Assembly (NCBI GenBank): GCA_030038175.1
Contig: JASHPN010000208.1
Coordinates: 1-53,447 of the forward strand
DNA length: 53,447 nucleotides
DNA from: Verrucomicrobiia bacterium
GTDB lineage: Bacteria > Verrucomicrobiota > Verrucomicrobiia > Limisphaerales > UBA11358
Direction: 5' to 3'
Shown: piece by piece, positions 1 to 53,447 of the stretch
How positions within the stretch are numbered: the stretch's first letter is position 1
Layout of the letters: each line of letters opens with the position of its first letter
Made by a program: the position numbers and the translations under genes
The notes under the pieces: generated by a model
Told to the model about the DNA's origin: nothing
Database searches by the model: none
Seen by the model: the letters and a program-made list of their open reading frames with translations, nothing else

Positions 1-367
1 GAAAAACCACTGGATCGCGGGTACGCCGACCCCCACCCATCCGCCCCTCTTTTGTCCTCCCCTCCATCCCCTAAGTCCCATCCGTGCCATTTGTCCCTTT
101 TTCAAATCTCAGATTTCCAATTTCCAATGCCCCCCGGACCCGCCAAACGCCCCCAAAGTCCGTAAACGAAATCAAACCCGCAAAAAATCCCACCGCTCGA
201 AAAATCTTCAAATTCCCCAATGAAATCGCGGTTTCTGCAGGACCGCGCTTCGTTTACCCGTTTACTTCCCTAGACACGTAAAAAGTGTGTGCTCCGCCAT
301 ATCCTTGGCGAAGCGGCCATTTTTTTACTGGGAATTTGCCCCAAAAAACCTACAATCGAAAAACACT

Positions 368-1414
368 ATGGAAATTAAAAAACGGCTCGTGGAAAAATCT
401 CCCGCAACTGCCAACGACGATTTGATCGTCATCACCGGCGGCGGCGGATTTATCGGCGGCAACCTCGCGCTTTATTTTCAGAAGAAAGGCTTCACCCGGA
501 TTCGGTGCGTGGACAAAAAACCGGTCTATGAATGGTATCTGAAAGTTCCGGGCGTGGAGAACCTTTGCCTGGACGTCAGCCAGGAGGACAACTGCCATCG
601 GGTCTGCGAAAACGCCGTGGAAGTCTATAATCTGGCTTGTGACATGGGCGGGATGGGATTCATCGAGCGATTTCGCGTGGAATGCCTGCGCAGCGTGCTC
701 ATCAATACGCACATGATCGAAGCGGCTTATCAGGCCGGCGTGCGCCGTTACTTTTATTCCTCCTCGGCGTGCGCGTACAACACGGACCTTCAGAAAGATC
801 CGAAGGTGCGGGCATTGAAGGAGTCGGACGCGTATCCGGCCATGGCCGAACGCGGCTACGGCTGGGAAAAGCTCATTTCGGAAAATTTCTGCCAGGAATA
901 CTGGCACGAGCGCGGCATGAAAACGTTCATCGCTCGTTTCCACAACGTCTATGGTCCGCACGGCACCTGGGACGGCGGACGCGAAAAAGCTCCCGCCGCG
1001 CTGTCGCGCAAGGTGATTCAGGCGATTGATTCCGGCAAGAAGGACATCATGATTTGGGGCGACGGCAGCCAAACGCGCAGTTTCATGTATATTGACGATT
1101 GTCTGAAAGGCATTGACACGATCACCCATTGCGACGATTTGATTGCCACTCCCATCAATCTCGGCTCCAGCGAACTGGTGACCGTGAACGAATTGCTTTC
1201 GAAGATTGAAAAAATTGCGGGCGTGAAGCTCAAACGCCACTATGACTTGAGCGCGCCCAAGGGCGTGGCCGGCCGCAACAGCGATAATACGTTCATCAAA
1301 AAGGCCCTGCGTTGGGAACCCAACACGCCTTTGGACAAGGGCCTGGCCGTGACGTACCAATGGATTCGGGAACAGTATCTGGCCCGAAAAGAAGGCAAAC
1401 GCGTCGTGGAATAA
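368..1414 (+). CDS. NAD-dependent epimerase, GDP-mannose 3,5-epimerase-like (extended SDR)
   Basis: ITGGGGFIG Rossmann motif, YGWEK (YxxxK), and ACDMGGMGFI / RFHNVYGP / GGREKAPAA segments typical of GME; ATG at 368 chosen within ORF 287..1414. Confidence 0.9.
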   Translation: MEIKKRLVEKSPATANDDLIVITGGGGFIGGNLALYFQKKGFTRIRCVDKKPVYEWYLKVPGVENLCLDVSQEDNCHRVCENAVEVYNLACDMGGMGFIERFRVECLRSVLINTHMIEAAYQAGVRRYFYSSSACAYNTDLQKDPKVRALKESDAYPAMAERGYGWEKLISENFCQEYWHERGMKTFIARFHNVYGPHGTWDGGREKAPAALSRKVIQAIDSGKKDIMIWGDGSQTRSFMYIDDCLKGIDTITHCDDLIATPINLGSSELVTVNELLSKIEKIAGVKLKRHYDLSAPKGVAGRNSDNTFIKKALRWEPNTPLDKGLAVTYQWIREQYLARKEGKRVVE

Positions 1415-1455
1415 CCGGCGCTTGACGCGGTCACTTCCCCGCAAGAAAGTAGAAC

Positions 1456-2799
1456 ATGTTCGATTCTCTAAGCAGCAAGCTCCAAAACGCGTTTCGCAAT
1501 TTGCGCGGGTTGGGAAAAATTTCCGAGAGCAACGTCGCCGATTCCCTGCGCGAAGTGCGCATGGCATTGCTGGAAGCGGACGTGAATTTCAAGGTTGCCC
1601 GTGATTTCATCGAGCGCGTCAAGAACAAGGCCGTCGGCGTCGAGGTCATCCAGAGCGTCCAGCCGGGCCAGCAGATCATCAAAATCATCCACGACGAACT
1701 CGTGGACCTGCTCGGTTCGCAGAATGCCTCGTTGAATTTAAGCGGCAATCCTTCCGCGATCTTAATGGTGGGATTGCATGGCTCGGGCAAAACCACATCC
1801 AGCGGCAAGCTCGGTCGCCTCTTGCAAAGGCAGGGACGCCAGCCGTTGCTCGTGGCGGCGGACGTGTATCGTCCCGCGGCCATGGACCAGTTGGAAACGC
1901 TTGGCAAACAGATCGAAATTCCCGTTTTTCTGAAGCGCGGCGAGACGGATGTTTTGAAAATTGCGCGCGAGGCCCTCGATTTTGCCAGGGCGCAAAATCG
2001 AAACGTGCTGATTTTTGACACGGCAGGCCGGTTGCAAATTGACGAACCATTGGTGCAGGAGCTCGTCCGCCTCCGCGACCTGGTCAAACCGCAGGAAATC
2101 CTGCTGGTGCTGGACGCCGCGACCGGCCAGGAAGCCGTCAACGTGGCGACGCATTTCGACCAGGCATTGCAAATCACCGGCTCCGTCCTGACGAAACTGG
2201 ACGGCGACGCGCGTGGCGGCGCGGCGCTTAGCCTAAAATCGGTAACAGGCAAACCCATCAAATTTGCCGGCGTGGGCGAGAAGCTGGAGGATTTCGAACC
2301 ATTCCATCCCGAACGAATGGCCTCGCGGATCCTCGGCATGGGCGACGTCGTGAGCCTGGTGGAAAAAGCGGCGGAAGCGGTCAGCGAAGAGGACGCGCGG
2401 AAGCTCGAGGAGAAGATGCGCAAGGGCGAGTTTACCCTCGAAGATTTTCTGGAGCAATTGCGCGCGATGAAAAAGCTCGGCTCGCTCGAAAGCATCCTCA
2501 AGATGATGCCGGGCGGGGCCGAAGCCCTGAAGCAGGTGGACGTTGGCAAGCAGGAAAAGGAATTTAAAAGGATGGAAGGCATGGTTTGCGCCATGACGCT
2601 CAAAGAACGCCGGACCCCGCAAATTCTCAACGCGGGCCGCCGCCGGCGCATCGCCGCCGGCAGCGGCGTGACCGTCACGGAATTGAACACCATGCTCAAT
2701 AAATTCTTCCAAATGCAGCAGATGATGAAGAAGATGGGCAAATTCCAAAAAATGATGACCCGCATGGGCGGCGGATTGCCGGGGATGTTAAAGAGGTAA
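1456..2799 (+). CDS. ffh: Signal recognition particle protein Ffh
   Basis: ALLEADVN, GLHGSGKTT, DTAGR, TKLDGDARGGAALS motifs and Met-rich C-terminal M domain. Confidence 0.98.
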   Translation: MFDSLSSKLQNAFRNLRGLGKISESNVADSLREVRMALLEADVNFKVARDFIERVKNKAVGVEVIQSVQPGQQIIKIIHDELVDLLGSQNASLNLSGNPSAILMVGLHGSGKTTSSGKLGRLLQRQGRQPLLVAADVYRPAAMDQLETLGKQIEIPVFLKRGETDVLKIAREALDFARAQNRNVLIFDTAGRLQIDEPLVQELVRLRDLVKPQEILLVLDAATGQEAVNVATHFDQALQITGSVLTKLDGDARGGAALSLKSVTGKPIKFAGVGEKLEDFEPFHPERMASRILGMGDVVSLVEKAAEAVSEEDARKLEEKMRKGEFTLEDFLEQLRAMKKLGSLESILKMMPGGAEALKQVDVGKQEKEFKRMEGMVCAMTLKERRTPQILNAGRRRRIAAGSGVTVTELNTMLNKFFQMQQMMKKMGKFQKMMTRMGGGLPGMLKR

Positions 2800-2827
2800 G
2801 GGGTACGGTTCCAGTGGACTGGGACGA

Positions 2828-3080
2828 TGGCGCATCTCACTTTTTGAGAAGCAAAGAGGCAGAAGATGTCGCCCCGATGGGGCTCGGGGAATTTATTTGG
2901 ATTTTTTAATACCGAGATGTCGCGCCCGCGGCGCTCGCCACTTACCATTGACCGTCCAGGGGCGCACTTTCAAGCCCCGTTTAGGGGCGGCATCTTTGTA
3001 GAAAACCAAACAGATAAGAGAAAAAGCCCCGTTAGGGGCGACATATACTGACACTAACTCACAAAAACTGAGATGCACCC
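2828..3080. mobile_element. Degenerate MITE with REP-like palindromes inside
   Basis: Ends TGGCGCATCTCACTTTTTG and ACAAAAACTGAGATGCACCC match the TIRs of the intact copy at 36157..36396; interior has ATGTCGCCCCGATGGGGC and GCCCCGTTAGGGGCGACAT hairpins. Confidence 0.6.
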
Positions 3081-3168
3081 TTGGACTGGAGTGAAGTTTT
3101 GCGGATTGCGAATCGGCCGGAATATGGCAGTTTTATACAGTGCCAGGCGCTGGTGCGCGAAGTAGCCA

Positions 3169-3417
3169 ATGAACTCAAAATCAAAAGCCCCCTCGATACC
3201 GATTGAAGGCTCGATCAGTTGGCAAGACTGGTTGAAAGGTCGGCGCTATCGTCGCGAATTAAGTCAGCGTGTGGCCCCGGGCATCAATCGCCGCAAACGC
3301 AGTTCCAGCGACCGGCGGCTGAAAAAACTCTTCAAAGGCGAGCGAGGCTTGTCTTTTACTCCCACAGAAGAACTTAAGTTCAACTCCCCGAGCCGCCCCA
3401 GCAATGGCGGCCGGTGA
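3169..3417 (+). CDS. Small basic hypothetical protein (82 aa)
   Basis: ATG-started R/K-rich ORF outside any repeat; no recognised family. Confidence 0.5.
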   Translation: MNSKSKAPSIPIEGSISWQDWLKGRRYRRELSQRVAPGINRRKRSSSDRRLKKLFKGERGLSFTPTEELKFNSPSRPSNGGR

Positions 3418-3495
3418 CACACACCATGTTTGGTGCCGTGATATTATCGGCCTGATTTCCTGCTTGCCGTCTCTGAACCGGGGTGCAATTTTGAC

Positions 3496-3774
3496 TTGAT
3501 GCTTCGTCTTAGCATTCCAGTCCTTGCGGCAATTATTATTGCTTCGTCACTGCTAACCTTCGCTGCTATGCTCGCGGCGTTCGTGTTGGAATGGAATGTA
3601 GGGCCATTGTGCGCCTTGGTAGGCGAACCTATTGGGCCGCTTCTTTGCCTGATTTTATGGGTTGTGCTCGTTGTCGAAACCAATTGGAAAAGGAATAGAG
3701 ACCGGGGGTGGCTTTTGATCGGCACTCTTTTCGGTGTATCCCCGTTCGCTGTCTGCATTATCGCGATGAGCTGA
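3496..3774 (+). CDS. Small hydrophobic membrane protein
   Basis: About three hydrophobic stretches; non-ATG start, start position uncertain. Confidence 0.4.
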   Translation: MMLRLSIPVLAAIIIASSLLTFAAMLAAFVLEWNVGPLCALVGEPIGPLLCLILWVVLVVETNWKRNRDRGWLLIGTLFGVSPFAVCIIAMS

Positions 3775-3844
3775 ATTTCAGAGCGAGCTGAACGACAACC
3801 AAATTTTTCTGGTTTTTGCGCCCGAATCAATTTTATGCTAAGCG

Positions 3845-6010
3845 ATGCATCGGGTCATTTACTTAATCTTTTTCCTTCCTCTTTCCCTTTTTGCCGCAGA
3901 CTTGACCGGCTCCGGTGGTGACACCAACCTGGACGCCGAACGCACGTGTTTCCAAACCAGCGCGCCTTTCAGCGGTTATGGTGATATTGGCGCAGACGTC
4001 GCGATCGTGTATGGCATCGGGAAAGATCTGCCTGGCCGCGTCCGGGGCTGGCGGCGCCACGGTTATCACGTCCAAATGATGACCGGCTCGGCGTGGGGCG
4101 GATACGGTGATTATTTGGACGGAAAGTGGGATGGCACGAAACACTGGGACGAAGTCCAAACCGACAGCCAGGGCGCTCTTCACAGTCATGGCGGCGATAT
4201 TTATTACATGTGTCCCGGCACGAATTTCGGAAATTACCTGTGCACGGGCATCCAACGCGCGCTGGACGCGAAGGTGGAGGCCATCTACCTGGAAGAACCG
4301 GAATATTGGGTGCAGGACGGCTATTCCGCGGGCTTCAAGCGCGAGTGGAAAAATTTTTATGGCGAGGACTGGCAGGCCCCGGACAGTTCCGTGGACGCGC
4401 AATGGCGGGCGTCCAAACTGAAATATTTTTTGTATCGCCGTTTATTGCAGCAGGTATTTGATTATGTCCGGGCTTACAACCACCGCACCGGCAGCCACGT
4501 GCGATGTTACGTTCCCACTCACAGTTTGCTGAACTATTCGCAATGGCGAATCGTGAGCCCCGAATCAAGCCTGGCGCGATTGAACGGTTGCAATGGCTAT
4601 ATCGCGCAGGTCTGGACTGGAACCTCCCGCACGCCGAACATGTATCATGGAAAACTCAAGGAACGCACGTTCGAGACCGCTTTTCTTGAATATGGCGTCA
4701 TGCAAAACCTGGTGCGTGCCACGGGACGCAGCGTGTGGTATTTAAACGACCCGGTCGAAGACAATCCGAACCACGATTGGCCTGATTATCAGCGCAACTG
4801 GGAATCCACCTTGACCGCGTCGCTCTTTCAGCCGGAGGTATCACGTTACGAAGTGGCGCCCTGGCCGGAACGGGTTTTTGGCCGCAGTTATCCCCGCAGC
4901 GTGGCTCCCGAGGATCGCAAACCGATTCCGCCTGCCTACGCCACGGAACTTCAGGTGGTGTTCAATTCCCTGAAAAACATGAAGCAGGACGATGTCCAAT
5001 GGGATTGCGGCACGCCGGGCCTGGGAGTGTTGGTCAGCGATTCGTTGATGTTTGAACGTGGCGGCCCGTCGCCCAGTGATCCCAACCTTGGCCACATCTA
5101 CGGCATGGCCATGCCGCTTCTGATGCGCGGAATGCCCGTCACGCCCGTTCAGTTGGAAAATGTGGCCATCCCCCATTACCTCGACCCGTTTCACGTTTTG
5201 TTTCTGACCTACGACGGGATGAAGCCTCTCAGTCCTGAACCCCATGCGGCGCTGGCGGATTGGGTGCGGCAGGGCGGCGCCCTCGTCGTCTGTGATGACG
5301 ATGCGGATCCATTTGATTCGGTCCGTGAATGGTGGAATGGCAACGGATTGCATTTCCAGACGCCCCGGGAGGATTTGTTTGAAAGACTTGGATTCAATCC
5401 ACGGGCGGCTAATGGAGCGACGCCGTTGATTGCAAGGGTGGGAGAGGGGACCGTGATGTGGTTGCGCGAAAATCCCGCGCAAATGGCAAATACTCCCAAC
5501 GGCGATTCAGAATTTATCGAATTAGCCAAACAGGCGGCATCCGAGGCGCACATGGAATGGGATGAAAAGAACTACCTGATGCTTCGTCGCGGACCCTATA
5601 TTGTCGCCGCGGGATTGGATGATTCCATCGGCGGCGCGCCAAGGGTTTTGCGGGGACATTTTGTGAATCTTTTTGATTCCGAACTGAAGGTCCGGAATCA
5701 GATCGCGATTTCTCCCGGCTCGCGTTTCTATCTCCTGGACCTGGACCGCGTCTCAAGCGATGCGCCGCGCGTCCTCGCCTCCGCCTGTCGAGTGATACCG
5801 ATCACTCGGAACCCGAAAAAATTTTCAATGTTCGTCGAAGGCGTTACCAACACGCCTGCGATTGTTTTAGTGAAGTCGGATACGGCGCCGCGATCGGTTA
5901 AACTGGGTGGCAAAAAGATCGCCACTTTCAAATATTCGGCGGACGATCAGTTGCTCTGGATTCAATTTGAGAACAATGCGGAGCGAAGGAAGCTTTCGAT
6001 TGTTTTTTAG
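3845..6010 (+). CDS. Secreted glycoside-hydrolase-like protein with GH42-type trimerisation (GATase-like) domain; family unassigned
   Basis: Signal peptide (MHRVIYLIFFLPLSLFA), aromatic/acidic N-terminal region (AIYLEEPEYW), central LADWVRQGGALVV segment; 721 aa. Confidence 0.75.
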   Translation: MHRVIYLIFFLPLSLFAADLTGSGGDTNLDAERTCFQTSAPFSGYGDIGADVAIVYGIGKDLPGRVRGWRRHGYHVQMMTGSAWGGYGDYLDGKWDGTKHWDEVQTDSQGALHSHGGDIYYMCPGTNFGNYLCTGIQRALDAKVEAIYLEEPEYWVQDGYSAGFKREWKNFYGEDWQAPDSSVDAQWRASKLKYFLYRRLLQQVFDYVRAYNHRTGSHVRCYVPTHSLLNYSQWRIVSPESSLARLNGCNGYIAQVWTGTSRTPNMYHGKLKERTFETAFLEYGVMQNLVRATGRSVWYLNDPVEDNPNHDWPDYQRNWESTLTASLFQPEVSRYEVAPWPERVFGRSYPRSVAPEDRKPIPPAYATELQVVFNSLKNMKQDDVQWDCGTPGLGVLVSDSLMFERGGPSPSDPNLGHIYGMAMPLLMRGMPVTPVQLENVAIPHYLDPFHVLFLTYDGMKPLSPEPHAALADWVRQGGALVVCDDDADPFDSVREWWNGNGLHFQTPREDLFERLGFNPRAANGATPLIARVGEGTVMWLRENPAQMANTPNGDSEFIELAKQAASEAHMEWDEKNYLMLRRGPYIVAAGLDDSIGGAPRVLRGHFVNLFDSELKVRNQIAISPGSRFYLLDLDRVSSDAPRVLASACRVIPITRNPKKFSMFVEGVTNTPAIVLVKSDTAPRSVKLGGKKIATFKYSADDQLLWIQFENNAERRKLSIVF

Positions 6011-6051
6011 GCAAGCATGGAGTGAACTGAAGATGCAGAGTGGAGTTAAGT

Positions 6052-6268
6052 GGGCGCATCTCACTTTTTTTAATTTTAGCCGGACTATGTCGCCCCTAGC
6101 GGGGCTTTTTCTCCTATTTGTTTGGTTTTCTACAAAGATTCCGCCCCTGAACGGGGCTTTCACGCGGGCCACAGGACGGCTAATGGGGACCGTCAGCGCC
6201 GTAGGCGCGGCATATTTGTAGAATCGGCCGATTGAGAATCGCCAGCTCCGTAGGAGCGGCATATTCTG
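6052..6268. repeat. REP cluster (family A) with one MITE-type end
   Basis: Starts GGGCGCATCTCACTTTTT; 6130-6268 is a near-identical inverted copy of 33055-33205. Confidence 0.7.
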
Positions 6269-6431
6269 CTTTGCAAGCTGTTGTAATGGCGCACACAGCA
6301 AAATCTCACGACGGTAACGATGGGAGGACTTGAATCTCCAAGCTCAAGTTTAATTGAAATCCTGCACTTTCACCGCGTCAGTTATTATGGTATTCGTAGT
6401 CCGGCCGAAATTGCGGATCAACATCGTATTT

Positions 6432-7043
6432 ATGCGTTTTCAAATTCTCATTTTTGACGGTTTTGACGAAATGGACGCGGTGGCTCCCTATGAAGTGTTG
6501 CATTATGCCGTCCTGGCGAAAACCGGCGCGAGCGTGGAACTGGTGACGGCGGATGCCGTTAGCGAAATTACCGCGAATCACGGGTTGCGGATTCGACCGG
6601 CGGGACCATTGAATTTGCAGCAGCGGCCGGACGTGTTGATTGTTCCTGGAGGCGGTTGGATAGACCGAGCACCGCGCGGCGCGTTCGCGGAAGCAAATCG
6701 GGGCGTGATTCCCAAAATGATTAAATCATTGTACGAGGCCGGAACGGTTTGCGCCTCGGTTTGCACCGGCGCGATGCTCCTGGCACGGGCGGGAATTTTG
6801 ACAGGCCGGCCGGCCACGACGCATCATGGCGCTATGATTGATTTGGAGCAATCGGGGGCGCAAATTGTTCGCGCGCGTGTCGTGGATGACGGCGACGTCG
6901 TGACCGCAGGCGGGGTGACGTCCGGCCTGGATTTGGGGCTTTGGCTCGTGGAACGCTTCTACGGTCCCAAGCTGGCCCACATAATCGAAGTGCAAATGGA
7001 ATATGAGCGCAGAGGAACGGTTTGGAGAGCAGCCCCCAAATAG
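6432..7043 (+). CDS. DJ-1/PfpI family protein
   Basis: FDGFDEMDAVAPYEV, VPGG, SVCTGA nucleophile elbow, TAGGVTSGLD. Confidence 0.9.
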   Translation: MRFQILIFDGFDEMDAVAPYEVLHYAVLAKTGASVELVTADAVSEITANHGLRIRPAGPLNLQQRPDVLIVPGGGWIDRAPRGAFAEANRGVIPKMIKSLYEAGTVCASVCTGAMLLARAGILTGRPATTHHGAMIDLEQSGAQIVRARVVDDGDVVTAGGVTSGLDLGLWLVERFYGPKLAHIIEVQMEYERRGTVWRAAPK

Positions 7044-7060
7044 CGCGGCTGTGAGGGTTT

Positions 7061-7519
7061 TCATCTTTCCGCACACAGCCGGCCATCGGTTAAAATTTGA
7101 GCCCGCAGTCCGCCGCCGTTTCGGAGAAACAGTTCCGCGCCCGGCGCGAATGCATGGTCCATCCAATAACATGGCTTGCAATGCTCCGTTCCAAGAAATC
7201 TCACACCTTGAATTTCAAACTCCGCGCCGATCAGCGAGTTCAAATCCACACCTTCAGTCACGACATTGCGCCGCGCGGCGCCGGGTGATTTTCCAGAAAG
7301 CTTCAACGCGGCGCACATCCCGTCAAATATTTCCCGTGAGAAGAAGGTTATCTGTCCCCGGTAATTCTCTTTGTGGCTAAAGAAACGGTCTCCCGGGACG
7401 CCGCAGCCGGCGACACATTCAATTTCCAAAACTTCAACCACGGGATGGCCGCCGGCGGGTCGTCCGTGATGGCCAAAATAGTTGTGACCGGGTGAAATGT
7501 AGAGTTGCCGGATTTTCAT
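7061..7519 (-). CDS. MOSC domain protein
   Basis: GVPGDRF, GQITFF, ARRNVVTEG, CKPCYWM, GGGLRAQIL motifs; last gene of the nitrate operon. Confidence 0.85.
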   Translation of the reverse strand: MKIRQLYISPGHNYFGHHGRPAGGHPVVEVLEIECVAGCGVPGDRFFSHKENYRGQITFFSREIFDGMCAALKLSGKSPGAARRNVVTEGVDLNSLIGAEFEIQGVRFLGTEHCKPCYWMDHAFAPGAELFLRNGGGLRAQILTDGRLCAER

Positions 7520-7536
7520 GTGGTTCAATAGGGGCT

Positions 7537-9870
7537 TCACGGGTGCTGGTTTGAAGAGTCCGCACAAATTTGCGCGAACAATTCATTAATATGCCGGCGC
7601 TGGCCGTCGGTGAATGGCGCCGTTTCAGGCAGCGTTAAAGCAGCATTGCCGTTTGCTTTGTGGTGGCGCAGCGCGAAAGCCAGCCATTCGCTTAAAATTT
7701 CATTTTGTTCCGGCGTAAAATCCCGTTTCTCATCCAACGCTGCTTTGCTTAGCGCCACGCTCGTGAATTTAAATTCCGGCTGCAACGAGATTGGGTCCAC
7801 CGCTTCATTCGTCGCCGCATTGACCGCCAGATTTTCACCAAACAAATCGTTCCAGTGAAAGGGAGCAAAGCAATCCCCTGGCCGGACCCGCCGGGTTATT
7901 TGAGCAGGATAAACCGCCAGACCGCGCCGCGAGGTGACTTTGACCAAAGTTCCATTTTCGACGCCCAGCGCAATGGCATCTTCCGGATTGATTTCTACAA
8001 ACGGCCCCGGATTAAGCTTGTTCAAAACGGCAATCTTCCCGGTTTTTGTCAGGGTGTGCCATTGATGGGCAACTCGCCCGGTGGCAAGCACGAAGGGGAA
8101 ATCTTTATCGGGCAATTCCGCCGGTGGGAGGCATGGACGCGCAAAAAATCGCGCCCTGCCGGATTCCGTCGGGAATTGAATGGTTCGGCCGGCGGATTTT
8201 TTCCCTGTAGGCGAAACGGCATAGCGGATTTTCCTCCCCTCCTTTTCATCCGGTCCGCACGGCCATTGGCAGGTGCCCCGCCGCAGCCGGTCGTAAGAGA
8301 TGCCCCGCAGGTCGTAACCGGTCCGGAAATTCCACGATTGCCGAATTTCGTCAAAAACGTCGCCGGCGCTCTCGTAATTAAAACTATCGCCAAATCCCAG
8401 ATGCCGTGCCGTTTGCGCGAGGATCTCCCAATCTGCCCGGGCATCACCGGCCGGCGCAATGGCCGCCGGCATCAATGAAACTGTTCGCTCGGAATTGGCC
8501 ATCGTGCCTTCCGCTTCGGCCCACAATGCGCCGGGCAATAGAATATCGGCAAATCTTGAAGTTTCCGTCGGATGATAAGCGTCCGTGACCACCACCAGTT
8601 CGGCGCGCTGCAAACCGGCGATGACGCGTCCGCGATTGGGCATCGAAGCAACTGGATTGGTCCCCGTGATCCACACGGCTTTGACGTCGCCGGTCTCCAG
8701 TTTTTTGAAAAGTTCAACCGCATCCAGGCCGGGCGAGGCGCGAATTGTGCCGGGAGGCAGCCGCCATAATTGTTCGATAAAGGCCCGGTCGCCGGCATTG
8801 GCAACATGACGCTGGCCCGGCAACGCGTGGCTCAAATAACCGACCTCCCGCCCGCCCATGGCATTGGGCTGGCCGGTCAGCGAGAAGGGGCCGCTGCCGG
8901 GGCGGCAGATTTTCCCGGTCGCGAGGTGCAAATTGCAAATGGCATTCGTGTTCCACGTTCCGTGCGTGCTTTGATTCAAGCCCATCGTCCAGAACGTGGT
9001 GAACTCCGGCAGTTCTCCAATCCATTTTGCCGCCTGGCAAATATCGTTTTCGCGCAAACCGGTGATTTTCGCGACCTGCGAGGGCGAAAATTCTCCCAGG
9101 AATAAACGCACCTCCTCCCAACCTTCCGTATGTTGATTGATGAATCCTTCATCAATCTGTTGGTTCTTCACCAACAAATGGAGCAGCCCATTCAACAACG
9201 CCAGGTCGGTGCCGGGTTTGATTTGTAAAAATAAATCCGCGGTTTCAGCCGTTGGGGTGCGGCGCGGATCAACGACAATGATTTTTGCCCCCAGCTTTTG
9301 GCGGTCGAGCAAACGCAAAAAAAGAACGGGATGGCATTCCGCCATGTTTGAGCCAACGACCAGGGCACAGTCCAGGCAATCAATGTCCTGATACGAGCCG
9401 GGCGGGCCATCAGCGCCGAGCGACAATTTATAGCCGCTGGCCGCGCTGGACATACACAGGCGCGAGTTGGAATCAATATTGTTCGTTCGCAAAAAACCTT
9501 TGCAAAGTTTATTGGCGAGATATTGCGCTTCCATGGATAATTGGCCTGAAACATAAAACGCCACGGAATCCGGGCCGGATTGCCTGACGATGTCCTTCAA
9601 TCGCGCGGCGGCCTCGGCGATGGCCATGCCCACCGGCAGGCGTTGCATCTCTGAGCCGCGATCTTTCCGCGAGTACGCCGACAGCAATCTTTCCGGCGCG
9701 GTGAGCGTTTCGGCGCACGTCAGGCCTTTGGTGCAGAGCCTCCCAAAATTTGCGGGATGGTTTGGGTCGCCCGTCACCTTAACGACACGTCCGTCCTGTA
9801 CGGACAAGATCATTCCGCAACCAACACCACAATAGGGGCAAACCGTGCGGACATTTTTAGGCAGTGGCAT
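7537..9870 (-). CDS. nasA: Assimilatory nitrate reductase catalytic subunit (Mo-bisMGD, 4Fe-4S)
   Basis: CPYCGVGCG...GRLCTKG cluster motif, NSRLCMSSA, TGQPNAMGGRE, C-terminal molybdopterin dinucleotide-binding domain; ATG at 9870. Naming varies (nasA/nasC/narB). Confidence 0.93.
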   Translation of the reverse strand: MPLPKNVRTVCPYCGVGCGMILSVQDGRVVKVTGDPNHPANFGRLCTKGLTCAETLTAPERLLSAYSRKDRGSEMQRLPVGMAIAEAAARLKDIVRQSGPDSVAFYVSGQLSMEAQYLANKLCKGFLRTNNIDSNSRLCMSSAASGYKLSLGADGPPGSYQDIDCLDCALVVGSNMAECHPVLFLRLLDRQKLGAKIIVVDPRRTPTAETADLFLQIKPGTDLALLNGLLHLLVKNQQIDEGFINQHTEGWEEVRLFLGEFSPSQVAKITGLRENDICQAAKWIGELPEFTTFWTMGLNQSTHGTWNTNAICNLHLATGKICRPGSGPFSLTGQPNAMGGREVGYLSHALPGQRHVANAGDRAFIEQLWRLPPGTIRASPGLDAVELFKKLETGDVKAVWITGTNPVASMPNRGRVIAGLQRAELVVVTDAYHPTETSRFADILLPGALWAEAEGTMANSERTVSLMPAAIAPAGDARADWEILAQTARHLGFGDSFNYESAGDVFDEIRQSWNFRTGYDLRGISYDRLRRGTCQWPCGPDEKEGRKIRYAVSPTGKKSAGRTIQFPTESGRARFFARPCLPPAELPDKDFPFVLATGRVAHQWHTLTKTGKIAVLNKLNPGPFVEINPEDAIALGVENGTLVKVTSRRGLAVYPAQITRRVRPGDCFAPFHWNDLFGENLAVNAATNEAVDPISLQPEFKFTSVALSKAALDEKRDFTPEQNEILSEWLAFALRHHKANGNAALTLPETAPFTDGQRRHINELFAQICADSSNQHP

Positions 9871-9896
9871 TTGACATTGGACCGCGCGATGAACTT

Positions 9897-11615
9897 TTAT
9901 TCGTCGTTTGTGAAAATTGCCTGCAACGTATTGAGATCGTGCCGTGTGGCAAATTTTTGGAATGATTCGCCCGAAGCGCGTCTCCGCAAATATCCCCTTA
10001 ACATCTTTTCGAGCGTCGGTTTCAGTTCCTCCGCCGACACGCCGGAAAAAATCTGGCGGCCGACCGATTGGTTTGCGCCAAAACCGCCGCCGATAAAAAC
10101 ATGATAGCCGTCCTCTCCGCGAACTTTTGTGCCCAGCAACCCAATGTCCCCGATGTAATGCTGGGCGCAGGAATTGGGACAACCGGTTAGATGGATGTTG
10201 ATGGGATTATCCAGCGTTAGCCGCTTATCGAGATAATCGCCCAGCGCCAGGGCGTGTGCTTTGGTGTTCGACTGCGCGTATTTGCAATAGGAATTTCCGG
10301 TACAGGCGACGATGCTGCCGCGCAATAAACTTTGTTGCGTATCAAAGCCAATTTTTCTTAACGCTTTCCTGACCGTTTCGACGTAGGGATCGGAAACGTT
10401 GGGAATGATGAAATTTTGCCAAACCGTCAGGCGGATTTCGCCGGAACCGTAGAGGTCCGCGATTTCCGCGACGCGGACCATTTGTTTTGGGGTGATTTGG
10501 CCCACCGGCATTGCGACCCCGACATAATTCAGACCTTTCTGCTTTTGCGGATAAACACCCAGGTGGGTATGCGGCAATCGCGTTTCACCATAGTCCGGCT
10601 TCGCATCCGCGGAAGCGCGCTGCAATGTGCGCCCAAGCAGTTTTTCCGTCTCGGCCAGATACTTTTCCAGCGACCAGGTTTCGAGCAAATGTTTAAGCCG
10701 GGCCTTTTTGCGGTCGCCGCGATTGCCGTTGGCGATATAGACACGAGCGATGGCAACAATAACCTTGTTCAACTCCTCCGGCTCGACCAGGACGCCCAGA
10801 TCGCGGGCGAAGGCCTTATGCCCCGTGGCTCCGCCGAGCGCGATCCGAAAGAAAATGGCGTCACCGACTTTCACCGCTTTGGCGCCAACATCATTGGTGT
10901 CCTCCACCGCGCCAATCAATCCGCCGCCATCAAAGGCGATATTGAATTTGCGCGGCAAATCATAAAACGAACGGTCATTGATGATGGTTTGCGCGAGTTG
11001 CTGGCAAAAAGGCATGACGTCAATCAGTTCGTGCGGGTCAATCCCGGCTGTGGGATTGGCGGTAAGATTGCGGATGTTGTCCGCGCCCGCGCCGCGCGTG
11101 TGGAGGCCAATAGACTGAATCCGGCGCAACATTTCCGGGCAATCCCTGGGTTGAACCAGCCGCATTTGGAAATTCGCCCGGGTGGTGATTTGCACGTAAC
11201 CGCTGGTGAGTTCTTTTGCGACGCCGGCGAGTTCGCGAAGTTGGAACGTTTTTACCACTCCGCCCGGAATCCGGAGTCTTGCCATGAATGCTTCTTTATT
11301 AGGGGAGAGAAAAAACAAGCCATTCCACTTAAATCGAAAAATTTGCTCTTTGTCGGGAGGTTTGTTGGCGAGCGCATTTTCAAAAATCTGATCGTGCGCG
11401 TCGAGCGGGTGCAGTTCGCGCTTGACCCGTTCTTCAAAAATCAACTCGTCCAAAGAGGCTTTCTTTTCGACAATGGGCGCCGGCTCGACATCGGAGAATT
11501 TGACGCCCTGGGCCGCAAGGCCGGCGAAGAAACCGTCGAGATATTTGCGCTGCTCCTCGTTGAGCGATTCTCCGTTAATGTGCTGGAGAGGAACCAGATT
11601 CATCTTAATAGACAT
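9897..11615 (-). CDS. nirA: Siroheme nitrite reductase, NirA type
   Basis: QITTRANFQ, LPRKFNI, ACTGNSYC...GCPNSC siroheme/4Fe-4S ligands; operon context. Confidence 0.92.
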   Translation of the reverse strand: MSIKMNLVPLQHINGESLNEEQRKYLDGFFAGLAAQGVKFSDVEPAPIVEKKASLDELIFEERVKRELHPLDAHDQIFENALANKPPDKEQIFRFKWNGLFFLSPNKEAFMARLRIPGGVVKTFQLRELAGVAKELTSGYVQITTRANFQMRLVQPRDCPEMLRRIQSIGLHTRGAGADNIRNLTANPTAGIDPHELIDVMPFCQQLAQTIINDRSFYDLPRKFNIAFDGGGLIGAVEDTNDVGAKAVKVGDAIFFRIALGGATGHKAFARDLGVLVEPEELNKVIVAIARVYIANGNRGDRKKARLKHLLETWSLEKYLAETEKLLGRTLQRASADAKPDYGETRLPHTHLGVYPQKQKGLNYVGVAMPVGQITPKQMVRVAEIADLYGSGEIRLTVWQNFIIPNVSDPYVETVRKALRKIGFDTQQSLLRGSIVACTGNSYCKYAQSNTKAHALALGDYLDKRLTLDNPINIHLTGCPNSCAQHYIGDIGLLGTKVRGEDGYHVFIGGGFGANQSVGRQIFSGVSAEELKPTLEKMLRGYLRRRASGESFQKFATRHDLNTLQAIFTNDE

Positions 11616-13353
11616 CCCGTTGATATCGCTTTTCCGATTTCATTTTCACGACATAGGCTTTTGCTTCTTCCGTGCTTTTGCCGCCGCCGGTCTCAATGAT
11701 TTTGTGCAAAGCCTCATCCACGTCTTTGGCCATCCTGCCGGCATCACCGCACACATAAAAGTGAGCGCCCGTGTCGAGCCACGACCAAAGTTCGCCTGCG
11801 CTTTCGAGCATTCGATGTTGAACGTAAATTTTTTCAGCCTGGTCCCGGGAAAAGGCCGTGCACAGTTTTGTCAAATGCCCGTCGGAGAACATCTGTTCCA
11901 GCTCATCGCGATAGTAAAAATCGCTTGCCGCTTTTTGCTCACCGAAGAAAAGCCAGTTGCGGCCCCGGTCGCCGGACGCGCGGCGTTCGTGGAGAAATGC
12001 ACGAAAGGGAGCTACACCGGTGCCGGGGCCAATCATGATGACCGGCACGTTGCCATCCACCGGCAGGCGAAAGCCATGCGAGGACTGGATAAAAACCGGA
12101 ATTTGGCCGTCAACCGTTGCCCGATCCGCCAGAAACATGGAAGCCAGCCCTCCACGCCGGCGTCCAAAACTTTCATAACGCACTATATTGACGGTGAGAT
12201 GCACCTGGCCCGCATGCGATTTGGGACTGGATGAAATGGAATACAACCGCGGTTGCAAGGGCTTGAGCAATGCAATCAATTCGCCGGCGGAAAGTTTCAC
12301 GCCGGGATTTTCATTCAACAGGTCAATTACCCAGCGGCCCCACAACCATTTTTTAAGCTCCTCTTTGGCTTCCTGAGCGAGCAGTTTCGGCAACAAAGCG
12401 TTGTGCTTCGCCAGATGCTGCAAGAGTTCCTGGCCCGGTTTAGTGATGTCTAATTTTTCCGAAAGGGCGCGGCGCAACGGAAATTCGCCACCGGAAATTT
12501 TTACCAGTTCTTCGCCACTGAAACCGAGGCGCTCAAGTATTTCTCCGACGAGAACAGGACAATTTGCCGGCCACACGCCCAGCGCATCGCCCGCCTCATA
12601 TTTCAGCCCGGAGCCTTCAAGGGAAATTTCAAAATGACGGGTTTCTTTTTGCGAGCCTTCGGCGCTAAGTTTGCGGTTCGTGATCAGCCGGGCGAAGAAA
12701 GGGTTCGTCTTTGACCATTCCTTAATGGTGGCAGCCGTTTCTGCTTCAACCGTTGCGGTTCCATTTTGTCCGGATGTAAAAACATCCAGTACGCCGCTTG
12801 TCCATTCCTTTGCCCTGGCCTCATAATCCACGTCGCAGTCCGTGCGAGGATAGAGTCTTTTGGCGCCGAGTTCTTCCAGGCGGCCATCTATTTTCTTTCC
12901 AGCGGCGCAAAAATTCTCGTAATTTGAATCGCCCAGCGCAAGCACCGAGAAATTCAGGTGTGCGAGTGATTTCGCATTTTCGGTCTGGAGCCACTCCCAA
13001 AAGTTCTGCGCATTGTCGGGCATGTCTCCGTCGCCATAAGTGCTGGTTACGATCAAGAGGTTCGTTTCTGTTTTCCAGTCAATTGTGGCGTGCGCGCTGG
13101 AATCAACAACCCGGGGACTGCAACCATGCGCTTGGGACTCTTTTGCGATCTTTTTCGCAATTTTTTCCGCCGTGCCGGTCTGGCTCCCGAATAAGACCAG
13201 AAGCGGCAACGTGGGTGCCGCCTGGTCCACGCCGGCGCCATTTGCCGGGGCATAATGTTTTCCGGCGAGCAAACCAGCCATATAGCCGTTGAGCCAAAGC
13301 CGTTGCTCGGAGCTAAACGGCGCATTTTGGGGAATGAAAACAACGTTTTCCAT
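11605..13353 (-). CDS. CysJ-like diflavin (FMN/FAD) NAD(P)H oxidoreductase, probable electron donor for nitrate/nitrite reductases
   Basis: Flavodoxin FGSQTGTAE and STYGDGD, RLYSISSS, GPGTGVAPFRAF, YVCGDAG, RYQRDVY terminus. Confidence 0.92.
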   Translation of the reverse strand: MENVVFIPQNAPFSSEQRLWLNGYMAGLLAGKHYAPANGAGVDQAAPTLPLLVLFGSQTGTAEKIAKKIAKESQAHGCSPRVVDSSAHATIDWKTETNLLIVTSTYGDGDMPDNAQNFWEWLQTENAKSLAHLNFSVLALGDSNYENFCAAGKKIDGRLEELGAKRLYPRTDCDVDYEARAKEWTSGVLDVFTSGQNGTATVEAETAATIKEWSKTNPFFARLITNRKLSAEGSQKETRHFEISLEGSGLKYEAGDALGVWPANCPVLVGEILERLGFSGEELVKISGGEFPLRRALSEKLDITKPGQELLQHLAKHNALLPKLLAQEAKEELKKWLWGRWVIDLLNENPGVKLSAGELIALLKPLQPRLYSISSSPKSHAGQVHLTVNIVRYESFGRRRGGLASMFLADRATVDGQIPVFIQSSHGFRLPVDGNVPVIMIGPGTGVAPFRAFLHERRASGDRGRNWLFFGEQKAASDFYYRDELEQMFSDGHLTKLCTAFSRDQAEKIYVQHRMLESAGELWSWLDTGAHFYVCGDAGRMAKDVDEALHKIIETGGGKSTEEAKAYVVKMKSEKRYQRDVY

Positions 13354-13374
13354 TGAAATATAACAATTTAAAGA

Positions 13375-14622
13375 TCATGCCGGTTCGGCGTTTTCCGGAG
13401 TTGAAAGCTCACCGTGTGGGACGGCGCGGCCATGCCGGCCGATCCACACGCCCGTCCAACCTGATTGGGCGACGCTGAGAATGACCAGCGCCACAACCGC
13501 CAGGCCGGCCAACGCCATCAATCCGCTGGCATAACTGCCGCTGATTTGCTTCAGCGAACCCAGCAGGATCGGCAGGCAAAATCCACCCACGCCACCCGCC
13601 GCGCCAAAGATTCCGGTGGCGATACCCACGCGCCGTCCAAACCGCTGGGGCACGAGTTGAAAGACGGAACCGTTGCCGACACCAAGACAGGCCATGAGCA
13701 GAAAGAACAAGACCGTGACCAGATCGAGCGCCGGCAGTTGCGCAGCACCCAGCGCAAGCAGTGAAATCACACCGTAAAGAACGGCCAGGACCCGGACGCC
13801 TCCGAGCCGGTCCGCCAGAAAACCGCCCACGGGACGCAAGAAGCTTCCCGCCATGACGCACAGCGCGGTCAGATCGCCCGCCGTTACTTTGGATACGCCG
13901 TATTGGTCACGCAACAGAATCGAAAGGAAACTGGCAAGCCCGACGAATCCACCGAAGGTCACCGCGTAGAAAACGCTGAAGAGATAAGTGTCAGGCTCCT
14001 TGAGCATGCTCATAAATTCCGAACGATCGCTCGTTTTGCGCGTTCCCGGCGCTTCTTTGGCCAGCGAGATGAATACGCTCGCAGCGATCAGCAATGGCAG
14101 AATTGCCAATCCAAATACGGTGTGCCACCCATATGCCTCCGCGAGTCGCGGCGCGAAGAAGGTTGCAAACACGGTTCCTGAATTTCCCGCCCCGGCGATG
14201 CCCATGGCCAATCCCTGGTGCCTGGCCGGATACCATCGGCTGGCCAGCGGCAAGGCCGCCGCAAAACTCGCTCCCGCGACCCCCAACAACAACCCAACAC
14301 AATAGATTCTGCCAAGGGAATCCGCCCACAACCATCCGCCCAGCAGCGGCAGTATCGTCGCGGCCAGTCCCAAACAACCGGTTTTTTTGGGTCCAATACG
14401 GTCGGTCAATTGTCCAAACACCAATCGAAGGATGGAACCGCCCAGCAAGGGAACCGCCGTCATCAATCCCTTTTGCGCCGGGCTGAGCCCCAGGTCCGCG
14501 GCTACGTAATTGCCGAGCGCGCCCAGAAGCACCCAGATCATGAAACTAACGTCAAAGTAAAGAAACGCGCTAAACAGGGTGGGCAGATGCCCCGATTTCC
14601 AGAATGATTTTTCGCTTTTCAT
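13375..14622 (-). CDS. NarK/NasA-type MFS nitrate/nitrite transporter
   Basis: About 12 TM segments; GVAGASFAA, GAGNSG, RPVGGFLADRLGG, GNGSVFQLVPQRF signatures. Confidence 0.92.
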   Translation of the reverse strand: MKSEKSFWKSGHLPTLFSAFLYFDVSFMIWVLLGALGNYVAADLGLSPAQKGLMTAVPLLGGSILRLVFGQLTDRIGPKKTGCLGLAATILPLLGGWLWADSLGRIYCVGLLLGVAGASFAAALPLASRWYPARHQGLAMGIAGAGNSGTVFATFFAPRLAEAYGWHTVFGLAILPLLIAASVFISLAKEAPGTRKTSDRSEFMSMLKEPDTYLFSVFYAVTFGGFVGLASFLSILLRDQYGVSKVTAGDLTALCVMAGSFLRPVGGFLADRLGGVRVLAVLYGVISLLALGAAQLPALDLVTVLFFLLMACLGVGNGSVFQLVPQRFGRRVGIATGIFGAAGGVGGFCLPILLGSLKQISGSYASGLMALAGLAVVALVILSVAQSGWTGVWIGRHGRAVPHGELSTPENAEPA

Positions 14623-14643
14623 GTTTGGCAAGGGGTTCATCAA

Positions 14644-15738
14644 TCAGTTTAAACAGGGAACAAGTTCGGGCGGGACCTGGCTTCTAAAACGGAGACGGCG
14701 GGCCTGGTTGAAAATGTCCGGCCGGAAAACTTTGCGGGCCAGATTTACATTCAACCGGAATGGCTCTTTGCACAGGCCGCTCGTACGGACCAATCCCAGC
14801 ACCCAGGCCGCGTTGTCGGCGGAGGGTTCATTGGCGTCCGGCCCGTTAAAAATACAAAACCGTTCAACCAGCCGGGAAACGTTGTGCCCAAAATCCAGTT
14901 CCCCGTTGATTCCGTGACGCAATGCGCTCGAAGAAACGCCGATATATTCCGGTTGCGAAAGGACGGAAATGACGTCGCCCTGGTTTTCAACCGCGGCGCA
15001 AAACTCGCAGGCCTCCAACAATGCGGCAATTAACGTGACGTGTTCCCCGGCGCGCCCCTCGGCAAAATCGCGGCGAATCATCAGGATTTTCTCCGGATGG
15101 CCCGGGTCCAATTCCGCGCTCGTCGCGACAATCCAGCCCGCCCGCGATTGCACAGCAACCGAGTTCCAGGGTTCGCCCGCGCAAAAGCCGTCCAAATGGC
15201 CCGCCAGCAAATTTGACGCCATTTGCGGCGGCGGCACGATCACGATGCGCACGTCCCGGTCCGGGGTAATCCCGTGGGAAATGAACCATCGGCGCAAGAG
15301 CTGGCGGTGCGACGAAAAAGGATGAACCGCGCCAAAGGTGAGTACTCTCTCCCGGCGGGCGCGCCTGATTTCTTCACCCAGCGTTCGGCCGTCACGGACG
15401 CCGCGTTTCCACAGTTCGTTGGAGAGAGTGATGGCATTGCCATGGAGATTCAGCACCAGCGCGGTCAGGCAGTCACAGGCAATCGAACCCAGGCCCAGCG
15501 TGGCCGCCACCGGCATGGCCGCCAGGGCGTGCGCGGCGTCCAGTTCGCCGTAAATGATCTTGTCCCGTACCGTCGCCCAGCCCAGTTCGCGGCTCAAGGC
15601 AACGCGCAGGCCGTATTTCTGAAACAGGCCAAGCTCCTGCGCCATGACGATTGGAGCGCAGTCCGTCAGCGGCACAAAACCCAGCCGCAACACCCTGCGC
15701 GGCGGAGTCAAAATCACTGTCTGGCTCTTTTTAAACAC
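14644..15738 (-). CDS. NrtA/CmpA/NasS-family nitrate-binding protein lacking a signal peptide
   Basis: LRLGFVPLTDCAP, GFCAGEPWNS, HPEKIL; GTG start; no Tat/Sec leader visible. Confidence 0.88.
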   Translation of the reverse strand: MFKKSQTVILTPPRRVLRLGFVPLTDCAPIVMAQELGLFQKYGLRVALSRELGWATVRDKIIYGELDAAHALAAMPVAATLGLGSIACDCLTALVLNLHGNAITLSNELWKRGVRDGRTLGEEIRRARRERVLTFGAVHPFSSHRQLLRRWFISHGITPDRDVRIVIVPPPQMASNLLAGHLDGFCAGEPWNSVAVQSRAGWIVATSAELDPGHPEKILMIRRDFAEGRAGEHVTLIAALLEACEFCAAVENQGDVISVLSQPEYIGVSSSALRHGINGELDFGHNVSRLVERFCIFNGPDANEPSADNAAWVLGLVRTSGLCKEPFRLNVNLARKVFRPDIFNQARRLRFRSQVPPELVPCLN

Positions 15739-15771
15739 TGGCGCCCTTTCTTCACGGTCGTCAGAGCATTA

Positions 15772-15787
15772 AGCGACGGCTGTGCCA
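15772..15787 (-). promoter_or_regulatory. sigma54 (-24/-12) promoter of the nitrate operon
   Basis: Minus strand reads TGGCACAGCCGTCGCT, with canonical GG-N10-GC spacing, 33 bp upstream of the first gene. Confidence 0.75.
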
Positions 15788-15853
15788 AAAAGGGTTTTTG
15801 GCGCGATGACTGCTACGCTTAATTCAGATGGAAATGATGAAAAGGATTCATAG

Positions 15854-16768
15854 ATGAAGGCTCCCCTCGATAGCAGGCAGTTGCGCGCGTTCTGTGTCCT
15901 GGCCCGTACGGGCAGCTTCACCCAAACCGCGCGCGAGCTGCATCTGACCCAAAGCGGCATCAGCCACTCCATGAGAGCGCTCGAAGCGGATTCGGGCTGT
16001 CGCCTTTTAGACAGGTTGGGCAAAAAAGTGGCGCTGACGCAGGCGGGCGAACAGCTTTTGAAACATGCGGAAAAAATTTTATCGGAAATGGATGCCGCGC
16101 GGGAATCGCTGTCGCAGCTCGGCAAATGGGGGAAGGGGCGATTGCGTCTCGGCGGGACCACCACCGTGTGCCAGCACATCATTCCCCCGGTGCTGCGCGA
16201 GTTCAAAGAAAGTTTTCCGGACCACGCCATTTCGCTCGAACCCGGCGATACCCCGGAATTGATTTCGGCGCTGCTGCGGCATCGGATTGATCTCGCCCTT
16301 TCACTGGAACCGGAGGGAGAGCCGCAACTCGAATTTCACGCGTTGTTCACGGACGAGTTGCATTTTATCGTTTCCGCGCTGCATCCGTGGGCGCAGGCGC
16401 GCCGCGTGGGACGCGACGAAATTCCGCGTCAGAATTACATTCTTTACAGCAAACGCAGTATTACGTTCCGGCTTATCGAAGATTATTTTCGGCGCGAGCA
16501 AATGATTTTGAACACGGTCTTTGAAGTCGGCAGCATGGATGCGACGAAAGAGCTGGTGAAACTTGGCCTGGGCATCAGTATTCTGGCGCCCTGGATTGCC
16601 CGCAAAGAAATCGAAGAGGGTTCGCTGGTGGCGTTGCCTTTGGGACGGCGAAAACTCGAGCGACGCTGGGGCATTTTACACTGGCGCGGCAAGCGGCTTA
16701 ACCTGGCTGAAGAGACTTTTATCGGATTATGCAAATCAGCGTGTCTGCCATTGCAGAAATCCGGATGA
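15854..16768 (+). CDS. LysR-family transcriptional regulator
   Basis: GSFTQTARELHLTQSGISHSMRALE HTH plus substrate-binding domain; divergent from nitrate operon. Confidence 0.95.
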   Translation: MKAPLDSRQLRAFCVLARTGSFTQTARELHLTQSGISHSMRALEADSGCRLLDRLGKKVALTQAGEQLLKHAEKILSEMDAARESLSQLGKWGKGRLRLGGTTTVCQHIIPPVLREFKESFPDHAISLEPGDTPELISALLRHRIDLALSLEPEGEPQLEFHALFTDELHFIVSALHPWAQARRVGRDEIPRQNYILYSKRSITFRLIEDYFRREQMILNTVFEVGSMDATKELVKLGLGISILAPWIARKEIEEGSLVALPLGRRKLERRWGILHWRGKRLNLAEETFIGLCKSACLPLQKSG

Positions 16769-16832
16769 TAGAAACGCTGGACAGGCGCGAAAAATTCGCC
16801 TACATCGGCACCGGTCAAAACAACATTGTCTT

Positions 16833-17114
16833 ATGCCAGAACAAAGCGCATCGCCGCCAACGTTTAGGTCATCGGTGGTTTTGTGGTTTCAGCTTGCCGG
16901 CCACCCGGCCACGGTGAAACGCGCGTTGCTCACCGCCTTGATCGTCGGTTCCATCCTCATCGCGATCAACCACGGACCGGCCATCCTCTCCGGCCAGCTC
17001 AACCGCGCCCATATCATCCAAATGTGCCTCACGGTCCTCGTTCCGTACACTGTCTCGACCGTCTCCAGTGTTTCCACCCGAAAGGAGTTGGCGAGAAAGG
17101 CAACGGGGAAGTAG
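16833..17114 (+). CDS. nrtS: NrtS-family small nitrate/nitrite transporter
   Basis: ALIVGSILIAINHG...LTVLVPYTVSTVSSV pattern, two TM helices; nitrate context. Confidence 0.75.
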   Translation: MPEQSASPPTFRSSVVLWFQLAGHPATVKRALLTALIVGSILIAINHGPAILSGQLNRAHIIQMCLTVLVPYTVSTVSSVSTRKELARKATGK

Positions 17115-17180
17115 AAGCGGCAGGCTGTTTAATGAGTTGGTAAAGCAAAGGATGCCAGGCTGGCTGGCTGGTAAACCCCC

Positions 17181-17214
17181 TTGACTGTGCTTGGAGGGCG
17201 GTTAAAGTAATTAC
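17181..17214 (+). promoter_or_regulatory. Putative sigma70 promoter and operator of the TA operon
   Basis: TTGACT-N16-TAAAGT ending 6 nt before ATG; GTAATTAC palindrome at 17207-17214. Confidence 0.5.
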
Positions 17215-17475
17215 ATGATTACAAATGCCACGGCAACCTTGTTGAATCGCAGGCCGTCTAAAGTGCTTGGACGCGCCGAACGCGGGGAAACTGTAGTCAT
17301 TGAAAAATTTGGCGAGCCGTGCGCCGTAATCATTCCGCTTCCACGCAAAACTTCCGGAGCGCAAATTGCAAAACGTCTTCGTCGTTTGAAGCCGATGCCG
17401 GGAGCAGCGAATGCCATAGAAAATATTATCAAGGACATGGATGATGTCAGCCGACACTCCTATGGTCTTGATTGA
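17215..17475 (+). CDS. Phd/YefM-type antitoxin
   Basis: ATLLNRRPSKVLGRAERGETVVIEKFGEPCAVIIP pattern; overlaps the downstream PIN gene. Confidence 0.8.
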   Translation: MITNATATLLNRRPSKVLGRAERGETVVIEKFGEPCAVIIPLPRKTSGAQIAKRLRRLKPMPGAANAIENIIKDMDDVSRHSYGLD

Positions 17476-17890
17476 CTCATCCATCCTTATCAAAGGACAG
17501 CGAGACCCGCTGTGGTTTCAGTCTGTCATTGAGAACCATGACGACTTGGCGACATGTGACGCCGCAGTGGGCGAATTTGAAGTTGGCCTCTACGCACCAC
17601 GCGAGAAAAAGACGCGCGAACAAGTGCGCCAATTTTACAAAGCCGTGATTGTGCCTCTCATGCGGCTTCCCCACTTGCCGGATGATTTCCGGGAAGCTTC
17701 GCGGCTGATCGGCGAAGCAATTTTCAAGAGCGCGGCCAAACCCTCCTTTTCCGATGGGCTCATCGCTGCCTGCGCGCGTCGAACAAATCGAATTGTATGG
17801 ACAACCGACGAAACTGATTTTCTGGCAATGGGCTGCCAAACCTTCAATCCCTGGGAACCGTCAGGGCAACGGTCCGGGAAGCAATCCTGA
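17462..17890 (+). CDS. vapC: PIN-domain (VapC-like) toxin
   Basis: VLIDSSILI, VGEFEVG, SFSDGLIAACA, WTTDETDF conserved acidic PIN residues. Confidence 0.88.
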   Translation: MVLIDSSILIKGQRDPLWFQSVIENHDDLATCDAAVGEFEVGLYAPREKKTREQVRQFYKAVIVPLMRLPHLPDDFREASRLIGEAIFKSAAKPSFSDGLIAACARRTNRIVWTTDETDFLAMGCQTFNPWEPSGQRSGKQS

Positions 17891-17920
17891 GGACGCCGCA
17901 GAAAATTAACCAGACATAAA

Positions 17921-18526
17921 ATGCCGCCAATGTCTATTGAATATCGGGTCGATTGTATTGGCGAGCGGCTTCGAATTTTGAAGCAGCGCCTGATTGAGAA
18001 TGGTTTTCATTTCGATCGCAACGACGAAGTGCTCCCTGGGCCGAAACACGATACGGACGAAGCGATTCAAAGGATTGAAAGTGAAATCGGCACAGTGCCC
18101 GTCGCCCTTAAGCTTTTCTGGAAACGAGTGGGAAGCGTGGATTTTTGTGGTAGCCATCCAGAGTGGGTGGGATGTCCGGACTGCGATCCAGAATTGTATC
18201 CGGATCCAATAGTGGTTTACCCGCCGTCCATTGCGAATGAGGAGTTGAATGAATTTCTCTCGGACAAGGAGGAGCGCTTGAGACGCAATTTGCCCTATGT
18301 CGTGCCAATTGCGCCAGACTTTTACCACAAAGCGGATGTAAGCGGAGGAATGTTTTATAATGTTTCCGTTCCGGCCAATGTCGATGATCCGCCCTTGAAT
18401 GACGAATGGCACAAGGCAACGTTTTTAAACTATTTGGAAATCGCGGCAAAATGGGCCGGTTTTCCAGGTTTGGAACGGCATCCGAAACACACTTGGCCAA
18501 TTGCGAAGCTGGTCGAAGGAGTTTAA
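17921..18526 (+). CDS. Hypothetical protein, SMI1/KNR4 (SUKH)-like
   Basis: AIQRIESEIGTVPVALKLFWKRVGSVDF resembles the SUKH N-terminal helices. Confidence 0.55.
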   Translation: MPPMSIEYRVDCIGERLRILKQRLIENGFHFDRNDEVLPGPKHDTDEAIQRIESEIGTVPVALKLFWKRVGSVDFCGSHPEWVGCPDCDPELYPDPIVVYPPSIANEELNEFLSDKEERLRRNLPYVVPIAPDFYHKADVSGGMFYNVSVPANVDDPPLNDEWHKATFLNYLEIAAKWAGFPGLERHPKHTWPIAKLVEGV

Positions 18527-19068
18527 TGTGGCCCGCCCACGCCGATGTTGTGCTTCAAACAATAGGCCGCATTGCCGACGTATTTTTCCGCCCACCATTT
18601 TAATCCGGCGCGTTCTTTCCTCGTCAGCGGGCGAACGACTTTCGCGGGCGCCCCGAGCACGAGGGAACCGGGCGGGACTTTCGTCCCTTGCGTGACCAGC
18701 GCTTTAGCGCCAATCAGCGATTGTTTGCCGATGACCGAGCCGTCCAGGATGACCGCGCCCATGCCCACCAGAACTTCGTCGCCAATTTTGCAGGCGTGGA
18801 CAATCGCGCCGTGGCCGACGGTGACCCAATTGCCGACGATGCAGGGAAAATCATCGGCCAGGTGAAGAACGGCGCTGTCCTGGATGTTGGTATGATGGCC
18901 GACGATGATGCGATTGATGTCGCCGCGCAGCACGGCGCCGTACCAGACGCTCGAATGCGCGCCCAGGGTCACATCGCCAATAACGGTCGCGGTTTTCGCG
19001 ATGAAAACGCCCTTGCCAAGCTTCGGAGTTTTGCGAAGAAATTTGTCAAGCTGCTCATCCATATTCAT
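18523..19068 (-). CDS. Gamma-carbonic anhydrase family protein (YrdA-like)
   Basis: Hexapeptide repeats, VLRGDIN, NIQD, TVGHGAIVHAC metal ligands; alternative start 19062. Confidence 0.93.
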   Translation of the reverse strand: MNMDEQLDKFLRKTPKLGKGVFIAKTATVIGDVTLGAHSSVWYGAVLRGDINRIIVGHHTNIQDSAVLHLADDFPCIVGNWVTVGHGAIVHACKIGDEVLVGMGAVILDGSVIGKQSLIGAKALVTQGTKVPPGSLVLGAPAKVVRPLTRKERAGLKWWAEKYVGNAAYCLKHNIGVGGPH

Positions 19069-19150
19069 CCAGGGCAGCTTACGCGCTTTTCAAAGATTGT
19101 AAAAATGAAATGAGATTTGTTCGCATTGAAACCCGTGTTAAAATATTTGC

Positions 19151-20074
19151 ATGACGAAATCACAGCGGGCGCCGCGGCGAAAGTTGCCGCGATCATTCAA
19201 GGAATTGACCCCGGCGAATCACTTCAAGCCATCCACTTTTTTCCGCGAGCTGGTTTTGAAAGCGTGGCTGACGCCGCGCACCGGGGAACAGCATCGGCCG
19301 ATTTTCCCGAAACTGAAATATGGCCAGGTGGCCATCACGTGGATCGGCCATGCGTCGTTTTTAATCCAGTTCACCGATTTGAACGTCCTCATTGACCCGA
19401 ATTTCGCGAACTGGCTTTTTTTATTGAAAAGAATCAAGCGCAGCGGGATGCGCATTCGCGACTTGCCGCCGATTGATCTGGTATTGCTCACGCACGCGCA
19501 TTTCGACCATTTTCACAAACCGACCTTGCGCAAGCTGCCGCACCCGAAAATGGGAATTATGCCCCGGGGCGTCGGCGACCTCGCCCACAACCTGGGTTTT
19601 TCACGCGTGATTGAGTTGGAATGGTGGGAAAGTTTTTCGCAGGCGAAATCCGACTGGAAAGTCACCTTCACGCCGAGCGAGCACTGGGGCGCGCGCACGA
19701 TTGCCGACCGCCATCGCGGCTATGGCGGCTTTGTTTTGGAGCATCAGGGCCGGAAAATTTATCACGCCGGTGACAGCGCCTATTTCAGCGGGTTCAAAGA
19801 AATTGGCAAACGAATGACGCCGGAAATCGCGCTGCTGCCGATCGGGGCGTATCATCCGGAGACATTTCGGGCGGTGCACATGGGGCCGGACGAAGCGGTG
19901 AAGGCGTTTTTTGATTTAAACGCGAAACAATTTGTCCCCATGCACTTCGGCACGTTCCGGCTGTCATTTGAGGAAATGGACGAGCCGTTGCGCTGGCTGC
20001 GCGAGCTGGCCGCCCAGAACAAAATCAGCCACAGGCTGCAGGCATTGAGTGAAGGCGTGCCGGTCGTGTTTTGA
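19151..20074 (+). CDS. MBL-fold metallo-hydrolase (NAPE-PLD/RomA-like)
   Basis: TWIGHASFL, THAHFDH, YHAGDSAY, PMHFGTF. Confidence 0.9.
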   Translation: MTKSQRAPRRKLPRSFKELTPANHFKPSTFFRELVLKAWLTPRTGEQHRPIFPKLKYGQVAITWIGHASFLIQFTDLNVLIDPNFANWLFLLKRIKRSGMRIRDLPPIDLVLLTHAHFDHFHKPTLRKLPHPKMGIMPRGVGDLAHNLGFSRVIELEWWESFSQAKSDWKVTFTPSEHWGARTIADRHRGYGGFVLEHQGRKIYHAGDSAYFSGFKEIGKRMTPEIALLPIGAYHPETFRAVHMGPDEAVKAFFDLNAKQFVPMHFGTFRLSFEEMDEPLRWLRELAAQNKISHRLQALSEGVPVVF

Positions 20075-20120
20075 TCGTTGAAATAGTTGCCAATTGCCTG
20101 CCGGCAGGCAAAATGGCGGC

Positions 20121-20606
20121 GTGAGCTTTCGCGATAAAATTATCCCCTGGGACGCATTACCGGCCTGGCGCAACGCCTTTCGCGCCACGGGAAAACATCT
20201 CGTCGTGACGAATGGTTGCTTCGATATTTTGCACCCCGGCCACGTGACCTACCTGGAGGCGGCCCGCGGCTTTGGCGACGGCCTGCTCGTGGGCGTCAAC
20301 GGCGACGAGGCGACCCGCCAGTTGAAGGGGCCCAATCGCCCGGTCAATTCCCAGGCCGATCGCGCCATCGTGCTGGCGGCTTTGGAGAGCGTGGCCGCCG
20401 TTTGCATTTTCGAGGAAAAAACCGCGACGCGTTTTTTGGAACGCGCCCAGCCGGATATTTACGCCAAAGGCGGTGATTACACTTTGGAAACGTTAAATCA
20501 GGACGAGCGGCGCGCCGTGGAAGCGGCGGGCGGGCGCATCAAACTGATTCCCTTCGTTCCCGGCAAATCCACGACCGCCATTCTCGAAAAAATCTCGCGG
20601 CTTTAA
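20121..20606 (+). CDS. rfaE2: Heptose-1-phosphate adenylyltransferase (stand-alone HldE domain II)
   Basis: TNGCFDILHPGH, VGVNGD, KGGDY, GKSTT; GTG start. Confidence 0.9.
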   Translation: MSFRDKIIPWDALPAWRNAFRATGKHLVVTNGCFDILHPGHVTYLEAARGFGDGLLVGVNGDEATRQLKGPNRPVNSQADRAIVLAALESVAAVCIFEEKTATRFLERAQPDIYAKGGDYTLETLNQDERRAVEAAGGRIKLIPFVPGKSTTAILEKISRL

Positions 20607-20614
20607 GCGCGTAA

Positions 20615-21679
20615 ATGAAAATTCTGGTCATTTCCTTTGCCGGCATTGGCGATACATTATTCGCCACGCCGCTGATTCACGAATTGCGCGCGAATTTTCC
20701 CGATTCCACCCTGGACGCCCTGGTCCGATGGCCGGCCGCCCACGGCTTGTTGCAAAACAATCCGCATCTGAATAAGGTTTGGCAAAAGGACCTCGCCGCG
20801 GATTCAAAGATCAGTTCGTTTTTGTTTTTATGGAAATTGCGGCGGCTCCGCTACGACTTTACCATCGTAACCTTCCCTCAAAGCCGTAGCGAGTATCGCC
20901 GCGTGGCGGGTTTCCTTAAGGCCCGGACGCGCATCAGCCATGACTATGGTAATTTCACGGCCGCCGACCGGAAATTCGTCAACCAGACCTTGCCGGTGGA
21001 TTACGGCCGGCACGCCGTCCAAAACAACCTCGCGTTGCTGCCATTACTGGGCGTAAAACCGGTATTGCCATCGCATCGCTACGAATTGTATCCCGGCGAA
21101 GCGGACCATGCCTGGGCGCAAGGTTTCATCACGCAACAGCAGCTTCAATTGCGCCCGTTGCTGGGCGTCCACGTGGGCTCGGGCGCCACCAAGAACCTGG
21201 CCTTGCGCCGCTGGCCGCTCGAAAACTACGTCGCACTGGCTCGGCAATTGCAGGAAAAGAAACCCGAGGTGGCAGTTTTGTTTTTTGGCGGCCCAGGCGA
21301 AAAAGAAGCCCATGAAACGATTCGCGCGGCGGGGCTGAAAACGGCCTTCTTTCCAAAGGGAGAAAGCCTCCTGCAATCCGCCGCATTGATCAGAAAATGC
21401 GACGTGTTTTTGAGCGTGGACACGTCGCTGATGCATATTGCCGCGGCGATGGGCATAAAGAATCAAATCGTGATTGAAACGCCAACCTGGAACAAGCCCA
21501 TCGAACCATTCGCAACTTCGTTTACGTTGATAAAAAATCCGGTCGTGGCCGGACGCAACCTGGAGTATTACCGCTATGATGGCGGCGATATCAAAGGCAC
21601 GCCGGAAGAATTGATACGGTGCATGGCTTCGGTAAAGGTCGAGGAGGTGTTGGAGGTGGTGACGAGGAAAATGGGATAG
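20615..21679 (+). CDS. Glycosyltransferase family 9 (heptosyltransferase-like)
   Basis: GIGDTLFATPLI, RRWPLENY, SVDTSLMHIAAA. Confidence 0.9.
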   Translation: MKILVISFAGIGDTLFATPLIHELRANFPDSTLDALVRWPAAHGLLQNNPHLNKVWQKDLAADSKISSFLFLWKLRRLRYDFTIVTFPQSRSEYRRVAGFLKARTRISHDYGNFTAADRKFVNQTLPVDYGRHAVQNNLALLPLLGVKPVLPSHRYELYPGEADHAWAQGFITQQQLQLRPLLGVHVGSGATKNLALRRWPLENYVALARQLQEKKPEVAVLFFGGPGEKEAHETIRAAGLKTAFFPKGESLLQSAALIRKCDVFLSVDTSLMHIAAAMGIKNQIVIETPTWNKPIEPFATSFTLIKNPVVAGRNLEYYRYDGGDIKGTPEELIRCMASVKVEEVLEVVTRKMG

Positions 21680-21855
21680 AACCACACCGATGTGGCGTCG
21701 GGCCTCTGGCCTGACGTAGAGGGCGTGCTTCCAGCCGCCCGGAAAAATCGTTCGATTGCTGAATCATTTCAAGAATTACGAACGTTTTGTATCAGTCGAG
21801 CGGCTATTCCGCCGGGCCGGAGGCCCCGGCTCTACGGCAGGCAGGATGCCTGCCG

Positions 21856-22575
21856 CTACAAAGTAAAGCCTGCTCCTTTGGCGTCGTTGGCGAACATCTT
21901 CACGGTGTCCAGCGAGAGCGCTCCCAAATCCATCCCCGCCATTTTAATGGCCTTGCCCAAAATATCATGGGGGACCGTCACGATGTCGGAGCCGCATTCG
22001 TCCGCCTGAAAAATATTGAGCACTTCGCGGACGCTCGCCCAGAGCAATTCAGCGTGCGGCAAGTTCTTCAAAATGGTTTTGCTCTGGCGCATATAAGGAA
22101 CGGGATCAACGCCCGTATCGGCGATGCGCCCGGCAAAAACAGAAACCACGGCGGGAACTCGCGGATTCAGCGCCCGCGCCACGCCTTCCACCTGGTCCAA
22201 CGTCAAAATGGCCGTGACGTTGAGCTTCACGCCCTGGGCGGCCAGTTCTTTGATGAGCGGCAACGAGGATTCGCCCCGCGTATTGGTGATCGGGATTTTG
22301 ACATACACATTTTTGGCCCACCCATTGATTTTAAGGGCCTGCCGCTTCATTTCCGGAAAATCATCGGAAAAAACTTCCAGCGAGAGCGGTTTGGCGGTGA
22401 TGCTTTGCAAAATATCGCGGGCAAACGCTTCAAAATCCGTAAGGCCGGCCTTGCGCATCAGGGTGGGATTCGTCGTAAGGCCCTGGATCAGCGGATTGGC
22501 GTTTAATTCCAACATGCCCTTTTTGTCTGCCCCATCGGCAAACACCTTAACTTTCAGCTCGCTCAGAGTTTTCAT
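21856..22575 (-). CDS. tal: Transaldolase (short type)
   Basis: FADGAD, GLTTNPTLMRK, VYVKIP Schiff-base Lys, SVFAGRIADTG. Confidence 0.92.
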   Translation of the reverse strand: MKTLSELKVKVFADGADKKGMLELNANPLIQGLTTNPTLMRKAGLTDFEAFARDILQSITAKPLSLEVFSDDFPEMKRQALKINGWAKNVYVKIPITNTRGESSLPLIKELAAQGVKLNVTAILTLDQVEGVARALNPRVPAVVSVFAGRIADTGVDPVPYMRQSKTILKNLPHAELLWASVREVLNIFQADECGSDIVTVPHDILGKAIKMAGMDLGALSLDTVKMFANDAKGAGFTL

Positions 22576-22671
22576 TCAAATGATGCAATTAGATTAGACA
22601 GGTTAAGCCGATGTTCAAATAATTTCAGCGATTTAGTCAAAATGGGGCGTGAGACAAAATTTTTCTCATTT

Positions 22672-22802
22672 GGAGCGCGGCTGTGTCCCGCGCAGCGGGA
22701 TCAGCCGCAGCAGTTAGGCATACGTCGGACGAACGAAAACCTTGCGGCGATCTGATTTTCCGCGCTGCGACTGGTCCCGCAGACGGGACACAATCGCGCT
22801 CC
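22672..22802. repeat. REP-like element family B (GGAGCGCGGCTG...CGCGCTCC)
   Basis: Terminal inverted repeat with internal hairpins; related copies at 26433-26591, 30124-30282, about 53264-53310. Confidence 0.75.
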
Positions 22803-22826
22803 GGTCAGAGGGTGCTCCAGGCCAAT

Positions 22827-23381
22827 TCACAGTGTGTGGGCTAAAATGACCTCGGCGGCTTCCAACAGGTTTTTGGCGGTAAAATCAGGCTTTTGCTTCA
22901 GTTCTTCCGAGTAGCCGCGATCAATGAAAATGGTTTTGCAACCGGCTGCGTGCCCGCAATCCACGTCCCGCCAGCGGTCGCCGACCATCCAGCACCGGCC
23001 CAAATCCGCATGAAGATCGTGAGCGGCGCGAAGCAACATGCCCGGCCGGGGCTTGCGGCAATCGCATTCGGATTGGCCCTTTCCGGGATGATAGCACACT
23101 TCGACGCGGTCAATGGGAAGCCGGGACAACATATGCGCGTGGATGCGTTCGACATCAGCCCGGTCGAGCGTGCCGCGCCCAACGTCGGGCTGGTTGGTCG
23201 CCACGACCAGGAGAAAGCCGGCGGCTTTCAATTTGGCGCAGGCGGCCGGGACCTCGGGCAGGATTTCAAATTCGACAATGGTTCCAGGCGGATAAGGTTT
23301 GCCCTCGCGTTCAACGGCGCGGTTGATGACGCCATCGCGATCGAGAAACACGATGCGGACGGATTGGGCATTCACAGGCAC
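22827..23381 (-). CDS. gmhB: D-glycero-D-manno-heptose-1,7-bisphosphate phosphatase (HAD IIIA)
   Basis: FLDRDGVIN, ATNQPD, CDCRKPRPGML, WMVGDRWRD. Confidence 0.9.
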   Translation of the reverse strand: MPVNAQSVRIVFLDRDGVINRAVEREGKPYPPGTIVEFEILPEVPAACAKLKAAGFLLVVATNQPDVGRGTLDRADVERIHAHMLSRLPIDRVEVCYHPGKGQSECDCRKPRPGMLLRAAHDLHADLGRCWMVGDRWRDVDCGHAAGCKTIFIDRGYSEELKQKPDFTAKNLLEAAEVILAHTL

Positions 23382-23582
23382 AGGTCAGGGGACAAAAACG
23401 GCGGGCTGGCGAAGACACACGTTTCACATCGCCAACACCGCCGAAGCGCCCAGTTCTCATTGGGCGGCTTTATTTTACCCCCAAAATGGGCGGGTGCAAA
23501 ACGATTTTTGGAAAATTTTTTTACCCCGGGTTCTCTTCTCTCTGCTCTTTACTTTCAATGCAAAAGGCTGGAAAAATGGCGT

Positions 23583-26420
23583 ATGTTAATTCGCCGGGGC
23601 TTGCCCTTTGCGTGGCTCTTGCTCTGCTTTTTCCCGCTTTTCACGATGGCGGCGGCGCTTTCGGATTCGCCGTTCCTTGTGGATTCCTGGACCGTTGAGG
23701 ATGGGTTGCCCGATAGCGAAGCCGTTTCGGTCCTGCAGGCCCGGGACGGCTATCTTTGGATTGGCACCCTTCACGGACTCGTTCGCTTCGACGGAAACCA
23801 ATTTAAGGTCTTCGACGAGATGGATACTCCCGGCTTGAAGAGCGACCGCATTGTGTTCCTCTATGAAGACAGCCATACCAATCTTTGGATTGGCACCCAG
23901 TCCGCCGGGCTGGCCGTGATCCATGACGGGCAAATCAAGAGTTTCCAGGCCGAAACTTCCGCCGCCGGCGCGATCACGTGTGCCAGCGAAAATTCCGGAG
24001 ACATTTTGTTTTATTCGGATAATGGATTTGCCAATTATCACCAGGGCCACATGACCTATTACCCGGGAGTCCGGTCCCTGGAATTGTATCTCAAGGCGAT
24101 GCATCTGATTGTCCCTGCCAAAGACGGGGGCGTTTGGCGGCTGTGGAACGGGGCCATTCAGGAATGGAATGGCGATCACTGCGAAAAAAATCTCGGCGCC
24201 TGCCCGTGGGGCAATACTTTCGTCAAAGCCGTTTGCGAAGATGAAAAGGGAAACCTGATTGTGGGCACCCTCGGCAAGGGCATTTTTTGGTTTGATGCCG
24301 ATGGAAACTACCGGCATATCTCCAAAACGAACGGCTTGTCCTCGGATTTCGTTCTTTCTCTGTGCGTTGATGATGACGGAAATCTTTGGGCGGGCACGGA
24401 TGGGGCGGGTTTGGACCGCGTCAAGAGGAAAGCATTCAGCACTCTTCCCGGGCTGCGTCCCTGGCCGGTCACCTCGATCGCGCAGGACGCTTCGGGCGGC
24501 GTATGGGCGGCGTTCACTGCCGCCGGCCTGTCCTATTGGAACTCGAATGCCGTTCGCGATTTTGGCGTGGGCCAGGTGTCGGATGCCTCGGCCGTGCTGG
24601 TGGACCAAAAACAAAATGTTTGGGCAGGCACCAGCAGTGAGGGGCTCTTTCGATTTCAAACCAATCGTTTTGTGCCTGTCTTCGCCGCGCGGACTGACAT
24701 TCCCGCTCTTTTTGAAAGCCGCGACGGACGGCTTTGGGCCGGAACTCAAAACGGCCTGGGTTGCTGGGATGGCAGGAGCTGGAGACTCTACACCACCCGC
24801 GATGGTTTGTCCGGAAACGCCGTCAGCGCCATCGCCGAAGATTCCCGCGGCAACCTGTGGGTTGGAACCGAAGACAGCGGCCTGGATTACTTCGACGGCC
24901 AAAAATTCATTTCCTGTCGGGCCTCCGCCAATGGCTTGCCCGGCAACGATATTTCATGCCTGTACGTGGATCACGACGGCGTTTTATGGGTGGGCACCTC
25001 CGCTCACGGTCTCGCGCGCTTCAAGAACGGCCAATGGACTCCGTTGTCAGAACGCGACGGCCTGGCCAGCAACAGCATCGGTTACATCATCGGCGACGAC
25101 GAGGGGGATCTGTGGATCGGTTGCAATGCCGGCCTGATGCGGATTTCAAAGGAATCGCTCGCCGGTCTCGTGGAGGAAACGAACTTATTCTGCCGCGTCT
25201 ATGGAAAGGCCGACGGTATGCCGACGCGCGAATGTTCCAGCGGCTCGCAACCGGCCGCCATCCGCGCGCACGATGGCCGGCTCTGGTTTCCGACGAGCGA
25301 GGGCCTGGTGATCATAGACCCCTCGAAATTGGCGCTGAACCGCCCTCCTCCGAAGATCCTCATTGAATCTGTGCTGGTGGACGGGCAGGAGCAAAATACC
25401 AATCCATTAAATTCCGCCTGGAGCGCCAGTGTCACAGTCCCGCCCGGGGGCGAACAACTGGAAATCCATTACACCGCCCTCAATTTTTCCGCGCCGCAGG
25501 CCGTTCATTTCAAATACCGTCTGGAGGGGCATGAGAATGCCTGGACCGACGCCGGCGATGGCCGCGTGGCCCGCTATCCGGCACTGCCGCCGGGCCATTA
25601 TCAATTTCACGTTATCGCCTGCAACGAAGACGGCATCTGGAACAATGAAGGCGCCGTCCTGGCGGTAGTCGTGCAGCCCCAATTCTGGCAGACGGCCACG
25701 TTTCAGATTGTGGTCATTCTCGTTTTGCTTGGTTTGATCGTCGGTATCGTCAGGTATGTTTCGACTCAAAAATTGCATCGCCAGGTCCAGCGCCTCAAAC
25801 AACAGGAAGCGCTCGAGCGCGAACGCGCGCGGATCGCCCGCGATCTTCATGACCAGCTCGGCGCCAATCTCACGCAGGTGGCGTTGCTCGGAGAGATGGC
25901 CGAGGCGGACAAAAATCTGCCGGATGAAGTCGAAGCGCACACGCGGCAAATTTCCCAGACGGCGCGGGAAACGACGCGTTCACTCGATGAAATTGTCTGG
26001 GCGATTAATCCGTCCAATGACACGCTGGAAGGCCTGGCCAATTATGTGTGCAAATATGCGCAGGAATATTTCGCCCTCGCAAATTTGCCTTGCCGCGTGG
26101 ATTTTCCGGCGCAATTGCCCGCCGCGCCCATTCCGCCGGAAGTGCGCCACAATGTGTTTCTGGCCTTTAAGGAGGCAGTCAATAACGTGGTCAAGCACGC
26201 GCAGGCAAGCCAGGCTGGGGTTCGACTCCAATTGCAACCGGATCATTTCATTCTTCAGATCGAGGACAACGGCCGCGGCCTGGACAAAGACTTCGAAGCC
26301 AAAAACCGGAATGGCGTGCGCAATATGAAAAAGCGCATGGAGGATATTGGGGGCGATTTCTCCATTTCACCCGGCGCGAATGGCGGAACGGTTATTCAAC
26401 TGACAGTGCCGCTTAAATGA
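23583..26420 (+). CDS. Sensor histidine kinase with two-component-regulator beta-propellers, Y_Y_Y domain and HisKA_3/HATPase
   Basis: Signal peptide, repeated LW(I/V)GT propeller motifs, FKYRLEG, TM helix, RIARDLHDQLGA H-box, IEDNGRG; ATG 23583 chosen within ORF 22893..26420. Confidence 0.93.
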   Translation: MLIRRGLPFAWLLLCFFPLFTMAAALSDSPFLVDSWTVEDGLPDSEAVSVLQARDGYLWIGTLHGLVRFDGNQFKVFDEMDTPGLKSDRIVFLYEDSHTNLWIGTQSAGLAVIHDGQIKSFQAETSAAGAITCASENSGDILFYSDNGFANYHQGHMTYYPGVRSLELYLKAMHLIVPAKDGGVWRLWNGAIQEWNGDHCEKNLGACPWGNTFVKAVCEDEKGNLIVGTLGKGIFWFDADGNYRHISKTNGLSSDFVLSLCVDDDGNLWAGTDGAGLDRVKRKAFSTLPGLRPWPVTSIAQDASGGVWAAFTAAGLSYWNSNAVRDFGVGQVSDASAVLVDQKQNVWAGTSSEGLFRFQTNRFVPVFAARTDIPALFESRDGRLWAGTQNGLGCWDGRSWRLYTTRDGLSGNAVSAIAEDSRGNLWVGTEDSGLDYFDGQKFISCRASANGLPGNDISCLYVDHDGVLWVGTSAHGLARFKNGQWTPLSERDGLASNSIGYIIGDDEGDLWIGCNAGLMRISKESLAGLVEETNLFCRVYGKADGMPTRECSSGSQPAAIRAHDGRLWFPTSEGLVIIDPSKLALNRPPPKILIESVLVDGQEQNTNPLNSAWSASVTVPPGGEQLEIHYTALNFSAPQAVHFKYRLEGHENAWTDAGDGRVARYPALPPGHYQFHVIACNEDGIWNNEGAVLAVVVQPQFWQTATFQIVVILVLLGLIVGIVRYVSTQKLHRQVQRLKQQEALERERARIARDLHDQLGANLTQVALLGEMAEADKNLPDEVEAHTRQISQTARETTRSLDEIVWAINPSNDTLEGLANYVCKYAQEYFALANLPCRVDFPAQLPAAPIPPEVRHNVFLAFKEAVNNVVKHAQASQAGVRLQLQPDHFILQIEDNGRGLDKDFEAKNRNGVRNMKKRMEDIGGDFSISPGANGGTVIQLTVPLK

Positions 26421-26432
26421 TTTTCGCCTGGC

Positions 26433-26591
26433 GGAGCGCGGCTGCCCGCCCTTCCGCAGCCTTTGGCGAAGGAGGGTGTGCGATAGCATCAGCCGCCGCG
26501 GCCCGACAAGCCCTAGACCACCGTGCTTTGTGCAAGCATCCGGGCCGTGCGCGCTGCGACTGATCCCGCAGACGGGATGCAGTCGCGCTCC
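26433..26591. repeat. REP-like element family B
   Basis: GGAGCGCGGCTGCCCGCCCTTCCG...CGCAGACGGGATGCAGTCGCGCTCC; similar to 30124-30282. Confidence 0.75.
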
Positions 26592-26669
26592 GGCGTTGCA
26601 TCCGTCCGTAAAACGTAATTCGTAAATTTCCTTTTTCCTTTTTCCTTTTTCCTTTTTAATTCTCCACGG

Positions 26670-27293
26670 ATGGCCACTACCGTTTCCATCGTCGAAGACA
26701 ACGAAAAGCTGCGCGGCACGCTGGCCCGGGTCCTCAATCGCGCCGAAGGCTTCCGTTGTGTCAGCCAATATCCGAGCGCGGAAGAGGCGCTCAAGGACCT
26801 GCCTTCGGTCAAACCGAACGTGGTGCTGATGGACATCAATTTGCCCGGCATCAACGGCGTCGAATGCGTCCGCCAGTTGAAAAAGAATTTGCCCGAGGTC
26901 CAGGTCATGATGCTGACCGTTTATGAGGACACGGACAATATCTTCGATGCGCTCGCCGCCGGCGCCAGCGGATACCTGCTCAAACGGACGACCGGGGCGG
27001 AACTGCTCGAAGCCATTCGCGACGTTCAGCGCGGCGGCTCGCCCATGACCGCGCATATCGCGCGCAAAGTCGTGCAATCGTTCCAAAAAAATGCTCCGGC
27101 CCAGCCCGCCGAAAACCTGTCCGAGCGCGAACAACAGGTGCTCGACCTGCTGAGCAAGGGACTGATGTACAAGGAAATCGCCGACAAACTCCAAATCAGT
27201 TACGAAACAGTTCACACCTACATCCGGCGCATCTATGAAAAGCTGCGCGTCCGCACGCGCACCGAAGCCGTCGCAAAATTTTTGAGGCAATAG
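26670..27293 (+). CDS. NarL/LuxR-family response regulator
   Basis: REC domain (IVEDN, LMDINLPG, GYLLK) plus LSEREQQVL...YKEIADKL HTH. Confidence 0.96.
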   Translation: MATTVSIVEDNEKLRGTLARVLNRAEGFRCVSQYPSAEEALKDLPSVKPNVVLMDINLPGINGVECVRQLKKNLPEVQVMMLTVYEDTDNIFDALAAGASGYLLKRTTGAELLEAIRDVQRGGSPMTAHIARKVVQSFQKNAPAQPAENLSEREQQVLDLLSKGLMYKEIADKLQISYETVHTYIRRIYEKLRVRTRTEAVAKFLRQ

Positions 27294-27496
27294 GCCTTCC
27301 GTGGCAGCGAACGTGACTTCGCTCTGGCTATTTTTCCACTGCCGGCATTCAACCGCGGGCCGCTGATGAAAATCCAAGCTCGTTTTTTCGTGAAGTATTT
27401 AGTCAGAGCCTCCTGACGCCGGCTGCCACGCAATTAAGGACGCGAGCACTTTTCTCCGTGCCTCAACGGCTAATTAGAAAACTCCTCTTCAATGCG

Positions 27497-27515
27497 GTGC
27501 GCAATAGTTGCGCAC
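27497..27515. promoter_or_regulatory. Perfect 8-3-8 palindrome, candidate operator
   Basis: GTGCGCAA-TAG-TTGCGCAC, 29 bp upstream of the promoter motif at 27545. Confidence 0.4.
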
Positions 27516-27544
27516 GCGGACGCGAAGATATTGGAATTTTTTTT

Positions 27545-27573
27545 GAACTCTTTGCCCGTGGAAATGCGTCTAA
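27545..27573 (+). promoter_or_regulatory. ECF-type promoter motif, copy 1
   Basis: GAACTC-N16-CGTCTAA; same spacing as copy 2. Confidence 0.6.
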
Positions 27574-27597
27574 ACACGGCAAAGGGGAAAATGGCAA

Positions 27598-27822
27598 ATG
27601 AAAACGCTTAAAGCAGTAGAGTTGACCGATCCGAATTTACGGGCCATGCCCAAGGGCCTGAGGCAAATGTTTTTGGTCTCGGTAAAATTTTTTACCAGAA
27701 AGGACAAGGCAACGGCTAAAGCCGAAGGGCAAAACGCCGATAAAGGTAATCCGGGAAAGACTGCCGCAAATCGGTCGCGGGCGTTTCAGTGGGATTACTG
27801 GTTGAATAGACCCGGTCAATAG
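27598..27822 (+). CDS. Small hypothetical protein, paralog A (74 aa)
   Basis: Purine-rich RBS; shares PxxRxxPKGLxQ and SRAFxWDYW with 27907..28152. Confidence 0.7.
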   Translation: MKTLKAVELTDPNLRAMPKGLRQMFLVSVKFFTRKDKATAKAEGQNADKGNPGKTAANRSRAFQWDYWLNRPGQ

Positions 27823-27849
27823 TTGGGAAAGAAATCGTAATTTTTTTTT

Positions 27850-27878
27850 GAATCCTTTTTTAGCAAGGATGCGTCTAA
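27850..27878 (+). promoter_or_regulatory. ECF-type promoter motif, copy 2
   Basis: GAATCC-N16-CGTCTAA. Confidence 0.6.
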
Positions 27879-27906
27879 CAGGATAGTTGGGGTTGGAAAG
27901 GCAAAA

Positions 27907-28152
27907 ATGTTCAAGTCAATCGTATGCACGTATCCGGACTTCCGGATGTTGCCAAAAGGTCTCAAGCAATTGCTTGTGGCCTCGGAGAATTTATTTTTCA
28001 GCGAGAGCAAGGGCGCGGCGCCAGGAACGAATGAGCGAAAAGCCGGCGGCGTCCGGTTATGGCAGGCGCCCAAGGGGCCGTTTTTTAACAGGCGCCGGGA
28101 AGAACAGCCGGCGCCGTCGCGCGCATTTCGATGGGATTATTGGTCGGAGTGA
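27907..28152 (+). CDS. Small hypothetical protein, paralog B (81 aa)
   Basis: Paralogy with 27598..27822 at both termini. Confidence 0.7.
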   Translation: MFKSIVCTYPDFRMLPKGLKQLLVASENLFFSESKGAAPGTNERKAGGVRLWQAPKGPFFNRRREEQPAPSRAFRWDYWSE

Positions 28153-28261
28153 AACACGTGGTGCGTGGTGCGTGGTGCGTCAAGTATCTGAGGTGAGAGA
28201 AGCGCGTTATTGGGCGGAATCTTGTATTTTCGCCTCTGTAACCAGAGGATGTCGCTTCTAA

Positions 28262-29701
28262 TCACTGCGCGGGCATTCCGGGAAAGCCGGGTTGGGTTGA
28301 TTTCGTCCGTACAATTCGATGAATGCTTTGAAGCCTTTGCGCAACCCGCCCGAGTTGTGGCGTCACAAATACCAGGAGGGTTTTGGCATCGGCCTCTTCA
28401 TTTCCGGCAACAGCCGACTGGATCAACAACGTTTGACCGGGATCCAGTCCGAGTGTCGCGGTAATCGCCGCCTTGGTCGTTCCGGGTCCCTGCGAAGCAT
28501 CCGCGAGCCGGTTCCATTGCGCCACCAGATCAAGACTGACCGATTTGGAATCCGGAGAAAGTGAAGCCGATACGTCCAGGGTGGTCCCAAGGTACGCGTT
28601 AGTTCCCGCGATTTTGACGGGCTGCGTCAGGGAAACCATTCCCTGGGCTGTTTTCGACAGGCCTGAAACGAACGCAATTCGCGGCTTGCCCAGAACCTTT
28701 GCCTCCGCGTTCTGTTTGAGAGCCGCCAGGATACTTGTGTATGCCGACTCGGAAAGTATGGCCGTCTTCGCATTCGCATCTGCCGGTTCTTGAGGAACAT
28801 TCAAGCTGTCCAAAAAATGGTTGGGGACCTCGACAAATTCCGTGCCAATTAAAAGCGCCTTTACCGAACGCGCCCGTCCCGGTGCAGACGCCACATCCGC
28901 CCGATGCATGTGAACTTCGTAGAGTGTGACGGTTGCCGTTGCGGCGACCAGTAGTATTGCGACACTCGTTGCCACCGCGGTCTGTATTTTGGTCCATGCC
29001 ATAATTTTCAATGCTCCTTTCATGAGGGTTAAGGTTGCTGTCGAAGCCGCCGCGCCCTTCGCCACTGCTACGGCCGAAATCGTCTTTGCCAGTCCGGCCG
29101 GCGCGGCCTGGACTGAGTTGGACGAAATGGCGCCGGCGATAATTGCGGTCGTCGAAGCCACGCCGCGCTTTGTGAAAAATTTTCGCAGTTTTTCCAACGC
29201 GCGGCCAAGGCGCTGCTGCGCGGTGTTTTCTTTGAGGCCCAAAACGCGTCCCACCTCGGCCACGCTCTTGTTCTGGAAATAACGCAACACGAGCGCATCC
29301 CGTTCGCTGCCACCCAGGGACGCCATCGCGTCTTCCAGATGCGGGGCCAATTCCGGCCAGAGAGGATCGGTGGCGGGTTCTTCGAGTGTGGATTGCATGG
29401 AGGCCTCCTGTTCGCGGCGGATCCGTCGCGCGTCCGCCCGTTGAAAATTTGCCGCGGTCAACCGCGCCGTCTGGTAAAGCCATCCGGCCAGCACCCTTTT
29501 TTGTCCAAAGCCTCCCGCCTTGCGGGCCAAAATAATGAACACCGCCTGCGTGATGTCCTGGGCGTGCTGTGGATTAGCGGTCCGGCGCAGCGCGACCGAA
29601 TGGACCAGGCCGACATACCGTTCCACCAGCGCGGCAAACGCGTCCTCGGATTGATTCCGGGTAAATTGCTCCAGCAACTCGGTGTCAGGCAAATCGGTCA
29701 T
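28262..29701 (-). CDS. ECF sigma-70 factor with TM helix and C-terminal secretin-like domain
   Basis: Sigma regions 2 and 4 ([31 protein letters not shown]), TM ATSVAILLVAATATVTLY, then secretin-like KVLGKPRI...GTTLDVSA...GQTLLI...LLVFVTPQL. Confidence 0.88.
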   Translation of the reverse strand: MTDLPDTELLEQFTRNQSEDAFAALVERYVGLVHSVALRRTANPQHAQDITQAVFIILARKAGGFGQKRVLAGWLYQTARLTAANFQRADARRIRREQEASMQSTLEEPATDPLWPELAPHLEDAMASLGGSERDALVLRYFQNKSVAEVGRVLGLKENTAQQRLGRALEKLRKFFTKRGVASTTAIIAGAISSNSVQAAPAGLAKTISAVAVAKGAAASTATLTLMKGALKIMAWTKIQTAVATSVAILLVAATATVTLYEVHMHRADVASAPGRARSVKALLIGTEFVEVPNHFLDSLNVPQEPADANAKTAILSESAYTSILAALKQNAEAKVLGKPRIAFVSGLSKTAQGMVSLTQPVKIAGTNAYLGTTLDVSASLSPDSKSVSLDLVAQWNRLADASQGPGTTKAAITATLGLDPGQTLLIQSAVAGNEEADAKTLLVFVTPQLGRVAQRLQSIHRIVRTKSTQPGFPGMPAQ

Positions 29702-29709
29702 TTACCGAT

Positions 29710-29738
29710 TATATGTGCGCCGGCTGAAAAACCTGACA
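29710..29738 (-). promoter_or_regulatory. Conserved promoter motif of extended ECF genes, copy 1
   Basis: TGTCAGGTTTTTCAGCCGGCGCACATATA, 8 nt before ATG. Confidence 0.65.
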
Positions 29739-30123
29739 ATGTATTTTTGGCGTGGTGCGTGTGGCGTGGTGCGCCAAGTATCCGGGATGAATCACGAAAT
29801 ACACAGCGCGGACAGCTTTGTCCGCCAAAAATGACGCAAGCAGGGAACACGCGGACAAAGCTGTCCGCGCTCCTCGGAGTTGGCCGCAGGACGACACACA
29901 TTTCATTTGTGTATAGGCCGTGAACGGAGTAAACGAACGACCCGACAGCATCGAAAAGCATGATTTTATTTGGTTTTTGAACGTTTTTTTACCAGGTGCG
30001 GGTGTGAACGAAGAGGAGAGGCGCAGGCAAAGGGAATGGCTGATGGAAGGTTGAAGAGGGTCAGAGCGACTGGCCGCCGGGCGTGCTGCGACTCGCTTTC
30101 AGCAGAGTCGCGCTAGTCCGTCC

Positions 30124-30282
30124 GGAGCGCGGCTGCCCGCCCTTCCGTAGCCCCGCTCGGCGGGGCGAAGGAGGGTGTGCGATAGCACCAGCCAGGCATA
30201 TTTTAGATGAGCGAAAAACCTTGCGGCGATCTCGTTTTTCCGTGCTGCGACTGGTCCCGCAGACGGGACACAGTCGCGCTCC
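30124..30282. repeat. REP-like element family B
   Basis: Mosaic of the 26433 and 22672 copies. Confidence 0.75.
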
Positions 30283-30288
30283 GGGCGC

Positions 30289-31746
30289 CTACGGCGTGAA
30301 ATCAGAGGGTGAATATGTGTGATTGATGACAATGTTTTCGTGGGTTTGCACGGACTTGACGTCGCCGGATACTGTGTGCGGGGCATTCCGCAGTTCTGGA
30401 TTCTTTTTTGCTTCCGCGTCGAGCATGGCATTCAACGCTTTCGCCGTTGTGTCATTTTCGATTTGACGGACCAAAAAATCCCGCTTGCCAATCCATATGG
30501 TTTGGGTGCGTCCGCCGCCGGATTGGGTCAGGACGTAACAATCAATGCCGCCCACGGCAGCATCCGGTTCTCGGCTGGGCGAATGCATATTAATGTTACC
30601 CCAATTCTGTTTGAAGAAAGTCCCGGGAATGCTGCCTGCGGCGCCGCCGGAAATCCCAGTTGCGCCACCTAATGAGCCTTCCATGTTCGGCTCCCGCTCC
30701 GGACTGGATTCGGAAGTCATTTTCAAAAAATTTCCGCTGCCGGCCGACCAAACCATTCCCGTTTGGACAAAGAATCCATAGTCTTGCTGCCATTCAATGC
30801 GGTAAAGATTCGGGCGCGCTAATTTGGTGGAATAAGTAATCGGCGGCACGGTTTTAGTCCCGACTGTGCCGGTTGATGTGCCCGTGTCGCTGTAGCTGGT
30901 CAGCGCAGCGTAGGCGTTGTGCAATCGCTGGAGAATTTGCCGCGCGGTGAGGCCGTCATCGTCGTTCCCTTTCGAAACGGCGACCGTTGCCACGCCCGCC
31001 GCGAGGATGATGCCGGCCGTGACGCCGAGTGCGAATTTGAGCTTTAACCAGGTCATTGTTTTCATAGTTCCTTTTACGATCGTTATTATGGTTGTGGACG
31101 CGGCAGCCCCTTTCGCCACTGCCACGGTTGAAATCGTCTTTGCCAGTCCCGCGGGCGCGGCCTGGACTGAATTGGCCGAAATGGCGCCGGCGATAATTGC
31201 AGTCGTCGAAGCCACGCCGCGTTTTGAGAAAAATTTCCGGAGCTTTTCCAGCGCCCGGCCCACGCGTTTTTTTGCCGCTTCTTCGTTCAGCCGCATCACC
31301 TGCCCAATTTCCTGCGACGTTTTGTTCTCGAAATAGCGCAGAGCAATCACGTTGCGATCGGCGTCGCCAAGCGAGGCCATGGCTTCGTCCAGCAATGGGG
31401 CGAGTTCATCCCAGGCTTCGGGCGAAGATTCATTGAGTTGCATGGCTGCCTCCTGTTCGCGCCGGGACCGGCGCATCCCGGCGCGGATTTGCGCGTTGGC
31501 CGCGTAGCGCGTCGCTTTCAGCAGCCAGCCGGACAGGATGGTGTCCGCGGACAGTCTGGCCGCCTTGCGGGCGAGGATGATAAAAACCGCCTGTGTCACA
31601 TCCTGCGCCAGATGCGGGTCACGCAATTGGCGCAGTGCCGCGGAATAAACGAGGCCGACATACCGTTCCACCAGCGCCGCAAAGGCGGTCTCCGACTGCT
31701 GCTGCGCATATTCGCGCAATAATGTGATGTCCTGCATTTCTGACAT
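30289..31746 (-). CDS. ECF sigma-70 factor with TM helix and LolA/DUF2092-like C-terminal domain
   Basis: Sigma core paralogous to 28262..29701; [20 protein letters not shown]; C-terminal LTSYSDTG...[12 protein letters not shown]...[12 protein letters not shown]. Confidence 0.88.
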
Positions 31747-31753
31747 TCACCCA

Positions 31754-31782
31754 TAAACGCCCGCCGAAGGCAAAACGGGACA
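31754..31782 (-). promoter_or_regulatory. Conserved promoter motif of extended ECF genes, copy 2
   Basis: TGTCCCGTTTTGCCTTCGGCGGGCGTTTA, 7 nt before ATG. Confidence 0.65.
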
Positions 31783-31881
31783 AACTTTTTTATTTCAACC
31801 AAAAATGAACAACAAGGGCGCGAAGACGCGAAGCGGGCTTAAACCGCGGATTGACACAGATGAACACGGATTCTTCGCCAA

Positions 31882-32411
31882 GGAGCGCGGAAAGCTTTGT
31901 CCGCGAGAACGCTGCGAGATCCCAACTGGCGGACTCGGCGGTCCGCGCTCCGAAACGTTGTGCAATTGCGGCGTTCTGCCGAGACGCCGCTACGGGAAGG
32001 CCCGCACACACATTTGTTGTGCGTGGGTTTGGCAACGAGGAAACGAAGCTGGAATGGGTTAAATCGTGAATGGTTGATTGCTTGAAAGCGGCGGCATTTT
32101 CCGCTTCAATCCCAGTGTGGGCAAGGGAATATGAGAATGCTTGAACCTATACTGGCTGCGCGCCCAATACCGATTCCGACCTGGATCGATGCTTTGATTT
32201 ATTCCGGGGGTGTCGTGGTGTTTGTTCTAATCCTGGCGTGGTGGCTTAATCGAGGAGACAATGATTGAATGCGGACGTGATGCGGCGCCGGCGGAGGGCG
32301 GAAGCTTTGTCGGCGAAAACGTTGCGAGATCCCTGACTGGCGGACTCGGCGGTCCGCGCTCCGGGTGCTTGCGCAACCGTGGCGCTCTGCCGAGACGCCG
32401 CTACGGGAAGG
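31882..32411. repeat. Two direct copies of REP family C (about 31882-32001 and 32293-32411)
   Basis: GCTTTGTCCGCG...GGCGGACTCGGCGGTCCGCGCTCC...GCCGAGACGCCGCTACGGGAAGG; third copy about 35226-35378, partial about 29805-29875. Confidence 0.75.
32131..32268 (+). CDS. Small single-TM protein (45 aa, below ORF-track cutoff)
   Basis: AAGGGA RBS; MRMLEPILAARPIPIPTWIDALIYSGGVVVFVLILAWWLNRGDND. Confidence 0.5.
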   Translation: MRMLEPILAARPIPIPTWIDALIYSGGVVVFVLILAWWLNRGDND

Positions 32412-32635
32412 GCTGGATACACATTTTTTTTGTGCTTAGGCGGTGCTCGGAGGAAACGAATTATAAGTCATTGATTACAAGTATGTTAGCTATGATTTGA
32501 AATTTCCGATTCGTTGCCCATGGGTTGGGGCAGGTTCTGGGAGAGGTTTGACCTCCAAATCGGGCGCGCATCGGCCAGTCGTATGTTGGCGTTTAGGAGT
32601 ATGAGAGTGACTGGTGACGCGGGTAAAAAGGCGGA

Positions 32636-33335
32636 AGATGTCGCCCCGATGGGGCTCTGGGTTTTTTGGATTTTTTACTACAGAGATGCCAGCCCTACGG
32701 GCTTCGCTGTACCGTATTGACCGAGCGCCGCAGGCGCGGCATATATGTGGAAAACCAGACAAGATAGAACAAAAGCCCCCGTCAGGGGCGGCATATTCTG
32801 ATTTCAGTTACAAAAATGAGAGGCGCCCGCCAGCAACTTTGGCCATTGCCGGCTCCGACGATTTGGAGCATTTTCCACCGTCCCTTCAGACGGAGAGAAT
32901 TTTGGGGCAGCACCAGACACTTCGTGTCTGGCTACTTTCCGTGGTCGCTCCGCGACAGAGGTTCTGATTTTTATTTTGAAGAAACGAACGGCCAATTGTA
33001 TTTTAACGAACAGGCAGTGTGACGCACTGTGCGCCATTACAACAGCTTGCAAAGCAGAATATGCCGCTCCTACGGAGCTAGTGATTCTCAATCGGCCGAT
33101 TCTACAAATATGCCACGCCTACGGCGTTTGCTCTTGCCATTGACCGTCCTGCCCGGCGCCTGCAGGCCCCGTTCAGGGGCGGAATATTTGTAGAAAGCCG
33201 GAGGAGACGGGTGAAAAGCCCGCGTCAGGGGCGGCATCGTGGAGGATTTTCCGCCGTCCCTTCAGGACGGAGAGGAGTTGGGGGCGCCACCAGACACTTC
33301 ATATCTGGCTACTTTCCGTGGTCGCTCTGCGACGG
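32636..33335. repeat. REP cluster: family A (about 32636-32790, 33055-33205) and family F (about 32832-32955, 33243-33335)
   Basis: Family A matches 2860-3050 and 6130-6268; family F (CCGTCCCTTCAG...CACCAGACAC...GTCTGGCTAC..TCCGTGGTCGC) recurs at about 35829-35954. Confidence 0.75.
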
Positions 33336-33636
33336 GGTTGGGCAGATCCACGAATCGTTCTTGATTTCGGCGGGGAGACCGCGCTGCGATGTCCCCGCCC
33401 GTAAAGCGGGCGGTAAGAACGCAGTTGATCGAACGTGCGTTCGGCAAACGATTGCGCCGCTCCGCGCAACGCGCCGTCCCTACCACGAACAATGCGTGGC
33501 CGCTCTGGGACATCGTACAAACAATAGGCTGTTGAACAATTGCTTGAAAATCCGCGCGATGGGAAGGAAAATAGAGGATACGATCAGCGAAACTCAATTT
33601 GACGCCGTGAACACCAGGCCAGAGGGGAAATCCGGG

Positions 33637-35148
33637 ATGAGAACCAAATTAGATTGCGCAACCGCGCGGCCGGCCTGGGCTGGGGTGAACTTGAAGTATG
33701 CCTTTTTCAGACCAGGCGGCTGGCGCCGCATTGGTTTGCTGATGCCGCTGCTTCTGGTGGCCGGCGTCCTGGCCGGCGCCGGGTTGGCTGCCACGGCCGG
33801 CGCCCAATCTCTTAGCTGGAACGAGTCGGATATCAATGAAATGTGGAACGGGTACGTCAGCGATTTCTATAGCGAGGATGGAGCGGGTTATTACGTTTTT
33901 AATCCCCAGGCGGGTGATGCCACAATTACCGGTTTCTGGGAAGAGGCGGAGGAGATCGAAATGGCCGAGGACGGCTATGACTGGGCGGTCCGGGAGAACA
34001 ATAGCTTCGGCAATACCAACGATATTGCGAGCATGATCAACGAACTCTGCGCCGGGTTTGTCGCTCACAATGGGTCTTTTTGGTATGCGGATCACTACGA
34101 CGACGATAAAAATTGGGCGGAAATCGCCTTCGCGCGGGCTTACCAGATTACGGGGAACAGCAGTTGGCTCAGCGCGGCGACCAATAACTTCAATTATGTA
34201 TGGAAATATGGGCAGGTGAATGGAAAAACCGACGGCAGTTGGGGCCTCACCCAAATAACGAATACGGAGCGCATGTATGCCAACGTCAATTTCACGTTCG
34301 TGATTGCCGGCTATCTTCTGTATGACATCACCGGAAACAGCACTTATAAATCGGAGGCCGACGCCATCTATGCCTGGGCGAAGGCGAATTTATACGTCTA
34401 TAACCATCTGCCGGCCCAAAACGGGTCGAGCAATGTGTGCAGCATGATCTACAACTACAACAACACGGAGTTTGGCGGTTCGATCCAAAACCGGGACTGC
34501 ATGTACAACTACGGAATTGCGATTCGGGCGGCCTGGTACGAAAATGACACCAACCTGGCTTGCACCGTCGCAAATTGGATGATCTACAACGTGGATGCCG
34601 ATCCCAACGGGGACGGGGTTCCCTACGCCGGAACCTATGACGGCTACAACGTCCTCCCGGATTACGGAGCGGGAGGCAACAACAGCGACAATGACTGCGG
34701 CTACGACGGCATCGGGCTTCGCGGGTTTGGGCTGGCGCTCAGGGAGGGCGTGCTGACCAACCCGGACGCATTGCCGTTTGCGCAAGCGAATCTGCAATCC
34801 GCCTGGAATAACCGCGGCTCGGATAACGTGGAGTGGTGCGGCTGGACGACGTCGCCCTCGGGGACCAAATATTCCTGGGGCGATAGCTCGGCGATGGCCG
34901 GCATGTTCGATATTTCGGCGCCGAGTCAGCCCGGCAATCCGCCGCAATTGGCGATCACATGGAGTCCGCCCAACCTGGTCCTTTCGTGGTCATCGTTTTC
35001 GACGGATTTTTCCATCGAGACCAATTCAAATTTGAATACGACCGATTGGGTTTCGGTCGGTTCTCCTATTTATATAAGCGAGGGCACCAACCAAAGCGCC
35101 ACGATTCCGGCGCCCGCGGGGAACTTGTTCTTTCGGTTGGCGCAATAG
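33637..35148 (+). CDS. GH76-family glycoside hydrolase (alpha-1,6-mannanase-like) with a short C-terminal FFRL-ending domain
   Basis: Signal peptide; YDDDKNWAEIAFARAYQITG with the GH76 DD pair; start uncertain (33559/33637/33741). Confidence 0.8.
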   Translation: MRTKLDCATARPAWAGVNLKYAFFRPGGWRRIGLLMPLLLVAGVLAGAGLAATAGAQSLSWNESDINEMWNGYVSDFYSEDGAGYYVFNPQAGDATITGFWEEAEEIEMAEDGYDWAVRENNSFGNTNDIASMINELCAGFVAHNGSFWYADHYDDDKNWAEIAFARAYQITGNSSWLSAATNNFNYVWKYGQVNGKTDGSWGLTQITNTERMYANVNFTFVIAGYLLYDITGNSTYKSEADAIYAWAKANLYVYNHLPAQNGSSNVCSMIYNYNNTEFGGSIQNRDCMYNYGIAIRAAWYENDTNLACTVANWMIYNVDADPNGDGVPYAGTYDGYNVLPDYGAGGNNSDNDCGYDGIGLRGFGLALREGVLTNPDALPFAQANLQSAWNNRGSDNVEWCGWTTSPSGTKYSWGDSSAMAGMFDISAPSQPGNPPQLAITWSPPNLVLSWSSFSTDFSIETNSNLNTTDWVSVGSPIYISEGTNQSATIPAPAGNLFFRLAQ

Positions 35149-35433
35149 AATTTGCTACGGCGCGGCAGGAGATTGAGGGTGGAGGCGGAAACATCGAACG
35201 CCGAACGTCGGATTGCCGGGCCCATGGAGCGCGGACAGCTTTGTCCGCGAGAATATGCGAAGTTTTTCCGAAGACATTCGCTTTCTGTCTTCCCGATCCC
35301 AACTCGCGGACTCGGCGGTCCGCGCTCCGAGACCTTGCGCAATGGCGGCGCTCTACCGAGACGCCGCTACGGGAAGGCATGCAATAACATAGGTATGTTG
35401 ACTTAAAAGGTGTTCCGTGCTATTTGGACGTTT

Positions 35434-35754
35434 ATGAAGAAGCTCAAGTTTATCGCGGGTGCATTATTGGCGATAGCTGTGGTTTCGATTTCAGCGGGAT
35501 GCAACAAGGGCGCCAATTCGGTCAATTCGGTAAATTCCACCAATTCGACAAGCGCGGCACCGCCCAAACCGGATTTGCTGACGACGTGCCCGGTTACCGG
35601 CGACGCGCTCGGAAGCATGGGAGCGCCTTACGTTATTGTTTACCAGGGGCAGGAGGTCAAATTTTGCTGCGCGAGCTGCACCAATGACTTTTTCAAGGAC
35701 CCGGAAAAATACATGAAGATAATCCGGGCCGCAGACAAAACGGCCAGGGAATAG
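35434..35754 (+). CDS. YHS/TRASH-domain lipoprotein (metal-binding)
   Basis: Lipobox-like SAGC; CPVTG...YQGQEVKFCCASCTNDFFKDPEKY. Confidence 0.85.
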   Translation: MKKLKFIAGALLAIAVVSISAGCNKGANSVNSVNSTNSTSAAPPKPDLLTTCPVTGDALGSMGAPYVIVYQGQEVKFCCASCTNDFFKDPEKYMKIIRAADKTARE

Positions 35755-35964
35755 GGGCAAATACCTTCTCACGCAAAGGACGCAAAGGACGCAAAGGACG
35801 GAAGCGACAGCGATATTGTGTGCCGCCGGCAACTTTGGCCATTACCGGCTCCGACGATTTGGAGCATTTTCCACCGTCCCTTCAGGACGGGGAGGAATTT
35901 GGGGCATCACCAGACACTGCGTGTCTGGCTACTGTCCGTGGTCGCTTCGCGACCGAGGCGCGCG

Positions 35965-36066
35965 CTAATGCGGATGCGGATGGCCGCGAACGATCATGAG
36001 CACGATCAGTAAAATAATGATGATGAACCAGGCGATCCAGGTGAAGATTTTAACACCACGATTCAT
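35965..36066 (-). CDS. 33-aa membrane peptide ending HPHPH (below ORF-track cutoff)
   Basis: MNRGVKIFTWIAWFIIIILLIVLMIVRGHPHPH; purine-rich leader (GAGCGAAGAAACA) before ATG. Confidence 0.55.
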   Translation of the reverse strand: MNRGVKIFTWIAWFIIIILLIVLMIVRGHPHPH

Positions 36067-36156
36067 TGTTTCTTCGCTCTCTTTGCTTTTTGCTTTTGAT
36101 GTCAGAAGGAAATCGGTAATTTTCTGGCAGGTAAAGCGAAAAGATTTCTATGCAGA

Positions 36157-36396
36157 GGGCGCATCTCAGTTTTTGTGAGGCAGAATATGCCGCCCCTCCG
36201 GGGCTTGAGATTCCTATTGATTTTACTACAAAGATGCCACGCCTACGGCGTTTCCAATCCGCTACCGGACGCCGATACCATGTCGGTTGCTGAACCCCGT
36301 AGGGGTGGTATCTCTGTAGAAAATGACACAAAAACCCGAAAACCCCGTAGGGGTGACATCGTCGGTTGCGGTATTAACAAAAACTGAGATGCGCCC
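36157..36396. mobile_element. 240-bp MITE
   Basis: Perfect 20-bp TIR GGGCGCATCTCAGTTTTTGT / ACAAAAACTGAGATGCGCCC; 9-bp direct repeat CTATGCAGA at 36148-36156 and 36397-36405; interior made of REP hairpins. Confidence 0.88.
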
Positions 36397-36522
36397 CTAT
36401 GCAGATACCTCGGCATTATCTCCTTGCCAAACTCACAGAAACCCTTGAAATGGGGCTGTTTCTTGAATGGAGCGGTTGCTTTGGACGCCCACCGCGCATT
36501 CCGTGGGGTAGAAAGAGAATCC

Positions 36523-36720
36523 GTGTCTAAAAAGAAAAAGCAAAAGAAGAAACAGGATGTAAAGATGCCGAACCTGAGCGGCGGTGAATCCGAGGATGCT
36601 ATTATGGCATTGCTGCAAACGCCAGCGGGAAAAGAGCAACTCAAGAAAGCCGGGAAACTCATTGAAGAGTCGCTGGGTAAAGCCATTGCCGAAGCCAAAG
36701 CACGTTTCCAAAAACCATGA
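36523..36720 (+). CDS. Small Lys-rich hypothetical protein (IS-associated cassette)
   Basis: GTG start after AGAAAGAG; paralog of 37610..37759 (PNLSG..ED.I.A...TP). Confidence 0.6.
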   Translation: MSKKKKQKKKQDVKMPNLSGGESEDAIMALLQTPAGKEQLKKAGKLIEESLGKAIAEAKARFQKP

Positions 36721-36902
36721 GCAAAACGACTGGCAAAGTCGGCAGGCCCGCGCTACCGAAAAAGGAAAAGCGTTGGAAGTTCATTTCTACGCGCATCTCG
36801 CGGGATGAATACCGCGAGATCTTCAAAACAGCAAAAGAATCGGGCATGACAAAGACGAAGTGGGTAAGAACAAAGCTCGTTGCCGCCGCTCGCCGGGCCT
36901 GA
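36717..36902 (+). CDS. Ribbon-helix-helix (MobC/CopG-like) DNA-binding protein
   Basis: GRPALPK, then RISRDEYREIFKTAKESGMTKTKWVR; ATGA coupling; paralog at 37198..37395. Confidence 0.7.
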   Translation: MSKTTGKVGRPALPKKEKRWKFISTRISRDEYREIFKTAKESGMTKTKWVRTKLVAAARRA

Positions 36903-36942
36903 AAAACGGCGTGATTAGATTCAATTGGCCGCATTTCAGAGT

Positions 36943-37070
36943 CGCGCGAGCGCGCGGCTCGCGAGGCGGGAAATTAGCGCCTGGATATTTGGGGCTTGGT
37001 GACCCAGGGCGGCGCGCTCGCGGACTCGCGCTCTGCCCTGGGCTATAATATTGCACCCTTACAGGGTTTT
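36943..37070. repeat. REP family D (CCCAGGGCGGCGCGCTCGCGGACTCGCGCTCTGCCCTGGG)
   Basis: Related copies at about 39647-39750, 39920-40075, 42770-42895, 44660-44780, 51055-51175. Confidence 0.8.
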
Positions 37071-37197
37071 AAGGAGAGCCTCACCGACTCGGCTGGTCCT
37101 GCTTGACCTTTTTAATTTAGTCCCGCGCTCCTTCGGGATTATGTCTTTCACAGACCCAACTGCGGGCATGGTTTGGAGCTTGATTTTGCATGGTATT

Positions 37198-37395
37198 TTA
37201 AGCGCGACGGGCAGCAGCCAGAAGCTTGGTTCTAATCCATTTGCCGCGCATCATTCCTGATGCTTTGGCTGCTTGGTCTATCTCCCTAAACTCATCCTGT
37301 GAAATGCGAGCGGTCATGAACTTCCATTTCTTTTCCCTTTTTGGAAGCGCGGGGCGTCCAACTTTTCCAGCGGATTCGTTTGTAGTTTTCATCAA
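37198..37395 (-). CDS. Ribbon-helix-helix (MobC/CopG-like) protein, paralog of 36717..36902
   Basis: GKVGRPALPKREKKWKF...RTKLLAAARRA. Confidence 0.7.
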   Translation of the reverse strand: MMKTTNESAGKVGRPALPKREKKWKFMTARISQDEFREIDQAAKASGMMRGKWIRTKLLAAARRA

Positions 37396-37613
37396 GACGG
37401 AAGGCAGCTTTCAGCCTCTATCACGGCTTCATCGATCATTTTCTTGAGATATTCTGCCTGCTCTTTCAACTCGCCGATGGTTCTGCATTCGGTTGAAAGC
37501 AAAATTAAACCACCTTCGTCAGGTTGATAAGTTCCACAGGCAATATAACCCTTTGGGGTGTTGAAAATGTTCTTCGGCTGACCTCCCTTAAATTTAAAAA
37601 ATATGCCTTTCAT
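37392..37613 (-). CDS. Hypothetical protein (73 aa)
   Basis: 4-bp overlaps with both neighbours, suggesting translational coupling. Confidence 0.6.
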   Translation of the reverse strand: MKGIFFKFKGGQPKNIFNTPKGYIACGTYQPDEGGLILLSTECRTIGELKEQAEYLKKMIDEAVIEAESCLPS

Positions 37614-37759
37614 TGTTTCCGCGCTTTCTTTTCCTTTTTTGGCGGTTTAGGCGTTCGGGCAAATGCCCTGATCACATCTTCAAACTTAATGCCGCTCAGA
37701 TTCGGCAGCATCGTTTCCGCCAGTTTCTTTTCCTGTTTCGATTTTTTTGTTTTTGCCAC
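37610..37759 (-). CDS. Small Lys-rich hypothetical protein (49 aa)
   Basis: GTG start after a 33-bp leader nearly identical to that of 36523; IKFEDVIRAFARTPKPPKK. Confidence 0.6.
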   Translation of the reverse strand: MAKTKKSKQEKKLAETMLPNLSGIKFEDVIRAFARTPKPPKKEKKARKQ

Positions 37760-37770
37760 GGATTCTCTTT

Positions 37771-37911
37771 CTACCCCACGGGATGCGCGAGGTTTTGGAT
37801 GTGCGGCCAAAGCAAAGATTCCAGAAGCTCGCGGGCCTTGTTATCGTCTGAATATTCTTGCGCCAGCGTTATCAGGTTTAACTCTTTTTTACCTTCTGTT
37901 GTCGTTTTCAT
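37771..37911 (-). pseudogene. IS1595 transposase N-terminal remnant
   Basis: LNLITLAQEYSDDNKARELLESLLWP matches the IS1595 N-terminus that precedes the Zn-ribbon; similarity ends there; no Zn-ribbon or DDE. Confidence 0.75.
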
Positions 37912-37917
37912 GCAATA

Positions 37918-37961
37918 AAAGTAGCACTTTAATACAAATATGTCAACAATAAATGTGCTAC
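37918..37961 (-). promoter_or_regulatory. sigma70 promoter of the transposase remnant with overlapping inverted repeat
   Basis: TTGACA-N17-TACTTT ending 6 nt before ATG; GTAGCAC (37921) / GTGCTAC (37955) inverted pair. Confidence 0.6.
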
Positions 37962-38013
37962 ATTTATACAATATTTTACGCCGGATTTCATTGCAATTTG
38001 CATTGTTGGTATT

Positions 38014-39165
38014 TCATTTTCCTGCACGCGCCGCCATAATTTGATACCCGACAAAAATCGTTAGTCTCTCATCAATCGTATCATATAAGCCTATGTATGA
38101 ATTTGTAGAAACCGTCTTATCACTGCCGGGCACTACGAGGTGGGTGTTAAATAGTCCGTTTGCATCTGGCCGCTCCTCAAAAAATCCATTCGCACATGAA
38201 ATCCTCAATGCCCTTTCATTCCAAAAATCAGGCGAAATCACCGAGATTTTAAAATCAACATTGGTTAGCGGTTCAAGCATGATTTCTGCAACATTTGTGT
38301 CTCCGATGCCTATGTCAACAGATTGCGGGACTGACTGATAATAGTTTGACGTTTTTGCGACATGATTGTTTATTTTGCTTCCTTCTTCGTTCAAAATGCG
38401 ATCCAGCGACTCAAGCGTGTATCGGAACGCGGCTAACCCCTTATTCCATTCTTTCTGCACAGCGACTTGTCTTTCCTCGTTTTGCTTATCTTGATTCTGC
38501 TTTTCCTCATTCCCATATTGCATCGCCGCCGATATCGCGTCATTCGTATTGGAAATAAATCCGTCAACCTCAAATTGCTGCGTTTGCGATTGTTGTGCTT
38601 CGTTTGTCGGGGTTATCGGGGCGGTTGGTGAGGGGATGATGGTTTCCGGCAACAATTGCGGTTTTTTCTCCAATGGGCGTGTGTTCTTTTGGGCTGACGC
38701 CAACAGGTTTAATTTCGCAAGCTTGGCAACTTGATAATTTTGGGCCATTAAAAGATAAATAAAAGCCGTGATGAAAAGGACAATAAGTCCAATCGGAAAC
38801 AAAAGCGTGTATTTGCTTTTTTTGATAAGTATTTGCGCCCCGCCATTCATCGCGGTTATATCGTTTTTATGAATTCGGTGAGGCATGGATATGGCTGCCC
38901 AGATAAACCACACAAGCCACGCAAAAAAAGGGACGGCGATGGTCCAATAAATGATATAATCGCCCCATTCTTGAGTGATCCAATGGGCGAGAAAGGCGGT
39001 GGCAACAGCTCCAGCAAGAATTGCACAGACCGTTCCGACATGCTCAAAAGGTTCGGCAGACTTCTTGAAGCATTCCCCGACAATTCGCCACCAGAATTTA
39101 TGGAGAGGCAAAACCGCAACCTTTTTGCGAGGTCTTTCCGAAGAGCTTTCAGCCATAATCGCCAA
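38014..39165 (-). CDS. Hypothetical membrane protein, IS passenger (383 aa)
   Basis: Three N-terminal TM segments, P/T/Q-rich linker, soluble C-terminal domain; visibly more AT-rich than flanks. Confidence 0.75.
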   Translation of the reverse strand: MAIMAESSSERPRKKVAVLPLHKFWWRIVGECFKKSAEPFEHVGTVCAILAGAVATAFLAHWITQEWGDYIIYWTIAVPFFAWLVWFIWAAISMPHRIHKNDITAMNGGAQILIKKSKYTLLFPIGLIVLFITAFIYLLMAQNYQVAKLAKLNLLASAQKNTRPLEKKPQLLPETIIPSPTAPITPTNEAQQSQTQQFEVDGFISNTNDAISAAMQYGNEEKQNQDKQNEERQVAVQKEWNKGLAAFRYTLESLDRILNEEGSKINNHVAKTSNYYQSVPQSVDIGIGDTNVAEIMLEPLTNVDFKISVISPDFWNERALRISCANGFFEERPDANGLFNTHLVVPGSDKTVSTNSYIGLYDTIDERLTIFVGYQIMAARAGK

Positions 39166-39444
39166 TCATCCGCCAACGCCAAAACCGCGTCCAGCGCAAT
39201 TTTTGTAGCACGTCTATTGGTGTCTTTGAGGGGTTTCAGCCTCCCAAAACCATTGATTTTAAAGGGAATTGGCATGGGTCTGTGAACGGTATAGTCCCGC
39301 GCTCCTTTGTACCCACTATTGGTGACATGCGGGAAATGGGGGGTCTGGTACATTCTTAGCATTGTTGATACGGAAGTGTCGGTGGTTTGTGTGTTACCCC
39401 GCACTGAAAGGTTTGCAGTAGCGCATGAGCGCTTAGTTCTCATT

Positions 39445-39481
39445 GGGAGCCGGAGTAGTGCCCGGCTCCCATTTTTTATTT
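39445..39481 (+). terminator. Rho-independent terminator
   Basis: 9-bp stem GGGAGCCGG/CCGGCTCCC, 8-nt loop, followed by ATTTTTTATTT. Confidence 0.75.
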
Positions 39482-40094
39482 ACCCGGTTGGTTTTGGCCT
39501 CACGCGAAGATGCAAAGGACCAAAAGGGTTTCAAGAAACTTCTGAGAATGGCCACGGGGACACGGAGAAAATTGCGTGAATGGAAGAGGGCATTCTATGA
39601 ACCGGAGGGGGTTTCGAATTTCCCTCACATCAGATTCGCGCTGACGCGCGGCTCCGCAATCAGCGGCAGAATTTTAGGTTGTTTTTACCCAGGGCGGCGC
39701 GCTCGCGGACTCGCGCTCTGCCCTGGGCTATTATATGCCACCCCTACAGGGTTTTCATTCAGAGCCTCGCGGACTCGGCTGAGCATTAGCTCGCCCTCAC
39801 CGGTATCCTCTCCCCCAGGAGAGGATTTCACGCCGTCCGATAGTTGGTAACGACAATGTCTATTTTTGGAGGCCGGGTGAATCGGAGGGGATTATTTGAA
39901 TTGTCCGCAAACAAGATGCGCGCTTCGCGCGTCCCGCAAGGCGGGAAATCAGCGGCAGCTTTTTTAGGATTCGTCACCCGGGGTGGCACTTCCGCCCCCG
40001 CTCGGCTACGGCGCGACGGGCGAAGACTCGCTTACACCGGGCTACTTTCCTGTGCCCCTCCGAGGCACTCAGCTAGCGGACGCGCCGGATGATC

Positions 40095-42317
40095 TTATTC
40101 AAATGATTCGGGATTCACGGACATCGAGGAGGGAGGGAAAGCGGAGGGATCGGAGCCGAGAGATGTATTGGGGGTGTTGCCCATTTGGAGTTTCAGGGTT
40201 GCGCCGTTGACGAGGTCGGCGTGCCGGAACCAGACCTGGTTGAGCGGCTTGCCGTTCAGTCGAATGCTCTGAATGTATTTGTTGTCCGCCGAATTGTCGC
40301 GGCAAACGATGGTAAAGGTTTTGCCGTTGTGCAGATGAATTTTGACGCGATCGAAAACGGGGCTGCACATGCTGTAAACCGGAACGCCGGGAGTCACGGG
40401 ATAGAAACCCATCATCGAAAAGACCACGAACGCGCTCATGGCGCCGCCGTCCTCGTCTCCGGGCATGCCCATGGAGGTGTCGGTAAACCAGGTAGCGAGC
40501 AACATGCGGACGCGCTTTTGGGTTTTCCACGGCGCACCCAAATAATCGTAAAGGAAGGGGATGTGCAGGCTTGGCTCGTTGCCCATTGAAAATTCGCCGA
40601 CCATTCCCGTCGAGTCGGGGAACTTGTAAAAGTATTCATACTTGCTTCGGCCCAGGTCACGGCGGAAAAGTTCGTCCAGTTTGGCTTCCGCGGCGGCGCG
40701 TCCGCCCATGAGCTGAAACAATCCCTGCAGGTCGTGTTGAACGTCCCAGTCATAGGTGTAATCGTTGTTTTCCGTGGTGTAATCGCGCCCGCCCTGGCCG
40801 CCGGACCATCCGGGATCAAACGGTTCGATCCACTTTCCCTGGGCGTCTTTGGGCCACATGTGGCCTTTGTCCGGACGGAAGACGTTTGTGTAATCCGCGG
40901 CGCGTTTCATAAACAATCCGAAGTCTGCCTGGTCGCCGAGGTCGCGCGCGATCTGGGCGGTGCACCAATCATCATAACTTTGCGCCAGGGTCACCGAAAT
41001 CGCCTGCCGCCGTTCAAACGGATGCACCCGGGCGACGGTTTCAGTTTCACCGGGATGAAGCGCGGGCATGTAGCCGTGTTCATCCAGAAAATCGTCGAGG
41101 GAACATTTCGGCCCGCGCCGCCAGGGCAGCCAGGTTCCTTGCAGGGAATTTTTGCGCATTCCCTTATAGGCGGTGGCCAGATCGAAATTGGTGACGCCTT
41201 TGCTCCAGACATCGGCGACCCACGGCGCAAACGGGTTTCCGGTCATGCACGCGTTATTGCCCCACAGCTCGACGAATTCCGGCATCCAGCCGGACTGCTT
41301 ATACATGCGGACATAGGATTGGACCTGGTCGGCCTCCATGTCCGGATTGAGAATCGTTTGGAGCGGTTGCAGCGCCCGATACATGTCCCAGAGCCAGGCA
41401 TCCACGTAAAAAGGCCGGCGGTCCCGATGCACCTGGCGATCGAACGCGCTGTAGTACTGGCCATCCTCGCTGATATTCACCATGCGCTCGTAACAACGAT
41501 AGAGCGCCGTATAGAAAACCTTTTTTTGGTCAAGCGTCCCGCCCTCGACCTGGATTTGGCCCAGGGCATCATTCCAGCGGTCGCGGGCGATGCGCCGGAT
41601 ACCCTCGAAGTTCCAGGCGGGAATTTCCTCCTCCAGATTTTTCTTCGCCTGCTCGATGCTGATAAAGGAAACGCCATAGCGAAACTCCAGTTCCTTTTGG
41701 TTTTGCGCGGAAATCGTCAAACGCCTTCCGCCATCGCATTTTTCAACGAGCGCTTGAACGGGAGCGCTGAACTCGCCGTAAAAATACGCGTGCATGGTCC
41801 CAGGAGTCAGCTCGCTTGGGCTGACAATGTTTTCGACGCCGGAAACGCAGTTGTTGCCGTTGGTGAACAGGCCGCCGCCCTGGCGATTGGCGAGCAGCAC
41901 GATGGCGTTGCCGGAGGGAAAGGTGAAACGATAATAACCGCAGCGGGCCGTGGGCGTGAACTCGATGCGAATCCGCGAATCCTGAAGCACCGCCGAATAG
42001 TAATACGGGGTTTCAATTTCCTGGTCATAGGCCGCGGGACGGTCCCACGGGTCGGGCAAGCCGTCGCCGGGCATGAGCCAAAAAAGCTCCGCTTGCCGGT
42101 GCGAAATGATGGTCAGGGGAAAGGAGTCTATTTGATCGTCCAATTGGTCGGCTCTGACGGGATAGACCCGCACCATGCTGTTGGGCAGAGACACAGTCGG
42201 GCGCGTCGGCGCCAGGAGAATGCCCTGGCCGCCGATGGTTGGGTCCACGTATTGGACCTGCGCGTGAATGGCCAGGCCCAAATTGAGAATGAAAGCCAAA
42301 AATAAAACCCGTTTCAT
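40095..42317 (-). CDS. GH92 alpha-mannosidase
   Basis: Signal peptide; YVDPTIG, TENND, MGNEPSLHIPFLY, PGDEDGGAMSAF, MGFYPVTPG. Confidence 0.93.
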   Translation of the reverse strand: MKRVLFLAFILNLGLAIHAQVQYVDPTIGGQGILLAPTRPTVSLPNSMVRVYPVRADQLDDQIDSFPLTIISHRQAELFWLMPGDGLPDPWDRPAAYDQEIETPYYYSAVLQDSRIRIEFTPTARCGYYRFTFPSGNAIVLLANRQGGGLFTNGNNCVSGVENIVSPSELTPGTMHAYFYGEFSAPVQALVEKCDGGRRLTISAQNQKELEFRYGVSFISIEQAKKNLEEEIPAWNFEGIRRIARDRWNDALGQIQVEGGTLDQKKVFYTALYRCYERMVNISEDGQYYSAFDRQVHRDRRPFYVDAWLWDMYRALQPLQTILNPDMEADQVQSYVRMYKQSGWMPEFVELWGNNACMTGNPFAPWVADVWSKGVTNFDLATAYKGMRKNSLQGTWLPWRRGPKCSLDDFLDEHGYMPALHPGETETVARVHPFERRQAISVTLAQSYDDWCTAQIARDLGDQADFGLFMKRAADYTNVFRPDKGHMWPKDAQGKWIEPFDPGWSGGQGGRDYTTENNDYTYDWDVQHDLQGLFQLMGGRAAAEAKLDELFRRDLGRSKYEYFYKFPDSTGMVGEFSMGNEPSLHIPFLYDYLGAPWKTQKRVRMLLATWFTDTSMGMPGDEDGGAMSAFVVFSMMGFYPVTPGVPVYSMCSPVFDRVKIHLHNGKTFTIVCRDNSADNKYIQSIRLNGKPLNQVWFRHADLVNGATLKLQMGNTPNTSLGSDPSAFPPSSMSVNPESFE

Positions 42318-43044
42318 ATAAAAAAGCAGAAGACATTGTTCCCAAAACTCGCGAGGAGATTATGCGGGAATTATTAAAGGGGGAAAAGTGCGGATTTAGT
42401 TGGTAGTCAACCGCCTTCGCGCAACGCTTGGGCGCGATAGGGTAGTCGGTAGCGGGATCTCCCTTTACATGAACTGGTCGGAGCGCGACCCCGCAGAGGC
42501 GGGGTCGCTTCACCTTGCGAAAGCCAATGCGTTAGTTGTGTCCGCACATCTCACGACGTTGTGCATTGAAGCGACCTAAAGGTCGCGCTCCGATAGCGTC
42601 ATCCGATAGTTTGGAATGGCGAGGGCGAATTCTCCACCCTCCATCCTCTATCTTCGCCCAAGATTCGGCGTTCGATGCCTGCCCGCCGTAGTCCCGCGCC
42701 GCGTATAGGCGTCAACCTAAGAGTTAACTGGAATGAATGGATTTTTGTTTCGAAAAGGCCGCAAATCGGACGCGCGCTATCGCGCGGTCCCGCAAAGCGG
42801 GAAATTAGCGGCTGGATATATGTTTGGCCGGTACCGGGGGTGGCGCTCGCGGACTCGCTTACCCCCGGCTAATATCTTGTGCCCCTCCAGGGCACTCGGT
42901 TAGCGGGTGCGCCGGATGAATCATAGGTTCGGCGTTCGATGCCTGCCCGCCGTAGTCCCGCACTGCGGGACGAAGGAGAGTTCGATCTTTAACATCGTCA
43001 ATCCTCCACCTTCCACCTTCCATCCTCCATCTTCGTTTCCAAAA

Positions 43045-44469
43045 TCACTCCGCCCCGGGCCAGACCCAATCGCCGGTGGCAAGGCCGGCGTTGCCGGCGG
43101 TATTGGATCCCTCCGGCCGGCCGCCGTCATCCCGTTCGTTCCAGCCGACGGAATACAGAAGAAATTTTCCATCGCCCGTGCGGCGATAGTGCAATGGCTG
43201 TCCGTTGATGATGTCATGCGGAATAGACTGGAGATAACCGGGCGCGAGCGCGTCGAGGGAATCGGGATAGTCGCCATTGGCCAGGCGGCAACGTTCCAGC
43301 GCGCAGGCGATCTCGTCCTCGCTTGCCCGGGTTTGATTATAAGCCGTCCGTTGCCAGGCGCGGGTAAAATTGGGCTCGACTTGTGCGATGATGAAAATAT
43401 ACGCACGAGGAGTGTGCGAAAGCACGGCATGGGTTTCGTGGGAGATCTTTTCGCAACTGGCGGGTTGGATCAGGTTGTTTTGAGCATCAAAGACGTTGCG
43501 GTATTCGGAGACGAATGTGTCCGCAATGGCCAGATTTCGATAGACCCATCCCCTGGGCGCCAGGGCGTACTCCTCCTCTTTGAGTTTGAGCCACCAGGTC
43601 ACATTATTCCCTACGATGAGGGCTTCGAGTTTGGGCAGCGGCATGGTTTCGAGCGTCCGTCGGTTGGAAGCGGCTTCGCACTGAAACGCCAGGGCAACGA
43701 AGGGCGGCAAATTAATTTGCCCAAGCTGTTCCTGGAGCGTTGCCAGTTGCGGCTCCTGCCATTGGTGGTTTTGAATGCCCCGGCCGACGGTTTCCGCGTA
43801 AAGGCCGGCGACGGCCACGTTGATCATCGCATCTACCAGGGTCATGGGTCTGCCGGTCGGCTCACGCTCGGTGATGCGGCGCATATCATTGAGCAGGGTC
43901 ACTTCAGCCAGGGCCTTCTCCGGCTGGTCGAGCTGCAGGTAAGATTCTGTGCGCCGGGCGAGCACCTGGGCCATGTCCCGCAGATCCACGAAATTCGGCA
44001 TGGGGATAGAAACGGGTTCGGAATAATCGCCATCCTCCCGCTCGCAGGGGCGTTTGAGCGCGTCCCGGATCAAATCGAAGTCCGGCTGAAGCGGGTCGCT
44101 CCACGCCAAAAATTTTGCGGCCGCCGCTTGATTGCTAATCACGATGCCCCGATCGGCATTGGTGACCAGAAAGGAAAGTTCGTTCGTAAAAGGCGCGGCA
44201 AAATCCAGATGATCTTTTTGAAACCATTCCGCCATCTTCGGCGCTTTGAAAAAGTTTTGGTCATCCGGGACCCGCGGCGGAGTATATTGGTCCCAATCCA
44301 GGACCATGCCCTGCGCTTCGAGTTGCTGTTTGCGATGTTCCCAGACCTGTTTGCCGCGCCAATCTTCTTCCGTGTAGAAGATGGCAATGAGCGTGGCGAA
44401 AACGGCCAGCGCAATCAAAAGGCGGCGGGCGAAGCGCCAGTTGGGTTTGGGATTGGAGGGGGCGGTCAT
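43045..44469 (-). CDS. Membrane-anchored hypothetical protein with GspG-like C-terminal motif
   Basis: N-terminal TM; C-terminal ALERCRLANGDYPDSLDAL...LYSVGWNERDDGG...DWVW. Confidence 0.8.
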   Translation of the reverse strand: MTAPSNPKPNWRFARRLLIALAVFATLIAIFYTEEDWRGKQVWEHRKQQLEAQGMVLDWDQYTPPRVPDDQNFFKAPKMAEWFQKDHLDFAAPFTNELSFLVTNADRGIVISNQAAAAKFLAWSDPLQPDFDLIRDALKRPCEREDGDYSEPVSIPMPNFVDLRDMAQVLARRTESYLQLDQPEKALAEVTLLNDMRRITEREPTGRPMTLVDAMINVAVAGLYAETVGRGIQNHQWQEPQLATLQEQLGQINLPPFVALAFQCEAASNRRTLETMPLPKLEALIVGNNVTWWLKLKEEEYALAPRGWVYRNLAIADTFVSEYRNVFDAQNNLIQPASCEKISHETHAVLSHTPRAYIFIIAQVEPNFTRAWQRTAYNQTRASEDEIACALERCRLANGDYPDSLDALAPGYLQSIPHDIINGQPLHYRRTGDGKFLLYSVGWNERDDGGRPEGSNTAGNAGLATGDWVWPGAE

Positions 44470-44490
44470 AAATAGTGGCAACTTGTCAAT

Positions 44491-44584
44491 CGCGCTGAAG
44501 GCGCAAAGCCATAGTAGCCGAGGGCAACGCCCTCGGAATCACCGCAGTTGAATTTCTGCGCCCTGTAAGGGCGCTCCAAAACGG
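44491..44584. repeat. 94-bp repeat (family E); inverted copy at 46187..46280
   Basis: Manual alignment gives 9 mismatches in 94 nt. Confidence 0.85.
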
Positions 44585-44866
44585 GGTTAGTCAATATGGC
44601 GGGTTTTTGGATTGCCCTCCCATGAACCAGGAGCGGTTTGTACATTTGGCCACATGTCAGATGCGCGCTATCGCGCGGCTTCGCAATTAGCGGCTGAATG
44701 TTGGGCGTCACACACCCAGGGCGGCGCGCTCCCGGAGTCGCGCTCTGCCCTGGGCTGTCATATTGTGCCCTTTCAGGGCGATCAGTCAGCGGCTGCGCCG
44801 GATGTGTTCGGTGATTCATTTGGAAATCGCGAAAGTTTTTTAATTAGAGACTCCTCACGTCGTCTC

Positions 44867-45304
44867 CTACGCAGTTTCAATTTCCAGGCGGCGTTCGCTG
44901 GTTGGGCGGGGTTGGATGGGTTTGGCGGGTTCGGCGGGGGGCGGGTCGTTCGGCCCGATTAATTCGGTCAACATCTGTTCCTGCTGGTGAAAGGCCAAAA
45001 TCGTTTGCGGTAACGGCGGTGCCACGGCCAATTGCGGTTGCGAATGGTCGCGCATTGAGAAATTCGCGGCAAAAAGCAAAAGCCAAACCGCCGCCAGACT
45101 CGCCCAAACGCGGCGGGACGGCCAGATGAGTTCCAGCCACAGATTGCGTGAACGAGCAGGGAACGAAGAAACAAAGGCCGCAAAGAAACTTTGTTTCTTG
45201 GTTACTTCGTGGTTTAACTCGGCAATAATTTTGCGGCGGATGGCGTCGAGTTTTGGCGCAGCGGATTGGTGGCGGGCCAGTAACAGTTCACGCGGCGTTT
45301 TCAT
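44867..45304 (-). CDS. Putative single-TM anti-sigma factor
   Basis: Overlaps the 3' end of the ECF gene; one TM (WASLAAVWLLLFAANF); Pro-rich tail. Confidence 0.65.
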   Translation of the reverse strand: MKTPRELLLARHQSAAPKLDAIRRKIIAELNHEVTKKQSFFAAFVSSFPARSRNLWLELIWPSRRVWASLAAVWLLLFAANFSMRDHSQPQLAVAPPLPQTILAFHQQEQMLTELIGPNDPPPAEPAKPIQPRPTSERRLEIETA

Positions 45305-45857
45305 TTTTAGCCTCCCACAGTTTTCGCAATGATTTTTTGGCGTAGTGCAGACGGGATTTCACGGTGCCGATTTGCGTTTCGGTCACGCGCGCAATTTCGT
45401 CCAGTGAAAACTCCTCGATGAAATGGAGCAGCAGAACGGAACGCTGGGCCGGGGGCAATTGGGCGAGGAGACTCATAAATTCGGCCTCCTGTTCGCGACG
45501 GACGAGGACATCGCCGGGGTCATCCTGGGAATCATCGGGAGCGTCGGGGATTTCGTCGAGCAAGAGTTCCTTGCCGCCTTTTTTTCGGAAAGCCTGAAGG
45601 CATTTCTGGTGGGCGATGCCGAAGAGCCAGCTCCCGAATTTTTCATCCTCGCGCAGGCCGCCGATATGGCGGGCGGCGGCGATAAAGGTTTCCTGCACGA
45701 GATCGAGGCTCGTTTGCTCGTGGCGGACCAGTTCAAAAACATAGACGTAAAGCGGCAGTTGATAGCGGCCAATGAGCGTGTCCCAGGCCGCGGCATCGCC
45801 GGCGCGGGCCTGTGAGACGGGCAATTGTTCGCTTTCAGCCATGGCCGGCATTTTCAT
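45288..45857 (-). CDS. ECF sigma-70 factor (RpoE-like, no extension)
   Basis: DLVQETFIAA, FGSWLFGIAH, QRSVLLLHFIEEFSLDEIA...GTVKSRLHYAK. Confidence 0.93.
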   Translation of the reverse strand: MKMPAMAESEQLPVSQARAGDAAAWDTLIGRYQLPLYVYVFELVRHEQTSLDLVQETFIAAARHIGGLREDEKFGSWLFGIAHQKCLQAFRKKGGKELLLDEIPDAPDDSQDDPGDVLVRREQEAEFMSLLAQLPPAQRSVLLLHFIEEFSLDEIARVTETQIGTVKSRLHYAKKSLRKLWEAKNENAA

Positions 45858-45906
45858 AGAGAGGAATGCGCGAAGCGAGAAAAGGTTCAATGGGCGGGCG
45901 GGAATT

Positions 45907-45938
45907 TAGACAGGATGAACCTGCCTTCGCTCCCGCCG
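45907..45938 (+). repeat. 32-bp direct repeat, second copy at 47564..47595
   Basis: TAGACAGGATGAACCTGCCT(T/G)CGCTCCCGCCG, one mismatch. Confidence 0.8.
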
Positions 45939-46452
45939 TCGTTGCACTATGGCGCGGCAAGCAGAGCTACGGCACGGCAGGCAGGATTTACAGGATAATG
46001 ACGTTAAGTTAACGATCGTCCATTCCATTGTTCCTGGCCAAAGGCCTGAACCATCGTAGCCGAGGGCAACGCCCTCGGAGTGCGTCAATGAAAATATCTT
46101 GCCCTGCCGCCGTCGCGCCGAAGCGGCGCGATGGCGCGCCGCGAAGGCGGAAGGGGGCAACTCAAAATCCAGCGTTCCTACCAACGCCGTTTTGGAGCGC
46201 CCTTACAGGGCGCAGGGGCCAAACTGCGGTGGTTCCGAGGGCGTTGCCCTCGGCTACTATGGCTTTGCGTTTTCAGCGCGTTCCATTGGATTTCAAAGAC
46301 GCCCAATCCTGGCAATGAAAAGCCTGGACTTCGCAATGCCATATTCCGCCCGCGATACGGGCGGTGACGGCGCAGCGCGCCATCCCTACCATGTATTCTT
46401 GCTAAAGCTTTTGCCCTTTTACGTTTTTAACTTTAAAATTGGAGCTGTGAGA

Positions 46453-47514
46453 ATGAAAACCATCTGCGGGGCGATCACGGGGCTTTTAATATTTACCGTT
46501 CATCTTTCGATCGCCCTGGGCCAGGGCGCTACGGCGTTTACGTATCAGGGCAATCTCCAGAACAACGGCACAAACGTGACTGGCGCCACCGGGATGATTT
46601 TTGCGCTCTATGATTTCGGCCTCGGCGGCACGCCCATCACCCCCGCCATCACCAACGATGTCGCGGTGTCGAATGGCCTGTTTACGGTCACCCTCGATTT
46701 TGGCGCGGGCGCGTTCAACGGACAGGCGTGCTGGCTGGACATCGCCATATCGAACGGCGTGAGAAATGTGGAACTATCGCCGCGCACACAAGTGTTGCCC
46801 ACGCCTTATGCCACGTTTGCCAATACCGCGAGTAACATCGCGGCGGGGGCCGTTTCCACGGGGACATTTATCGGCGACGGCAGCGGCTTGTTGAATGTGG
46901 GCGCGAATCTTCAGATGCAGGTATTTCCCAATTACGGAACCTATACGTTCAATGTTCCGACCAATGTCAGCAGCGTGATTGTTGAGGCCTGGGGCGGCGG
47001 CGGAGGGGGCGGGGGCGGGTATGCGCTCTATGATCGGGGCGGCGGCGGCGGCGGAGCGGGCGGATACGCCAAAGGCGTGGTGACGGTAACGCCCGGCGCA
47101 AGCTACACGGTGGTCGTGGGGCAGGGAGGTCTTGCCGACTCGGAAGAAGCCGAGACGGGAGGGAGCAGCTCTTTTGGCAGCGCCATCACCGCGGGCGGCG
47201 GCACGCCCGGCCAATTTGGCTCCGGGACGAGCACGCTCACGACCGGGGGAGCCGGGGGCCAAGGGTCTGGCCAGGGCGGTTCGGGCACGATTTTGGCCAT
47301 CACCGGCGGGATCGGGCAGTTTGGAGTTTATGACGTCGGCGGCGGAAATGGCGGCAACGCTCCTGACGGCGGCGCGGGCGGGCTGGGCAATTTGGGCGCC
47401 GGCGGCACGGCCGGAACCGTACCCGGCGGAGGCGGAGGCGGAGGCGGATATTCCTCTTCCAGTTCAGATGCCGGCTATGACGGCGGAAGCGGCGAAGTGG
47501 TTGTGTATTATTGA
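46453..47514 (+). CDS. Secreted glycine-rich protein with N-terminal AFTYQG domain
   Basis: Signal peptide; TAFTYQGNL...NGLFTVTLDFG...WLDI domain; Gly-rich C-terminal domain (WGGGGGGG...VTPGASYTVVVGQGG...GEVVVYY). Confidence 0.85.
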   Translation: MKTICGAITGLLIFTVHLSIALGQGATAFTYQGNLQNNGTNVTGATGMIFALYDFGLGGTPITPAITNDVAVSNGLFTVTLDFGAGAFNGQACWLDIAISNGVRNVELSPRTQVLPTPYATFANTASNIAAGAVSTGTFIGDGSGLLNVGANLQMQVFPNYGTYTFNVPTNVSSVIVEAWGGGGGGGGGYALYDRGGGGGGAGGYAKGVVTVTPGASYTVVVGQGGLADSEEAETGGSSSFGSAITAGGGTPGQFGSGTSTLTTGGAGGQGSGQGGSGTILAITGGIGQFGVYDVGGGNGGNAPDGGAGGLGNLGAGGTAGTVPGGGGGGGGYSSSSSDAGYDGGSGEVVVYY

Positions 47515-47643
47515 AGCGCGGAGGGGTTTAGACCACGAAATACACGAACAGAACAGATGGAAATAGACAGGATGAACCTGCCTGCGCTCCCGCCGAACTT
47601 TAGCTTGAAACGCTTCGGGACGCCGGGTTTGGTGGTATCGAAC

Positions 47644-48795
47644 CTAGGGGATCCGCCGGAAGTTGGGATGGATTGTTGTGTCGGGATAATCGTAGATGCC
47701 GTTGATTCCCGGTTGAGATTCCTGAGGTATGTAGCGGCCGGGCGGGAGTTGAACGCCTTTGTGGTCGGTCAGGTCGAGAGATTTGATTTCTTCCGGCGAG
47801 AGGGCACGGTTAAAGACCGCGAGATTGTCAATTAACCCGTGAAAATAGGTATAATAACCGGGACAGGTGTCGCCGCCGATATTCAGCGGCTGGTCAGTGG
47901 ATAGATCACCCGGCTGCCGGGTGGGATCGAATGTCAAAATCAACTGGCCATCCACATACAGCTTGCCGCCGTCGGCCGCATTGCGAACCACCGTAACGGC
48001 GACCTGATGGAAGTTGCCGTCAAACAGGTTTGGGCCCGGTGCGTGCCATTCGTCGCCATTCTCATCTAAATTGTCAGACATCCTGAAGCTGAGCTGGCCA
48101 TGGTAAAGGCACAGGACAAAGCCAAGGCAGCGCGTGTTGTTGGGAGTGATCCGCTTGTCTGCGATGGGCAGGATGTCGTCGGTCATTTGCGGCGGCGGGG
48201 ACGCGGGTTCAATCCAGGCCTCGATTGAAAAATCCTGGCCGGGGCCAAAATTCAAATCCGGGCTGCCGGGGACCAAAATCTGATTCTCGCCTCCGTCAAA
48301 ATAGAAGCCCGGTCCGGTTTTGGCGTCGAGATAGCTTATTCCCGGCGAAACGGAGGCGTCGTGCGCGCCGGCGGCGTCTTTGCCGGAGCTGCTTCCCGAC
48401 CAGAGAGCGACGAGGCCGGGCAAATTCGATCCGGGAATCGCGCCGGCCACGGTGACTTTGCGGATGGAAGCCACCGGCAGGTCCGCTTTGCCAAAGCTGG
48501 TTTTGATCGCCATCTTGGAATCCTCAAAGGAAACGGCCAGGGCGTCGCCGGCGGTAGTGGTCACGGTCGCGGAATTGGCGGGCGAGCAATCCACCGACCG
48601 AATGTCCTGAATCGGCAGGGCAACTTCTCCCAAGAGCGCGGAATGGAACCGGAGCTTTTTATCCAGGCACTGGCCCACGATGCGGGAACCGTCGGATAAT
48701 TCAACCGTGACGCGGGGCGAAGATGGTTCAGCGGCGACGGCATAGCTGAGGCGGCACGCGAAAACCGCGACTGTCGAAAGATGAAGGAGCTTCAT
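47644..48795 (-). CDS. Secreted LamG/ConA-like jellyroll protein
   Basis: Signal peptide; FSIEAWI, FHQVAVT, LYVDGQL, FHGLIDNLAVFNRALSPEEI. Confidence 0.88.
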   Translation of the reverse strand: MKLLHLSTVAVFACRLSYAVAAEPSSPRVTVELSDGSRIVGQCLDKKLRFHSALLGEVALPIQDIRSVDCSPANSATVTTTAGDALAVSFEDSKMAIKTSFGKADLPVASIRKVTVAGAIPGSNLPGLVALWSGSSSGKDAAGAHDASVSPGISYLDAKTGPGFYFDGGENQILVPGSPDLNFGPGQDFSIEAWIEPASPPPQMTDDILPIADKRITPNNTRCLGFVLCLYHGQLSFRMSDNLDENGDEWHAPGPNLFDGNFHQVAVTVVRNAADGGKLYVDGQLILTFDPTRQPGDLSTDQPLNIGGDTCPGYYTYFHGLIDNLAVFNRALSPEEIKSLDLTDHKGVQLPPGRYIPQESQPGINGIYDYPDTTIHPNFRRIP

Positions 48796-49323
48796 AATTC
48801 AGGAATGGGCGTTGTGTTTTTTTGATTTTGGCGTCCTTTGGCATTCTTTCAAGTTCAATTTTCGATCGTCGAAAGCACGGATTAAGACAACGCGGTTGGA
48901 GGACGGAGCGCGGATGCGTGCGAGAGCCCCAGCCGCAGCACGTGGCCAGCCGGAGATATTGCGTATGGCGACGAATCATCGCGTTGCGGACGTGCGGCGA
49001 CGGCAGCAGCACGACGAAGCCTGAATGGCAGGAGTCCTGGCTCGTTTAATTCGATTACGAAGACGAGGACAATTAAGGTTTACCGGGGGCGTTCACCCTT
49101 TTAGCCAGAGCTTCCTGACGTCAGCTCCTACGCAATTAGGAACGCAAGCGTGGTGGCGAAGGTTCATAGTGCCGATGCAAGGTGGCTGGATGTTCGATGT
49201 TCAACAGGTTAAAAAGATTTTTTGCAAGATCCCGGAGTGGGCGCCGTAGGGGTCAATGAACGTGGAAAAACGCTTGTTTTTTCTTCACTGGGAAATAGGT
49301 TAAATAACGAAAAGGCGGATAAG

Positions 49324-50088
49324 ATGAAAAATAGCTCGAACAGAAACGGTTTTACGCTCATTGAATTGCTGGTGGTGATCGCGATTATTGCGATTTTGGC
49401 CGCGGTCCTCCTGCCGGTGCTGGACATGGCCAAACGAAAGGCCTGGGAGATCAGTTGTCTCGACAACCACAAGCAATTGGCCACGGCCTGGATCATGTAT
49501 AAAAACGATAACAACGGCAATTTGGCCATTGACGACCCCGTGACGGGGGCGACGCTGGCCGGAACGAATTATCCGAGCTGGGTCTATGGCAATATGCAGA
49601 CATCCGATGCAACGAACACCTCATTGATTCAAATGGGCCTGCTTTTTCCCGATGGCGCCAACGTTGGCATTTATCATTGTCCCGCTGACCAGGACACGGC
49701 CCATCACGACCGCAGTTACAGCATGCAACCGCAACTGGCCCTATATAATAACGGTGCGCCAGTCCCGGTGGACACCAGCTATCCACCCATGTACACGGAA
49801 AACCAAATCCGGATTGTCCCGCCGTGTTCAACCGTTCTTTTTTTGGATGAAAGTTCCGTGACCATCAATGACGGCTTTTTTGCCCTGGACATTACCTCCG
49901 GCCAATGGGAATCCGATCTTCCGGCCTATTGGCACGGGAATGGCGATAATTTATCGTTCGCCGACGGCCACGCGGAGCATTGGCGCTGGCTGGACCCACG
50001 GACGTCTTCGCCTAATCCAAATTCCGGCAGCGCGCCATATCCCGATCTGGCGCGGCTCGAAGCGGATTTCGGGTATCAATCGCCGTAA
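49324..50088 (+). CDS. Prepilin-type N-terminal cleavage/methylation protein with H-X9-DG domain
   Basis: [19 protein letters not shown]; [14 protein letters not shown]. Confidence 0.93.
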
Positions 50089-50089
50089 C

Positions 50090-50890
50090 TTATTGTTGCG
50101 GCCGCGGCGAGGGCGGGACCCAATTCACGTGCCAGGAGTATTGCCAGAGGTTCTCGAGTTTGGCCATTTCCACATGGCCATCGGCCAGACCCAGGTTGAC
50201 GGCGCCGGGCATTTTTTGGGTGGTATCAAAATCGCGCGGCGCGGACCCGGCAACGGCGGCATGTCGCGCAATCGTGCACCGTTCCATGCCCGTCGAATTG
50301 GGTTCGCCGTCAAAAAGATCGCTCGCGGGAGGGTCCGTTTCCAGCGGCCACATGTCCGGCCAAATGGCGTCGGCAAAGATCGGCGTGGTGGAAGGATAGC
50401 GAATGGCGGATTCGGTCTGGAAAAAATTGGTGAGGGTATCGTATCCGAAGCCGAATTGGGTATTCACCACGGTGGAATAGAGCCAGCCATTCAGGGCGTA
50501 GCTGCCGTTGGTCTGGATGGTGGCGGAGCTGAACCAGGACCACGCATTGACGGTGGTGCCGCTGACCGTGTCATCCGGCGACAATTCCGCCGGGGCGGGC
50601 GCCGTGGGACAAAGCATCGCCTTGCGCTGCCAGGACAAATTTCCCATCACGGACGGAAACCAGAGCGATTGGAGGGAGGGATAGCCAATCGACCCTTCCT
50701 GGCTCTCATACATATAGGCCGCCGTGGCCAGTTGTTTCACATTGTTCACGCATTGAATCTCCTGCGCCCGGCGCTTGGCCGCCGCAAAGACGGGCAACAA
50801 AATCGCGGCCAAAATGGCAATGACGGCAATGACCACGAGCAGCTCGATGAGCGTGAACGCGCGGGCGTGTTTTTTTAAGCCGGCAGCCAT
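50090..50890 (-). CDS. Prepilin-type N-terminal cleavage/methylation protein (H-X-DG variant)
   Basis: [19 protein letters not shown]; RH...[11 protein letters not shown]. Confidence 0.92.
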
Positions 50891-51221
50891 AAGGTTAAGT
50901 GAATATTGACCCGAAGTGCGAAAACGTCGAGTTGTTAATGTGATGATAGAATATGTGACGGAGCGCGGATGTGTGCGCAGCACCACGACAAGGCTGGAAT
51001 GGCAGGAATCCTTGCCCTCTTGCGATCCAGGTTGCAGCCGGACCGCATATCAGATGCGCGCTTCGCGCGGCTTCGCAATCAGCGGCTGGATTTTAGGTTT
51101 CGTTACCTGGGGCGGCGCGCTCCCGGAGTCGCGCTTTGCCCCAGGCTATTATCGGCCGCCCATTCAGGGCTTTCAGTCAGCGCCTGCGGCGTTTATCCGT
51201 GTCTATCTTTGGTTAAAATTT

Positions 51222-53033
51222 TCATTGTTCGATGAGTTCGGGCTTGGTCGGATTATCTATGATCTCGTATTTGAGCGAATCCAAATCGAGCCAGACTTTG
51301 CCGCTGCCATGGAAGGCGAAGCCGGTGTCGAGGCATTCGGTGTCTTTGGGAATCCGGCAGGTGATGGTTCGAAGCGTCCAATCGGTTGTTCCGGAAATGG
51401 GGCCGCCGCCAAGCATCTTATCCTGGGCGAGCAATTTGAAATTCGCTCCTTTTGGCCGAAGGTTGGGACGCAAACGGCCGTCCACATTTTCCGTTTTTGT
51501 CCACACGGTCATGCGCACCATGTGACCGGCGTATTTTTCCGGCGTGCGAATGTCCTGTCCCCACCACATCCATGAGCCGGGAGGCGCCTTTCCGAATAGC
51601 GTATATTCAATGCAAAACGCCGAATGGCCGTTGTGCGTGACGGTATCGTCGGTCGTTTCGGAATAATCGTAGGAATCGGGGCTCCATACGTGCCAGGGAC
51701 GATCATCGGTGATGGGTGTTTCGGGCGGAACAACGTCCACTTCAAAATCGTCGAACCAGACCTCGCCGGTGCCGTAAAGGGCGGGCGCAAAGACGATCGC
51801 GCAAGGTTCCTTTGGAACATCGGCGACAAATTCGATCTGCTGCCAATCGGTCGTGCCGCGAATGGGCCGGTCGGTCATGTCGTCGTCGGCAAAAATGTGC
51901 CCGCCTTTATTCACGATTTCCAGCGATGCGCCGGCCCAGGCGGCGACGTCTTTGGTTTTTATCCAGCCGCCGACCTGAACCCGCTTTCCCAGCAGCAAAG
52001 AATTTTTCGGGAGCCAATGAACCGTGTAACGCGACGCTGCAAGCAACCGGTTTTTGCCGGTCGTCGAAGCCAGATATTCAGCGTCGGTGGCCGGCGCGAT
52101 GAGCGATTTGATGTGGATGGCGGGATCGGAATCGGGCGTGCGGCGCATATTCGGGTCCGTATCCATTTCAAACCGGTCGTCGTCCACGCCGTTCCGGAAG
52201 GCGTCATTGGCGAATTTGAGGGGCAGCTTTTCCGGGGGAGGGAGAGGCGGCCCGGAGATTGACTTGAAAATGACAAAGCCGGCGCCGGCGCCAATAATGA
52301 CGGCTACGGCCGTCGCGATAATAATTTTAGTTTTCATGGTGATGAGAGTTGCTTTGGCGATGGTGGTGAGGGGAAGAGAAGCGGTTGCGCCTTTGGCCAG
52401 CGCAAGGGCGGCGGTCGTTTTGATGAGCGCGGCGGGCGCGGGTTGAATTGAATGAATTGAAATGGTTTCGGCAATGGCGGCGGTGGTTGAATCAGCCCCG
52501 CGCTGCAAGAAGATTTGCCGCAATTTTTCCAGCGCGCGATTCACCCGCATTCTGGCGCCGTCTTCATTTGCGCCCAGGGCCGCGCCGACCTGCTTGAAAT
52601 CTTTGCCTTCGAAAAATCGGAGCAGCACGGCATTTCGGTCTTTTTCGCCCAGGCGCAGCATCGCCGAGTCCAGCATCGGCGCGATTTGTTGCCAGGCTTG
52701 AGATTCGAGGGGTTCATTCAGGGTGGATTGCATGTAGGCCTCCTGTTCGCGGCGCTGGCGGCGGCGCTGCATTTTCAACACGTCGGCGCTCACGTATTGC
52801 GCCGTACGATAAAGCCAGCCGGTCAAAATGGTTTCCGCCCCGAGTAATTTTGCTTTACGCGCCAAAAGGATGAAGACCGATTGCGTGACTTCTTCGGCCA
52901 GGTGCGGGTCGCTCGTTTGGCGCAAGGCCACCGAATAAACGAGATGAATGTGCCGCGAAACCAGCGTTTCAAATGCTTTTTCCGACTGGCGGGCGGCGTA
53001 TTCGCGCACCAATTCCATGTCTTCGGCCATCAT
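51222..53033 (-). CDS. ECF sigma-70 factor with TM helix and two tandem CBM-like jellyroll domains
   Basis: Sigma core paralogous to the other two; TM IIIATAVAVIIGAGAGFVIF; two repeats of (I/T)KT..V...PI.GTTDW...P...G.G.VW.D. Confidence 0.88.
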   Translation of the reverse strand: MMAEDMELVREYAARQSEKAFETLVSRHIHLVYSVALRQTSDPHLAEEVTQSVFILLARKAKLLGAETILTGWLYRTAQYVSADVLKMQRRRQRREQEAYMQSTLNEPLESQAWQQIAPMLDSAMLRLGEKDRNAVLLRFFEGKDFKQVGAALGANEDGARMRVNRALEKLRQIFLQRGADSTTAAIAETISIHSIQPAPAALIKTTAALALAKGATASLPLTTIAKATLITMKTKIIIATAVAVIIGAGAGFVIFKSISGPPLPPPEKLPLKFANDAFRNGVDDDRFEMDTDPNMRRTPDSDPAIHIKSLIAPATDAEYLASTTGKNRLLAASRYTVHWLPKNSLLLGKRVQVGGWIKTKDVAAWAGASLEIVNKGGHIFADDDMTDRPIRGTTDWQQIEFVADVPKEPCAIVFAPALYGTGEVWFDDFEVDVVPPETPITDDRPWHVWSPDSYDYSETTDDTVTHNGHSAFCIEYTLFGKAPPGSWMWWGQDIRTPEKYAGHMVRMTVWTKTENVDGRLRPNLRPKGANFKLLAQDKMLGGGPISGTTDWTLRTITCRIPKDTECLDTGFAFHGSGKVWLDLDSLKYEIIDNPTKPELIEQ

Positions 53034-53042
53034 CTTTATCAA

Positions 53043-53071
53043 TACATGGACGCCGTCGCGAAAAGCGAACA
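53043..53071 (-). promoter_or_regulatory. Conserved promoter motif of extended ECF genes, copy 3
   Basis: TGTTCGCTTTTCGCGACGGCGTCCATGTA, 9 nt before ATG. Confidence 0.65.
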
Positions 53072-53361
53072 TTTTTGTCGAAGCCAGGGCAGGGGGGAAA
53101 TGAGGGATGAATGTAGGGAAAAGACATCGGGCAACCTTGCAATCTGACCGGATTTAGGCTAAAAAACAGGCTATGGGGGACACCTCCGCCGATTTCCGGA
53201 ATAGGGCAGTGTCCTGAATTGATGCTTTTGGAGCGCAACTGGGTCATGGAACATCAATCGTGGCCGCTGCGGCTGGTCTCCCGACAGATCGGGAGACACA
53301 GCCGCGCTCCGACCGAAACAGGACACCGCCCGGGATAGTGGTTCCTTCACGAAAATATAAT

Positions 53362-53447
53362 ATGACTCCAAAATTATTCTCTGAGCTGGGTTTGTCCGCC
53401 GAACTGCTCAAGGCGATTGACAAGCTCGGCTTCGAACAGGCCACGCC
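53362..53447 (+). CDS. DEAD/DEAH-box RNA helicase, 5' part (runs off window)
   Basis: MTPKLFSELGLSAELLKAIDKLGFEQAT matches the helicase Q-motif region. Confidence 0.8.
   Translation, partial: MTPKLFSELGLSAELLKAIDKLGFEQAT

Follow-up and report, generated by a model that had tools for sequence, protein, structure and literature searches.

Three described systems come closest to the locus analyzed here. In the E. coli sulfite reductase, CysJ8-CysI4 (SiRFP/SiRHP), the purpose of the 52-residue CysJ N-terminal peptide has, to our knowledge, been unclear for 50 years. CysI binds the FNR domain of CysJ via loops in its own N-terminal 80 residues, not the CysJ N-terminus, so client docking mediated by this peptide would be without precedent. 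Residues 1-51 of E. coli CysJ are both necessary and sufficient for octamer formation, with Q22, Y39, F40 and Q47 identified as the critical residues (preprint 10.64898/2026.04.08.717228). The second system is the diflavin-containing nitrate reductase NasN (M. smegmatis MSMEG_4206), one polypeptide chain of ca. 1,350-1,400 aa in which NADPH electrons are delivered via a diflavin module; proteins of this type are annotated 'bifunctional nitrate reductase/sulfite reductase flavoprotein subunit alpha'. The third comprises the alphaproteobacterial nas clusters (Bradyrhizobium, Afipia, Methylocystis type), which encode a NirA family protein, treated as ferredoxin-dependent in the literature, and a 'sulfite reductase subunit alpha' (PRK06214), as well as NasC-BFD and an FAD oxidoreductase (Flp/NasB-like).

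The nas operon and its terminal segments

The window, that is, the whole stretch of 53,447 nucleotides from a Verrucomicrobiia bacterium, contains the following features:

14644-15738, minus strand: NMT1/NasS-like protein, operon context (Pfam NMT1_2)
13375-14643, minus strand: NarK-type MFS transporter, operon context (Pfam MFS_1)
11605..13353, minus strand: CysJ-like diflavin reductase, 582 aa (Pfam PF00258, PF00667, PF00175)
13264..13335, minus strand: CysJ N-terminal tag, residues 7-30, IPQNAPFSSEQRLWLNGYMAGLLA
9897..11615, minus strand: NirA-family sirohaem/[4Fe-4S] nitrite reductase, 572 aa (NF007126; Pfam NIR_SIR and NIR_SIR_ferr)
11505..11567, minus strand: NirA N-terminal tag, residues 17-37, SLNEEQRKYLDGFFAGLAAQG
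7537..9870, minus strand: NasA assimilatory nitrate reductase, 777 aa (Pfam Molybdop_Fe4S4, Molybdopterin, Molydop_binding)
7669..7722, minus strand: NasA tail copy 1, residues 717-734, DFTPEQNEILSEWLAFAL, NirA-like helix
7567..7632, minus strand: NasA tail copy 2, residues 747-768, LPETAPFTDGQRRHINELFAQI, CysJ-like segment
7061..7567, minus strand: MOSC-domain gene overlapping the end of nasA (Pfam PF03473)

The initial annotation had reported four related segments on three enzymes. All four are present as quoted, at the exact positions, and they lie on flexible termini of three enzymes of one operon. No Pfam model covers any of the segments IPQNAPFSSEQRLWLNGYMAGLLA to LPETAPFTDGQRRHINELFAQI, and motif HMMs found no tag in the MOSC-domain gene.

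The CysJ-like protein possesses the flavodoxin, FAD_binding_1 and NAD_binding_1 architecture (PF00258, PF00667 and PF00175, respectively). Its scores are below the curated cut-offs, namely 642.6 bits against TIGR01931 (cysJ; cut-off 668.15, the alignment pairing residues 14-582 with profile positions 22-597) and 537 against NF008197 (cut-off 838); it is a close relative but no equivalog of the sulfite-reductase CysJ. It is the sole diflavin reductase found in the genome, where phmmer recovered no CysJ paralogue. The adjoining hemoprotein is not CysI (140.9 against TIGR02041, cut-off 756); it belongs to the NirA family (NF007126, PRK09567, 'NirA family protein'), with 695.8 bits against a cut-off of 523 and an alignment that takes in the N-terminal region (residues 16-570 to profile positions 5-589). 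NirA paralogues that score under the family cut-off lack this region, and the only SiR-like paralogue in the genome, on contig C143, lacks the tag. P. aeruginosa NirA (PA4130), also considered, appears to be a different, ferredoxin-type enzyme.

The Pfam domains of NasA end at residue 703 and are followed by a 74-aa C-terminal tail, with no match to PF04324 (Fer2_BFD) after Molydop_binding. The initial annotation had noted that a BFD domain is often found at this position, and this is the case in NasC of Afipia and other Alphaproteobacteria, which, unlike the NasA analyzed here, combines a BFD [2Fe-2S] domain with its own flavoprotein and has no tag. NirA of the alphaproteobacterial clusters is of the same family as in the window and carries the tag at its extreme N-terminus in 116 of 120 sequences; the adjoining FNR-type reductase starts with IPETAPFSxEQRxWLNGFFAGL and differs from CysJ here in lacking a flavodoxin domain and in having a CGQCGYNC cysteine cluster.

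The tag residues are constant across 51 CysJ and 63 NirA sequences, and the tethers vary. Invariant positions are P8, P12, F13, Q17, W20, N22, G23 and A26 in CysJ (51 sequences, mean identity ~55%) and Q22, Y25, L26, G28, F30 and G32 in the alignment of NirA homologues. The solved structures do not include these segments: all those of CysJ start at query residue 46, and the solved ferredoxin-dependent nitrite reductases align to NirA from residue 89 or later only. The 11 NasA tails compared share no more than 32-47% identity, yet all of them retain F, Q and L in copy 1 and P, P, F, Q and R in copy 2.

Relationship of the segments to each other and to the CysJ assembly peptide

Leave-one-out HMMs built from the four window segments alone gave borderline statistics and did not recover NasA, and family profiles were therefore needed. 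These profiles, derived from 80 other verrucomicrobial loci, gave a clear signal in searches of the genome's 77,785 six-frame ORFs. With the CysJ N-terminal profile, NasA came second (E=0.023), the match lying in tail copy 2, and NirA came fourth (E=0.25). The NirA N-terminal profile ranked CysJ second (E=0.029), and the NasA-tail profile also ranked CysJ second (E=0.007). Self-matches aside, CysJ and NasA are thus reciprocal best matches among these ORFs. A third-ranked match on contig C143 is a spurious 46-aa ORF. CysJ is the hub of the similarity; plain HMM searches of the six-frame ORFs detected no direct resemblance between NirA and NasA. At the profile level, the segments are related.

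Profile-profile comparison with hhalign connects all the segments, as had been claimed, with probabilities of 93-98% for every pair against a background in which the best of 76 windows tiling both proteins did not exceed 30%. The CysJ N-terminal segment matched that of NirA at 97.5% (E=8e-12), tail copy 2 at 97.9% (E=5e-13) and tail copy 1 at 96.0%; the NirA segment matched copy 1 at 95.9% and copy 2 at 92.8%; and the two copies matched each other at 94.6%. Copy 1 (DFTxEQK) is the weakest of the four segments: it resembles generic TPEQ helix caps, and matches to unrelated repeat proteins were also obtained with its N-cap part.

The motif consensus, [FL]-[TNS]-x-E-Q-R-x-[WY]-L-x-G-[YFL]-[LF]-A-G-L, describes an amphipathic helix that is N-capped and carries G-x-x-x-G on one face. 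Residues 29-49 of E. coli CysJ, i.e. helix 2 of its N-terminal peptide, align with both the CysJ and NirA N-terminal profiles, and Tyr39/Phe40, which the two glycines flank, correspond to Y24/M25 in CysJ here and to F29/F30 in NirA (G-Y-F-W-G in E. coli, G-Y-M-A-G in CysJ and G-F-F-A-G in NirA). Given this alignment, the motif is the conserved N-terminal self-assembly segment of CysJ/SiRFP, not a new module.

The E. coli system and the one in the window share a diflavin reductase of the same family, with a homologous N-terminal helix that has aromatics inside G-x-x-x-G and that a flexible tether connects to the flavodoxin domain, and a sirohaem/[4Fe-4S] hemoprotein as client. They differ in several respects. 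E. coli CysJ has a helix-turn-helix, whereas CysJ here has one helix after a conserved IPxxAPF segment; only 10 residues precede the tag, there is no equivalent of helix 1 with its Gln22, and the position of Gln47 is occupied by Lys32. The NasA tail, unlike CysJ here, has two helices. Furthermore, the client here is a NirA-family nitrite reductase that is itself tagged, whereas E. coli CysI is not, and a molybdoenzyme is tagged as well.

Origin and distribution of the NasA tail

In a NasA phylogeny, the tail-bearing proteins form the sister clade of the NasN-type fusions (support 100/99). Such NasA-CysJ fusions, the existence of which the initial annotation had asserted, were found in Paraburkholderia and Streptomyces, and their linker contains two helices, the first NirA-like and the second CysJ-like, with copy 1 of the NasA tail corresponding to copy 1 of the linker. 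The two-helix element follows the molybdopterin-binding domain in both groups. Judged from these sequences, the tail is homologous to the linker and is best explained as its retained form. In the window, nirA lies between nasA (7537-9870) and cysJ (11605-13353), each a gene of its own, and the reductase half would also be used with NirA, in contrast to the single polypeptide of NasN; the same NADPH route is proposed for NasA. The tag is degenerate in the NasN linkers, where the invariant Q is replaced by A or H, whereas both Q and R are invariant in the split NasA tails.

The tagged CysJ-NirA pair is common: of 401 genomes sampled from the phylum, 49 have it, and it is also present in Alphaproteobacteria. 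The cysJ gene adjoins nirA in 74 of 80 NirA loci, and for 3 of the remaining 6 (those checked) a tagged CysJ is encoded elsewhere in the genome. The NasA tail is rare (1 of the 401 genomes). A search with its profile against 1.84 billion representatives yielded 24 significant matches, mostly short NasA C-terminal fragments; the full-length proteins are probably stood for by tail-less cluster members in the representative set, and several multi-repeat proteins matched only the generic DFTxEQK cap. A word-index search with NasA residues 700-777 recovered the window protein alone, as the tail varies too much to be seeded with 5-mers. The tail was found only where NasA has no iron-sulfur/membrane partner: a DmsB-DmsC-like partner is encoded at 0 of 10 tail-bearing and 0 of 3 fused or adjacent loci, compared with 33 of 34 class II and 6 of 6 class III loci.

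A candidate docking tag and competing explanations

We consider it probable, on sequence grounds, that the motif is a hetero-oligomeric docking tag by which an NADPH-driven flavoprotein holds nitrate and nitrite reductase in one complex. The flavoprotein keeps the helix at its own N-terminus, NirA has its copy on a flexible tether, about 20 residues long, at the N-terminus, and NasA presents two copies (helix, turn, helix) on its C-terminal tail. Co-assembly of these helices into a mixed helical bundle would make the CysJ oligomer a hub, with NirA and NasA held beside the CysJ FMN domains. NAD(P)H electrons would then pass through FAD and FMN and enter NasA at its [4Fe-4S]/Mo centre and NirA at its [4Fe-4S]/sirohaem, with no need for a dedicated NasB, NirB or iron-sulfur/membrane partner. 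The sequences show that the segments are homologous, conserved and co-occurring, and where the tail came from phylogenetically; it is the hetero-association, its stoichiometry and this electron path that we infer. Position +2 of CysJ (A or L) partitions perfectly with position +2 of NirA (A/E/S/R versus K/N/Q/R), and none of the 550 NirA columns has higher mutual information; since the loci are phylogenetically related, this covariation is only suggestive and could be a clade effect. Several observations count against docking: copy 2 of the NasA tail has lost both glycines, copy 1 is generic in character, E. coli CysI docks elsewhere on CysJ, M. smegmatis NasN is reported to be monomeric, going by its citation in PMC11162112, and the NasA of locus L058 belongs to the fused clade and has neither tail nor fusion, possibly due to a frameshift in that metagenome-assembled genome.

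Each tag might instead only homo-oligomerize its own protein, the likeness being due to common descent or convergence, and electrons might travel by transient collisions or via ferredoxin or flavodoxin. The sole experimental datum, homo-octamerization of E. coli CysJ, fits this explanation, as does the usual description of bacterial NirA proteins as ferredoxin-dependent. Also compatible with it is an AlphaFold2 control based on the in-frame cysJ-stop-nirA arrangement of locus L037: in a pseudo-fusion of CysJ and NirA residues 1-53, with the stop read as Trp, the NirA helix had pLDDT values of 83/72, and without the CysJ N-terminus 81/77 (single chain, pLDDT only). The model confidence of the NirA helix is therefore intrinsic, with no dependence on the CysJ helix seen, and the control carries no signal for or against docking. 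We nevertheless regard homo-oligomerization alone as improbable; it leaves unexplained the constant co-occurrence of tagged NirA with tagged CysJ, the presence of the NasA tail exactly where NasA has no other partner, and the juxtaposition of NirA-type and CysJ-type helices in NasN linkers. Somewhat less probable still is that the CysJ-NirA tag is functional and the NasA tail a decaying relic of the linker, left after a NasN-type fusion lost its reductase half, with another carrier reducing NasA. The sister relationship to the NasN fusions, the rarity of the tail and the replacement of both glycines of G-x-x-x-G in copy 2 are all compatible with decay, but the residues invariant across such divergent tails are not what a relic would lead one to expect, and no alternative donor gene is present at any of the 10 tail-bearing loci. 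In microcompartment cargo, several enzymes of a single pathway typically end in a short amphipathic helix, and the genome does contain a BMC shell locus (contig C353), which raises the idea of a targeting or encapsulation peptide directed to a microcompartment, membrane or regulator, not to partner enzymes. We reject BMC or encapsulin targeting, and find targeting in general very unlikely: the motif profiles match nothing on that other contig, none of the nas loci examined contains a shell gene, no encapsulin was found, and the tag is also present in Alphaproteobacteria and on E. coli CysJ, whose tag self-assembles in vitro.

A broader version of the docking hypothesis, which we advance only tentatively from these sequence comparisons, is that the CysJ N-terminal peptide serves as a general hetero-oligomeric scaffold, with helix-bearing clients (NirA widely, NasA in some Verrucomicrobiota) built into a flavoprotein core. 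If so, the locus would encode an NADPH-driven nitrate-to-ammonium metabolon, which could also limit nitrite release; client recruitment would be a candidate function for the SiRFP oligomerization peptide; and many bacterial 'ferredoxin-nitrite reductases' would be subunits of NAD(P)H-nitrite reductases. NirA-family enzymes of heterotrophs are routinely annotated and discussed as ferredoxin-dependent, and from a tag shared with an adjoining NAD(P)H flavoprotein one would predict another donor in vivo. The NasA tail would imply that a fused enzyme can drop its reductase half yet remain coupled to a shared reductase through nothing more than a 50-residue tag, which could serve as a design principle for modular redox complexes. 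Docking would be cheap to test because the peptides are short and an existing SUMO-fusion assay can be reused. A limited literature search, in which absence is no proof, found no description of a tag shared by NirA and CysJ or of a tagged NasA. Across phyla, the reductase tag is nearly identical, with IPETAPFSQEQRSWLNGFFAGL in Afipia and similar segments in Methylocystis, Sulfitobacter and Shinella.

The nas operon and a segment shared by its enzymes

All genes of the nas operon in the window lie on the minus strand, in the following order.

Genes of the nas operon, in gene order
14644-15738, minus strand: NMT1/NasS-like gene, first in order
13375-14643, minus strand: NarK-type transporter
11605-13353, minus strand: CysJ-like diflavin reductase, 582 aa
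9897-11615, minus strand: NirA-family sirohaem nitrite reductase, 572 aa (NF007126, 695.8 bits; cut-off 523)
7537-9870, minus strand: NasA nitrate reductase, 777 aa
7061-7567, minus strand: small MOSC-domain gene, last in order, overlapping the end of nasA and lacking the tag

In the database, NasA is 758 aa long (P0121); the N-terminal [4Fe-4S] cysteine motif is included only with the 777-aa start (MPLPKNVRTVCPYCGVGCG; window 9814-9870, minus strand), and the true start thus probably lies upstream of the one called. No second diflavin reductase was found in the genome, and a search with NirA detected no NirB-like protein. Apart from NirA, a single sirohaem reductase paralogue is encoded in the genome (contig C143, 2945-4663); it is CysI/Sir-like and has neither the tag nor an adjoining flavoprotein.

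The initial annotation had proposed that one short helical motif recurs at the N-termini of CysJ and NirA and, in two copies, in the C-terminal tail of NasA. All four quoted segments are in the window exactly as first written, and no Pfam model covers any of them. Hidden Markov models (HMMs) derived from these four segments alone gave only borderline results in leave-one-out searches; family profiles were therefore built from 80 other loci, with 65 N-termini of CysJ, 78 of NirA and 10 tails of NasA, and used to search all 77,785 six-frame ORFs of the genome that contains the window. The best non-self match of the CysJ profile was NasA copy 2 (E=0.023), with NirA at rank 4 (E=0.25), and CysJ was found at rank 2 by both the NirA profile (E=0.029) and the NasA-tail profile (E=0.007). 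Among the six-frame ORFs, neither NirA nor NasA retrieves the other by plain HMMs, which makes CysJ the hub. The profile-profile comparison with hhalign settles the question: CysJ and NirA N-termini matched at 97.5% (E=8e-12), tail copy 2 and CysJ at 97.9% (E=5e-13) and tail copy 2 and NirA at 92.8%, while copy 1 scored 96.0% against CysJ, 95.9% against NirA and 94.6% against copy 2; none of the 76 background windows tiled across both proteins exceeded 30%. The resemblance is thus beyond chance, and the proposed similarity, marginal in the window segments by themselves, holds at the level of families. Aligned at the invariant Gln, 63 paired loci yield the common pattern [FL]-[TNS]-x-E-Q-x-x-[WY]-L-x-G-[YFL]-[LF]-A-G-L, with the Gln and the two Gly residues fully conserved in the CysJ and NirA families alike.

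The TIGR01931 (cysJ) alignment to the window CysJ begins at residue 14, and the segment is therefore part of the conserved CysJ N-terminus. In a 2026 preprint, the Stroupe laboratory reports that the N-terminal 51-52 residues of E. coli CysJ are both required and sufficient for octamers to form, even as a SUMO fusion, that AlphaFold predicts a helix-turn-helix for them, and that Gln22, Tyr39, Phe40 and Gln47 have critical roles (10.64898/2026.04.08.717228). Both verrucomicrobial N-terminal profiles align with residues 29-49 of E. coli CysJ (reference sequence from NC_000913.3), and Tyr39/Phe40, located between two glycines, correspond to Y24/M25 in the window CysJ and F29/F30 in NirA. Among solved structures, none covers either N-terminus; CysJ aligned from query residue 46 and nitrite reductases from at least residue 89. 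The assembly peptide of the sulfite-reductase flavoprotein and the fused nitrate reductase-diflavin reductases (NasN) are already known, and NirA-family proteins have been described as ferredoxin-dependent; no description of a shared tag on NirA or NasA was found in the literature searched.

Distribution of the tagged pair and of the NasA tail

Verrucomicrobiota is the source of every close homologue and of all 80 related loci. Residues P8, P12, F13, Q17, W20, N22, G23 and A26 of the CysJ tag are as invariant as cofactor-binding residues (51 sequences, mean identity about 55%). The CysJ gene adjoins nirA in 74 of the 80 NirA loci; for three of the remaining six, those that were checked (L014, L034 and L076), a tagged CysJ is encoded elsewhere in the genome. 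Among 401 genomes sampled evenly across the phylum, 49 (33 of 185 genera) encode a NirA-family protein that exceeds the cut-off, and its alignment always begins at profile position 2-11; in most paralogues below the cut-off, the alignment begins at position 39-74, so that these lack the tag. The tagged pair is common and the NasA tail is rare, being found in 1 of the 401 genomes, with 24 significant matches of its profile, mostly C-terminal fragments of NasA, in 1.84 billion cluster representatives. Bifidobacterium or Bifidobacteriaceae, Methylomirabilota or Binatia are named in the record titles of several contigs (L012, L039, L052 and L057, also L003 and L048) whose nas operons are typically verrucomicrobial; mis-binning or mislabelling of these metagenome-assembled genomes is probable.

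Verrucomicrobial NasA was sorted into classes. Class I (10 loci and the window) directly follows nirA and carries the two-copy tail, with a partner gene at none of the 10 loci; a related group is either fused in frame to CysJ (L046, L064) or encoded directly upstream of it (L058). Identity among the 11 tails is just 32-47%; copy 1 still has invariant F, Q and L, and copy 2 invariant P, P, F, Q and R. Class II (34 loci) lacks the tail, ends in FDPHSRQPSYKxCAV and, in 33 of 34 loci, adjoins a fusion of about 550 aa that combines a DmsB-like 4Fe-4S protein with a DmsC-like membrane anchor (for example, L008:9716-11365, L023:9714-11417 and L039:1877-3577, with 30 further loci), which suggests an assimilatory nitrate reductase fed by quinol. 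This wiring accounts for the majority of verrucomicrobial nas operons. Membrane/iron-sulfur partners accompany class III (6 loci) as well. The presence of the tail thus coincides exactly with the lack of any other encoded electron-donor module. Class III NasA ends in LDPISKIPEFKVCAC, and the protein of about 380 aa next to it, which matches Nitrate_red_gam only faintly (L016:9711-10868, L050:966-2078), may be another membrane partner.

The CysJ/NirA tag pair is present in Alphaproteobacteria too. In Methylocystis and Afipia, the NirA N-terminus reads MSxDFTLDQKRYLEGFAAG (116 of 120 sequences), and the adjoining reductase ('sulfite reductase subunit alpha', PRK06214) begins IIPETAPFSxEQRxWLNGFFAGL. 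This partner is tagged like the window CysJ but lacks the flavodoxin domain, and has instead, about 90 residues in, a CGQCGYNC cluster (L085:10728-12317, L089:8755-10377), probably an iron-sulfur replacement for FMN. In Bradyrhizobium, flp is known not to be required for nitrite. The Sulfitobacter partner of NirA is a full CysJ-like protein. On a Shinella plasmid (NZ_OZ000532.1, L097:501-7746), a canonically tagged CysJ-like reductase (IPYIPEDAPFNADQRAWLSGFLAGL) directly follows a 1,828-aa 'glutamate synthase-related protein' on which no tag was seen; the latter may be a further client of tagged CysJ that docks by another way.

Origin of the tail and a candidate docking role

Two tandem copies lie between the molybdopterin-binding and flavodoxin domains of the NasN-type fusions found in Paraburkholderia (1,387 aa) and Streptomyces (1,399 aa), namely, a NirA-like helix (HYMAGFVSGL and RRYLSGFLTGL) and a CysJ-like segment (ANAPLSANARLWLDGVLAGL and PDAPFEAAHALWIDGVLAGT). 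In the maximum-likelihood tree, these fusions are sister to the tail-bearing NasA (100/99), and the verrucomicrobial fused group branches next (99/96). In the simplest history, the reductase half of a NasN-like enzyme was lost and the linker helices were retained. NasN fusions that occur with NirBD and without NirA have another residue in place of the otherwise invariant Gln, which is kept in verrucomicrobial fusions located with NirA and in the split tails. That one linker covalently joins a NirA-type to a CysJ-type helix is evidence of the Rosetta-stone type for an interaction between the two helix types.

We consider docking through the shared tags, as the initial annotation envisaged, somewhat favored by these sequence comparisons. 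The tags would form a mixed helical bundle, with the CysJ oligomer as the core and NirA and NasA held on flexible tethers beside the FMN domains, so that one flavoprotein could use NAD(P)H to reduce both nitrate and nitrite. G-x-x-x-G is a known motif of helix packing. Position +2 of CysJ covaries with position +2 of NirA (A with A/E/S/R, L with K/N/Q/R), and their mutual information ranks top among 550 NirA columns, in loci that are phylogenetically related; this covariation could be a clade effect. In single-chain AlphaFold2 models of a cysJ-nirA read-through (L037, stop read as Trp) and of a control without the CysJ tag, judged by confidence scores only, the NirA helix was equally confident with the tag (83/72) and without it (81/77). 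E. coli CysI docks otherwise, through its own N-terminal loops on the FNR domain of CysJ. NasN of M. smegmatis is one polypeptide, whereas nasA and cysJ of the window are separate genes; NasN is reported as monomeric in work quoted in PMC11162112.

In 16 loci, nirA follows the cysJ stop directly in frame, often at ATG (...RYQRDVY*M...; for example, L037:7950-7955 and L055:6257-6262), and in other loci and in the window the two genes overlap by a few bases; such tight translational coupling is consistent with co-assembly.

Five BMC-domain shell genes on contig C353 of the same genome (17550-23120), presumably a PVC-type microcompartment, are unrelated to the nas operon. ORFs similar in size to the MOSC gene come after class I NasA in L004 and L017. 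E. coli CysJ is said, in work of Kozmin et al. from 2010, to supply electrons to the MOSC protein YcbX, and, by analogy, the MOSC gene of the window could encode a CysJ-fed hydroxylamine or N-hydroxy detoxifier.

Follow-up and report, generated by a model that had tools for sequence, protein, structure and literature searches.

The window, a 53,447-nucleotide stretch of Verrucomicrobiia DNA, carries two tandem small genes, ORF74 and ORF81, which are under selection at the protein level and whose products appear, from sequence comparison, to be cytoplasmic members of an undescribed family of about 60–90 residues. We consider it on balance probable that this small protein is a disordered, two-motif regulator that is induced by a stress sigma factor.

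Two tandem paralogs and their surroundings

ORF74 (27598-27822, 74 aa) and ORF81 (27907-28152, 81 aa) lie in the same frame on the forward strand. ORF74 is composed of an N-block (27598-27693), a Lys/Ala-rich linker and the tail SRAFQWDYW (27775-27801), and ORF81 of the N-block MFKSIVCTYPDFRMLPKGLKQLLVASENLFFS (27907-28002), a disordered linker and the tail SRAFRWDYW (28117-28143). The two are paralogs by BLASTP (E 5e-12), with an alignment that covers the N-block and the SRAF(Q/R)WDYW tail and leaves the middle unalignable. The open reading frames, shared blocks, T-tracts and identical promoter spacing reported in the initial annotation were all found as described. ORF81 is the consensus-like paralog and ORF74 the divergent one. 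ORF74 sits where related loci have their single gene, and its sole match when used as a query against 1.84 billion representatives was its own orthologue; locus L049 has an ORF74 orthologue in a tandem arrangement like that of the window. The pI of ORF74 is 10.5. No hydrophobic segment was found in the small protein by sequence scan, ruling out a membrane or secreted peptide.

Upstream, on the same strand, lie genes for a sensor histidine kinase (23583-26420, about 945 aa when counted from MLIRRGLPF, the likely start), with β-propeller repeats (Reg_prop), Y_Y_Y, HisKA_3 and HATPase_c domains in Pfam, and for a LuxR/NarL-type response regulator (26670-27293, 207 aa) with REC and GerE domains, also by Pfam. 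Downstream, on the reverse strand, Pfam identifies an ECF sigma factor with a transmembrane segment and a C-terminal extension (28262-29701), which is convergent to ORF81, and a second ECF sigma factor with a different C-terminal domain (30289-31746). Both ECF genes have long C-terminal extensions and are oriented convergently to the small genes.

An undescribed family with a nearly frozen N-terminal module

Homologues of the small proteins formed 57 clusters and later at least 333, every one labelled hypothetical. Their taxonomic range is confined to one verrucomicrobial order, with records labelled Limisphaerales or Verrucomicrobiae, and the gene is present in 47 of 151 genomes, about a third, at 1–3 copies per genome. 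One copy, at locus L076, is possibly frameshifted. ORF74 and ORF81 had no match in Pfam, NCBIfam (E up to 10), PDB or PADLOC, PHROGs gave nothing of note, an Rfam search of the region returned no match, and literature searches found nothing on the family. The proposal that the family is real and undescribed is therefore upheld. A remnant of a longer known protein, the outcome that would have undone that proposal, is ruled out, since homologues are 55–117 aa long throughout the 333 clusters and the longer open frames merely reflect read-through of upstream sequence.

The N-terminal 32 residues form an almost invariant module with the consensus M-x-KSI(V/I)-x-TYPDF-x-x-LPKG(L/I)(K/R)-x-(M/L)LVASE-x-(L/F)FF. 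This module is under extreme purifying selection (dN 0.01–0.1), with a dS of at least 1.2 in every pair except the two closest. The linker, a low-complexity sequence of P/G/A/K/R that is not rich in Cys, Ser or Thr, is nearly neutral (dN/dS 0.4–1.3). The tail is again constrained (dN/dS about 0.03–0.3), being conserved within clades and differing between them. The WDYW form is confined to one sub-clade, a point that extends the initial annotation. Synonymous third-position changes are visible among homologues, and these, together with the dN/dS values, identify the genes as protein-coding and rule out an RNA element in their place.

AlphaFold, run for ORF81 with an alignment of 104 sequences, gave a pLDDT of 72–84 for residues 1-30 and about 50 elsewhere, and placed helices at residues 5-8, 10-14 and 17-32. 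The N-module is thus predicted to form a small helical unit and the remainder to be disordered. Both this model and the dN/dS values bear out the initial description of two motifs around a disordered linker.

Each gene has a predicted promoter of the sigmaE/ECF type

Promoter P1 (27537-27573, forward strand) is made up of a T8 tract (27537-27544), the -35 element TTGAACTC, with GAAC at 27545-27548, and the -10 element GCGTCTAA (27566-27573). P2 (27841-27878, forward strand) has a T9 tract (27841-27849), the -35 element TTGAATCC, with GAAT at 27850-27853, and again GCGTCTAA (27871-27878). In both, CGTCTAA (27567-27573 and 27872-27878) follows exactly 18 nt past GAAC or GAAT, equivalent to GAAYYC-N16-CGTCTAA. 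Transcription from P1 is predicted to start at about 27580. The pattern TGAAY-N17-GCGTCTAA occurs at just two sites in the 5.39-Mb genome, P1 and P2.

Alignment of 11 intergenic regions from close loci shows that the -35 and -10 boxes are conserved and the spacer is variable. Nearly all of about 40 distant loci also have the promoter, with spacers of 16–18 nt, and each copy of the gene has its own. The -35 variants in relatives are GAAC, GAAT, GTAAC, GTATC and GTTAC, followed by CGTC(T/C)(A/G)A, so that the family consensus reads (T)TGAAY, 16–18 nt, CGTC(T/C)(A/G)A. An AAC-core -35 and a CGT/GTC -10 are thus found 16–18 nt apart, with conserved boxes and varying flanks, and the range of spacers matches that used for ECF promoters (PMC7776599). 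No promoter of the sigma-70 type was found in 27200-28400, and the regions upstream of tRNA genes are sigma-70-like, with CTTGCC/TTGACA and TAnnnT boxes. Judged by these features, P1 and P2 belong to a sigmaE/ECF promoter type that is distinct from the sigma-70-like tRNA promoters, in line with the ECF assignment first given to them. A sigma28 reading (TGAACTTT-N11-GCCGTCCAA, resembling TAAAGTTT-N11-GCCGATAA) is less likely, since the -10 has GTC and not GAT and the spacing in the window does not fit.

A kinase-regulator pair precedes the gene in the window's clade

In the window's clade the small gene usually stands behind the conserved kinase/LuxR-regulator pair and a palindrome. This usual neighbour within the clade is a further point that the initial annotation did not contain. 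The kinase gene is also upstream of the small gene in L001-L004, L050 and L006-L013, and wherever the pair precedes the small gene the regulator is 88–92% identical by tblastn. Regulators of at least 88% identity were found in genomes with close-clade small genes and in one further, incomplete genome. The palindrome, GTGCGCAA-TAG-TTGCGCAC (27497-27515), lies between the regulator stop codon and P1, and is either a candidate operator of the adjacent regulator or a transcript-end hairpin. TGCGCA-N5-TGCGCA has two copies in the genome, the second within a coding gene. The palindrome is kept at the corresponding place in 11 loci, and in L009 it is changed on both arms. It has no following T-run and was not called as a terminator, and its distance to the promoter varies by 7–9 nt among loci, which is as compatible with a hairpin closing the regulator gene as with an operator.

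This arrangement raises the possibility that the small protein serves the adjacent two-component system as a feedback or connector protein, in the manner of MgrB, PmrD or SafA: the regulator would activate the small gene through the palindrome, and the small protein would then bind the kinase or the regulator and tune signalling. The frequent placement of the pair directly upstream, the close tracking of the regulator with the gene in the clade, and the position and near uniqueness of the palindrome all speak for such a role. However, outside the clade the small gene stands alone, with a regulator within 8 kb in only 1/20 loci, while L005 and L053-L055 encode the long form without the pair. 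ORF81 has no palindrome upstream of P2, and in its solubility the small protein departs from MgrB and SafA. Regulators of the same family are present in 148/151 genomes as against 47 for the small gene, although the expansion and ubiquity of this regulator family make such a phylogenetic profile uninformative. Regions downstream of other regulator paralogs showed nothing comparable. We regard a connector function as fairly unlikely. Across clades, no gene family common to the neighbourhoods (about 8 kb) was found, and the gene neighbourhood points to no partner protein.

The promoter type is common to rho

In the same genome, rho is preceded at a distance of about 60 nt by a promoter of the same type, and this sharing between rho and the small genes is another point that the initial annotation did not contain. 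The rho promoter was of this type in 7/7 genomes of one set and 17/19 of another, and it is deeply conserved. Among eight close genomes, rho and the small gene had the only recurrent clear intergenic sites. The rho-type pattern occurred once per genome in 53 of the 151 genomes and never in controls, and it was enriched in genomes with the small gene (31/47 vs 22/104, Fisher p 3e-7, with kinship ignored); shared ancestry alone may account for this co-occurrence. The distance from AAC to CGTC is 18 nt in the window vs 16 nt at rho, so that a single sigma factor for both is not certain. The Rho protein of this lineage has a long N-terminal extension.

A small protein made together with Rho might modulate Rho-dependent termination or associated RNA metabolism, as a Rof/YaeO- or Psu-like factor or as a helper of Rho. 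The shared and co-occurring promoter is consistent with this, as are the basic character of the protein (pI about 10), its disorder and its putative docking module. Yet co-regulation does not demonstrate interaction, the small gene and rho are not adjacent, and neither Rof nor Psu nor any other known factor showed similarity to the family (nothing of note in Pfam, PDB or PHROGs, with a predicted structure of helices and disorder). Moreover, Rho is universal while the small gene is present in about a third of the family, and 22 genomes have the rho promoter without it. A modulator of this kind is in our view distinctly unlikely. The same doubt applies to a broader scheme, in which rho and the small protein would be the two-member core regulon of one sigmaE-like sigma factor, the N-module would dock on Rho or RNA polymerase and retune termination under stress, and the two-component system would provide gating in the window's clade.

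No support for a tie between the neighbouring ECF genes and the small genes

The initial annotation had linked the small genes to the neighbouring ECF cluster, and this link was not supported. Although ECF sigma factors usually autoregulate (PMC7826278), the motif is upstream of none of the approximately 45 sigma genes in the genome. The region before the ECF gene at 28262-29701 looks sigma-70-like and does not contain the motif; this gene is best described simply as a neighbour. The second ECF gene (30289-31746) shows synteny with WDYW-type small genes in L005 and, as a remnant, in L053-L055, yet across the family as a whole no co-occurrence emerged, the ECF2 sensor domain being found in 19/47 genomes with the small gene vs 63/151 overall. 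An ECF gene lies within 8 kb in 2/20 distant loci. A genome-wide scan with a relaxed motif, a check that had been suggested for defining a regulon, gave 55 sites vs about 51 expected by chance, and thus no wider regulon is visible. Sites within pdxH and trpD are antisense coding coincidences, and a site before a gene for a TPR lipoprotein shares bases with a sigma-70-like TTGACA box.

These results weigh on the suggestion of a minimal soluble anti-sigma factor, NepR- or FlgM-like, that would hold its own sigma factor and, in the window's clade, perhaps be released by the phosphorylated regulator, the GerE domain of which resembles sigma region 4 and also scores on Sigma70_r4 models. A small disordered protein with a helical binding module would suit this role, its ECF-type promoter would give negative feedback, the small genes of the window adjoin response regulator and ECF genes, and searches are known to overlook soluble anti-sigma factors that have no recognisable domain (PMC7826278). 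However, the small gene is never co-transcribed with a sigma gene nor consistently beside one, being convergent to it in the window. No NepR or other anti-sigma domain was matched in Pfam or NCBIfam at E up to 10, and the domains of the regulator stand in the usual REC-GerE order, unlike those of PhyR. We consider an anti-sigma function improbable.

The leader-plus-core precursor put forward in the initial annotation would be a RiPP in which the N-block is the leader, the variable C-terminal part including WDYW is the core and the enzyme is encoded elsewhere. The pattern of a conserved N-terminus and variable C-terminus in the alignments fits, and the aromatic motifs at the C-terminus bring to mind the peptides with cross-linked Trp that radical-SAM enzymes produce, but we find this reading very improbable: no neighbour family recurs across clades, no maturase-like gene was seen among the neighbours inspected, the single radical-SAM gene beside a small gene looks like housekeeping MoaA, there are 1–3 copies per genome, the linker has a dN/dS near 1 and a composition unlike a Cys/Ser/Thr-rich core, the constrained residues are confined to the 9-residue tail, and export or cleavage motifs are absent.

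A proposed model

Our preferred reading remains the stress-sigma-induced, disordered two-motif regulator. One alternative sigmaE-like sigma factor, probably encoded elsewhere and not autoregulated through the motif, would induce the small protein together with rho. The invariant N-module would dock on a conserved cellular partner, while the C-terminal motif may provide a second contact or set the stability of the protein. In the window's clade the gene seems to have been placed behind the kinase/LuxR-regulator pair, and the palindrome at 27497-27515 is the likely site at which the pair would modulate P1, so that ORF74 would integrate both inputs and ORF81 would receive the sigma input only.

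Hardly any small proteins of uncultured Verrucomicrobia from soil and freshwater have been characterised. The present family stands out for its unusually clear signature, which combines a nearly frozen 32-residue module beside a freely drifting linker with a promoter class whose only other recurrent conserved site is at rho. It offers a handle on the alternative sigma factor of the order and its targets, on the wiring of a disordered two-motif protein to a sensor kinase, and on rho regulation in Verrucomicrobia, a phylum for which we know of nothing on this subject. A functional link to Rho would represent a new kind of termination control and a lineage-specific class of termination modulator; without one, the family is still a clean new one for small-protein studies.

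Comparison with known systems

We compared the small proteins and their promoters to four kinds of known system. NepR, of the alphaproteobacterial general stress response, is similar in size (about 60 aa), in being largely disordered with a short helical binding module, in its ECF promoter and in a locus with response regulator and ECF sigma genes. The differences are that the two have no sequence similarity, that no operon joins the small gene to a sigma gene, that the regulator next to it is a REC-GerE protein and not a PhyR with a sigma-like domain and REC, and that a sigma gene or regulator is absent from the vicinity of most family members.

What our family has in common with MgrB, PmrD and SafA, in most of the window's clade, is a small gene placed beside or possibly under a two-component system, here with a candidate operator between regulator and small gene. 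The proteins described here differ in being soluble and disordered without homology to these, in their alternative-sigma promoter and in an association with the pair that is limited to one clade. Rof/YaeO and phage P4 Psu are likewise small proteins, and the promoter class of rho suggests that our family could belong to the same regulatory circle. However, homology is absent and an interaction with Rho is only hypothetical, and Rof has an Sm-like β fold, whereas the small family is predicted to be helical and disordered.

The remaining comparison is at the promoter. SigmaE/AlgU-type ECF promoters have the consensus GGAACTT-N16-TCAAA/TCTGA. The cognate sigma factor here differs in not being autoregulated from the motif, and the apparent regulon is tiny (rho, the small family and perhaps lgt). 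The family promoters share the AAC core and T-rich bases at -35, a -10 of (CG)TC(T/C)(A/G)A and spacers of 16–18 nt, and they too form a class set apart from the genome's housekeeping promoters. The copy at rho, TGAACTT-N16-TCCAA, agrees with the consensus almost letter for letter, and the spacer of the window copies exceeds that of rho by 2 nt.

Two small genes with shared ends

The genes ORF74 (27598-27822, forward strand, 74 aa) and ORF81 (27907-28152, forward strand, 81 aa) lie in the same frame, and their products align by BLASTP (E 5e-12) over an N-terminal block and a SRAF(Q/R)WDYW tail but not over the middle. Runs of 8 or 9 T (27537-27544 and 27841-27849) precede GAAC (27545-27548) ahead of ORF74 and GAAT (27850-27853) ahead of ORF81. 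In both, CGTCTAA (27567-27573 and 27872-27878) is placed exactly 18 nt past this element, 24 nt from the start codon of ORF74 and 28 nt from that of ORF81. Upstream are genes for a sensor kinase (likely start 23583; Reg_prop, Y_Y_Y, HisKA_3 and HATPase_c domains) and a REC-GerE regulator (26670-27293); downstream are two convergent ECF sigma genes, whose products have a transmembrane segment and long C-terminal extensions. The twin ORFs, shared ends, equally spaced promoter elements and flanking genes described in the initial annotation were confirmed in every detail. The first ECF gene is bracketed by a short element, (GGTGCGT)x3 then CAAGTAT, found at 28160-28187, 8 nt past the ORF81 stop, and as a variant at 29749-29790, 50-90 nt upstream of that gene. 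The same genome has a further two copies, on contigs C59 and C72, beside iteron-like repeats and a parA-like gene.

An order-restricted protein family

ORF81 as query matched 57 proteins, and a profile built from diverse members matched 333 clusters of 55-117 aa, annotated as hypothetical throughout. Pfam, NCBIfam, PADLOC, PHROGs and PDB sequences held nothing of note for the family and Rfam gave no match in the small-gene region, in agreement with the earlier description of the family as new. Its sources are metagenome bins labelled Limisphaerales, Verrucomicrobiae or Verrucomicrobiota, with the exception of one bin labelled Pseudomonadales. Whole-genome searches, all on uncultured bins, found it in 47 of 151 genomes of the window's own taxonomic family (1-3 copies each), in 16 of 301 from the order (six families besides the window's own), and in 2 of 401 from the phylum; these two are the window's genome and another from its order, and no genome outside the order had the family. 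ORF74 and ORF81 are the only copies in their genome. This is a genuine, previously undescribed, order-restricted small-protein family with an unusually clean regulatory signature.

Alignments reveal 32 almost invariant N-terminal residues, M-x-KSI(V/I)-x-TYPDF-x-x-LPKG(L/I)(K/R)-x-(M/L)LVASE-x-(L/F)FF, followed by a variable stretch of 30-50 residues and a clade-dependent tail. In the sub-clade of the window the tail reads SRAF-x-W(D/E)(Y/F)W, in another clade ...AKIAQF...LGRP-x-EMYAGA and in yet another ...GGPLSAFGYAWRN; the commonest short form has endings such as ...NGYAAFSA, ...YAVLAA and ...LGVGA. Because endings in short forms (P0016, P0018, P0025, P0029, P0037 and others) resemble the ssrA tag (...NGYAVLAA, ...VLSAA, ...DRLAA, ...LGVGA), a C-terminal degron is suggested for these members; the window's two proteins do not end in this way (WDYWSE and WLNRPGQ).

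Codon-level comparisons of five long-form genes gave an N-block dN of 0.01-0.10, with dS of at least 1.2 (saturated) except in the two closest pairs, and third-position changes are directly visible in its codons. Conservation is thus at the protein level, and an RNA or DNA element as the conserved entity is ruled out. The tail is constrained (ratio about 0.03-0.3) and the linker near neutral (0.4-1.3). On this codon evidence the family is shown to be translated and selected, and its function is carried by two short motifs. AlphaFold, using 104 sequences, predicted two short helices (residues 5-8 and 10-14) followed by another helix (17-32), with pLDDT of 72-84 over residues 1-30. Beyond residue 30 the confidence is about 50, with one helical turn over WDYW; a run with a shallower alignment gave the same picture. 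The two window proteins have no hydrophobic segment and a pI of about 10, which together with the model indicates cytoplasmic proteins in which a disordered linker joins a small docking module to a short terminal motif, much like the two-motif disordered architecture first proposed.

The kinase-regulator pair and a palindrome

Within the window's clade, the small gene usually lies directly after the kinase and regulator genes, and identity between these loci is 88-92% for the regulator and 72-83% for the kinase C-terminus. Linkage to the pair is thus shown within one clade. ORF74 occupies the position of the single gene in other loci; ORF81, an extra copy, has a promoter to itself and no palindrome. 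This tandem pair recurs in one other sample (L049).

The palindrome, TGCGCA-N5-TGCGCA (27497-27515), sits between the regulator stop and the ORF74 promoter, and elsewhere in the genome is found only inside one coding gene. It is kept in 11 of 11 loci, one of which (L009) has a joint change of both arms (TGTGCA...TGCACA). In four loci its distance to the -35 box differs by 7-9 nt, and it lacks a T-run on its downstream side. It could be the operator of the regulator or a hairpin ending the regulator transcript. The regulator family is strongly expanded and unusually conserved. Its presence is uninformative, because it is found in 148 of 151 family genomes, in copies of about 75-90% identity, and the window's genome alone has 14 paralogs below E 1e-60. 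A small protein that acts as a connector of the two-component system is the first rival to the reading that we favour below; among 20 distant-clade loci, a regulator lies within 8 kb in 1.

A conserved promoter of a type common to rho

We aligned the regulator-to-ORF intergenic region of 11 close loci. Two boxes, TTTTGAAT and GCGTC(T/C)AA, are conserved around a variable spacer, and so is the ribosome-binding stretch GGGG..GAAAGGCAAAAATG; this pattern is the footprint of a promoter. Nearly every one of some 40 more distant loci has a -10 box CGTC(T/C)(A/G)A 25-32 nt before the ATG and a -35 box (GAAC, GAAT, GTAAC, GTATC or GTTAC) 16-18 nt further upstream, within the 16-18 nt used for ECF promoters (PMC7776599); three (L028, L045, L047) have no clear box. 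Neither a sigma-70-type promoter nor a terminator was found on the small-gene strand in the ORF74/ORF81 region. Boxes of sigma-70-like form (CTTGCC/TTGACA and TAnnnT) precede the tRNA genes of this genome but not the small genes, which sets the small-gene promoter apart as a separate class. These alignments show a conserved promoter of apparent alternative-sigma type and so uphold the ECF-type assignment; the termination factor gene rho shares the type. In one clade an inverted repeat, GTAAC-N6-GTTAC, overlaps the -35 box, and in another direct repeats, GTAACG-TGAAC-GTAAC, lie just upstream of it (loci with repeats: L022, L024, L026, L030, L034, L035, L079; L019-L033, L040, L042). These are probably sites of further regulators, suggesting that additional regulators act on the small gene in each lineage.

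The initial annotation had proposed a genome scan to define a regulon. TGAAY-N17-GCGTCTAA occurs at only two sites in the 5.39-Mb, 431-contig genome, those ahead of ORF74 and ORF81, and a relaxed motif gave 55 sites against about 51 expected, which is chance level. None of its about 45 sigma-70-family genes has the motif upstream.

Searching nine genomes (seven of the window's family, two of another) for exactly TGAAC-N16-CGTCCAA returned 2-3 matches per genome. Those in the seven fell at the small gene and 59-66 nt upstream of rho; an antisense site inside pdxH in 4 of the 7 was rejected as a coding coincidence. In the window's genome, TTTTTGAACTTTTCCAGTCATGGGCCGTCGAA stands 62 nt ahead of the start of rho (contig C134, about 1973-2001, minus strand). 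The rho promoter is also found at L084, L088, L089, L092, L095, L096, L101 and L105-L124, and nearly the same 30 nt lie upstream of rho in 17 of 19 further genomes. By sequence conservation, then, a sigmaE-type promoter (TTGAACTTTTCCGGTCGCAGGCCGTCCAA) is deeply conserved ahead of rho throughout the family and order. With TTGAAY-N16-18-CGTCNAA in eight genomes of the window's clade, clear recurrent intergenic sites were seen only at rho and the small gene; a third recurrent match is antisense in trpD and a fourth overlaps the TTGACA box of a lipoprotein gene, and both were discarded.

A rho-specific pattern is present in 53 of the 151 family genomes, always as a single copy (reversed control, 0): in 31/47 genomes with the small gene versus 22/104 without (odds ratio 7.2, Fisher p 3e-7, ignoring shared ancestry). 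At least 4 of the 16 exceptions, with the small gene and no match, carry near-miss variants. Since the rho box does not change along with the -35 variants that mark individual clades at the small gene, and the spacer is 2 nt longer in the window than at rho, one sigma for both genes is likely but no more than that. Another good match in the window's genome (contig C390, 9954-9983, plus strand; T-tract, GAAT, 17 nt, CGTCTAA) stands 19-22 nt ahead of lgt, the prolipoprotein diacylglyceryl transferase gene, which may be a third target of the same sigma.

Rho itself is extended here at its N-terminus by roughly 90 residues, apparently disordered. At L095 (genome G017), rho is divergent to an ECF sigma gene of the kind seen in the window, which lies about 180 nt away from the common promoter box; this arrangement is not conserved in other genomes. 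A second rival makes the small protein a Rho modulator. Of the new leads, the promoter common with rho is the most useful.

The ECF neighbours

Where a long-form gene lacks the kinase-regulator pair, it is convergent to one of two partners. In L005 this is the orthologue of the second ECF gene; in the others it is a 100-aa ORF (L053, 6335-6637; L054, 1575-1877; L055, 644-946) homologous to roughly the final 100 residues of the second ECF (30289-31746), either a remnant or a free-standing copy of its C-terminal sensor domain. This domain does not co-occur with the family (19/47 genomes with the small gene versus 63/151), an ECF gene lies within 8 kb in 2 of the 20 distant-clade loci, and across clades no gene family is a repeated neighbour of the small gene. 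The link to the local ECF cluster drawn at first sight is therefore not upheld. A third rival, a minimal anti-sigma factor, is to be read beside these counts. The RiPP precursor, also raised initially, is the weakest reading: the small gene never has a maturase close by, and just nine residues of the supposed core are constrained.

Proposed mechanism

We propose that a sigmaE-like factor, encoded elsewhere, induces the small protein together with Rho. The N-module would dock on a conserved partner, the tail would provide a second contact or stability control, and the regulator may modulate the ORF74 promoter via the palindrome. The small-gene promoter in its commonest form, written as a 7-mer plus a 5-mer, is TGAACTT-N16-TCCAA, the same architecture as that of the sigmaE/AlgU promoter consensus.

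Follow-up and report, generated by a model that had tools for sequence, protein, structure and literature searches.

P0001, a protein of an uncultured peat Verrucomicrobium, carries an ECF sigma factor core, an alanine-rich linker, one transmembrane helix, and a compact β domain homologous to secretins. We conclude that P0001 is probably an inner-membrane-anchored, one-component ECF envelope signalling protein with a secretin-derived sensor, released by proteolysis. A sequence-only reading of the locus had proposed an ECF sigma factor joined via a single transmembrane helix to a minimal secretin-like domain, and profile searches, HHalign, and Foldseek support this proposal, each leading to secretins only.

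Sigma factor core, linker, and membrane anchor

The P0001 gene lies in a window of 53,447 nucleotides (the whole stretch of DNA that was analysed) and forms a single intact open reading frame of 479 amino acids with an ATG start. The gene, its parts, and the motif preceding it are located as follows.

28262..29701 (-): whole P0001 gene, intact open reading frame encoding the ECF sigma factor, linker, transmembrane helix, and secretin-derived domain
29426..29629 (-): Sigma-70 region 2, residues 25-92 (PF04542, 41.7 bits, E = 1e-10)
29180..29338 (-): Sigma-70 region 4, residues 122-174 (PF04545, 42 bits; PF08281, 40.7 bits)
28979..29170 (-): conserved Ala/Ser/Thr-rich cytoplasmic linker, residues ~178-241, common to 19 paralogs
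28919..28975 (-): single transmembrane helix, residues 243-261 (19-residue KD mean of 1.94)
28337..28870 (-): compact secretin-homology β domain, residues ~278-455, predicted to be periplasmic (PF00263, family profile, HHalign, AF2)
28265..28336 (-): C-terminal tail, residues 456-479 (pLDDT ~70-73, no regular structure predicted)
29706..29749 (-): promoter-like motif CAAAAATACATTGTCAGGTTTTTCAGCCGGCGCACATATAATCG, with TTGTC 38 nt before the P0001 ATG

Sigma70_r2 (residues 25-92), Sigma70_r4 (residues 125-174), and TIGR02937 all matched P0001, the last with 89.4 bits against a cutoff of 42.9, which bears out the ECF sigma core recognized in the sequence-only reading. Region 2 also matched solved SigE and SigW structures (E = 3e-11 to 3e-9). 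With σ2 and σ4 as its only sigma regions, above curated thresholds, the protein belongs to the ECF group (group 4). Public records label P0001-type proteins “sigma-70 family RNA polymerase sigma factor” and nothing more, and the secretin-type module of the sigma fusions has been overlooked by public annotation. A word-indexed homologue search returned two relatives of P0001, indicating that close orthologues are few; the wider set of relatives used here came from an exhaustive profile search. The architecture recurs in approximately 31 to 33 clusters at 50% identity, with intact reading frames. The gene was found in peat metagenome runs of DNA only, and a search for RNA runs containing it returned none.

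Across the sigma chassis, the linker consensus ends in ...KGAAAS..TLTLxKGALKIMAWTK. The transmembrane assignment was made from 19-residue KD hydrophobicity means: residues 243 to 261 are the sole segment of P0001 with a mean above 1.6, and K228, K232, and K238 lie on the N-terminal (cytoplasmic) side of this helix. We considered a flipped topology, in which the Ala-rich linker would supply extra transmembrane helices, and rejected it because the KD mean of the linker is at most 1.08, compared with 1.94 for the helix. The Ala-rich linker and single transmembrane helix described from the sequence are thus both present. Linker residues 178 to 241 had no Pfam or NCBIfam match, and neither collection detected an anti-sigma domain (FecR-type or ZAS) between σ4 and the helix. 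P0001 contains no cysteines that could serve a zinc site, and no such site was recognized in this region. At the DNA level, the P0001 linker is ~93% identical to that of the neighbouring paralog, compared with ~65% elsewhere, and the linker of the sigma chassis shows signs of gene conversion.

The one-component envelope-sensor architecture suggested earlier fits these data and has precedents in two sigma fusions. IutY of Pseudomonas putida is an ECF243 sigma/anti-sigma hybrid activated by Prc and RseP cleavage, and truncation data for SCO4117 of Streptomyces coelicolor (ECF52) support a proteolytic processing model (PMC8999054). Both resemble P0001 in that a single chain starts with the ECF sigma core, crosses the membrane, and ends in a sensor domain outside the cytoplasm. 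IutY has a FecR-type anti-sigma part with a periplasmic part and a TonB-dependent transducer partner, and SCO4117 has a zinc-finger anti-sigma part with a carbohydrate-binding domain, whereas P0001 has a distinct, conserved Ala-rich linker, an outer domain of secretin origin, no recognizable anti-sigma domain, and no cysteines. A comparison with ECF57 had also been drawn, and this was not supported. Planctomycetal ECF57 and P0001 are both ECF sigma factors of the PVC superphylum with a long C-terminal extension; however, the traits described for ECF57 are WD40-like repeats and a pair of conserved cysteines that links σ2 to σ4 (PMC8999054), and P0001 has no WD40 match in Pfam and no cysteine. 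Membership in ECF57 was rejected on these published traits. The P0001 genome encodes an RseP-type M50 protease (165.8 bits) and S41 proteases, but their presence is uninformative for P0001 processing because an M50 protease is present in 14 of 14 control genomes.

Secretin homology and missing pore elements

The C-domain of P0001 is ~180 amino acids long and β-rich. The four motifs cited in the sequence-only reading (KVLGKPRI, GTTLDVSA, GQTLLI, and LLVFVTP) are all present in the stated order and coincide with conserved columns of a 58-sequence alignment of the domain family. In the tail that follows, an RLQxI motif is partly conserved among close relatives. Taken alone, P0001 scored 18.6 bits against PF00263 (E = 0.0015; residues 327 to 427, profile positions 1 to 119 of 169), below the Pfam Secretin gathering score of 27.5 bits. 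The sigma fusions P0016, P0024, and L012 exceeded this cutoff (28.4, 29.8, and 33.3 bits, respectively), and PF00263 was matched by 65 of 82 relatives (best E = 1.5e-24). When a C-domain family profile built from the 58 sequences, P0001 included (A4), was searched against the PDB, 21 solved secretins were matched (E = 5e-18 to 1e-4), without a match to any other family below an E value of 0.1. The P0001 genome itself encodes three genuine secretins that have N-domains and score 143 to 169 bits against PF00263 compared with 18.6 bits for P0001; HHalign of the C-domain family against them gave a probability of 98.9% (E = 2.2e-17).

Structure prediction led to the same family. An AF2 model of the domain only, built on the 58 sequences, contained long paired strands at a pLDDT of 87.9 (a full-length model from a 4-sequence alignment was unusable, at a pLDDT of 36). 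In a Foldseek search with the domain model, the top 23 matches were all secretins, with a probability of 1.0 for the top 9; TMq was only 0.27 to 0.37 (root mean square deviation, 14 to 24 Å), which means that the monomer model, in its overall shape, does not superpose on secretin protomers. A C-terminal region without a secretin fold would have refuted the sequence-only reading. The searches did not refute it: profile, HHalign, and Foldseek returned secretins exclusively, at the TM-scores just given. On this family-level sequence evidence, the secretin homology of the C-domain is established far beyond chance.

Secretins form 12- to 15-mer rings in the outer membrane, their amphipathic helical loop (AHL) is positioned between the last two outer-barrel strands, and to our knowledge they are known as outer-membrane channels only. 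The β domain of P0001 is homologous to and collinear with that of secretins such as GspD/ExeD/EpsD, PilQ, RcpA, InvG, and f1 pIV, and shares with them the helix at the start of the Pfam domain, the strands of the inner and outer walls, and the closing GQT...LLVFVTP segment. Unlike them, it comes without a signal peptide, N0-N3 domains, S-domain, or AHL. The N-terminus of P0001 is the cytoplasmic sigma core, with no signal peptide. Pfam gave no Secretin_N or N0 match, and only ~17 residues separate the transmembrane helix from the first strand of the domain, in agreement with the earlier statement that N-domains are missing. The AHL (VPxLGDIPxLGxLF type), a secretin signature required for membrane insertion (PMC6532946, PMC8134430), was detected in 0 of 58 family members; the control P0075 carries it as PVLGDIPVLGRLF, and in GspD and the own-genome secretins this segment is an insertion relative to the family profile. 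Gate 1 of f1 pIV spans residues 267 to 297 (Gly267 to Gly297) and its lip 36 amino acids (PMC8563730). The Gate 1 equivalent of P0001 is 13 amino acids long, compared with 30 in pIV, and has Thr at the first hinge position (Gly267 of pIV), and its lip equivalent is 22 amino acids long, compared with 36 in the phage protein and 51 to 60 in type II secretion system secretins.

The tether to the inner-membrane helix sets P0001 further apart from secretins, and its shortness argues against an outer-membrane location of the domain. With the AHL and the N-domains gone, Gate 1 cut by about half, the lip much reduced, and a tether of ~17 residues, we infer that P0001 cannot be an outer-membrane channel. 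Because the parts for membrane insertion and gating are absent, the name “secretin” needs qualifying for this module. The domain model is consistent with a two-layer β fold that descends from the pore domain of secretins and is predicted to face the periplasm.

Exchange of the module between chassis, and the family promoter

The N-module of the sigma chassis is common to approximately 19 paralogs in the P0001 genome, and the C-domains of these paralogs include DUF3738, redoxin, Laminin_G_3, CarboxypepD_reg, and TPR-like domains. Paralogs and a pilin-like gene lie in the same window.

30289..31746 (-): neighbouring paralog P0002, 485 amino acids, with the same sigma-linker-transmembrane chassis (promoter motif, 41.9 bits)
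51222..53072 (-): third chassis paralog, a 616-amino-acid frame with Sigma70_r2/r4 (N-module HMM, 285 bits; promoter motif, 24.2 bits)
49222-50088: pilin-like gene with an N_methyl match, without the family promoter motif

The C-domain of P0002 is unrelated to that of P0001 and had no Pfam match. The true start of the third paralog is probably near 53034.

The secretin-type module was also found fused to BlaR1-type M56 proteases. Relatives of ~950 amino acids were considered as canonical PilQ/GspD proteins, a reading rejected when Pfam identified them as BlaR1-M56 fusions. Many BlaR1 fusions (P0044, P0048, P0049, and P0064) carry the compact, AHL-less module, and in the domain tree the compact BlaR1 fusions are intermixed with the sigma fusions. 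P0075 and L037, in turn, are BlaR1 fusions with a full secretin domain, the AHL, and long spacers, and could therefore reach the outer membrane. Like P0001, the BlaR1-secretin fusions place a C-terminal secretin-homology module on an inner-membrane signalling chassis; unlike P0001, their output is a zinc protease rather than a sigma factor, presumably acting on a BlaI-type repressor. They are almost always present in relatives of the order. Order-wide, A4 had matches in 120 of 121 genomes, a tally that includes ordinary secretins and BlaR1-secretin fusions and hence gives no distribution figure for the sigma fusion. The presence of the module on BlaR1, and of other periplasmic domains on the sigma chassis, identifies the secretin-derived module as an exchangeable input domain. 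We found no published description of an ECF-secretin or BlaR1-secretin fusion in the literature.

The promoter-like motif before P0001 follows a family layout (A-rich, TTGTC, T-rich, GGCG, CATATA) that precedes at least 14 paralogs at a fixed distance of 37 to 39 nt; ahead of P0001, a TATAAT-like box ends 6 nt from the ATG. A matrix trained on the P0001 genome detected the motif before every sigma fusion in loci of four other genomes. From sequence, this arrangement of the promoter predicts that transcripts are leaderless and that autoregulation is tight and local. The motif could also have been inherited with each gene duplicate, in which case it would not necessarily be the target of the sigma factor itself. 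Two small twin genes nearby (27598 and 27907, adjacent to P0001) have σE-like promoters; these were considered as further targets and rejected, their motif (TGAAC...GCGTCTAA) differing from that of the family.

Arrays of sigma fusions are followed by pilin-like genes bearing the family promoter motif, and one P0001 orthologue has a GspE-type ATPase gene at a distance of 4.5 kb; no pilin or secretion genes were found near the orthologue L028. The association with pilin-like genes is a property of the whole sigma-fusion family, irrespective of the sensor domain. Pilin-like genes had been said to lie in the window, and the N_methyl gene at 49222-50088 agrees with this. For the further suggestion that P0001 could read the assembly state of a secretin or pilus, no evidence emerged beyond the indirect association of the family promoter motif and gene arrays with pilin-like genes; this link is family-wide rather than specific to the secretin type, and the pilin-like gene of the window lacks the motif.

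Models of P0001 function

The C-domain is most likely a sensor or protein-interaction module, and P0001 seems to be a case of a pore protein recycled as an envelope sensor. In the model we favour, the σ2-σ4 core and the Ala-rich linker would reside in the cytoplasm on a single-pass anchor. A periplasmic cue acting on the C-domain would trigger site-1 and then site-2 (RseP-type) proteolysis, as for IutY and SCO4117. The freed sigma core would then transcribe from promoters of the family type, with its own gene, paralogs, and some pilin-like genes as proposed targets.

It is unlikely that P0001 instead serves, in a concrete version of the sequence-only idea, as a decoy or reporter protomer, still using secretin-type edge-strand contacts to form rings at the inner membrane or to dock or coassemble with a partner (a genuine secretin, one of the BlaR1-secretin fusions, or a (pseudo)pilus), so that the sigma factor reports the assembly state of the machine and adjusts pilin-like gene expression. 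The strands of both barrel walls are kept and only the loops are trimmed, and the trimmed domain may form rings; three genuine secretins in the genome and near-constant BlaR1-secretin fusions in relatives of the order would offer partners, and both the motif-bearing pilin-like genes behind sigma-fusion arrays and the nearby GspE-type ATPase of one orthologue are consistent with such a role. However, the ~17-residue spacer would confine the domain to the inner membrane, a long way from the barrels that secretins form in the outer membrane, the AHL is absent along with most of the lip, the pilin-like association extends across the family whatever the sensor domain, and L028 lacks neighbouring pilin or secretion genes. 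We consider it improbable that P0001 is never cleaved and acts as a permanently tethered regulator, either as a membrane-bound sigma factor (ToxR/CadC-type) or with the domain controlling stability or oligomeric state. The absence of an anti-sigma domain between σ4 and the helix, the predicted leaderless transcripts and tight local autoregulation, and a linker of ~65 residues that could lend reach to an RNA polymerase-bound sigma factor all fit this alternative. Against it, the sigma fusions with experimental data (IutY directly; SCO4117 through truncations) point to proteolytic release (PMC8999054), and RNA polymerase and several dispersed promoters would have to be brought to the membrane.

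Two further explanations were weighed. That the C-domain is what remains of a secretin gene fragment, picked up by a recombination-prone chassis and without a sensing role, is very unlikely: the chassis does swap C-domains readily, its linker bears signs of gene conversion, and close P0001 orthologues are few, but the architecture persists with intact frames in ~31 to 33 clusters at 50% identity, the core motifs are strongly conserved in the domain alignment, the AF2 model is confident, and the trimmed module is retained on a second chassis, BlaR1. A chance resemblance of an unrelated β-rich domain could draw on the single-sequence PF00263 score of P0001 (18.6 bits, E = 0.0015) and on TM-scores below 0.4 to solved secretins. 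It is effectively refuted by the PF00263 matches in 65 of 82 relatives, by the profile search of the PDB (to E = 5e-18, secretins exclusively), and by HHalign at 98.9%, and the collinear motif order also stands against it. Release by proteolysis of an envelope sensor built on a secretin-derived domain thus remains our preferred explanation.

The trimmed secretin β domain is the outward module of two inner-membrane chassis, ECF sigma factors and BlaR1, across many Verrucomicrobia, and it offers a natural minimal secretin core in which to study the capacities of the barrel walls without AHL, lip, and gate. With a secretin-derived module, ECF “one-component” signalling would gain an input domain of a new class. 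More doubtful is the possibility that the domain keeps its protomer interfaces and acts as a decoy or (pseudo)pilin receptor at the inner membrane, with disturbed pseudopilus or secretin assembly engaging or freeing the domain and leading to cleavage of the tether and activation, by the released sigma factor, of P0001 itself, its paralogs, and a subset of the numerous pilin-like genes of PVC bacteria. If true, the result would be a hard-wired feedback from the secretion or pilus machine to transcription, built from the machine’s own pore domain, and the BlaR1-secretin fusions would be a parallel version with a protease output. Together, the ~19 paralogs, the family promoter, and the pilin-like link offer a testable entry to the regulation of very large pilin-like gene sets in PVC bacteria.

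Architecture of P0001 and the ancestry of its C-domain

The intact open reading frame at window positions 28262..29701 (minus strand) encodes P0001, a 479-aa protein and genuine ECF sigma factor: TIGR02937 scored 89.4 bits (cut-off 42.9), and the sigma core matched solved SigE and SigW structures (E = 3e-11 to 3e-9). As the sequence-only reading had described, an Ala-rich linker, one transmembrane (TM) helix, and a C-domain follow the core. The features, in P0001 residues, are as follows:

25-92, Sigma70_r2 (Pfam/NCBIfam)
125-174, Sigma70_r4 (Pfam/NCBIfam)
~178-241, conserved Ala/Ser/Thr-rich linker (19-residue Kyte-Doolittle means ≤1.08)
243-261, TM helix (Kyte-Doolittle 1.94), the sole clearly hydrophobic stretch, with lysines on its N-terminal side

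On the basis of hydrophobicity and the necessity of a cytoplasmic sigma core, the core and linker are predicted to be cytoplasmic and the C-terminal ~218 residues to lie outside. The spacer between the TM helix and the opening strand of the C-domain is only ~17 residues long.

The four secretin-pattern motifs previously claimed for the C-domain were all found, in the same order. On P0001 alone, the PF00263 match (residues 327-427, profile positions 1-119 of 169) was sub-threshold (18.6 bits versus a threshold of 27.5; E = 0.0015), and a word-indexed search recovered just two relatives with the P0001 architecture. When the C-domain by itself served as the query, an exhaustive profile search yielded 82 cluster representatives, of which 65 matched PF00263 at E ≤ 0.01 (best E = 1.5e-24); the Pfam threshold was exceeded by the sigma-fused relatives P0016 (28.4 bits), P0024 (29.8 bits), and L012 (33.3 bits). 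A profile of 58 aligned C-domains, with that of P0001 at the head, matched 21 solved secretins in the PDB (GspD/ExeD/EpsD, PilQ, RcpA, f1 pIV, InvG, and MxiD; E = 5e-18 to 1e-4), and no non-secretin family among the solved structures fell below E = 0.1. With the C-domain family aligned to the genome's own three genuine secretins, HHalign gave a probability of 98.9% (E = 2.2e-17) over 144 columns. AlphaFold2, run on the 58-sequence alignment, predicted long paired strands and one helix (mean pLDDT 87.9, pTM 0.79), and secretins made up all top 23 Foldseek matches to this model in the PDB (probability 1.00 for the top 9). In this comparison of an isolated monomer model with protomers taken from rings, TM-scores were only 0.27 to 0.37 and rmsd was large, so the agreement is one of local fold and strand order, with no global superposition on ring-derived protomers. 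The proposed secretin-like fold thus survived the check that the sequence-only reading had set for itself, profile, HHalign, and Foldseek comparisons all leading to secretins, and chance similarity is effectively excluded.

Loss of membrane-insertion and gating parts

Three deletions in the C-domain were placed by alignment to GspD and to the secretins of the same genome and interpreted on the map of f1 pIV, in which the lip spans residues 199-234, Gate 1 pivots on Gly267/Gly297, and Gate 2 spans Asp321-Asn335 (PMC8563730). The lip equivalent comprises 22 residues, where phage secretins have 36 and type II secretins 51-60; the Gate 1 equivalent comprises 13 residues, versus 30 in f1 pIV, and a conserved Thr occupies the position of the Gly267 hinge. 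Between the final two strands of the outer wall, the loop carries the VPxLGDIPxLGxLF-type segment in 0/58 family members; P0075, in which BlaR1 is fused to a complete secretin domain, keeps it (PVLGDIPVLGRLF). From position and conservation, we infer that this motif is the amphipathic helical loop (AHL), which the literature places between the two membrane strands of secretins, adjoining the lip. P0001 also has no N0/N3 domains, signal peptide, or S-domain; the true secretins of its own genome score 143-169 bits and carry Secretin_N/N0 domains. Given the lost lip, gate, and AHL parts, the lack of N-domains and signal peptide, and the ~17-residue spacer, the module is a secretin homologue that fails most channel-defining features and is not a member of the secretins' functional class. 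That the C-domain is secretin-derived and not a pore we regard as very probable.

Chassis, relatives, and a shared promoter

The C-domain is used on two chassis. Sigma fusions account for ~31-33 of its 82 relatives; the others are stand-alone or truncated copies, and at least six are BlaR1-type M56 proteases. Proteins of ~900-1300 aa detected in almost all of the order's genomes are BlaR1-secretin fusions. Such BlaR1-M56/secretin fusions (880-1300 aa; e.g., L034-L037, P0044, P0048, P0049, P0064, and P0075), seen in nearly all sampled genomes of the order, include some with a full AHL-bearing secretin domain plus ExbD-like or SLBB domains and others that are compact and AHL-less. In a quick FastTree domain tree, read without branch supports or rooting, AHL-less sigma-fused and short forms cluster together, a clade apart from these unites the AHL-bearing BlaR1 forms with AHL-less BlaR1 fusions and a handful of sigma fusions, and the genome's own ordinary secretins fall outside. 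In NCBI records, the sigma fusions carry only the label 'sigma-70 family RNA polymerase sigma factor [Verrucomicrobiae bacterium]'.

P0001 comes from a 5.4-Mb MAG of 431 contigs (~92% complete), and its sequence is present in peat metagenomes. Approximately 19 paralogs (373-749 aa) in this genome share the entire N-terminal module of sigma core, linker motif, and TM helix. Their outer domains vary (redoxin/thioredoxin, Laminin_G_3, CarboxypepD_reg, TPR-like, and several without assignment), with DUF3738 in at least 1 of 10 paralogs scanned and recurring in the fusions of other genomes' arrays; P0001 alone among them carries the secretin type. The features of this family in the window are as follows:

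30289-31746 (-), chassis paralog P0002
51222-53072, further chassis paralog
29050-29210 (-) versus 31100-31260 (-), high-identity tract, P0001 versus P0002
29706-29749, 31747-31794, and ~53035-53082 (-), promoter-like motif of sigma-fusion paralogs, found also on contigs C397, C246, C394, and C369 of this genome

The DNA encoding the sigma4 end and Ala-rich linker is ~93% identical between P0001 and P0002, synonymous sites included, versus ~65% over the remainder of the shared N-terminal half, suggestive of gene conversion or of a hotspot for recombination immediately upstream of the exchangeable sensor domain. In three loci from other Verrucomicrobiae, L030 (854-11820), L033, and L032 (4414-9843), a secretin-type sigma fusion lies inside a tandem array of 3-5 sigma-fusion paralogs that mixes DUF3738, unassigned, and secretin types, each gene with its own promoter motif; one or two pilin-like (N_methyl/DUF1559) genes then follow.

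At least 14 paralogs are preceded by a common motif with A-rich, TTGTC, T-rich, GGCG, and CATATA-like elements, written as AAAAA..TTGTC..TTTT.C..T.GG..G......A. The distance from TTGTC to ATG is fixed at 37-39 nt across sigma-fusion paralogs. As a TATAAT-like box reaches to within 6-7 nt of the start codon, their mRNAs are probably leaderless. A weight matrix trained on this genome's motif sites only detected 22 genomic sites of ≥24 bits, 15 of them before sigma fusions. Three of the seven remaining sites precede pilin-like genes with prepilin-type N-termini, and one precedes a 543-aa protein with the same juxtamembrane/TM motif and a zinc ribbon replacing the sigma core. With 77 pilin-like ORFs in the genome, pilin-like genes are enriched behind the motif, on small numbers. 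Applied to loci of four other genomes, the matrix marks all of their sigma-fusion genes, as well as the intergenic regions ahead of the pilin-like genes after the tandem arrays (L030/L033, 25.8 bits; L032, 29.8 bits). Since ECF sigma factors commonly autoregulate (PMC7826278), the motif is a reasonable candidate for the target promoter of the sigma-fusion family, with pilin-like genes among the outputs; it may instead have been carried along at each gene duplication. This association belongs to the whole family and is not specific to the secretin-type member; the pilin-like gene noted earlier in the window is present (49222-50088), and the motif is absent from it.

Elsewhere in the window, a gene for a 721-aa secreted-looking protein with no Pfam match (3845-6010, +) has a weak motif copy (19.2 bits) at the correct ATG distance. 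Two small paralogous genes (27598-27822, +, 74 aa; 27907-28152, +, 81 aa) converge on the 3′ end of the P0001 gene, each behind a sigmaE-like TGAAC...GCGTCTAA promoter, unlike the sigma-fusion motif. Just downstream of these twins (22893-27293, +) come a Reg_prop/Y_Y_Y hybrid histidine kinase (HisKA_3) of large size and a LuxR-type response regulator, for which no link to P0001 was established.

Candidate signalling mechanism

In design, P0001 is like known sigma-TM-sensor fusions of one-component ECF signalling. It differs from IutY and SCO4117 in having no recognisable anti-sigma domain, and the likeness to ECF57 drawn in the sequence-only reading found no support, as P0001 does not show the published ECF57 traits. 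No description emerged from literature searches that paired secretin with ECF or with BlaR1, and secretin goes unmentioned in the ECF reclassification paper; P0001 joins an established signalling design to an input domain not found in the literature searched.

What the sequence-only reading observed was confirmed; its interpretation, an envelope sensor that might follow secretin or pilus assembly state, is supported in part. The assembly-state idea, that the trimmed C-domain has kept the ability to form oligomers or to dock onto a secretin or pseudopilus, is one of the main rival explanations. The others are that P0001 acts without cleavage and that it is a functionless remnant. Proteolytic release has precedents in SCO4117 and in IutY, where Prc and RseP make the cuts (PMC8999054). 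Genes for an RseP-type M50 protease and for S41 proteases, both near-universal, are present in this genome. We lean toward an explanation in which the C-domain would sense or bind something on the periplasmic side, close to the inner membrane, after which the sigma core would be set free by regulated proteolysis; taken whole, with release included, we hold it with moderate confidence.

Follow-up and report, generated by a model that had tools for sequence, protein, structure and literature searches.

Each of the three genes for extended ECF sigma factors in the window (the whole 53,447-nucleotide stretch of DNA that was analysed) is preceded by a copy of a 29-bp motif that, as read from its sequence, serves as the promoter in a large Verrucomicrobial family of sigma factors, each of them a single polypeptide anchored in the membrane. 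It appears likely that this is a group-specific ECF promoter, each copy of which would be read by the sigma domain encoded by the gene behind it, that it carries a paralog-specific address, that it gives rise to a leaderless mRNA and that, as a self-promoter, it refills the pool of its own sigma factor. The sigma factor genes of the window and the elements next to them, with the residues of the putative code (X1X2, residue 77 and residue 85), are:

28262–29701, minus strand: ECF1, ECF sigma factor of 479 amino acids that is extended at its C-terminus and has a TM helix near residue 242; X1X2 = Q162 Q163, residue 77 = Q, residue 85 = N
30289–31746, minus strand: ECF2, extended ECF sigma factor of 485 amino acids; X1X2 = KK, residue 77 = K, residue 85 = A
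51222–53033, minus strand: ECF3, extended ECF sigma factor of 603 amino acids; X1X2 = RM, residue 77 = R, residue 85 = D
45288–45857 or 45890, minus strand: fourth ECF, for comparison, 200 amino acids without extension; ATGs at 45857 and 45851
29808–29825 and 29851–29868: two copies of a dispersed hairpin, GCGGACA-N4-TGTCCGC, about 70–130 nt upstream of the ECF1 promoter

Sigma70_r2 and Sigma70_r4/r4_2 were found in ECF1, ECF2 and ECF3 (Pfam), and with sigma-2 and sigma-4 regions only and a core of about 170–200 amino acids these proteins belong to the ECF (group 4) sigma factors. TIGR02937 scores above its cut-off for the extended proteins and none of the NCBIfam subfamily models does, which places them at the superfamily level only. 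The PDB matches of their sigma domains are SigE, SigW, SigH, SigL and RpoE. A scan for hydrophobic segments locates the TM helix at about residue 240 in the C-terminal extension, and a Pfam search of the extended proteins gave no FecR-like (FecR at E ≤0.01) or zinc-finger anti-sigma domain and no SnoaL match.

The three motif copies and the promoters built around them, in which the −35 element is numbered from the T of TGT, are:

29738–29710, minus strand: ECF1 motif copy, TGTCAGGTTTTTCAGCCGGCGCACATATA
31782–31754, minus strand: ECF2 motif copy, TGTCCCGTTTTGCCTTCGGCGGGCGTTTA
53071–53043, minus strand: ECF3 motif copy, TGTTCGCTTTTCGCGACGGCGTCCATGTA
29708–29750, minus strand: ECF1 promoter; A-tract 29748–29744; −35 TGTCAGG 29738–29732 (position 4 C 29735, position 6 G 29733); T-tract 29731–29727; CGGCG 29722–29718; −10 block GCGCACATATAAT 29720–29708 with CAT 29715–29713; 14 nt from the C of CAT to the ATG
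31750–31794, minus strand: ECF2 promoter; A-tract; −35 TGTCCCG 31782–31776 (position 4 C 31779, position 6 C 31777); TTTT 31775–31772; CGGCG 31766–31762; −10 GGGCGTTTAT with CGT 31759–31757; 13 nt from the C to the ATG
53040–53080, minus strand: ECF3 promoter; A-tract 53078–53072; −35 TGTTCGC 53071–53065 (position 4 T 53068, position 6 G 53066); TTTT 53064–53061; CGGCG 53055–53051; −10 GTCCATGTAT with CAT 53048–53046; 15 nt from the C to the ATG

Ungapped alignment of the three 29-nt stretches leaves 16 of 29 positions invariant, in exactly the pattern written down in the initial annotation, whereas random upstream triples from the same genome reach at most 11 (windows anchored 5–12 nt before the ATG, n = 3000) or 12 (free window placement, n = 300). 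The distance from the end of the motif to the start codon, given there as 7–9 nt, was measured as 8 nt (ATG 29701), 7 nt (ATG 31746) and 9 nt (ATG 53033); it should be noted that the mechanical ORF start of ECF3, ATG 53072, lies inside the motif and that ATG 53033 is the start aligned with the family. With a position weight matrix trained only on other genomes the promoters of ECF1, ECF2 and ECF3 score 38.6, 35.4 and 25.0, respectively. The gene for the fourth, non-extended ECF indeed lacks the motif, as had been claimed: there is no TGT...GGCG upstream of it. Found there instead are TGAACC (45889–45884), TTTT, N11 and CAT (45868–45866), the last 11 nt before ATG 45857, and by its sequence this element is a canonical AAC-type ECF-like −35.

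The motif is not confined to the window. It is clear upstream of 17 of the 21 paralogs in this genome and present in a diverged form upstream of the other four, and it was found in nearly all of the 79 genome loci and 80 metagenome loci examined, with about 150 relatives carrying it in other Verrucomicrobiota MAGs and in metagenomes. The family consensus consists of an A-tract, TGTyCC, TTTT, about 8 nt and GCGGACATtTAT, followed by the ATG; bases invariant across the paralogs, which make up about half of the motif, are TGT, TTTT, GGCG and the A-T of CAT. When the 5.4-Mb genome was scanned with a matrix trained on other genomes only, 23 matches were obtained at a score of at least 20, the cut-off used, 12 of them at family genes, as compared to 0.7 expected from column-shuffled matrices. 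The family-specific promoter proposed in the initial annotation, for which enrichment upstream of other members had been named as the check, is strongly supported by this enrichment and by the presence of the motif in nearly all of approximately 160 relatives. An exact-pattern search of 31 related genomes returned 3 sites, the pattern being strict and covering one class only. In Verrucomicrobiota from peat and soil the family reaches up to 25 copies per genome. In the literature nothing specific on this sigma factor family and its promoter was found, and Verrucomicrobia are not mentioned in the main text of Casas-Pastor 2021.

Since paralogs are involved, with two of the genes arranged in tandem, the shared upstream sequence could in principle be functionless similarity left over from gene duplication. 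The probability of this is practically negligible: the sigma domains are merely 40–76% identical, the DNA farther upstream is unrelated, and in 152 of 165 genes, taken from many genomes, the placement of the motif deviates by 1 nt at most, the TGT being 36–38 nt upstream of the ATG. Such a leftover is already contradicted by this pattern of conservation.

The promoter would be composed of an A-rich upstream tract, a −35 element made up of TGT and positions 4, 5 and 6, a T-tract, a G+C-rich spacer and a −10 element (G)GnCAT, the CAT taking the place of the CGT usual for ECF sigma factors. In 149 of 157 genes CAT follows TGT at a distance of 23 or 24 nt; this −35 to −10 spacing is ECF-like and, counted from position 6 as the "C of AAC", is 1–2 nt longer than that of AAC-N16-CGT. 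From CAT to ATG there are 13 or 14 nt in 138 of the 157 genes, the ATG is at or beside the conserved position in 156, the three bases preceding it are T-R-R in 88, and an SD-like 4-mer occurs in only 4. Since the motif lies very close to the start codon, there would be almost no mRNA leader: transcription is predicted to start at the ATG or at most 2 nt before it, which would yield a leaderless mRNA without a Shine-Dalgarno site. The near-leaderless transcripts postulated in the initial annotation thus fit the geometry of the motif, and it is from geometry that this part of the proposal draws its support.

Leaderless mRNAs with the −10 element a fixed few nucleotides before the AUG are common in Actinobacteria and Deinococcus. 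The family would share with them the fixed −10 to AUG distance and the missing SD sequence, but differs in that the arrangement is tied to a promoter for an alternative sigma factor and to one gene family. Elsewhere in this genome, targets with the same type of promoter have ordinary leaders, which in the non-ECF targets are 20–300 nt long.

A promoter for the housekeeping sigma factor with a long spacer (TTGTCn-N18-20-TAnAAT), kept for constitutive leaderless expression, would have a TTG at −35 and an upstream A-tract resembling an UP element, as is observed, and in ECF1 there is TTGTCA together with a perfect TATAAT. However, the fourth base of the −35 element (TTGTCn) is T in 17 of 17 sites of the genome and never A or C, whereas the bipartite −35-like matches in front of tRNA genes, with a spacer of 16–19 nt, have TTGCC or TTGAC and never TTGTC. 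A sigma-70 scan (spacer 16–18) finds no site at ECF1 or ECF2, the two genes covered, and a housekeeping promoter leaves the covariation with the ECF's own residues, described below, unexplained. As the main explanation it is very unlikely and was rejected on the comparison with the tRNA promoters and on the sigma-70 scan. The −10 element of ECF1 does overlap the perfect TATAAT, so that the housekeeping sigma factor may also use this one promoter.

In the consensus, the −35 TGTCC reads as the reverse complement of the −10 GGACA, and the same arms recur in GCGGACA-N4-TGTCCGC, of which the genome contains 48 copies, including the two just upstream of ECF1. The motif could therefore be taken for the operator of a dimeric regulator or for a hairpin. 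Palindromy is restricted, however, to the TGTCCA/TGGACA class with its 11 members, and the commonest class, TGTTCC with CGGACA (31 members), is asymmetric, as are other classes; an operator or hairpin would explain neither why the distance to the ATG is fixed nor why the motif covaries with sigma residues, no Rfam family matched in the window, and compensatory changes between the TGTCC and GGACA arms, looked for across the family, were not seen. The palindrome or operator reading, which we regard as extremely unlikely, was rejected because most motif classes are asymmetric. The hairpins upstream of ECF1 do not belong to the promoter. One of these copies is terminator-like on the minus strand, and it probably insulates ECF1 from read-through from ECF2.

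Which sigma factor reads which promoter was approached via covariation. In a mutual-information scan of 178 residues against the 14 positions of the −35 block the top two pairs were residue 163 with position 4 and residue 162 with position 6, and by BLASTP residues 163 and 162 align with S172 and R171 of RpoE from Escherichia coli. In phylogenetically independent pairs a position 4 other than C goes with X2 = M (13 same, 0 opposite; p 2e-4), G at position 6 with Q/R (11:0; p 1e-3), C at position 6 with K (10:1) and A at position 6 with H (5:0), whereas six control pairings all gave p >0.6. Pairs with no branch in common were drawn on the best tree and again on bootstrap trees, and the results were stable across 200 of the latter. 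At the −10 element N at residue 85, which is aligned to N84 of RpoE, goes with A before CAT (7:0; p 0.016). In a held-out set of 24 flanking paralogs 22 of 24 and 16 of 17 follow the rules. Two further correlations, of residue 77 (Q/H/R) with the base two before CAT (G/C/T) and of residue 87 with the base after CAT, are visible in the tables but failed the independent-pair test and are inseparable from phylogeny. It should be noted that covariation means that a gene has evolved together with the DNA upstream of it, which is not the same as binding.

The specificity code of RpoE, in which R171 is paired with −31, S172 with −34 and N84 with −12 and −13, is known from Todor et al. (2020, PMC7776599), who proved by mutagenesis that R171 and S172 are specificity determinants of sigma-4. 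The three covarying residues of the family align with just these residues, and that a sigma factor covaries with its own upstream motif is the principle of their method. There are also differences. The covarying −35 positions are 2 nt apart rather than 3 nt as are −31 and −34, so that one of the two −35 positions is out of register by one nucleotide, and the code varies from paralog to paralog of one family within single genomes. In the family the residue-to-base pairs are M with T, K with C, H with A and Q/R with G.

The initial annotation had proposed that the shared motif allows the paralogs to cross-activate one another. This is not borne out, because the variable bases of the −35 and −10 elements covary with the DNA-contact residues of the gene's own sigma factor. 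The codes in the window all differ, QQ/TGTCAGG in ECF1, KK/TGTCCCG in ECF2 and RM/TGTTCGC in ECF3, which leaves free cross-activation unsupported. Since the variable bases match the DNA-reading residues of the cognate protein, each gene probably activates itself and not its paralogs, i.e., each sigma factor probably recognises its own promoter, as read from the covariation. The sigma domain would thus exert positive autoregulation, the invariant bases would serve as the family scaffold, and the paralog-specific address would consist of positions 4 and 6 of the −35 element and the base before CAT, read by the residues aligned with S172, R171 and N84 of RpoE, respectively.

A network or hierarchy with shared input, in which one or every family sigma factor reads all the promoters and one sensor raises all paralogs, would account for the invariance of about half of the motif and for the several paralogs per genome that have the same −35 class; five KK/TGTCCC paralogs in this genome, for example, form one such class, so that some cross-talk may occur. 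It would also accommodate five prepilin-like target genes of this genome, the promoters of which are of the TGTCAC or TGTCTC type and match no paralog that was found there. Against it stand the covariation of the variable bases with the sigma-4 and sigma-2 residues of the cognate protein in independent lineages, the distinctness of the four-residue codes (20 codes in the 20 parsed paralogs of this genome and 14 in the 16 genes of a second one) and the high sensitivity of those ECF sigma factors that were tested by mutagenesis to single-base or single-residue changes at these very positions (PMC7776599). Such a network is thus unlikely, and covariation and distinct codes together point to separate self-activating channels. 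Whether a target promoter follows the code of the adjoining ECF gave a mixed picture: the correspondence is clear for one paralog of this genome (C369), whose neighbour gene has the same −35 and −10 variant, and absent for KM-class genes in other MAGs.

Among the closest known systems is ECF41, the target promoter of which is TGTCACA-n16-CGTC (Wecke et al., 2012, PMC3426412). As in the family, the −35 element starts with TGTC, the −35 to −10 start-to-start distance is 23 nt, the group-specific motif lies upstream of the sigma factor's own operon, and the sigma factor, which lacks a separate anti-sigma factor, is extended at the C-terminus by a regulatory region. In contrast to ECF41, with its −10 CGTC, mapped leaders of 22–23 nt with an RBS and cytoplasmic SnoaL_2 domain, the family has CAT at −10, −35 positions 4–7 that vary by paralog, a predicted near-leaderless mRNA, an extension composed of a TM helix and a variable outer domain, and at least 20 copies per genome.

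Sigma/anti-sigma hybrids released by proteolysis are IutY from Pseudomonas putida (ECF243) and SCO4117 from Streptomyces coelicolor (ECF52) (review PMC8999054). Like these, the family proteins are single polypeptides in which the ECF domain is accompanied by a TM segment and an outer domain, and cleavage is presumed to activate them, so that a self-promoter would be of use in replenishing the pool. Unlike IutY, in which a FecR-like anti-sigma and periplasmic domain is fused to a FecI-like sigma factor, they have no detected FecR-like or zinc-finger domain. The tethered sigma factor would presumably be consumed upon being freed, and the self-promoter would therefore refill and amplify the channel that has been activated. 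We know of no promoter motif common to this family and the ECF243 and ECF52 groups.

Group-specific ECF promoters, autoregulation, and R171, S172 and N84 as specificity determinants are already established. What is gained is that a very large, uncharacterised family of one-component membrane-tethered sigma factors receives a promoter, a predicted transcription start and a residue-to-base code. Regulons become predictable from the family promoter, the targets visible in this genome being prepilin-type/DUF1559-like proteins, a PATR-repeat protein and neighbouring genes, and cross-talk among many paralogous sigma factors in one cell becomes directly testable. Should the channels be orthogonal, the family would be a ready source of insulated sigma factor/promoter pairs. 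Somewhat short of an even chance is given to the farther-reaching proposal that one ECF family has given rise to at least 20 mutually insulated, self-amplifying channels per genome, each with a tethered sigma factor, its own sensor and a leaderless gene whose address, made up of two −35 bases and one or two −10 bases, is matched to 3–4 residues of its own product; if true, the family would represent a natural compact set of orthogonal sigma factors and promoters in which the ECF specificity code is put to the test in nature.

Three extended ECF sigma genes of the window are each preceded by a 29-nt motif, in order TGTCAGGTTTTTCAGCCGGCGCACATATA, TGTCCCGTTTTGCCTTCGGCGGGCGTTTA and TGTTCGCTTTTCGCGACGGCGTCCATGTA, which ends 8, 7 and 9 nt, respectively, before the ATG:

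ECF1: 28262-29701, minus strand, extended ECF of 479 aa
ECF2: 30289-31746, minus strand, extended ECF of 485 aa
ECF3: 51222-53033, minus strand, extended ECF of 603 aa

The mechanical ORF start of ECF3 (ATG 53072) lies inside the motif, and the family-aligned start is ATG 53033. The pattern given in the initial annotation is correct: 16 positions are invariant in the three 29-mers, which is above every random upstream triple from the same genome, whether anchored near the ATG (3000 triples, ≤11 invariant positions) or freely placed (300 triples, ≤12). That the three genes have the motif in common is not due to chance. A motif-like site, TTGTGTCATTTTCGATTTGACGGACCAAAAAA (30447-30478, plus strand), on the opposite strand inside ECF2, reached a score of 21 with the initial, self-trained matrix and stayed below the reporting cut-off of 16 with a matrix trained on other genomes; it is probably a chance match.

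In the genome (5.39-Mb assembly, 431 contigs, 92% complete), tblastn found 21 paralogs of the sigma domains with 39–64% identity, plus remoter ECFs. All 21 encode long proteins (370–748 aa for the complete ones), each with a hydrophobic segment around residue 230–242. The plain motif is present upstream of 17 paralogs, 16 of which have TTGT at 37–39 nt before the ATG, and the most diverged four have recognisable variants. A two-block weight matrix, for which only sites from other genomes were used in training, gave 23 matches on both strands of the genome at a score ≥20, 12 of them at family genes, versus a mean of 0.7 for ten column-shuffled matrices, and 19 versus 0 at a score of 25. Given this enrichment, the family specificity proposed for the motif is clearly borne out. 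Ahead of one ECF paralog (contig C168, plus strand) there are tandem promoter copies at 5080 and 5118, 38 nt apart, the upstream one with a differing -35 (GGTTCGC) and -10 (GGACATATAA).

The same arrangement was found in nearly all relatives sampled, which came from genome assemblies (79 loci; Verrucomicrobiota, Limisphaerales and Pedosphaera MAGs, many peat-derived) and from metagenomes (80 loci). The consensus of 141 non-self sites is AAAATanTtTGTcCCcTTTTcc, ~5 nt, then GCGgACATtTAT. The spacing is 36–38 nt from TGT to ATG (152/165 genes), 23 or 24 nt from TGT to CAT (149/157) and 13 or 14 nt from CAT to ATG (138/157). Genomes of the same genus carry 0–25 family copies and those of other families of the order 0–11.

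The layout, a -35 followed by a T-tract and a short -10 with conserved C-N-T, is that of ECF promoters. For example, the experimentally mapped ECF41 promoter TGTCACA-n16-CGTC has the same start-to-start -35/-10 distance of 23 nt (PMC3426412). The family is not ECF41, however, since the SnoaL_2 domain of ECF41 was not found in its proteins. The non-extended fourth ECF of the window (45288-45890, minus strand) has TGAACC-TTTT-N11-CAT at 45857-45890 (minus), 11 nt before ATG 45857 and 17 nt before ATG 45851, which by sequence is a canonical ECF promoter of the AAC type and shows this architecture in its classical form; by the distance to the ATG its leader is likewise very short or absent. A housekeeping-type promoter was rejected: bipartite -35-like matches upstream of tRNA genes in this genome are TTGCC, TTGAC or TTGCT and never TTGTC, a sigma-70 scan (spacer 16–18) gave no site at the ECF1 and ECF2 motifs, the two covered, and all family sites have T or C at position 4, never the A of TTGACA. 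Also rejected were a palindromic operator (symmetry in only one -35/-10 class), a structured RNA (no Rfam match) and a leftover of duplication, the motif being placed to within 1 nt despite 40–76% protein identity and unrelated DNA further upstream. A dispersed hairpin, GCGGACA-N4-TGTCCGC, occurs in 48 genome copies, in the window at 29808-29825, 29851-29868 and 35231-35248; its arms happen to coincide with the cores of the family's consensus -10 and -35, and the copy 29825..29808 (minus), which precedes the ECF1 -35 by ~70 nt, is terminator-like by score.

Judged from the sequences, the base differences from paralog to paralog are not noise. The 165 genes were grouped by X1X2, the residue pair (Q162 and Q163 in ECF1) with which the sigma-4 recognition helix begins, E-x-A-A-X1-X2-R-V-x-R-A-L-E-K-L.

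Sigma-4 residues X1X2 and -35 bases (X1X2; genes; -35)
KM; 56; TGTTCC, TGTTAC
RM; 19; TGTTCG
KK; 35; TGTCCC, TGGCAC
HK; 16; TGTCCA
QK; 27; TGTCTC, TGTCAG, TGTCTT
KT; 1; TGTAAC

An unbiased mutual-information scan compared every one of the 178 sigma-domain residues with each of 14 positions in the -35 block; the top two pairs were residue 163/position 4 (1.0 bit) and residue 162/position 6 (0.82 bit). Q162 and Q163 align with R171 and S172 of E. coli RpoE, and N85 with N84 (BLASTP). Saturation mutagenesis by Todor et al. showed that these positions set the -35/-10 specificity of ECFs, with the pairings R171/-31, S172/-34 and N84/-12,-13 (PMC7776599). Common ancestry was controlled for with an IQ-TREE phylogeny (160 sigma domains, recognition-helix columns omitted), on which branch-disjoint pairs with a differing promoter base were counted.

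Branch-disjoint pairs (pairing; same; opposite; ties; sign p)
Position 4 not C with X2 = M; 13; 0; 2; 2.4e-4
Position 6 G with X1 = Q/R; 11; 0; 2; 1e-3
Position 6 C with X1 = K; 10; 1; 9; 0.012
Position 6 A with X1 = H; 5; 0; 2; 0.06

The opposite count never exceeded 1 in 200 bootstrap trees, and p was >0.6 for each of the six control pairings, which used neighbouring positions. Among 24 held-out flanking paralogs the rules held for 22/24 and 16/17, and mis-anchored starts accounted for the misses. In the -10, N at residue 85 pairs with A before CAT (7:0, p 0.016); the remaining -10 correlations were inseparable from phylogeny in the branch-disjoint pair test.

Positive autoregulation predicts that a gene's upstream bases covary with the DNA-contact residues of its own product, as seen here. 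Such covariation would be unexpected if the promoter were read by a common master sigma, a housekeeping sigma or a repressor, none of which predicts it. The three genes of the window have the following codes:

ECF1: X1X2 QQ, residue 77 Q, residue 85 N; -35 TGTCAGG; -10 GCACAT
ECF2: X1X2 KK, residue 77 K, residue 85 A; -35 TGTCCCG; -10 GGGCGT
ECF3: X1X2 RM, residue 77 R, residue 85 D; -35 TGTTCGC; -10 GTCCAT

These all differ, as do the four-residue codes of all 20 paralogs parsed in this genome; in another genome, which is nearly closed, 14 codes were counted among 16 genes. This speaks against the network of cross-activating paralogs proposed initially. Because the codes are distinct and ECF sigmas are sensitive to single changes at these positions (PMC7776599), the shared motif is better read as a common scaffold with individual addresses than as a cross-activation device. 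Partial cross-talk is possible inside one -35 class, e.g., among the five KK/TGTCCC genes of the genome.

Another ~10 strong sites of the genome lie ahead of non-ECF genes, and similar neighbour types recur in other MAGs. Five precede genes for prepilin-type N-methylation/DUF1559-like proteins (C394, C397 at 9338, C187, C246 at 1746, and C193) and have a -35 TGTCAC or TGTCTC, a -10 GGACAy and leaders of 20–300 nt. For these, the residue code calls for an RK/Q-type paralog; one is present in other genomes, and none was found in this 92%-complete one. One site precedes a PATR-repeat protein gene. On C369 (minus, ~8439 and 5934), the gene for a 543-aa zinc-ribbon protein directly upstream of an ECF paralog agrees with it in -35 (GTCTG), -10 (GGCCGCACATATAG) and 38-nt ATG distance, and is likely a co-regulated, also leaderless partner. 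On C94 (~5781-6020, plus), a complete promoter of the family leads into a 12-codon ECF-start remnant (MQAMDDSALLQG, then stop), with a GH5 cellulase gene ~200 nt further on; this resembles a degenerate sigma gene, with the cellulase gene possibly now using its promoter.

The sigma mRNAs themselves are predicted, by geometry alone, to be near-leaderless, as initially proposed. If CAT is equated with the CGT of an ECF -10 and, following the N84 pairing, its C is placed at -13 or -12, transcription is predicted to start at the A of the ATG or 1–2 nt before it. T-R-R (TGA, TAG or TAA) directly precedes the start codon in 88/157 family genes, and T-R-R-ATG would suit transcription starting 2 nt upstream at a pyrimidine(-1)/purine(+1) step. 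Only 4/157 genes have an SD-like 4-mer, and the ATG is at or beside the conserved position in 156/157. Since leaders are 20–300 nt long in the non-ECF genes with this promoter type, the tight promoter-ATG coupling appears to be specific to the sigma genes and to one further gene, the C369 neighbour.

Group-specific ECF promoters, autoregulation and the R171/S172/N84 code are already established; no account of this family's promoter was found in the literature searched (the ECF Hub was outside its scope). Two features of the family are notable: the predicted fixed leaderless geometry of its sigma genes, and an address code that is diversified among at least 20 paralogs inside single genomes.

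Follow-up and report, generated by a model that had tools for sequence, protein, structure and literature searches.

The 53,447-nucleotide stretch of DNA analyzed here (hereafter the window) is the forward strand of contig JASHPN010000208.1 from the Verrucomicrobiia bacterium assembly GCA_030038175.1. Positions 37134-39299 of the window hold a 2166-bp element of the IS1595 family that has lost most of its transposase. The element is bounded by imperfect inverted repeats (IRs), is flanked on both sides by the 8-bp target-site duplication (TSD) CGCTCCTT, and is positioned between the remnant of what is inferred to be an older related element and the palindromic box in front of a small-RNA (sRNA) gene. 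The IR near the transposase is termed IRL and the IR near gene B is termed IRR. The features of the locus are as follows.

36411..36435 (+), degenerate left IR (CGGCATTATCTCCTTGCCAAACTCA) of the inferred older occupant
36501..36527 (+), older-occupant copy of a conserved 27-nt motif that follows the transposase stop in full-length relatives
36565..36720 (+), gene A of the older occupant, a small Lys-rich protein (MPNLSG...), in a frame open from 36424
36717..36902 (+), gene B of the older occupant, a ribbon-helix-helix (RHH)-like protein
36923..37101, copy of a dispersed repeat of about 175 bp, between gene B and the tip of the older occupant
37118..37125 (+), terminal 8 nt (TAGTCCCG) of the earlier occupant's end
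37126..37133, first TSD copy (CGCTCCTT)
37134..37158 (+), IRR of the younger element
37198..37395 (-), gene B' (RHH-like)
37392..37613 (-), ORF X (73 aa), variable cargo
37610..37810 (-), gene A', with a likely start at the ATG at 37711 and the conserved motif at 37755-37781 upstream
37771..37911 (-), transposase remnant, 37 homologous residues followed by 9 unrelated residues and a stop
37921..37961, operator-like palindrome GTAGCAC-N27-GTGCTAC upstream of the transposase start
38014..39156 (-), cargo gene for a 380-aa membrane-anchored protein of unknown function
39275..39299 (-), IRL of the younger element
39300..39307, second TSD copy (CGCTCCTT), abutting the box
39308..39326 (+), palindromic box TGTACCCA-CTAT-TGGTGAC
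39346..39354 (+), extended -10-like element (TGGTACATT)
39361..39477 (+), sRNA gene with an invariant seed AGCGCUUAGUUCUCAUUG (39428-39445) and an intrinsic terminator (39445-39477); the 5' end is an estimate

The observation made in the initial annotation, that a non-autonomous IS1595 element carrying four passenger ORFs lies beside a copy of its own end, holds in most of its details. The 16-bp direct repeat TAGTCCCGCGCTCCTT is exact at 37118-37133 and 39292-39307, and these are the only two exact copies in the 5.39-Mb genome, while the chance expectation for an exact 16-mer pair within 3.5 kb is about 0.001. The IRs are 25 nt long, rather than the 24 bp initially described, with 21 of 25 positions complementary, and four further ORFs lie inside the element in addition to the transposase remnant. 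In contrast, the wording "its own end" was not confirmed, as only 8 nt are shared and these are the family-wide tip consensus TA(G/A)TCCCG, which does not identify the same element. A search for autonomous copies with these IRs had been suggested as a check, and none was found in this genome, nor were any other copies of the element or its IRs. A single distant intact IS1595 transposase lies on contig C227 (49% identity to the transposase of G013; related genomes are designated by G and their contigs by C).

The assignment of the element to the IS1595 family rests on its relatives. Window 37801-37884 aligns at 75% identity to residues 12-39 of the full-length 322-aa G013 transposase, which carries DDE_Tnp_IS1595 and Zn_ribbon_IS1595, and the remnant is 57-65% identical to the N-termini of full-length IS1595 transposases. 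Homology ends after ...LLWPH. Relatives with the same IR consensus encode 316-323-aa proteins with DDE_Tnp_IS1595 (PF12762, 118 and 91 bits) and Zn_ribbon_IS1595 domains, as well as a match to the NCBIfam IS1595 model (NF033547, 185.6 bits). The window copy lacks the DDE domain, indicating that it is a deletion derivative of a family member rather than an autonomous member. The remnant stops just before the first Cys pair seen in relatives (WPHGAICPHC in G013) and has no Pfam hit, compared with 37.7 and 39.5 bits for the zinc ribbon of relatives, which leaves the question of an N-terminal zinc ribbon in the window copy undecided. The 8-bp TSD, also seen at 9 further complete relatives, and the IRs are as expected for the family, with IRR and IRL scoring 24 and 23 of 25, respectively, against the consensus CGGGAYTATRTMNTTCRCAAACCCA derived from transposase-carrying relatives.

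The layout of the clade is IRL, variable cargo, transposase, conserved motif, gene A, gene B, IRR. The 27-nt motif follows the transposase stop in G013 and also occurs in G011 and G166, and the older-occupant copy is 90% complementary to 37743-37781. Gene A is 49% identical to its counterpart in the younger element and gene B is 67% identical to B', and homologs of both are present in autonomous relatives, where those of gene A follow the transposase gene. Profile searches of the passenger proteins against Pfam, NCBIfam and PADLOC gave only sub-threshold RHH-like hits for gene B (NikA-like, 25.8 bits for B and 22 bits for B', cut-off 27). ORF X has no family hit and no paralog in the genome. 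The 380-aa cargo protein also has no family hit, but has one homolog (39% identity, 94% coverage) at the same place in a related transposase-less element in a JGI metagenome contig. Palindromes analogous to that at 37921-37961 precede the transposase gene in G014, G115 and the element L168. The window element fits the description of a non-autonomous transporter IS, having functional-looking IRs, a TSD and passenger ORFs but no transposase, although its mobilization in trans is inferred. Independent analogs are found in G115 (1766 bp), G085 (1545 bp) and L168 (1864 bp, perfect IRs, TSD AAAAAAGT, homologous cargo), each with a different deletion junction.

The sRNA gene is single-copy in at least 84 of 163 genomes of this Verrucomicrobiia genus. 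An alignment of 31 loci shows an invariant seed and a terminator stem that differs between loci yet stays complementary. There is no Rfam match, as the only Rfam hits at the locus were weak Acido-Lenti-1 matches on the dispersed repeat (27.7 and 29.8 bits, below the gathering score of 37). The box is conserved in front of the sRNA across the genus, and the pattern TGnTAnnnT holds in nearly all sRNA loci aligned by eye, suggesting an extended -10 element, although no transcription start site data exist. A sigma-54 promoter was considered and rejected because the GG and GC dinucleotides are not conserved, while the extended -10 is.

The position of the element relative to this box is shared with many relatives. 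The pattern RTCCCG-N8-TGTAMCCA gives 35 hits in 32 of the 163 genus genomes, compared with 4 for the reversed control. Of the loci that were retrieved, 21 carry both a 25-nt IR scoring at least 19 of 25 and the full box, such that an IS tip of this clade lies exactly 8 bp from the box in at least 21 genomes. A version of the pattern with 21 specified bases gives 26 loci among 185,579 species, nearly all titled as Verrucomicrobia-type MAGs and a few bearing other titles, with about 1 estimated by chance. Furthermore, identical 8-mers lie at both ends of the element, one abutting the box, in G057 (CCCCAATT), G071 (TTAGGAAT), G077 (TTGTGCTT), G011 (TTACCGCT), G115 (GTTTCGCG), G085 (TTGGGTGT) and the window, confirming that these are bona fide insertions. 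The 8-mers differ between genomes and both orientations occur, in a ratio of about 7 to 3. Of the 30 best transposase loci in the genus, at least 15 are verified at such a box and about 19 are probable, whereas a random site would fall within 3 kb of one given locus about 0.15% of the time.

Identification of an empty site in relatives had been proposed as a test of the initial reading, and such a site is present in a close relative. G019 reads ...aaatttgcattt, TTTGGAAT, tgtaaccag, while G071 reads ...aaatttgcattt, TTAGGAAT, IS, TTAGGAAT, tgtaaccag. The far flank of G115 is likewise collinear with empty sites that end in a response-regulator gene. No empty or single-occupancy allele of the window's own species was found, as searches of JGI metagenome contigs for the empty and the occupied allele gave zero hits and are uninformative. 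An ancestral insertion shared with G015 was rejected because the flanking genes are not syntenic, the TSD pairs differ and empty sites exist, and descent of all box-adjacent IS tips from one ancestral insertion, which would argue against the explanation preferred below, is contradicted by the matching TSD pairs and by the empty site. A search for the other end of the G015 element by its TSD gave only chance hits.

Four sites are stacked, with the same 8-mer repeated three times in G073 and twice each in G152, G070 and the window. In G073 the order is GCCCGTCA, IS-a, GCCCGTCA, IS-b, GCCCGTCA, box, where IS-a and IS-b are two different full ISs placed head-to-head. In G152 and G070:C43 the order is older diverged end, TSD, IS, TSD, box, and the window has the same geometry. 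All of these genomes are MAGs, so some stacks could be mis-assembled; however, G073:C44 is a 167-kb contig, and G166, G160 and G141 are assemblies of few contigs.

Taken together, these results suggest, with high confidence, that this clade does not insert at random but directs strand transfer into the 8 bp that directly abut one edge of a 19-bp palindromic box, TGT(A/C)(A/C)CCA-N4-TGG(T/G)GAC. In this view, the box survives each insertion and the site stays a target. A first element, the remnant at 36411-37125 ending in ...TAGTCCCG, landed at the site, and a second element then used the same 8 bp, duplicated CGCTCCTT again and moved the tip of the first element away from the box. This would place the old tip plus CGCTCCTT on the left and the new tip plus CGCTCCTT on the right, which is the 16-bp direct repeat. 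The position, the target duplications, an empty site, the stacks and independent events in both orientations are shown here, while it is inferred that the box, or a protein bound to it, is what the transposition complex recognizes, that the older occupant is 36411-37125, and that the window element was mobilized in trans. The interpretation offered in the initial annotation, end-targeting or tandem-array formation, is therefore only partly supported: the element does carry cargo and does lie next to the tip of another family member, but neither process is supported as the cause. The common denominator is the chromosomal box of an sRNA gene, and end-adjacency is a by-product of hitting the same 8 bp twice.

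The left IR of the older occupant scores 20 of 25 against the clade consensus, and the subterminal ...ACAGAAACCCTTGAAAT resembles the transposase-proximal (IRL-type) ends of G070:C86 and G015. However, the 8 bp to its left (AGATACCT) do not match CGCTCCTT, which is unexplained, and consequently its two ends do not show the triple TSD seen in G073. Only 8 nt of its right IR survive, as the 17 nt further in no longer match an IR, and the 179-bp copy of the dispersed repeat lies between gene B and the tip. A blastn search of the genome with the two flanks gave 123 alignments across many contigs, most of them to this repeat, a second copy of which lies at 39617-39781. The recognition rule is also not fully captured, because a related subgroup (G145:C41, G001:C268, L168) inserts beside a different palindrome, TTRYCTTGGACAGCC..., and nothing shows what reads the box. 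Alignment of the box with the IR by eye in both registers showed no convincing similarity, arguing against the box as a mimic of the IS end. A T-arm-like stretch in G015 had suggested a tRNA or tmRNA target, but ARAGORN found nothing.

Of the alternative explanations, IS30-like IR targeting, in which the transposase bound to a resident IS end directs a new copy next to that end with a spacer of TSD length and the 8-bp remnant was the attractant, survives best but is unlikely. The flanks of other copies had been named as a place to look for such a bias, and tip-N8-tip junctions do recur in the genus (5 real junctions, reversed-pattern control 0), three of them IRL-N8-IRR. IS30 is documented to insert into hot spots or next to its own IRs (PMC9333248). 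IS-end attraction is not excluded for the few junctions where no sRNA box was seen (G013:C34, G070:C86, G098:C252, G168:C379), most of which run into contig ends; G145:C41 lies next to the different palindrome. In contrast, first-time insertions at the same nucleotide occur with no resident IS in G057, G071, G077, G011 and G115. The G073:C44 junction is IRL-N8-IRL between two different full ISs, whereas IS30 IR targeting gives only IRL-IRR junctions (PMC9333248). Additionally, in every stack at a box the newest element is the box-proximal one and shares its TSD with the box side.

A tandem duplication or IS dimer, produced by unequal exchange or replication slippage between the 8-bp TSDs and followed by deletion of most of the left copy, is very unlikely. 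The exact 16-bp repeat and a 384-bp unit (AGCTGTCA + IR + A-like ORF) repeated in tandem next to a full IS in G013:C34 are consistent with this reading. However, the DNA left of the 8-nt tip is not a copy of the younger element but holds a 71%-identical cassette in the opposite orientation, and the stacked partners in G070, G152 and G073 are clearly different elements. Least likely is that TAGTCCCG was present by chance and that insertions upstream of the sRNA are merely tolerated or useful, for although this 8-mer occurs 107 times in the genome and the position, being outside the box, is probably harmless to sRNA expression, the chance that the 8 nt next to the target equal the tip consensus is about 3e-5, IS-derived genes lie immediately to the left, and tolerance alone cannot give use of the same phosphodiester in more than 20 genomes with different 8-mers because neutral positions abound.

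A more far-reaching possibility, which is tentative, is that this clade has evolved true site-specific integration. In this scenario, the transposase or the conserved accessory proteins A and B may read the 19-bp operator directly, or the transposition complex may be tethered by the transcription factor bound there, most likely the NarL/FixJ-type response regulator encoded next to empty sites. Either way, strand transfer would fall on the 8 bp at the operator's edge, and the lack of target immunity would allow the site to accumulate stacks of elements and cargo. The tethered version would be a bacterial counterpart of the transcription-factor-tethered integration of yeast retroelements.

DDE insertion sequences are usually treated as near-random or as having only short sequence preferences, whereas here a whole clade lands on the same phosphodiester beside a regulatory box in more than twenty species, in either orientation, and again after the site is already occupied. 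This clade offers a simple, natural case for asking how a one-protein DDE transposase achieves positional targeting. It also indicates that an IS end next to an IS end with a shared 8-mer can mean target re-use rather than end attraction or dimer formation. Furthermore, the analysis exposes an undescribed conserved small RNA and its control box in soil Verrucomicrobia, and the hot spot collects variable cargo genes, making it a small, predictable site for acquired genes.

Site-specific insertion sequences are already known, and the closest systems differ from this clade in several respects. IS1595 family members, which include groups with passenger genes (e.g., ISNwi1+/ISPna2+), share the 8-bp TSD, terminal IRs, passenger genes inside the IRs and, in the autonomous relatives, a single transposase with an N-terminal Zn-ribbon and a DDE_Tnp_IS1595 domain, which are defining features of the family (PMC8101967). 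The window copy has lost the catalytic domain, and the clade carries a conserved accessory module (27-nt motif, gene A, RHH-like gene B) plus a variable cargo slot between IRL and the transposase gene. Exact positional targeting beside a palindromic box was not reported for the family in the papers searched. IS30 likewise prefers a nearly palindromic chromosomal sequence and forms IR-IR junctions whose spacer equals the TSD length (PMC9333248). However, IS30 belongs to a different transposase family and inserts within its palindromic hot spot with a 2-bp TSD, while here the 8-bp target lies beside the palindrome. Tn7 recognizes a conserved host sequence through TnsD, which reads glmS, and inserts at attTn7, at a fixed distance outside the functional element, which acts as a safe harbor. 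Tn7 inserts in one orientation, uses a dedicated target selector and shows target immunity against a second copy, whereas here both orientations occur and the site is repeatedly re-used, so there is no immunity; no selector protein is identified, and the analysis did not test for one. Finally, REP-targeting insertion sequences of the ISPpu9/ISPpu10 type home to a specific short palindromic host sequence (PMC1525189, PMC12288879), but these belong to other IS families and target multi-copy REPs, while the target described here is essentially single-copy per genome and belongs to the control region of a gene.

The 16-nt direct repeat TAGTCCCGCGCTCCTT is exact and occurs nowhere else in the 5.39-Mb genome, and the observation made in the initial annotation holds. 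The features of the window that are discussed here are listed below.

37118-37133 and 39292-39307: the two copies of the 16-nt direct repeat
37134-39299: the 2166-bp unit lying between the two copies
39308-39477: the palindromic box and apparent small-RNA gene
36411-37125: the most likely earlier occupant of the site
36501-36527 and 37755-37781: copies of a 27-nt motif
36923-37101 and 39617-39781, also 42757, 44643 and 51043: copies of a dispersed repeat of about 175 bp
37921-37961: a palindrome upstream of the transposase start codon
36148-36406: a MITE

The ends of the 2166-bp unit are 25-nt imperfect inverted repeats (IRs) with 21 of 25 positions matching, and its G+C content is 40-49%, against 56-60% in the flanks. 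The unit carries the following ORFs, in order, on the minus strand.

Minus strand: a 380-383-aa membrane-protein ORF
Minus strand: a 46-codon ORF, whose first 37 residues match the N-termini of IS1595 transposases
Minus strand: a 66-aa Lys-rich ORF (A')
Minus strand: a 73-aa ORF (X)
Minus strand: a 65-aa ribbon-helix-helix (RHH)-like ORF (B'), with a NikA-like score of 22 bits, below the Pfam cut-off

Autonomous copies with the same IRs had been named in the initial annotation as a point to check. The element and its IRs are single-copy in this genome, and the only intact IS1595 transposase present is a distant one on contig C227 (49% identity to the transposase of G013, a genome of the same genus). 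The C227 copy (C227:1-1031) is an intact compact IS1595 element whose IR lies 51 bp upstream of the transposase ATG. Eleven nt after its stop codon the tip of another IS end (CGGGATTAGC...) begins and the contig stops there. The assembly has probably collapsed or broken at further copies. In contrast, relatives in the same GTDB genus (individual genomes are designated G, their contigs C, and retrieved loci L), which is made of uncultured Verrucomicrobiia/Limisphaerales MAGs from soil and peat according to the database records, carry full-length 316-323-aa transposases with DDE_Tnp_IS1595 and Zn_ribbon_IS1595 domains that are also recognized as IS1595 by NCBIfam. The N-termini of these transposases are 57-75% identical to the remnant in the window, and the IRs of these relatives fit one consensus, CGGGAYTATRTMNTTCRCAAACCCA.

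The layout of the clade is evident from complete copies with 8-bp TSDs, such as those in G070:C43 (2982 bp, perfect IRs) and G077:C173 (2396 bp). In these copies, the IRL is followed by a variable cargo slot of 0-1.4 kb, the transposase gene, a conserved 27-nt motif, gene A, gene B, about 65 bp, and the IRR. The window element has this layout, but its transposase is deleted after ...LLWPH, and it is therefore a non-autonomous derivative. Such derivatives arose repeatedly, each with a different deletion junction, as seen in G115 (1766 bp), G085 (1545 bp), and an 1864-bp element in a JGI metagenome contig (L168), which has perfect IRs, a TSD, and a cargo protein 39% identical to that of the window. 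The 27-nt motif, CCGTGGGG(T/C)AGAAAG(A/C)GAATCCGTGGC, lies between the transposase stop and gene A (window 36501-36527 and 37755-37781; L011, the G013:C34 locus, 293-330; L013 6630-6656). It is more conserved (90% between the two window copies) than the coding sequence around it (about 70%), and may be a regulatory site or RNA element of the accessory module. Additionally, a long palindrome lies just upstream of the transposase start codon in each element (window 37921-37961; L012 5075-5125; the G115 and L168 elements), reading GTAGCAC...GTGCTAC in the window and TGTGACAC...GTGTCACA in relatives. This palindrome looks like an operator, perhaps for the RHH-like protein B, and in G014 gene B is divergently transcribed from this region.

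The initial annotation interpreted the arrangement as insertion adjacent to a related IS end, implying end-targeting or tandem-array formation. This interpretation is partly supported, and the surroundings of the element change it. Immediately to the right of the second CGCTCCTT lies TGTACCCACTATTGGTGAC, a 19-bp palindromic box that is followed by an extended -10-like element and a stretch of about 115 nt ending in an intrinsic terminator. This unit (window 39308-39477; also L009, L010, and L031-L056) is single-copy and conserved in at least 84 of 163 genomes of the genus. An alignment of 31 loci shows an invariant 18-nt stretch, AGCGCUUAGUUCUCAUUG, and a terminator stem that differs between loci yet stays complementary. 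A search of Rfam gave no match, and the unit is read as an apparently undescribed small-RNA gene whose box is an activator site. A sigma-54 reading of the promoter was considered and dropped. Shorter paralogues in G110:C88, G100:C98, G085:C2, G062, and G082 share the box, seed, and terminator. In genomes with an unoccupied site, the gene just upstream encodes a response regulator with Response_reg and GerE domains.

The flanks of other copies, which the initial annotation had proposed to examine for a bias toward IS ends, show that in relative after relative an IS tip of this clade lies exactly 8 bp from the box. The pattern RTCCCG-N8-TGTAMCCA gives 35 hits in 32 of 163 genomes, against 4 for the reversed control, and 21 of the fetched loci combine a convincing 25-nt IR with the full box. 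A version with 21 specified bases finds 26 loci among 185,579 species, nearly all of them titled as Verrucomicrobia-type MAGs and a few carrying other titles on contigs that are members of this genus. These are real and separate insertions, as G057, G071, G077, G011:C8, G115, G085, and the window each have the same 8-mer at both ends of the element, the 8-mers differ from genome to genome, both orientations occur, and the elements are of different subtypes. An empty site in relatives had also been named beforehand as a test for the window element; for the insertion in G071, G019 has the exact empty site. While G019 reads ...aaatttgcattt / TTTGGAAT / tgtaaccag, G071 reads ...aaatttgcattt / TTAGGAAT / IS / TTAGGAAT / tgtaaccag. 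The far flank of G115 is collinear with empty sites that end in the response-regulator gene. Pattern scans of metagenomes were empty, and no polymorphic allele of the window's own species was examined. The genes around the sRNA are not syntenic between the window and G015, and a single inherited insertion therefore does not explain the pattern. Of the 30 best transposase loci in the genus, at least 15 are verified at such a box and about 19 are probable, a count that includes shorter paralogous sRNAs sharing the box, the -10 element, the GUUCUCA seed, and the terminator.

The box is untouched by insertion, so the site remains a target. Four sites show the expected product, in which the same 8-mer is repeated. 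G073:C44 reads GCCCGTCA / IS-a / GCCCGTCA / IS-b / GCCCGTCA / box, where the two ISs are different full-length elements lying head-to-head, while G152 and G070:C43 read older diverged end / TSD / IS / TSD / box. The window reads TAGTCCCG / CGCTCCTT / element / CGCTCCTT / box. G166 has a longer series of ends and mini-elements next to its box, without a shared 8-mer.

The earlier occupant in the window is most likely 36411-37125. This stretch contains an IRL-like end (20 of 25 against the consensus), no transposase gene, the 27-nt motif, genes A and B in the opposite orientation and about 70% identical to the inner copies, a 179-bp dispersed repeat in its tail, and the surviving 8-nt tip. However, the left flank of this older occupant reads AGATACCT, not CGCTCCTT, and its two present ends may not be the original pair. 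Recombination within a stack is a possible cause, although this was not tested. The dispersed repeat (about 175 bp; 36923-37101 and 39617-39781, also 42757, 44643, and 51043) gave 123 blastn alignments across many contigs of this genome for the two flank queries, and its core hairpin gives sub-threshold Rfam hits to the Acido-Lenti-1 RNA motif (27.7 and 29.8 bits against a gathering score of 37). The MITE at 36148-36406, with the 9-bp repeat CTATGCAGA at both sides, ends 5 bp from the left IR of the older remnant, such that three different mobile or repeated elements are packed within 1 kb left of the hot spot.

Shown here are the position of insertion, the 8-bp duplication, the independence of orientation, and the absence of target immunity, while it is an inference that the transposition complex is positioned by the box. 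This positioning could occur through direct reading of the box by the Zn-ribbon region of the transposase or by proteins A and B, or through tethering of the complex by the regulator bound at the box. Some tip-N8-tip junctions do not fit, lying where no sRNA box is visible (G013:C34, G070:C86, G098:C252, and G168:C379), although most of these run into contig ends. Attraction to IS ends, as shown by IS30, remains a minor possibility for these box-less cases. The IRL-IRL junction in G073 argues against an IS30-like rule. Simple end mimicry is unlikely, as no resemblance was found between the box and the IR.

The element derives from a member of the IS1595 family, which is defined by an 8-bp TSD and a single transposase with Zn-ribbon and DDE domains (PMC8101967). 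Site preference as such is known for IS30 hot spots, for REP-targeting insertion sequences, and for Tn7 at attTn7. In contrast, positional targeting by an IS1595-family clade, a target beside the control box of a single-copy sRNA gene, and repeated re-use of that target to build stacks all look new, as no report of them was found among the open-access papers searched.

The recognition rule is broader than the one box, as G145:C41 and the subgroup with IR CGGGATTGTATA... sit beside a second palindrome, TTRYCTTGGACAGCC.... In this subgroup (L161, the G145:C41 locus; L168; and L014, the G001:C268 locus, 2644), elements with IR CGGGA(T/C)(T/G)TTATA... are inserted 8 bp from this conserved palindrome, TTRYCTTGGACAGCCTTTGTC..., which is different from the box and may be a second target class for the same IS clade. 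Finally, in L011 (1390-2040) a 384-bp unit (AGCTGTCA + IR + A-like ORF) of unexplained origin is repeated in tandem directly next to a full-length IS, and G166 (L057 4575-5100) has a similar mini-element, likewise unexplained, carrying an A-like ORF.
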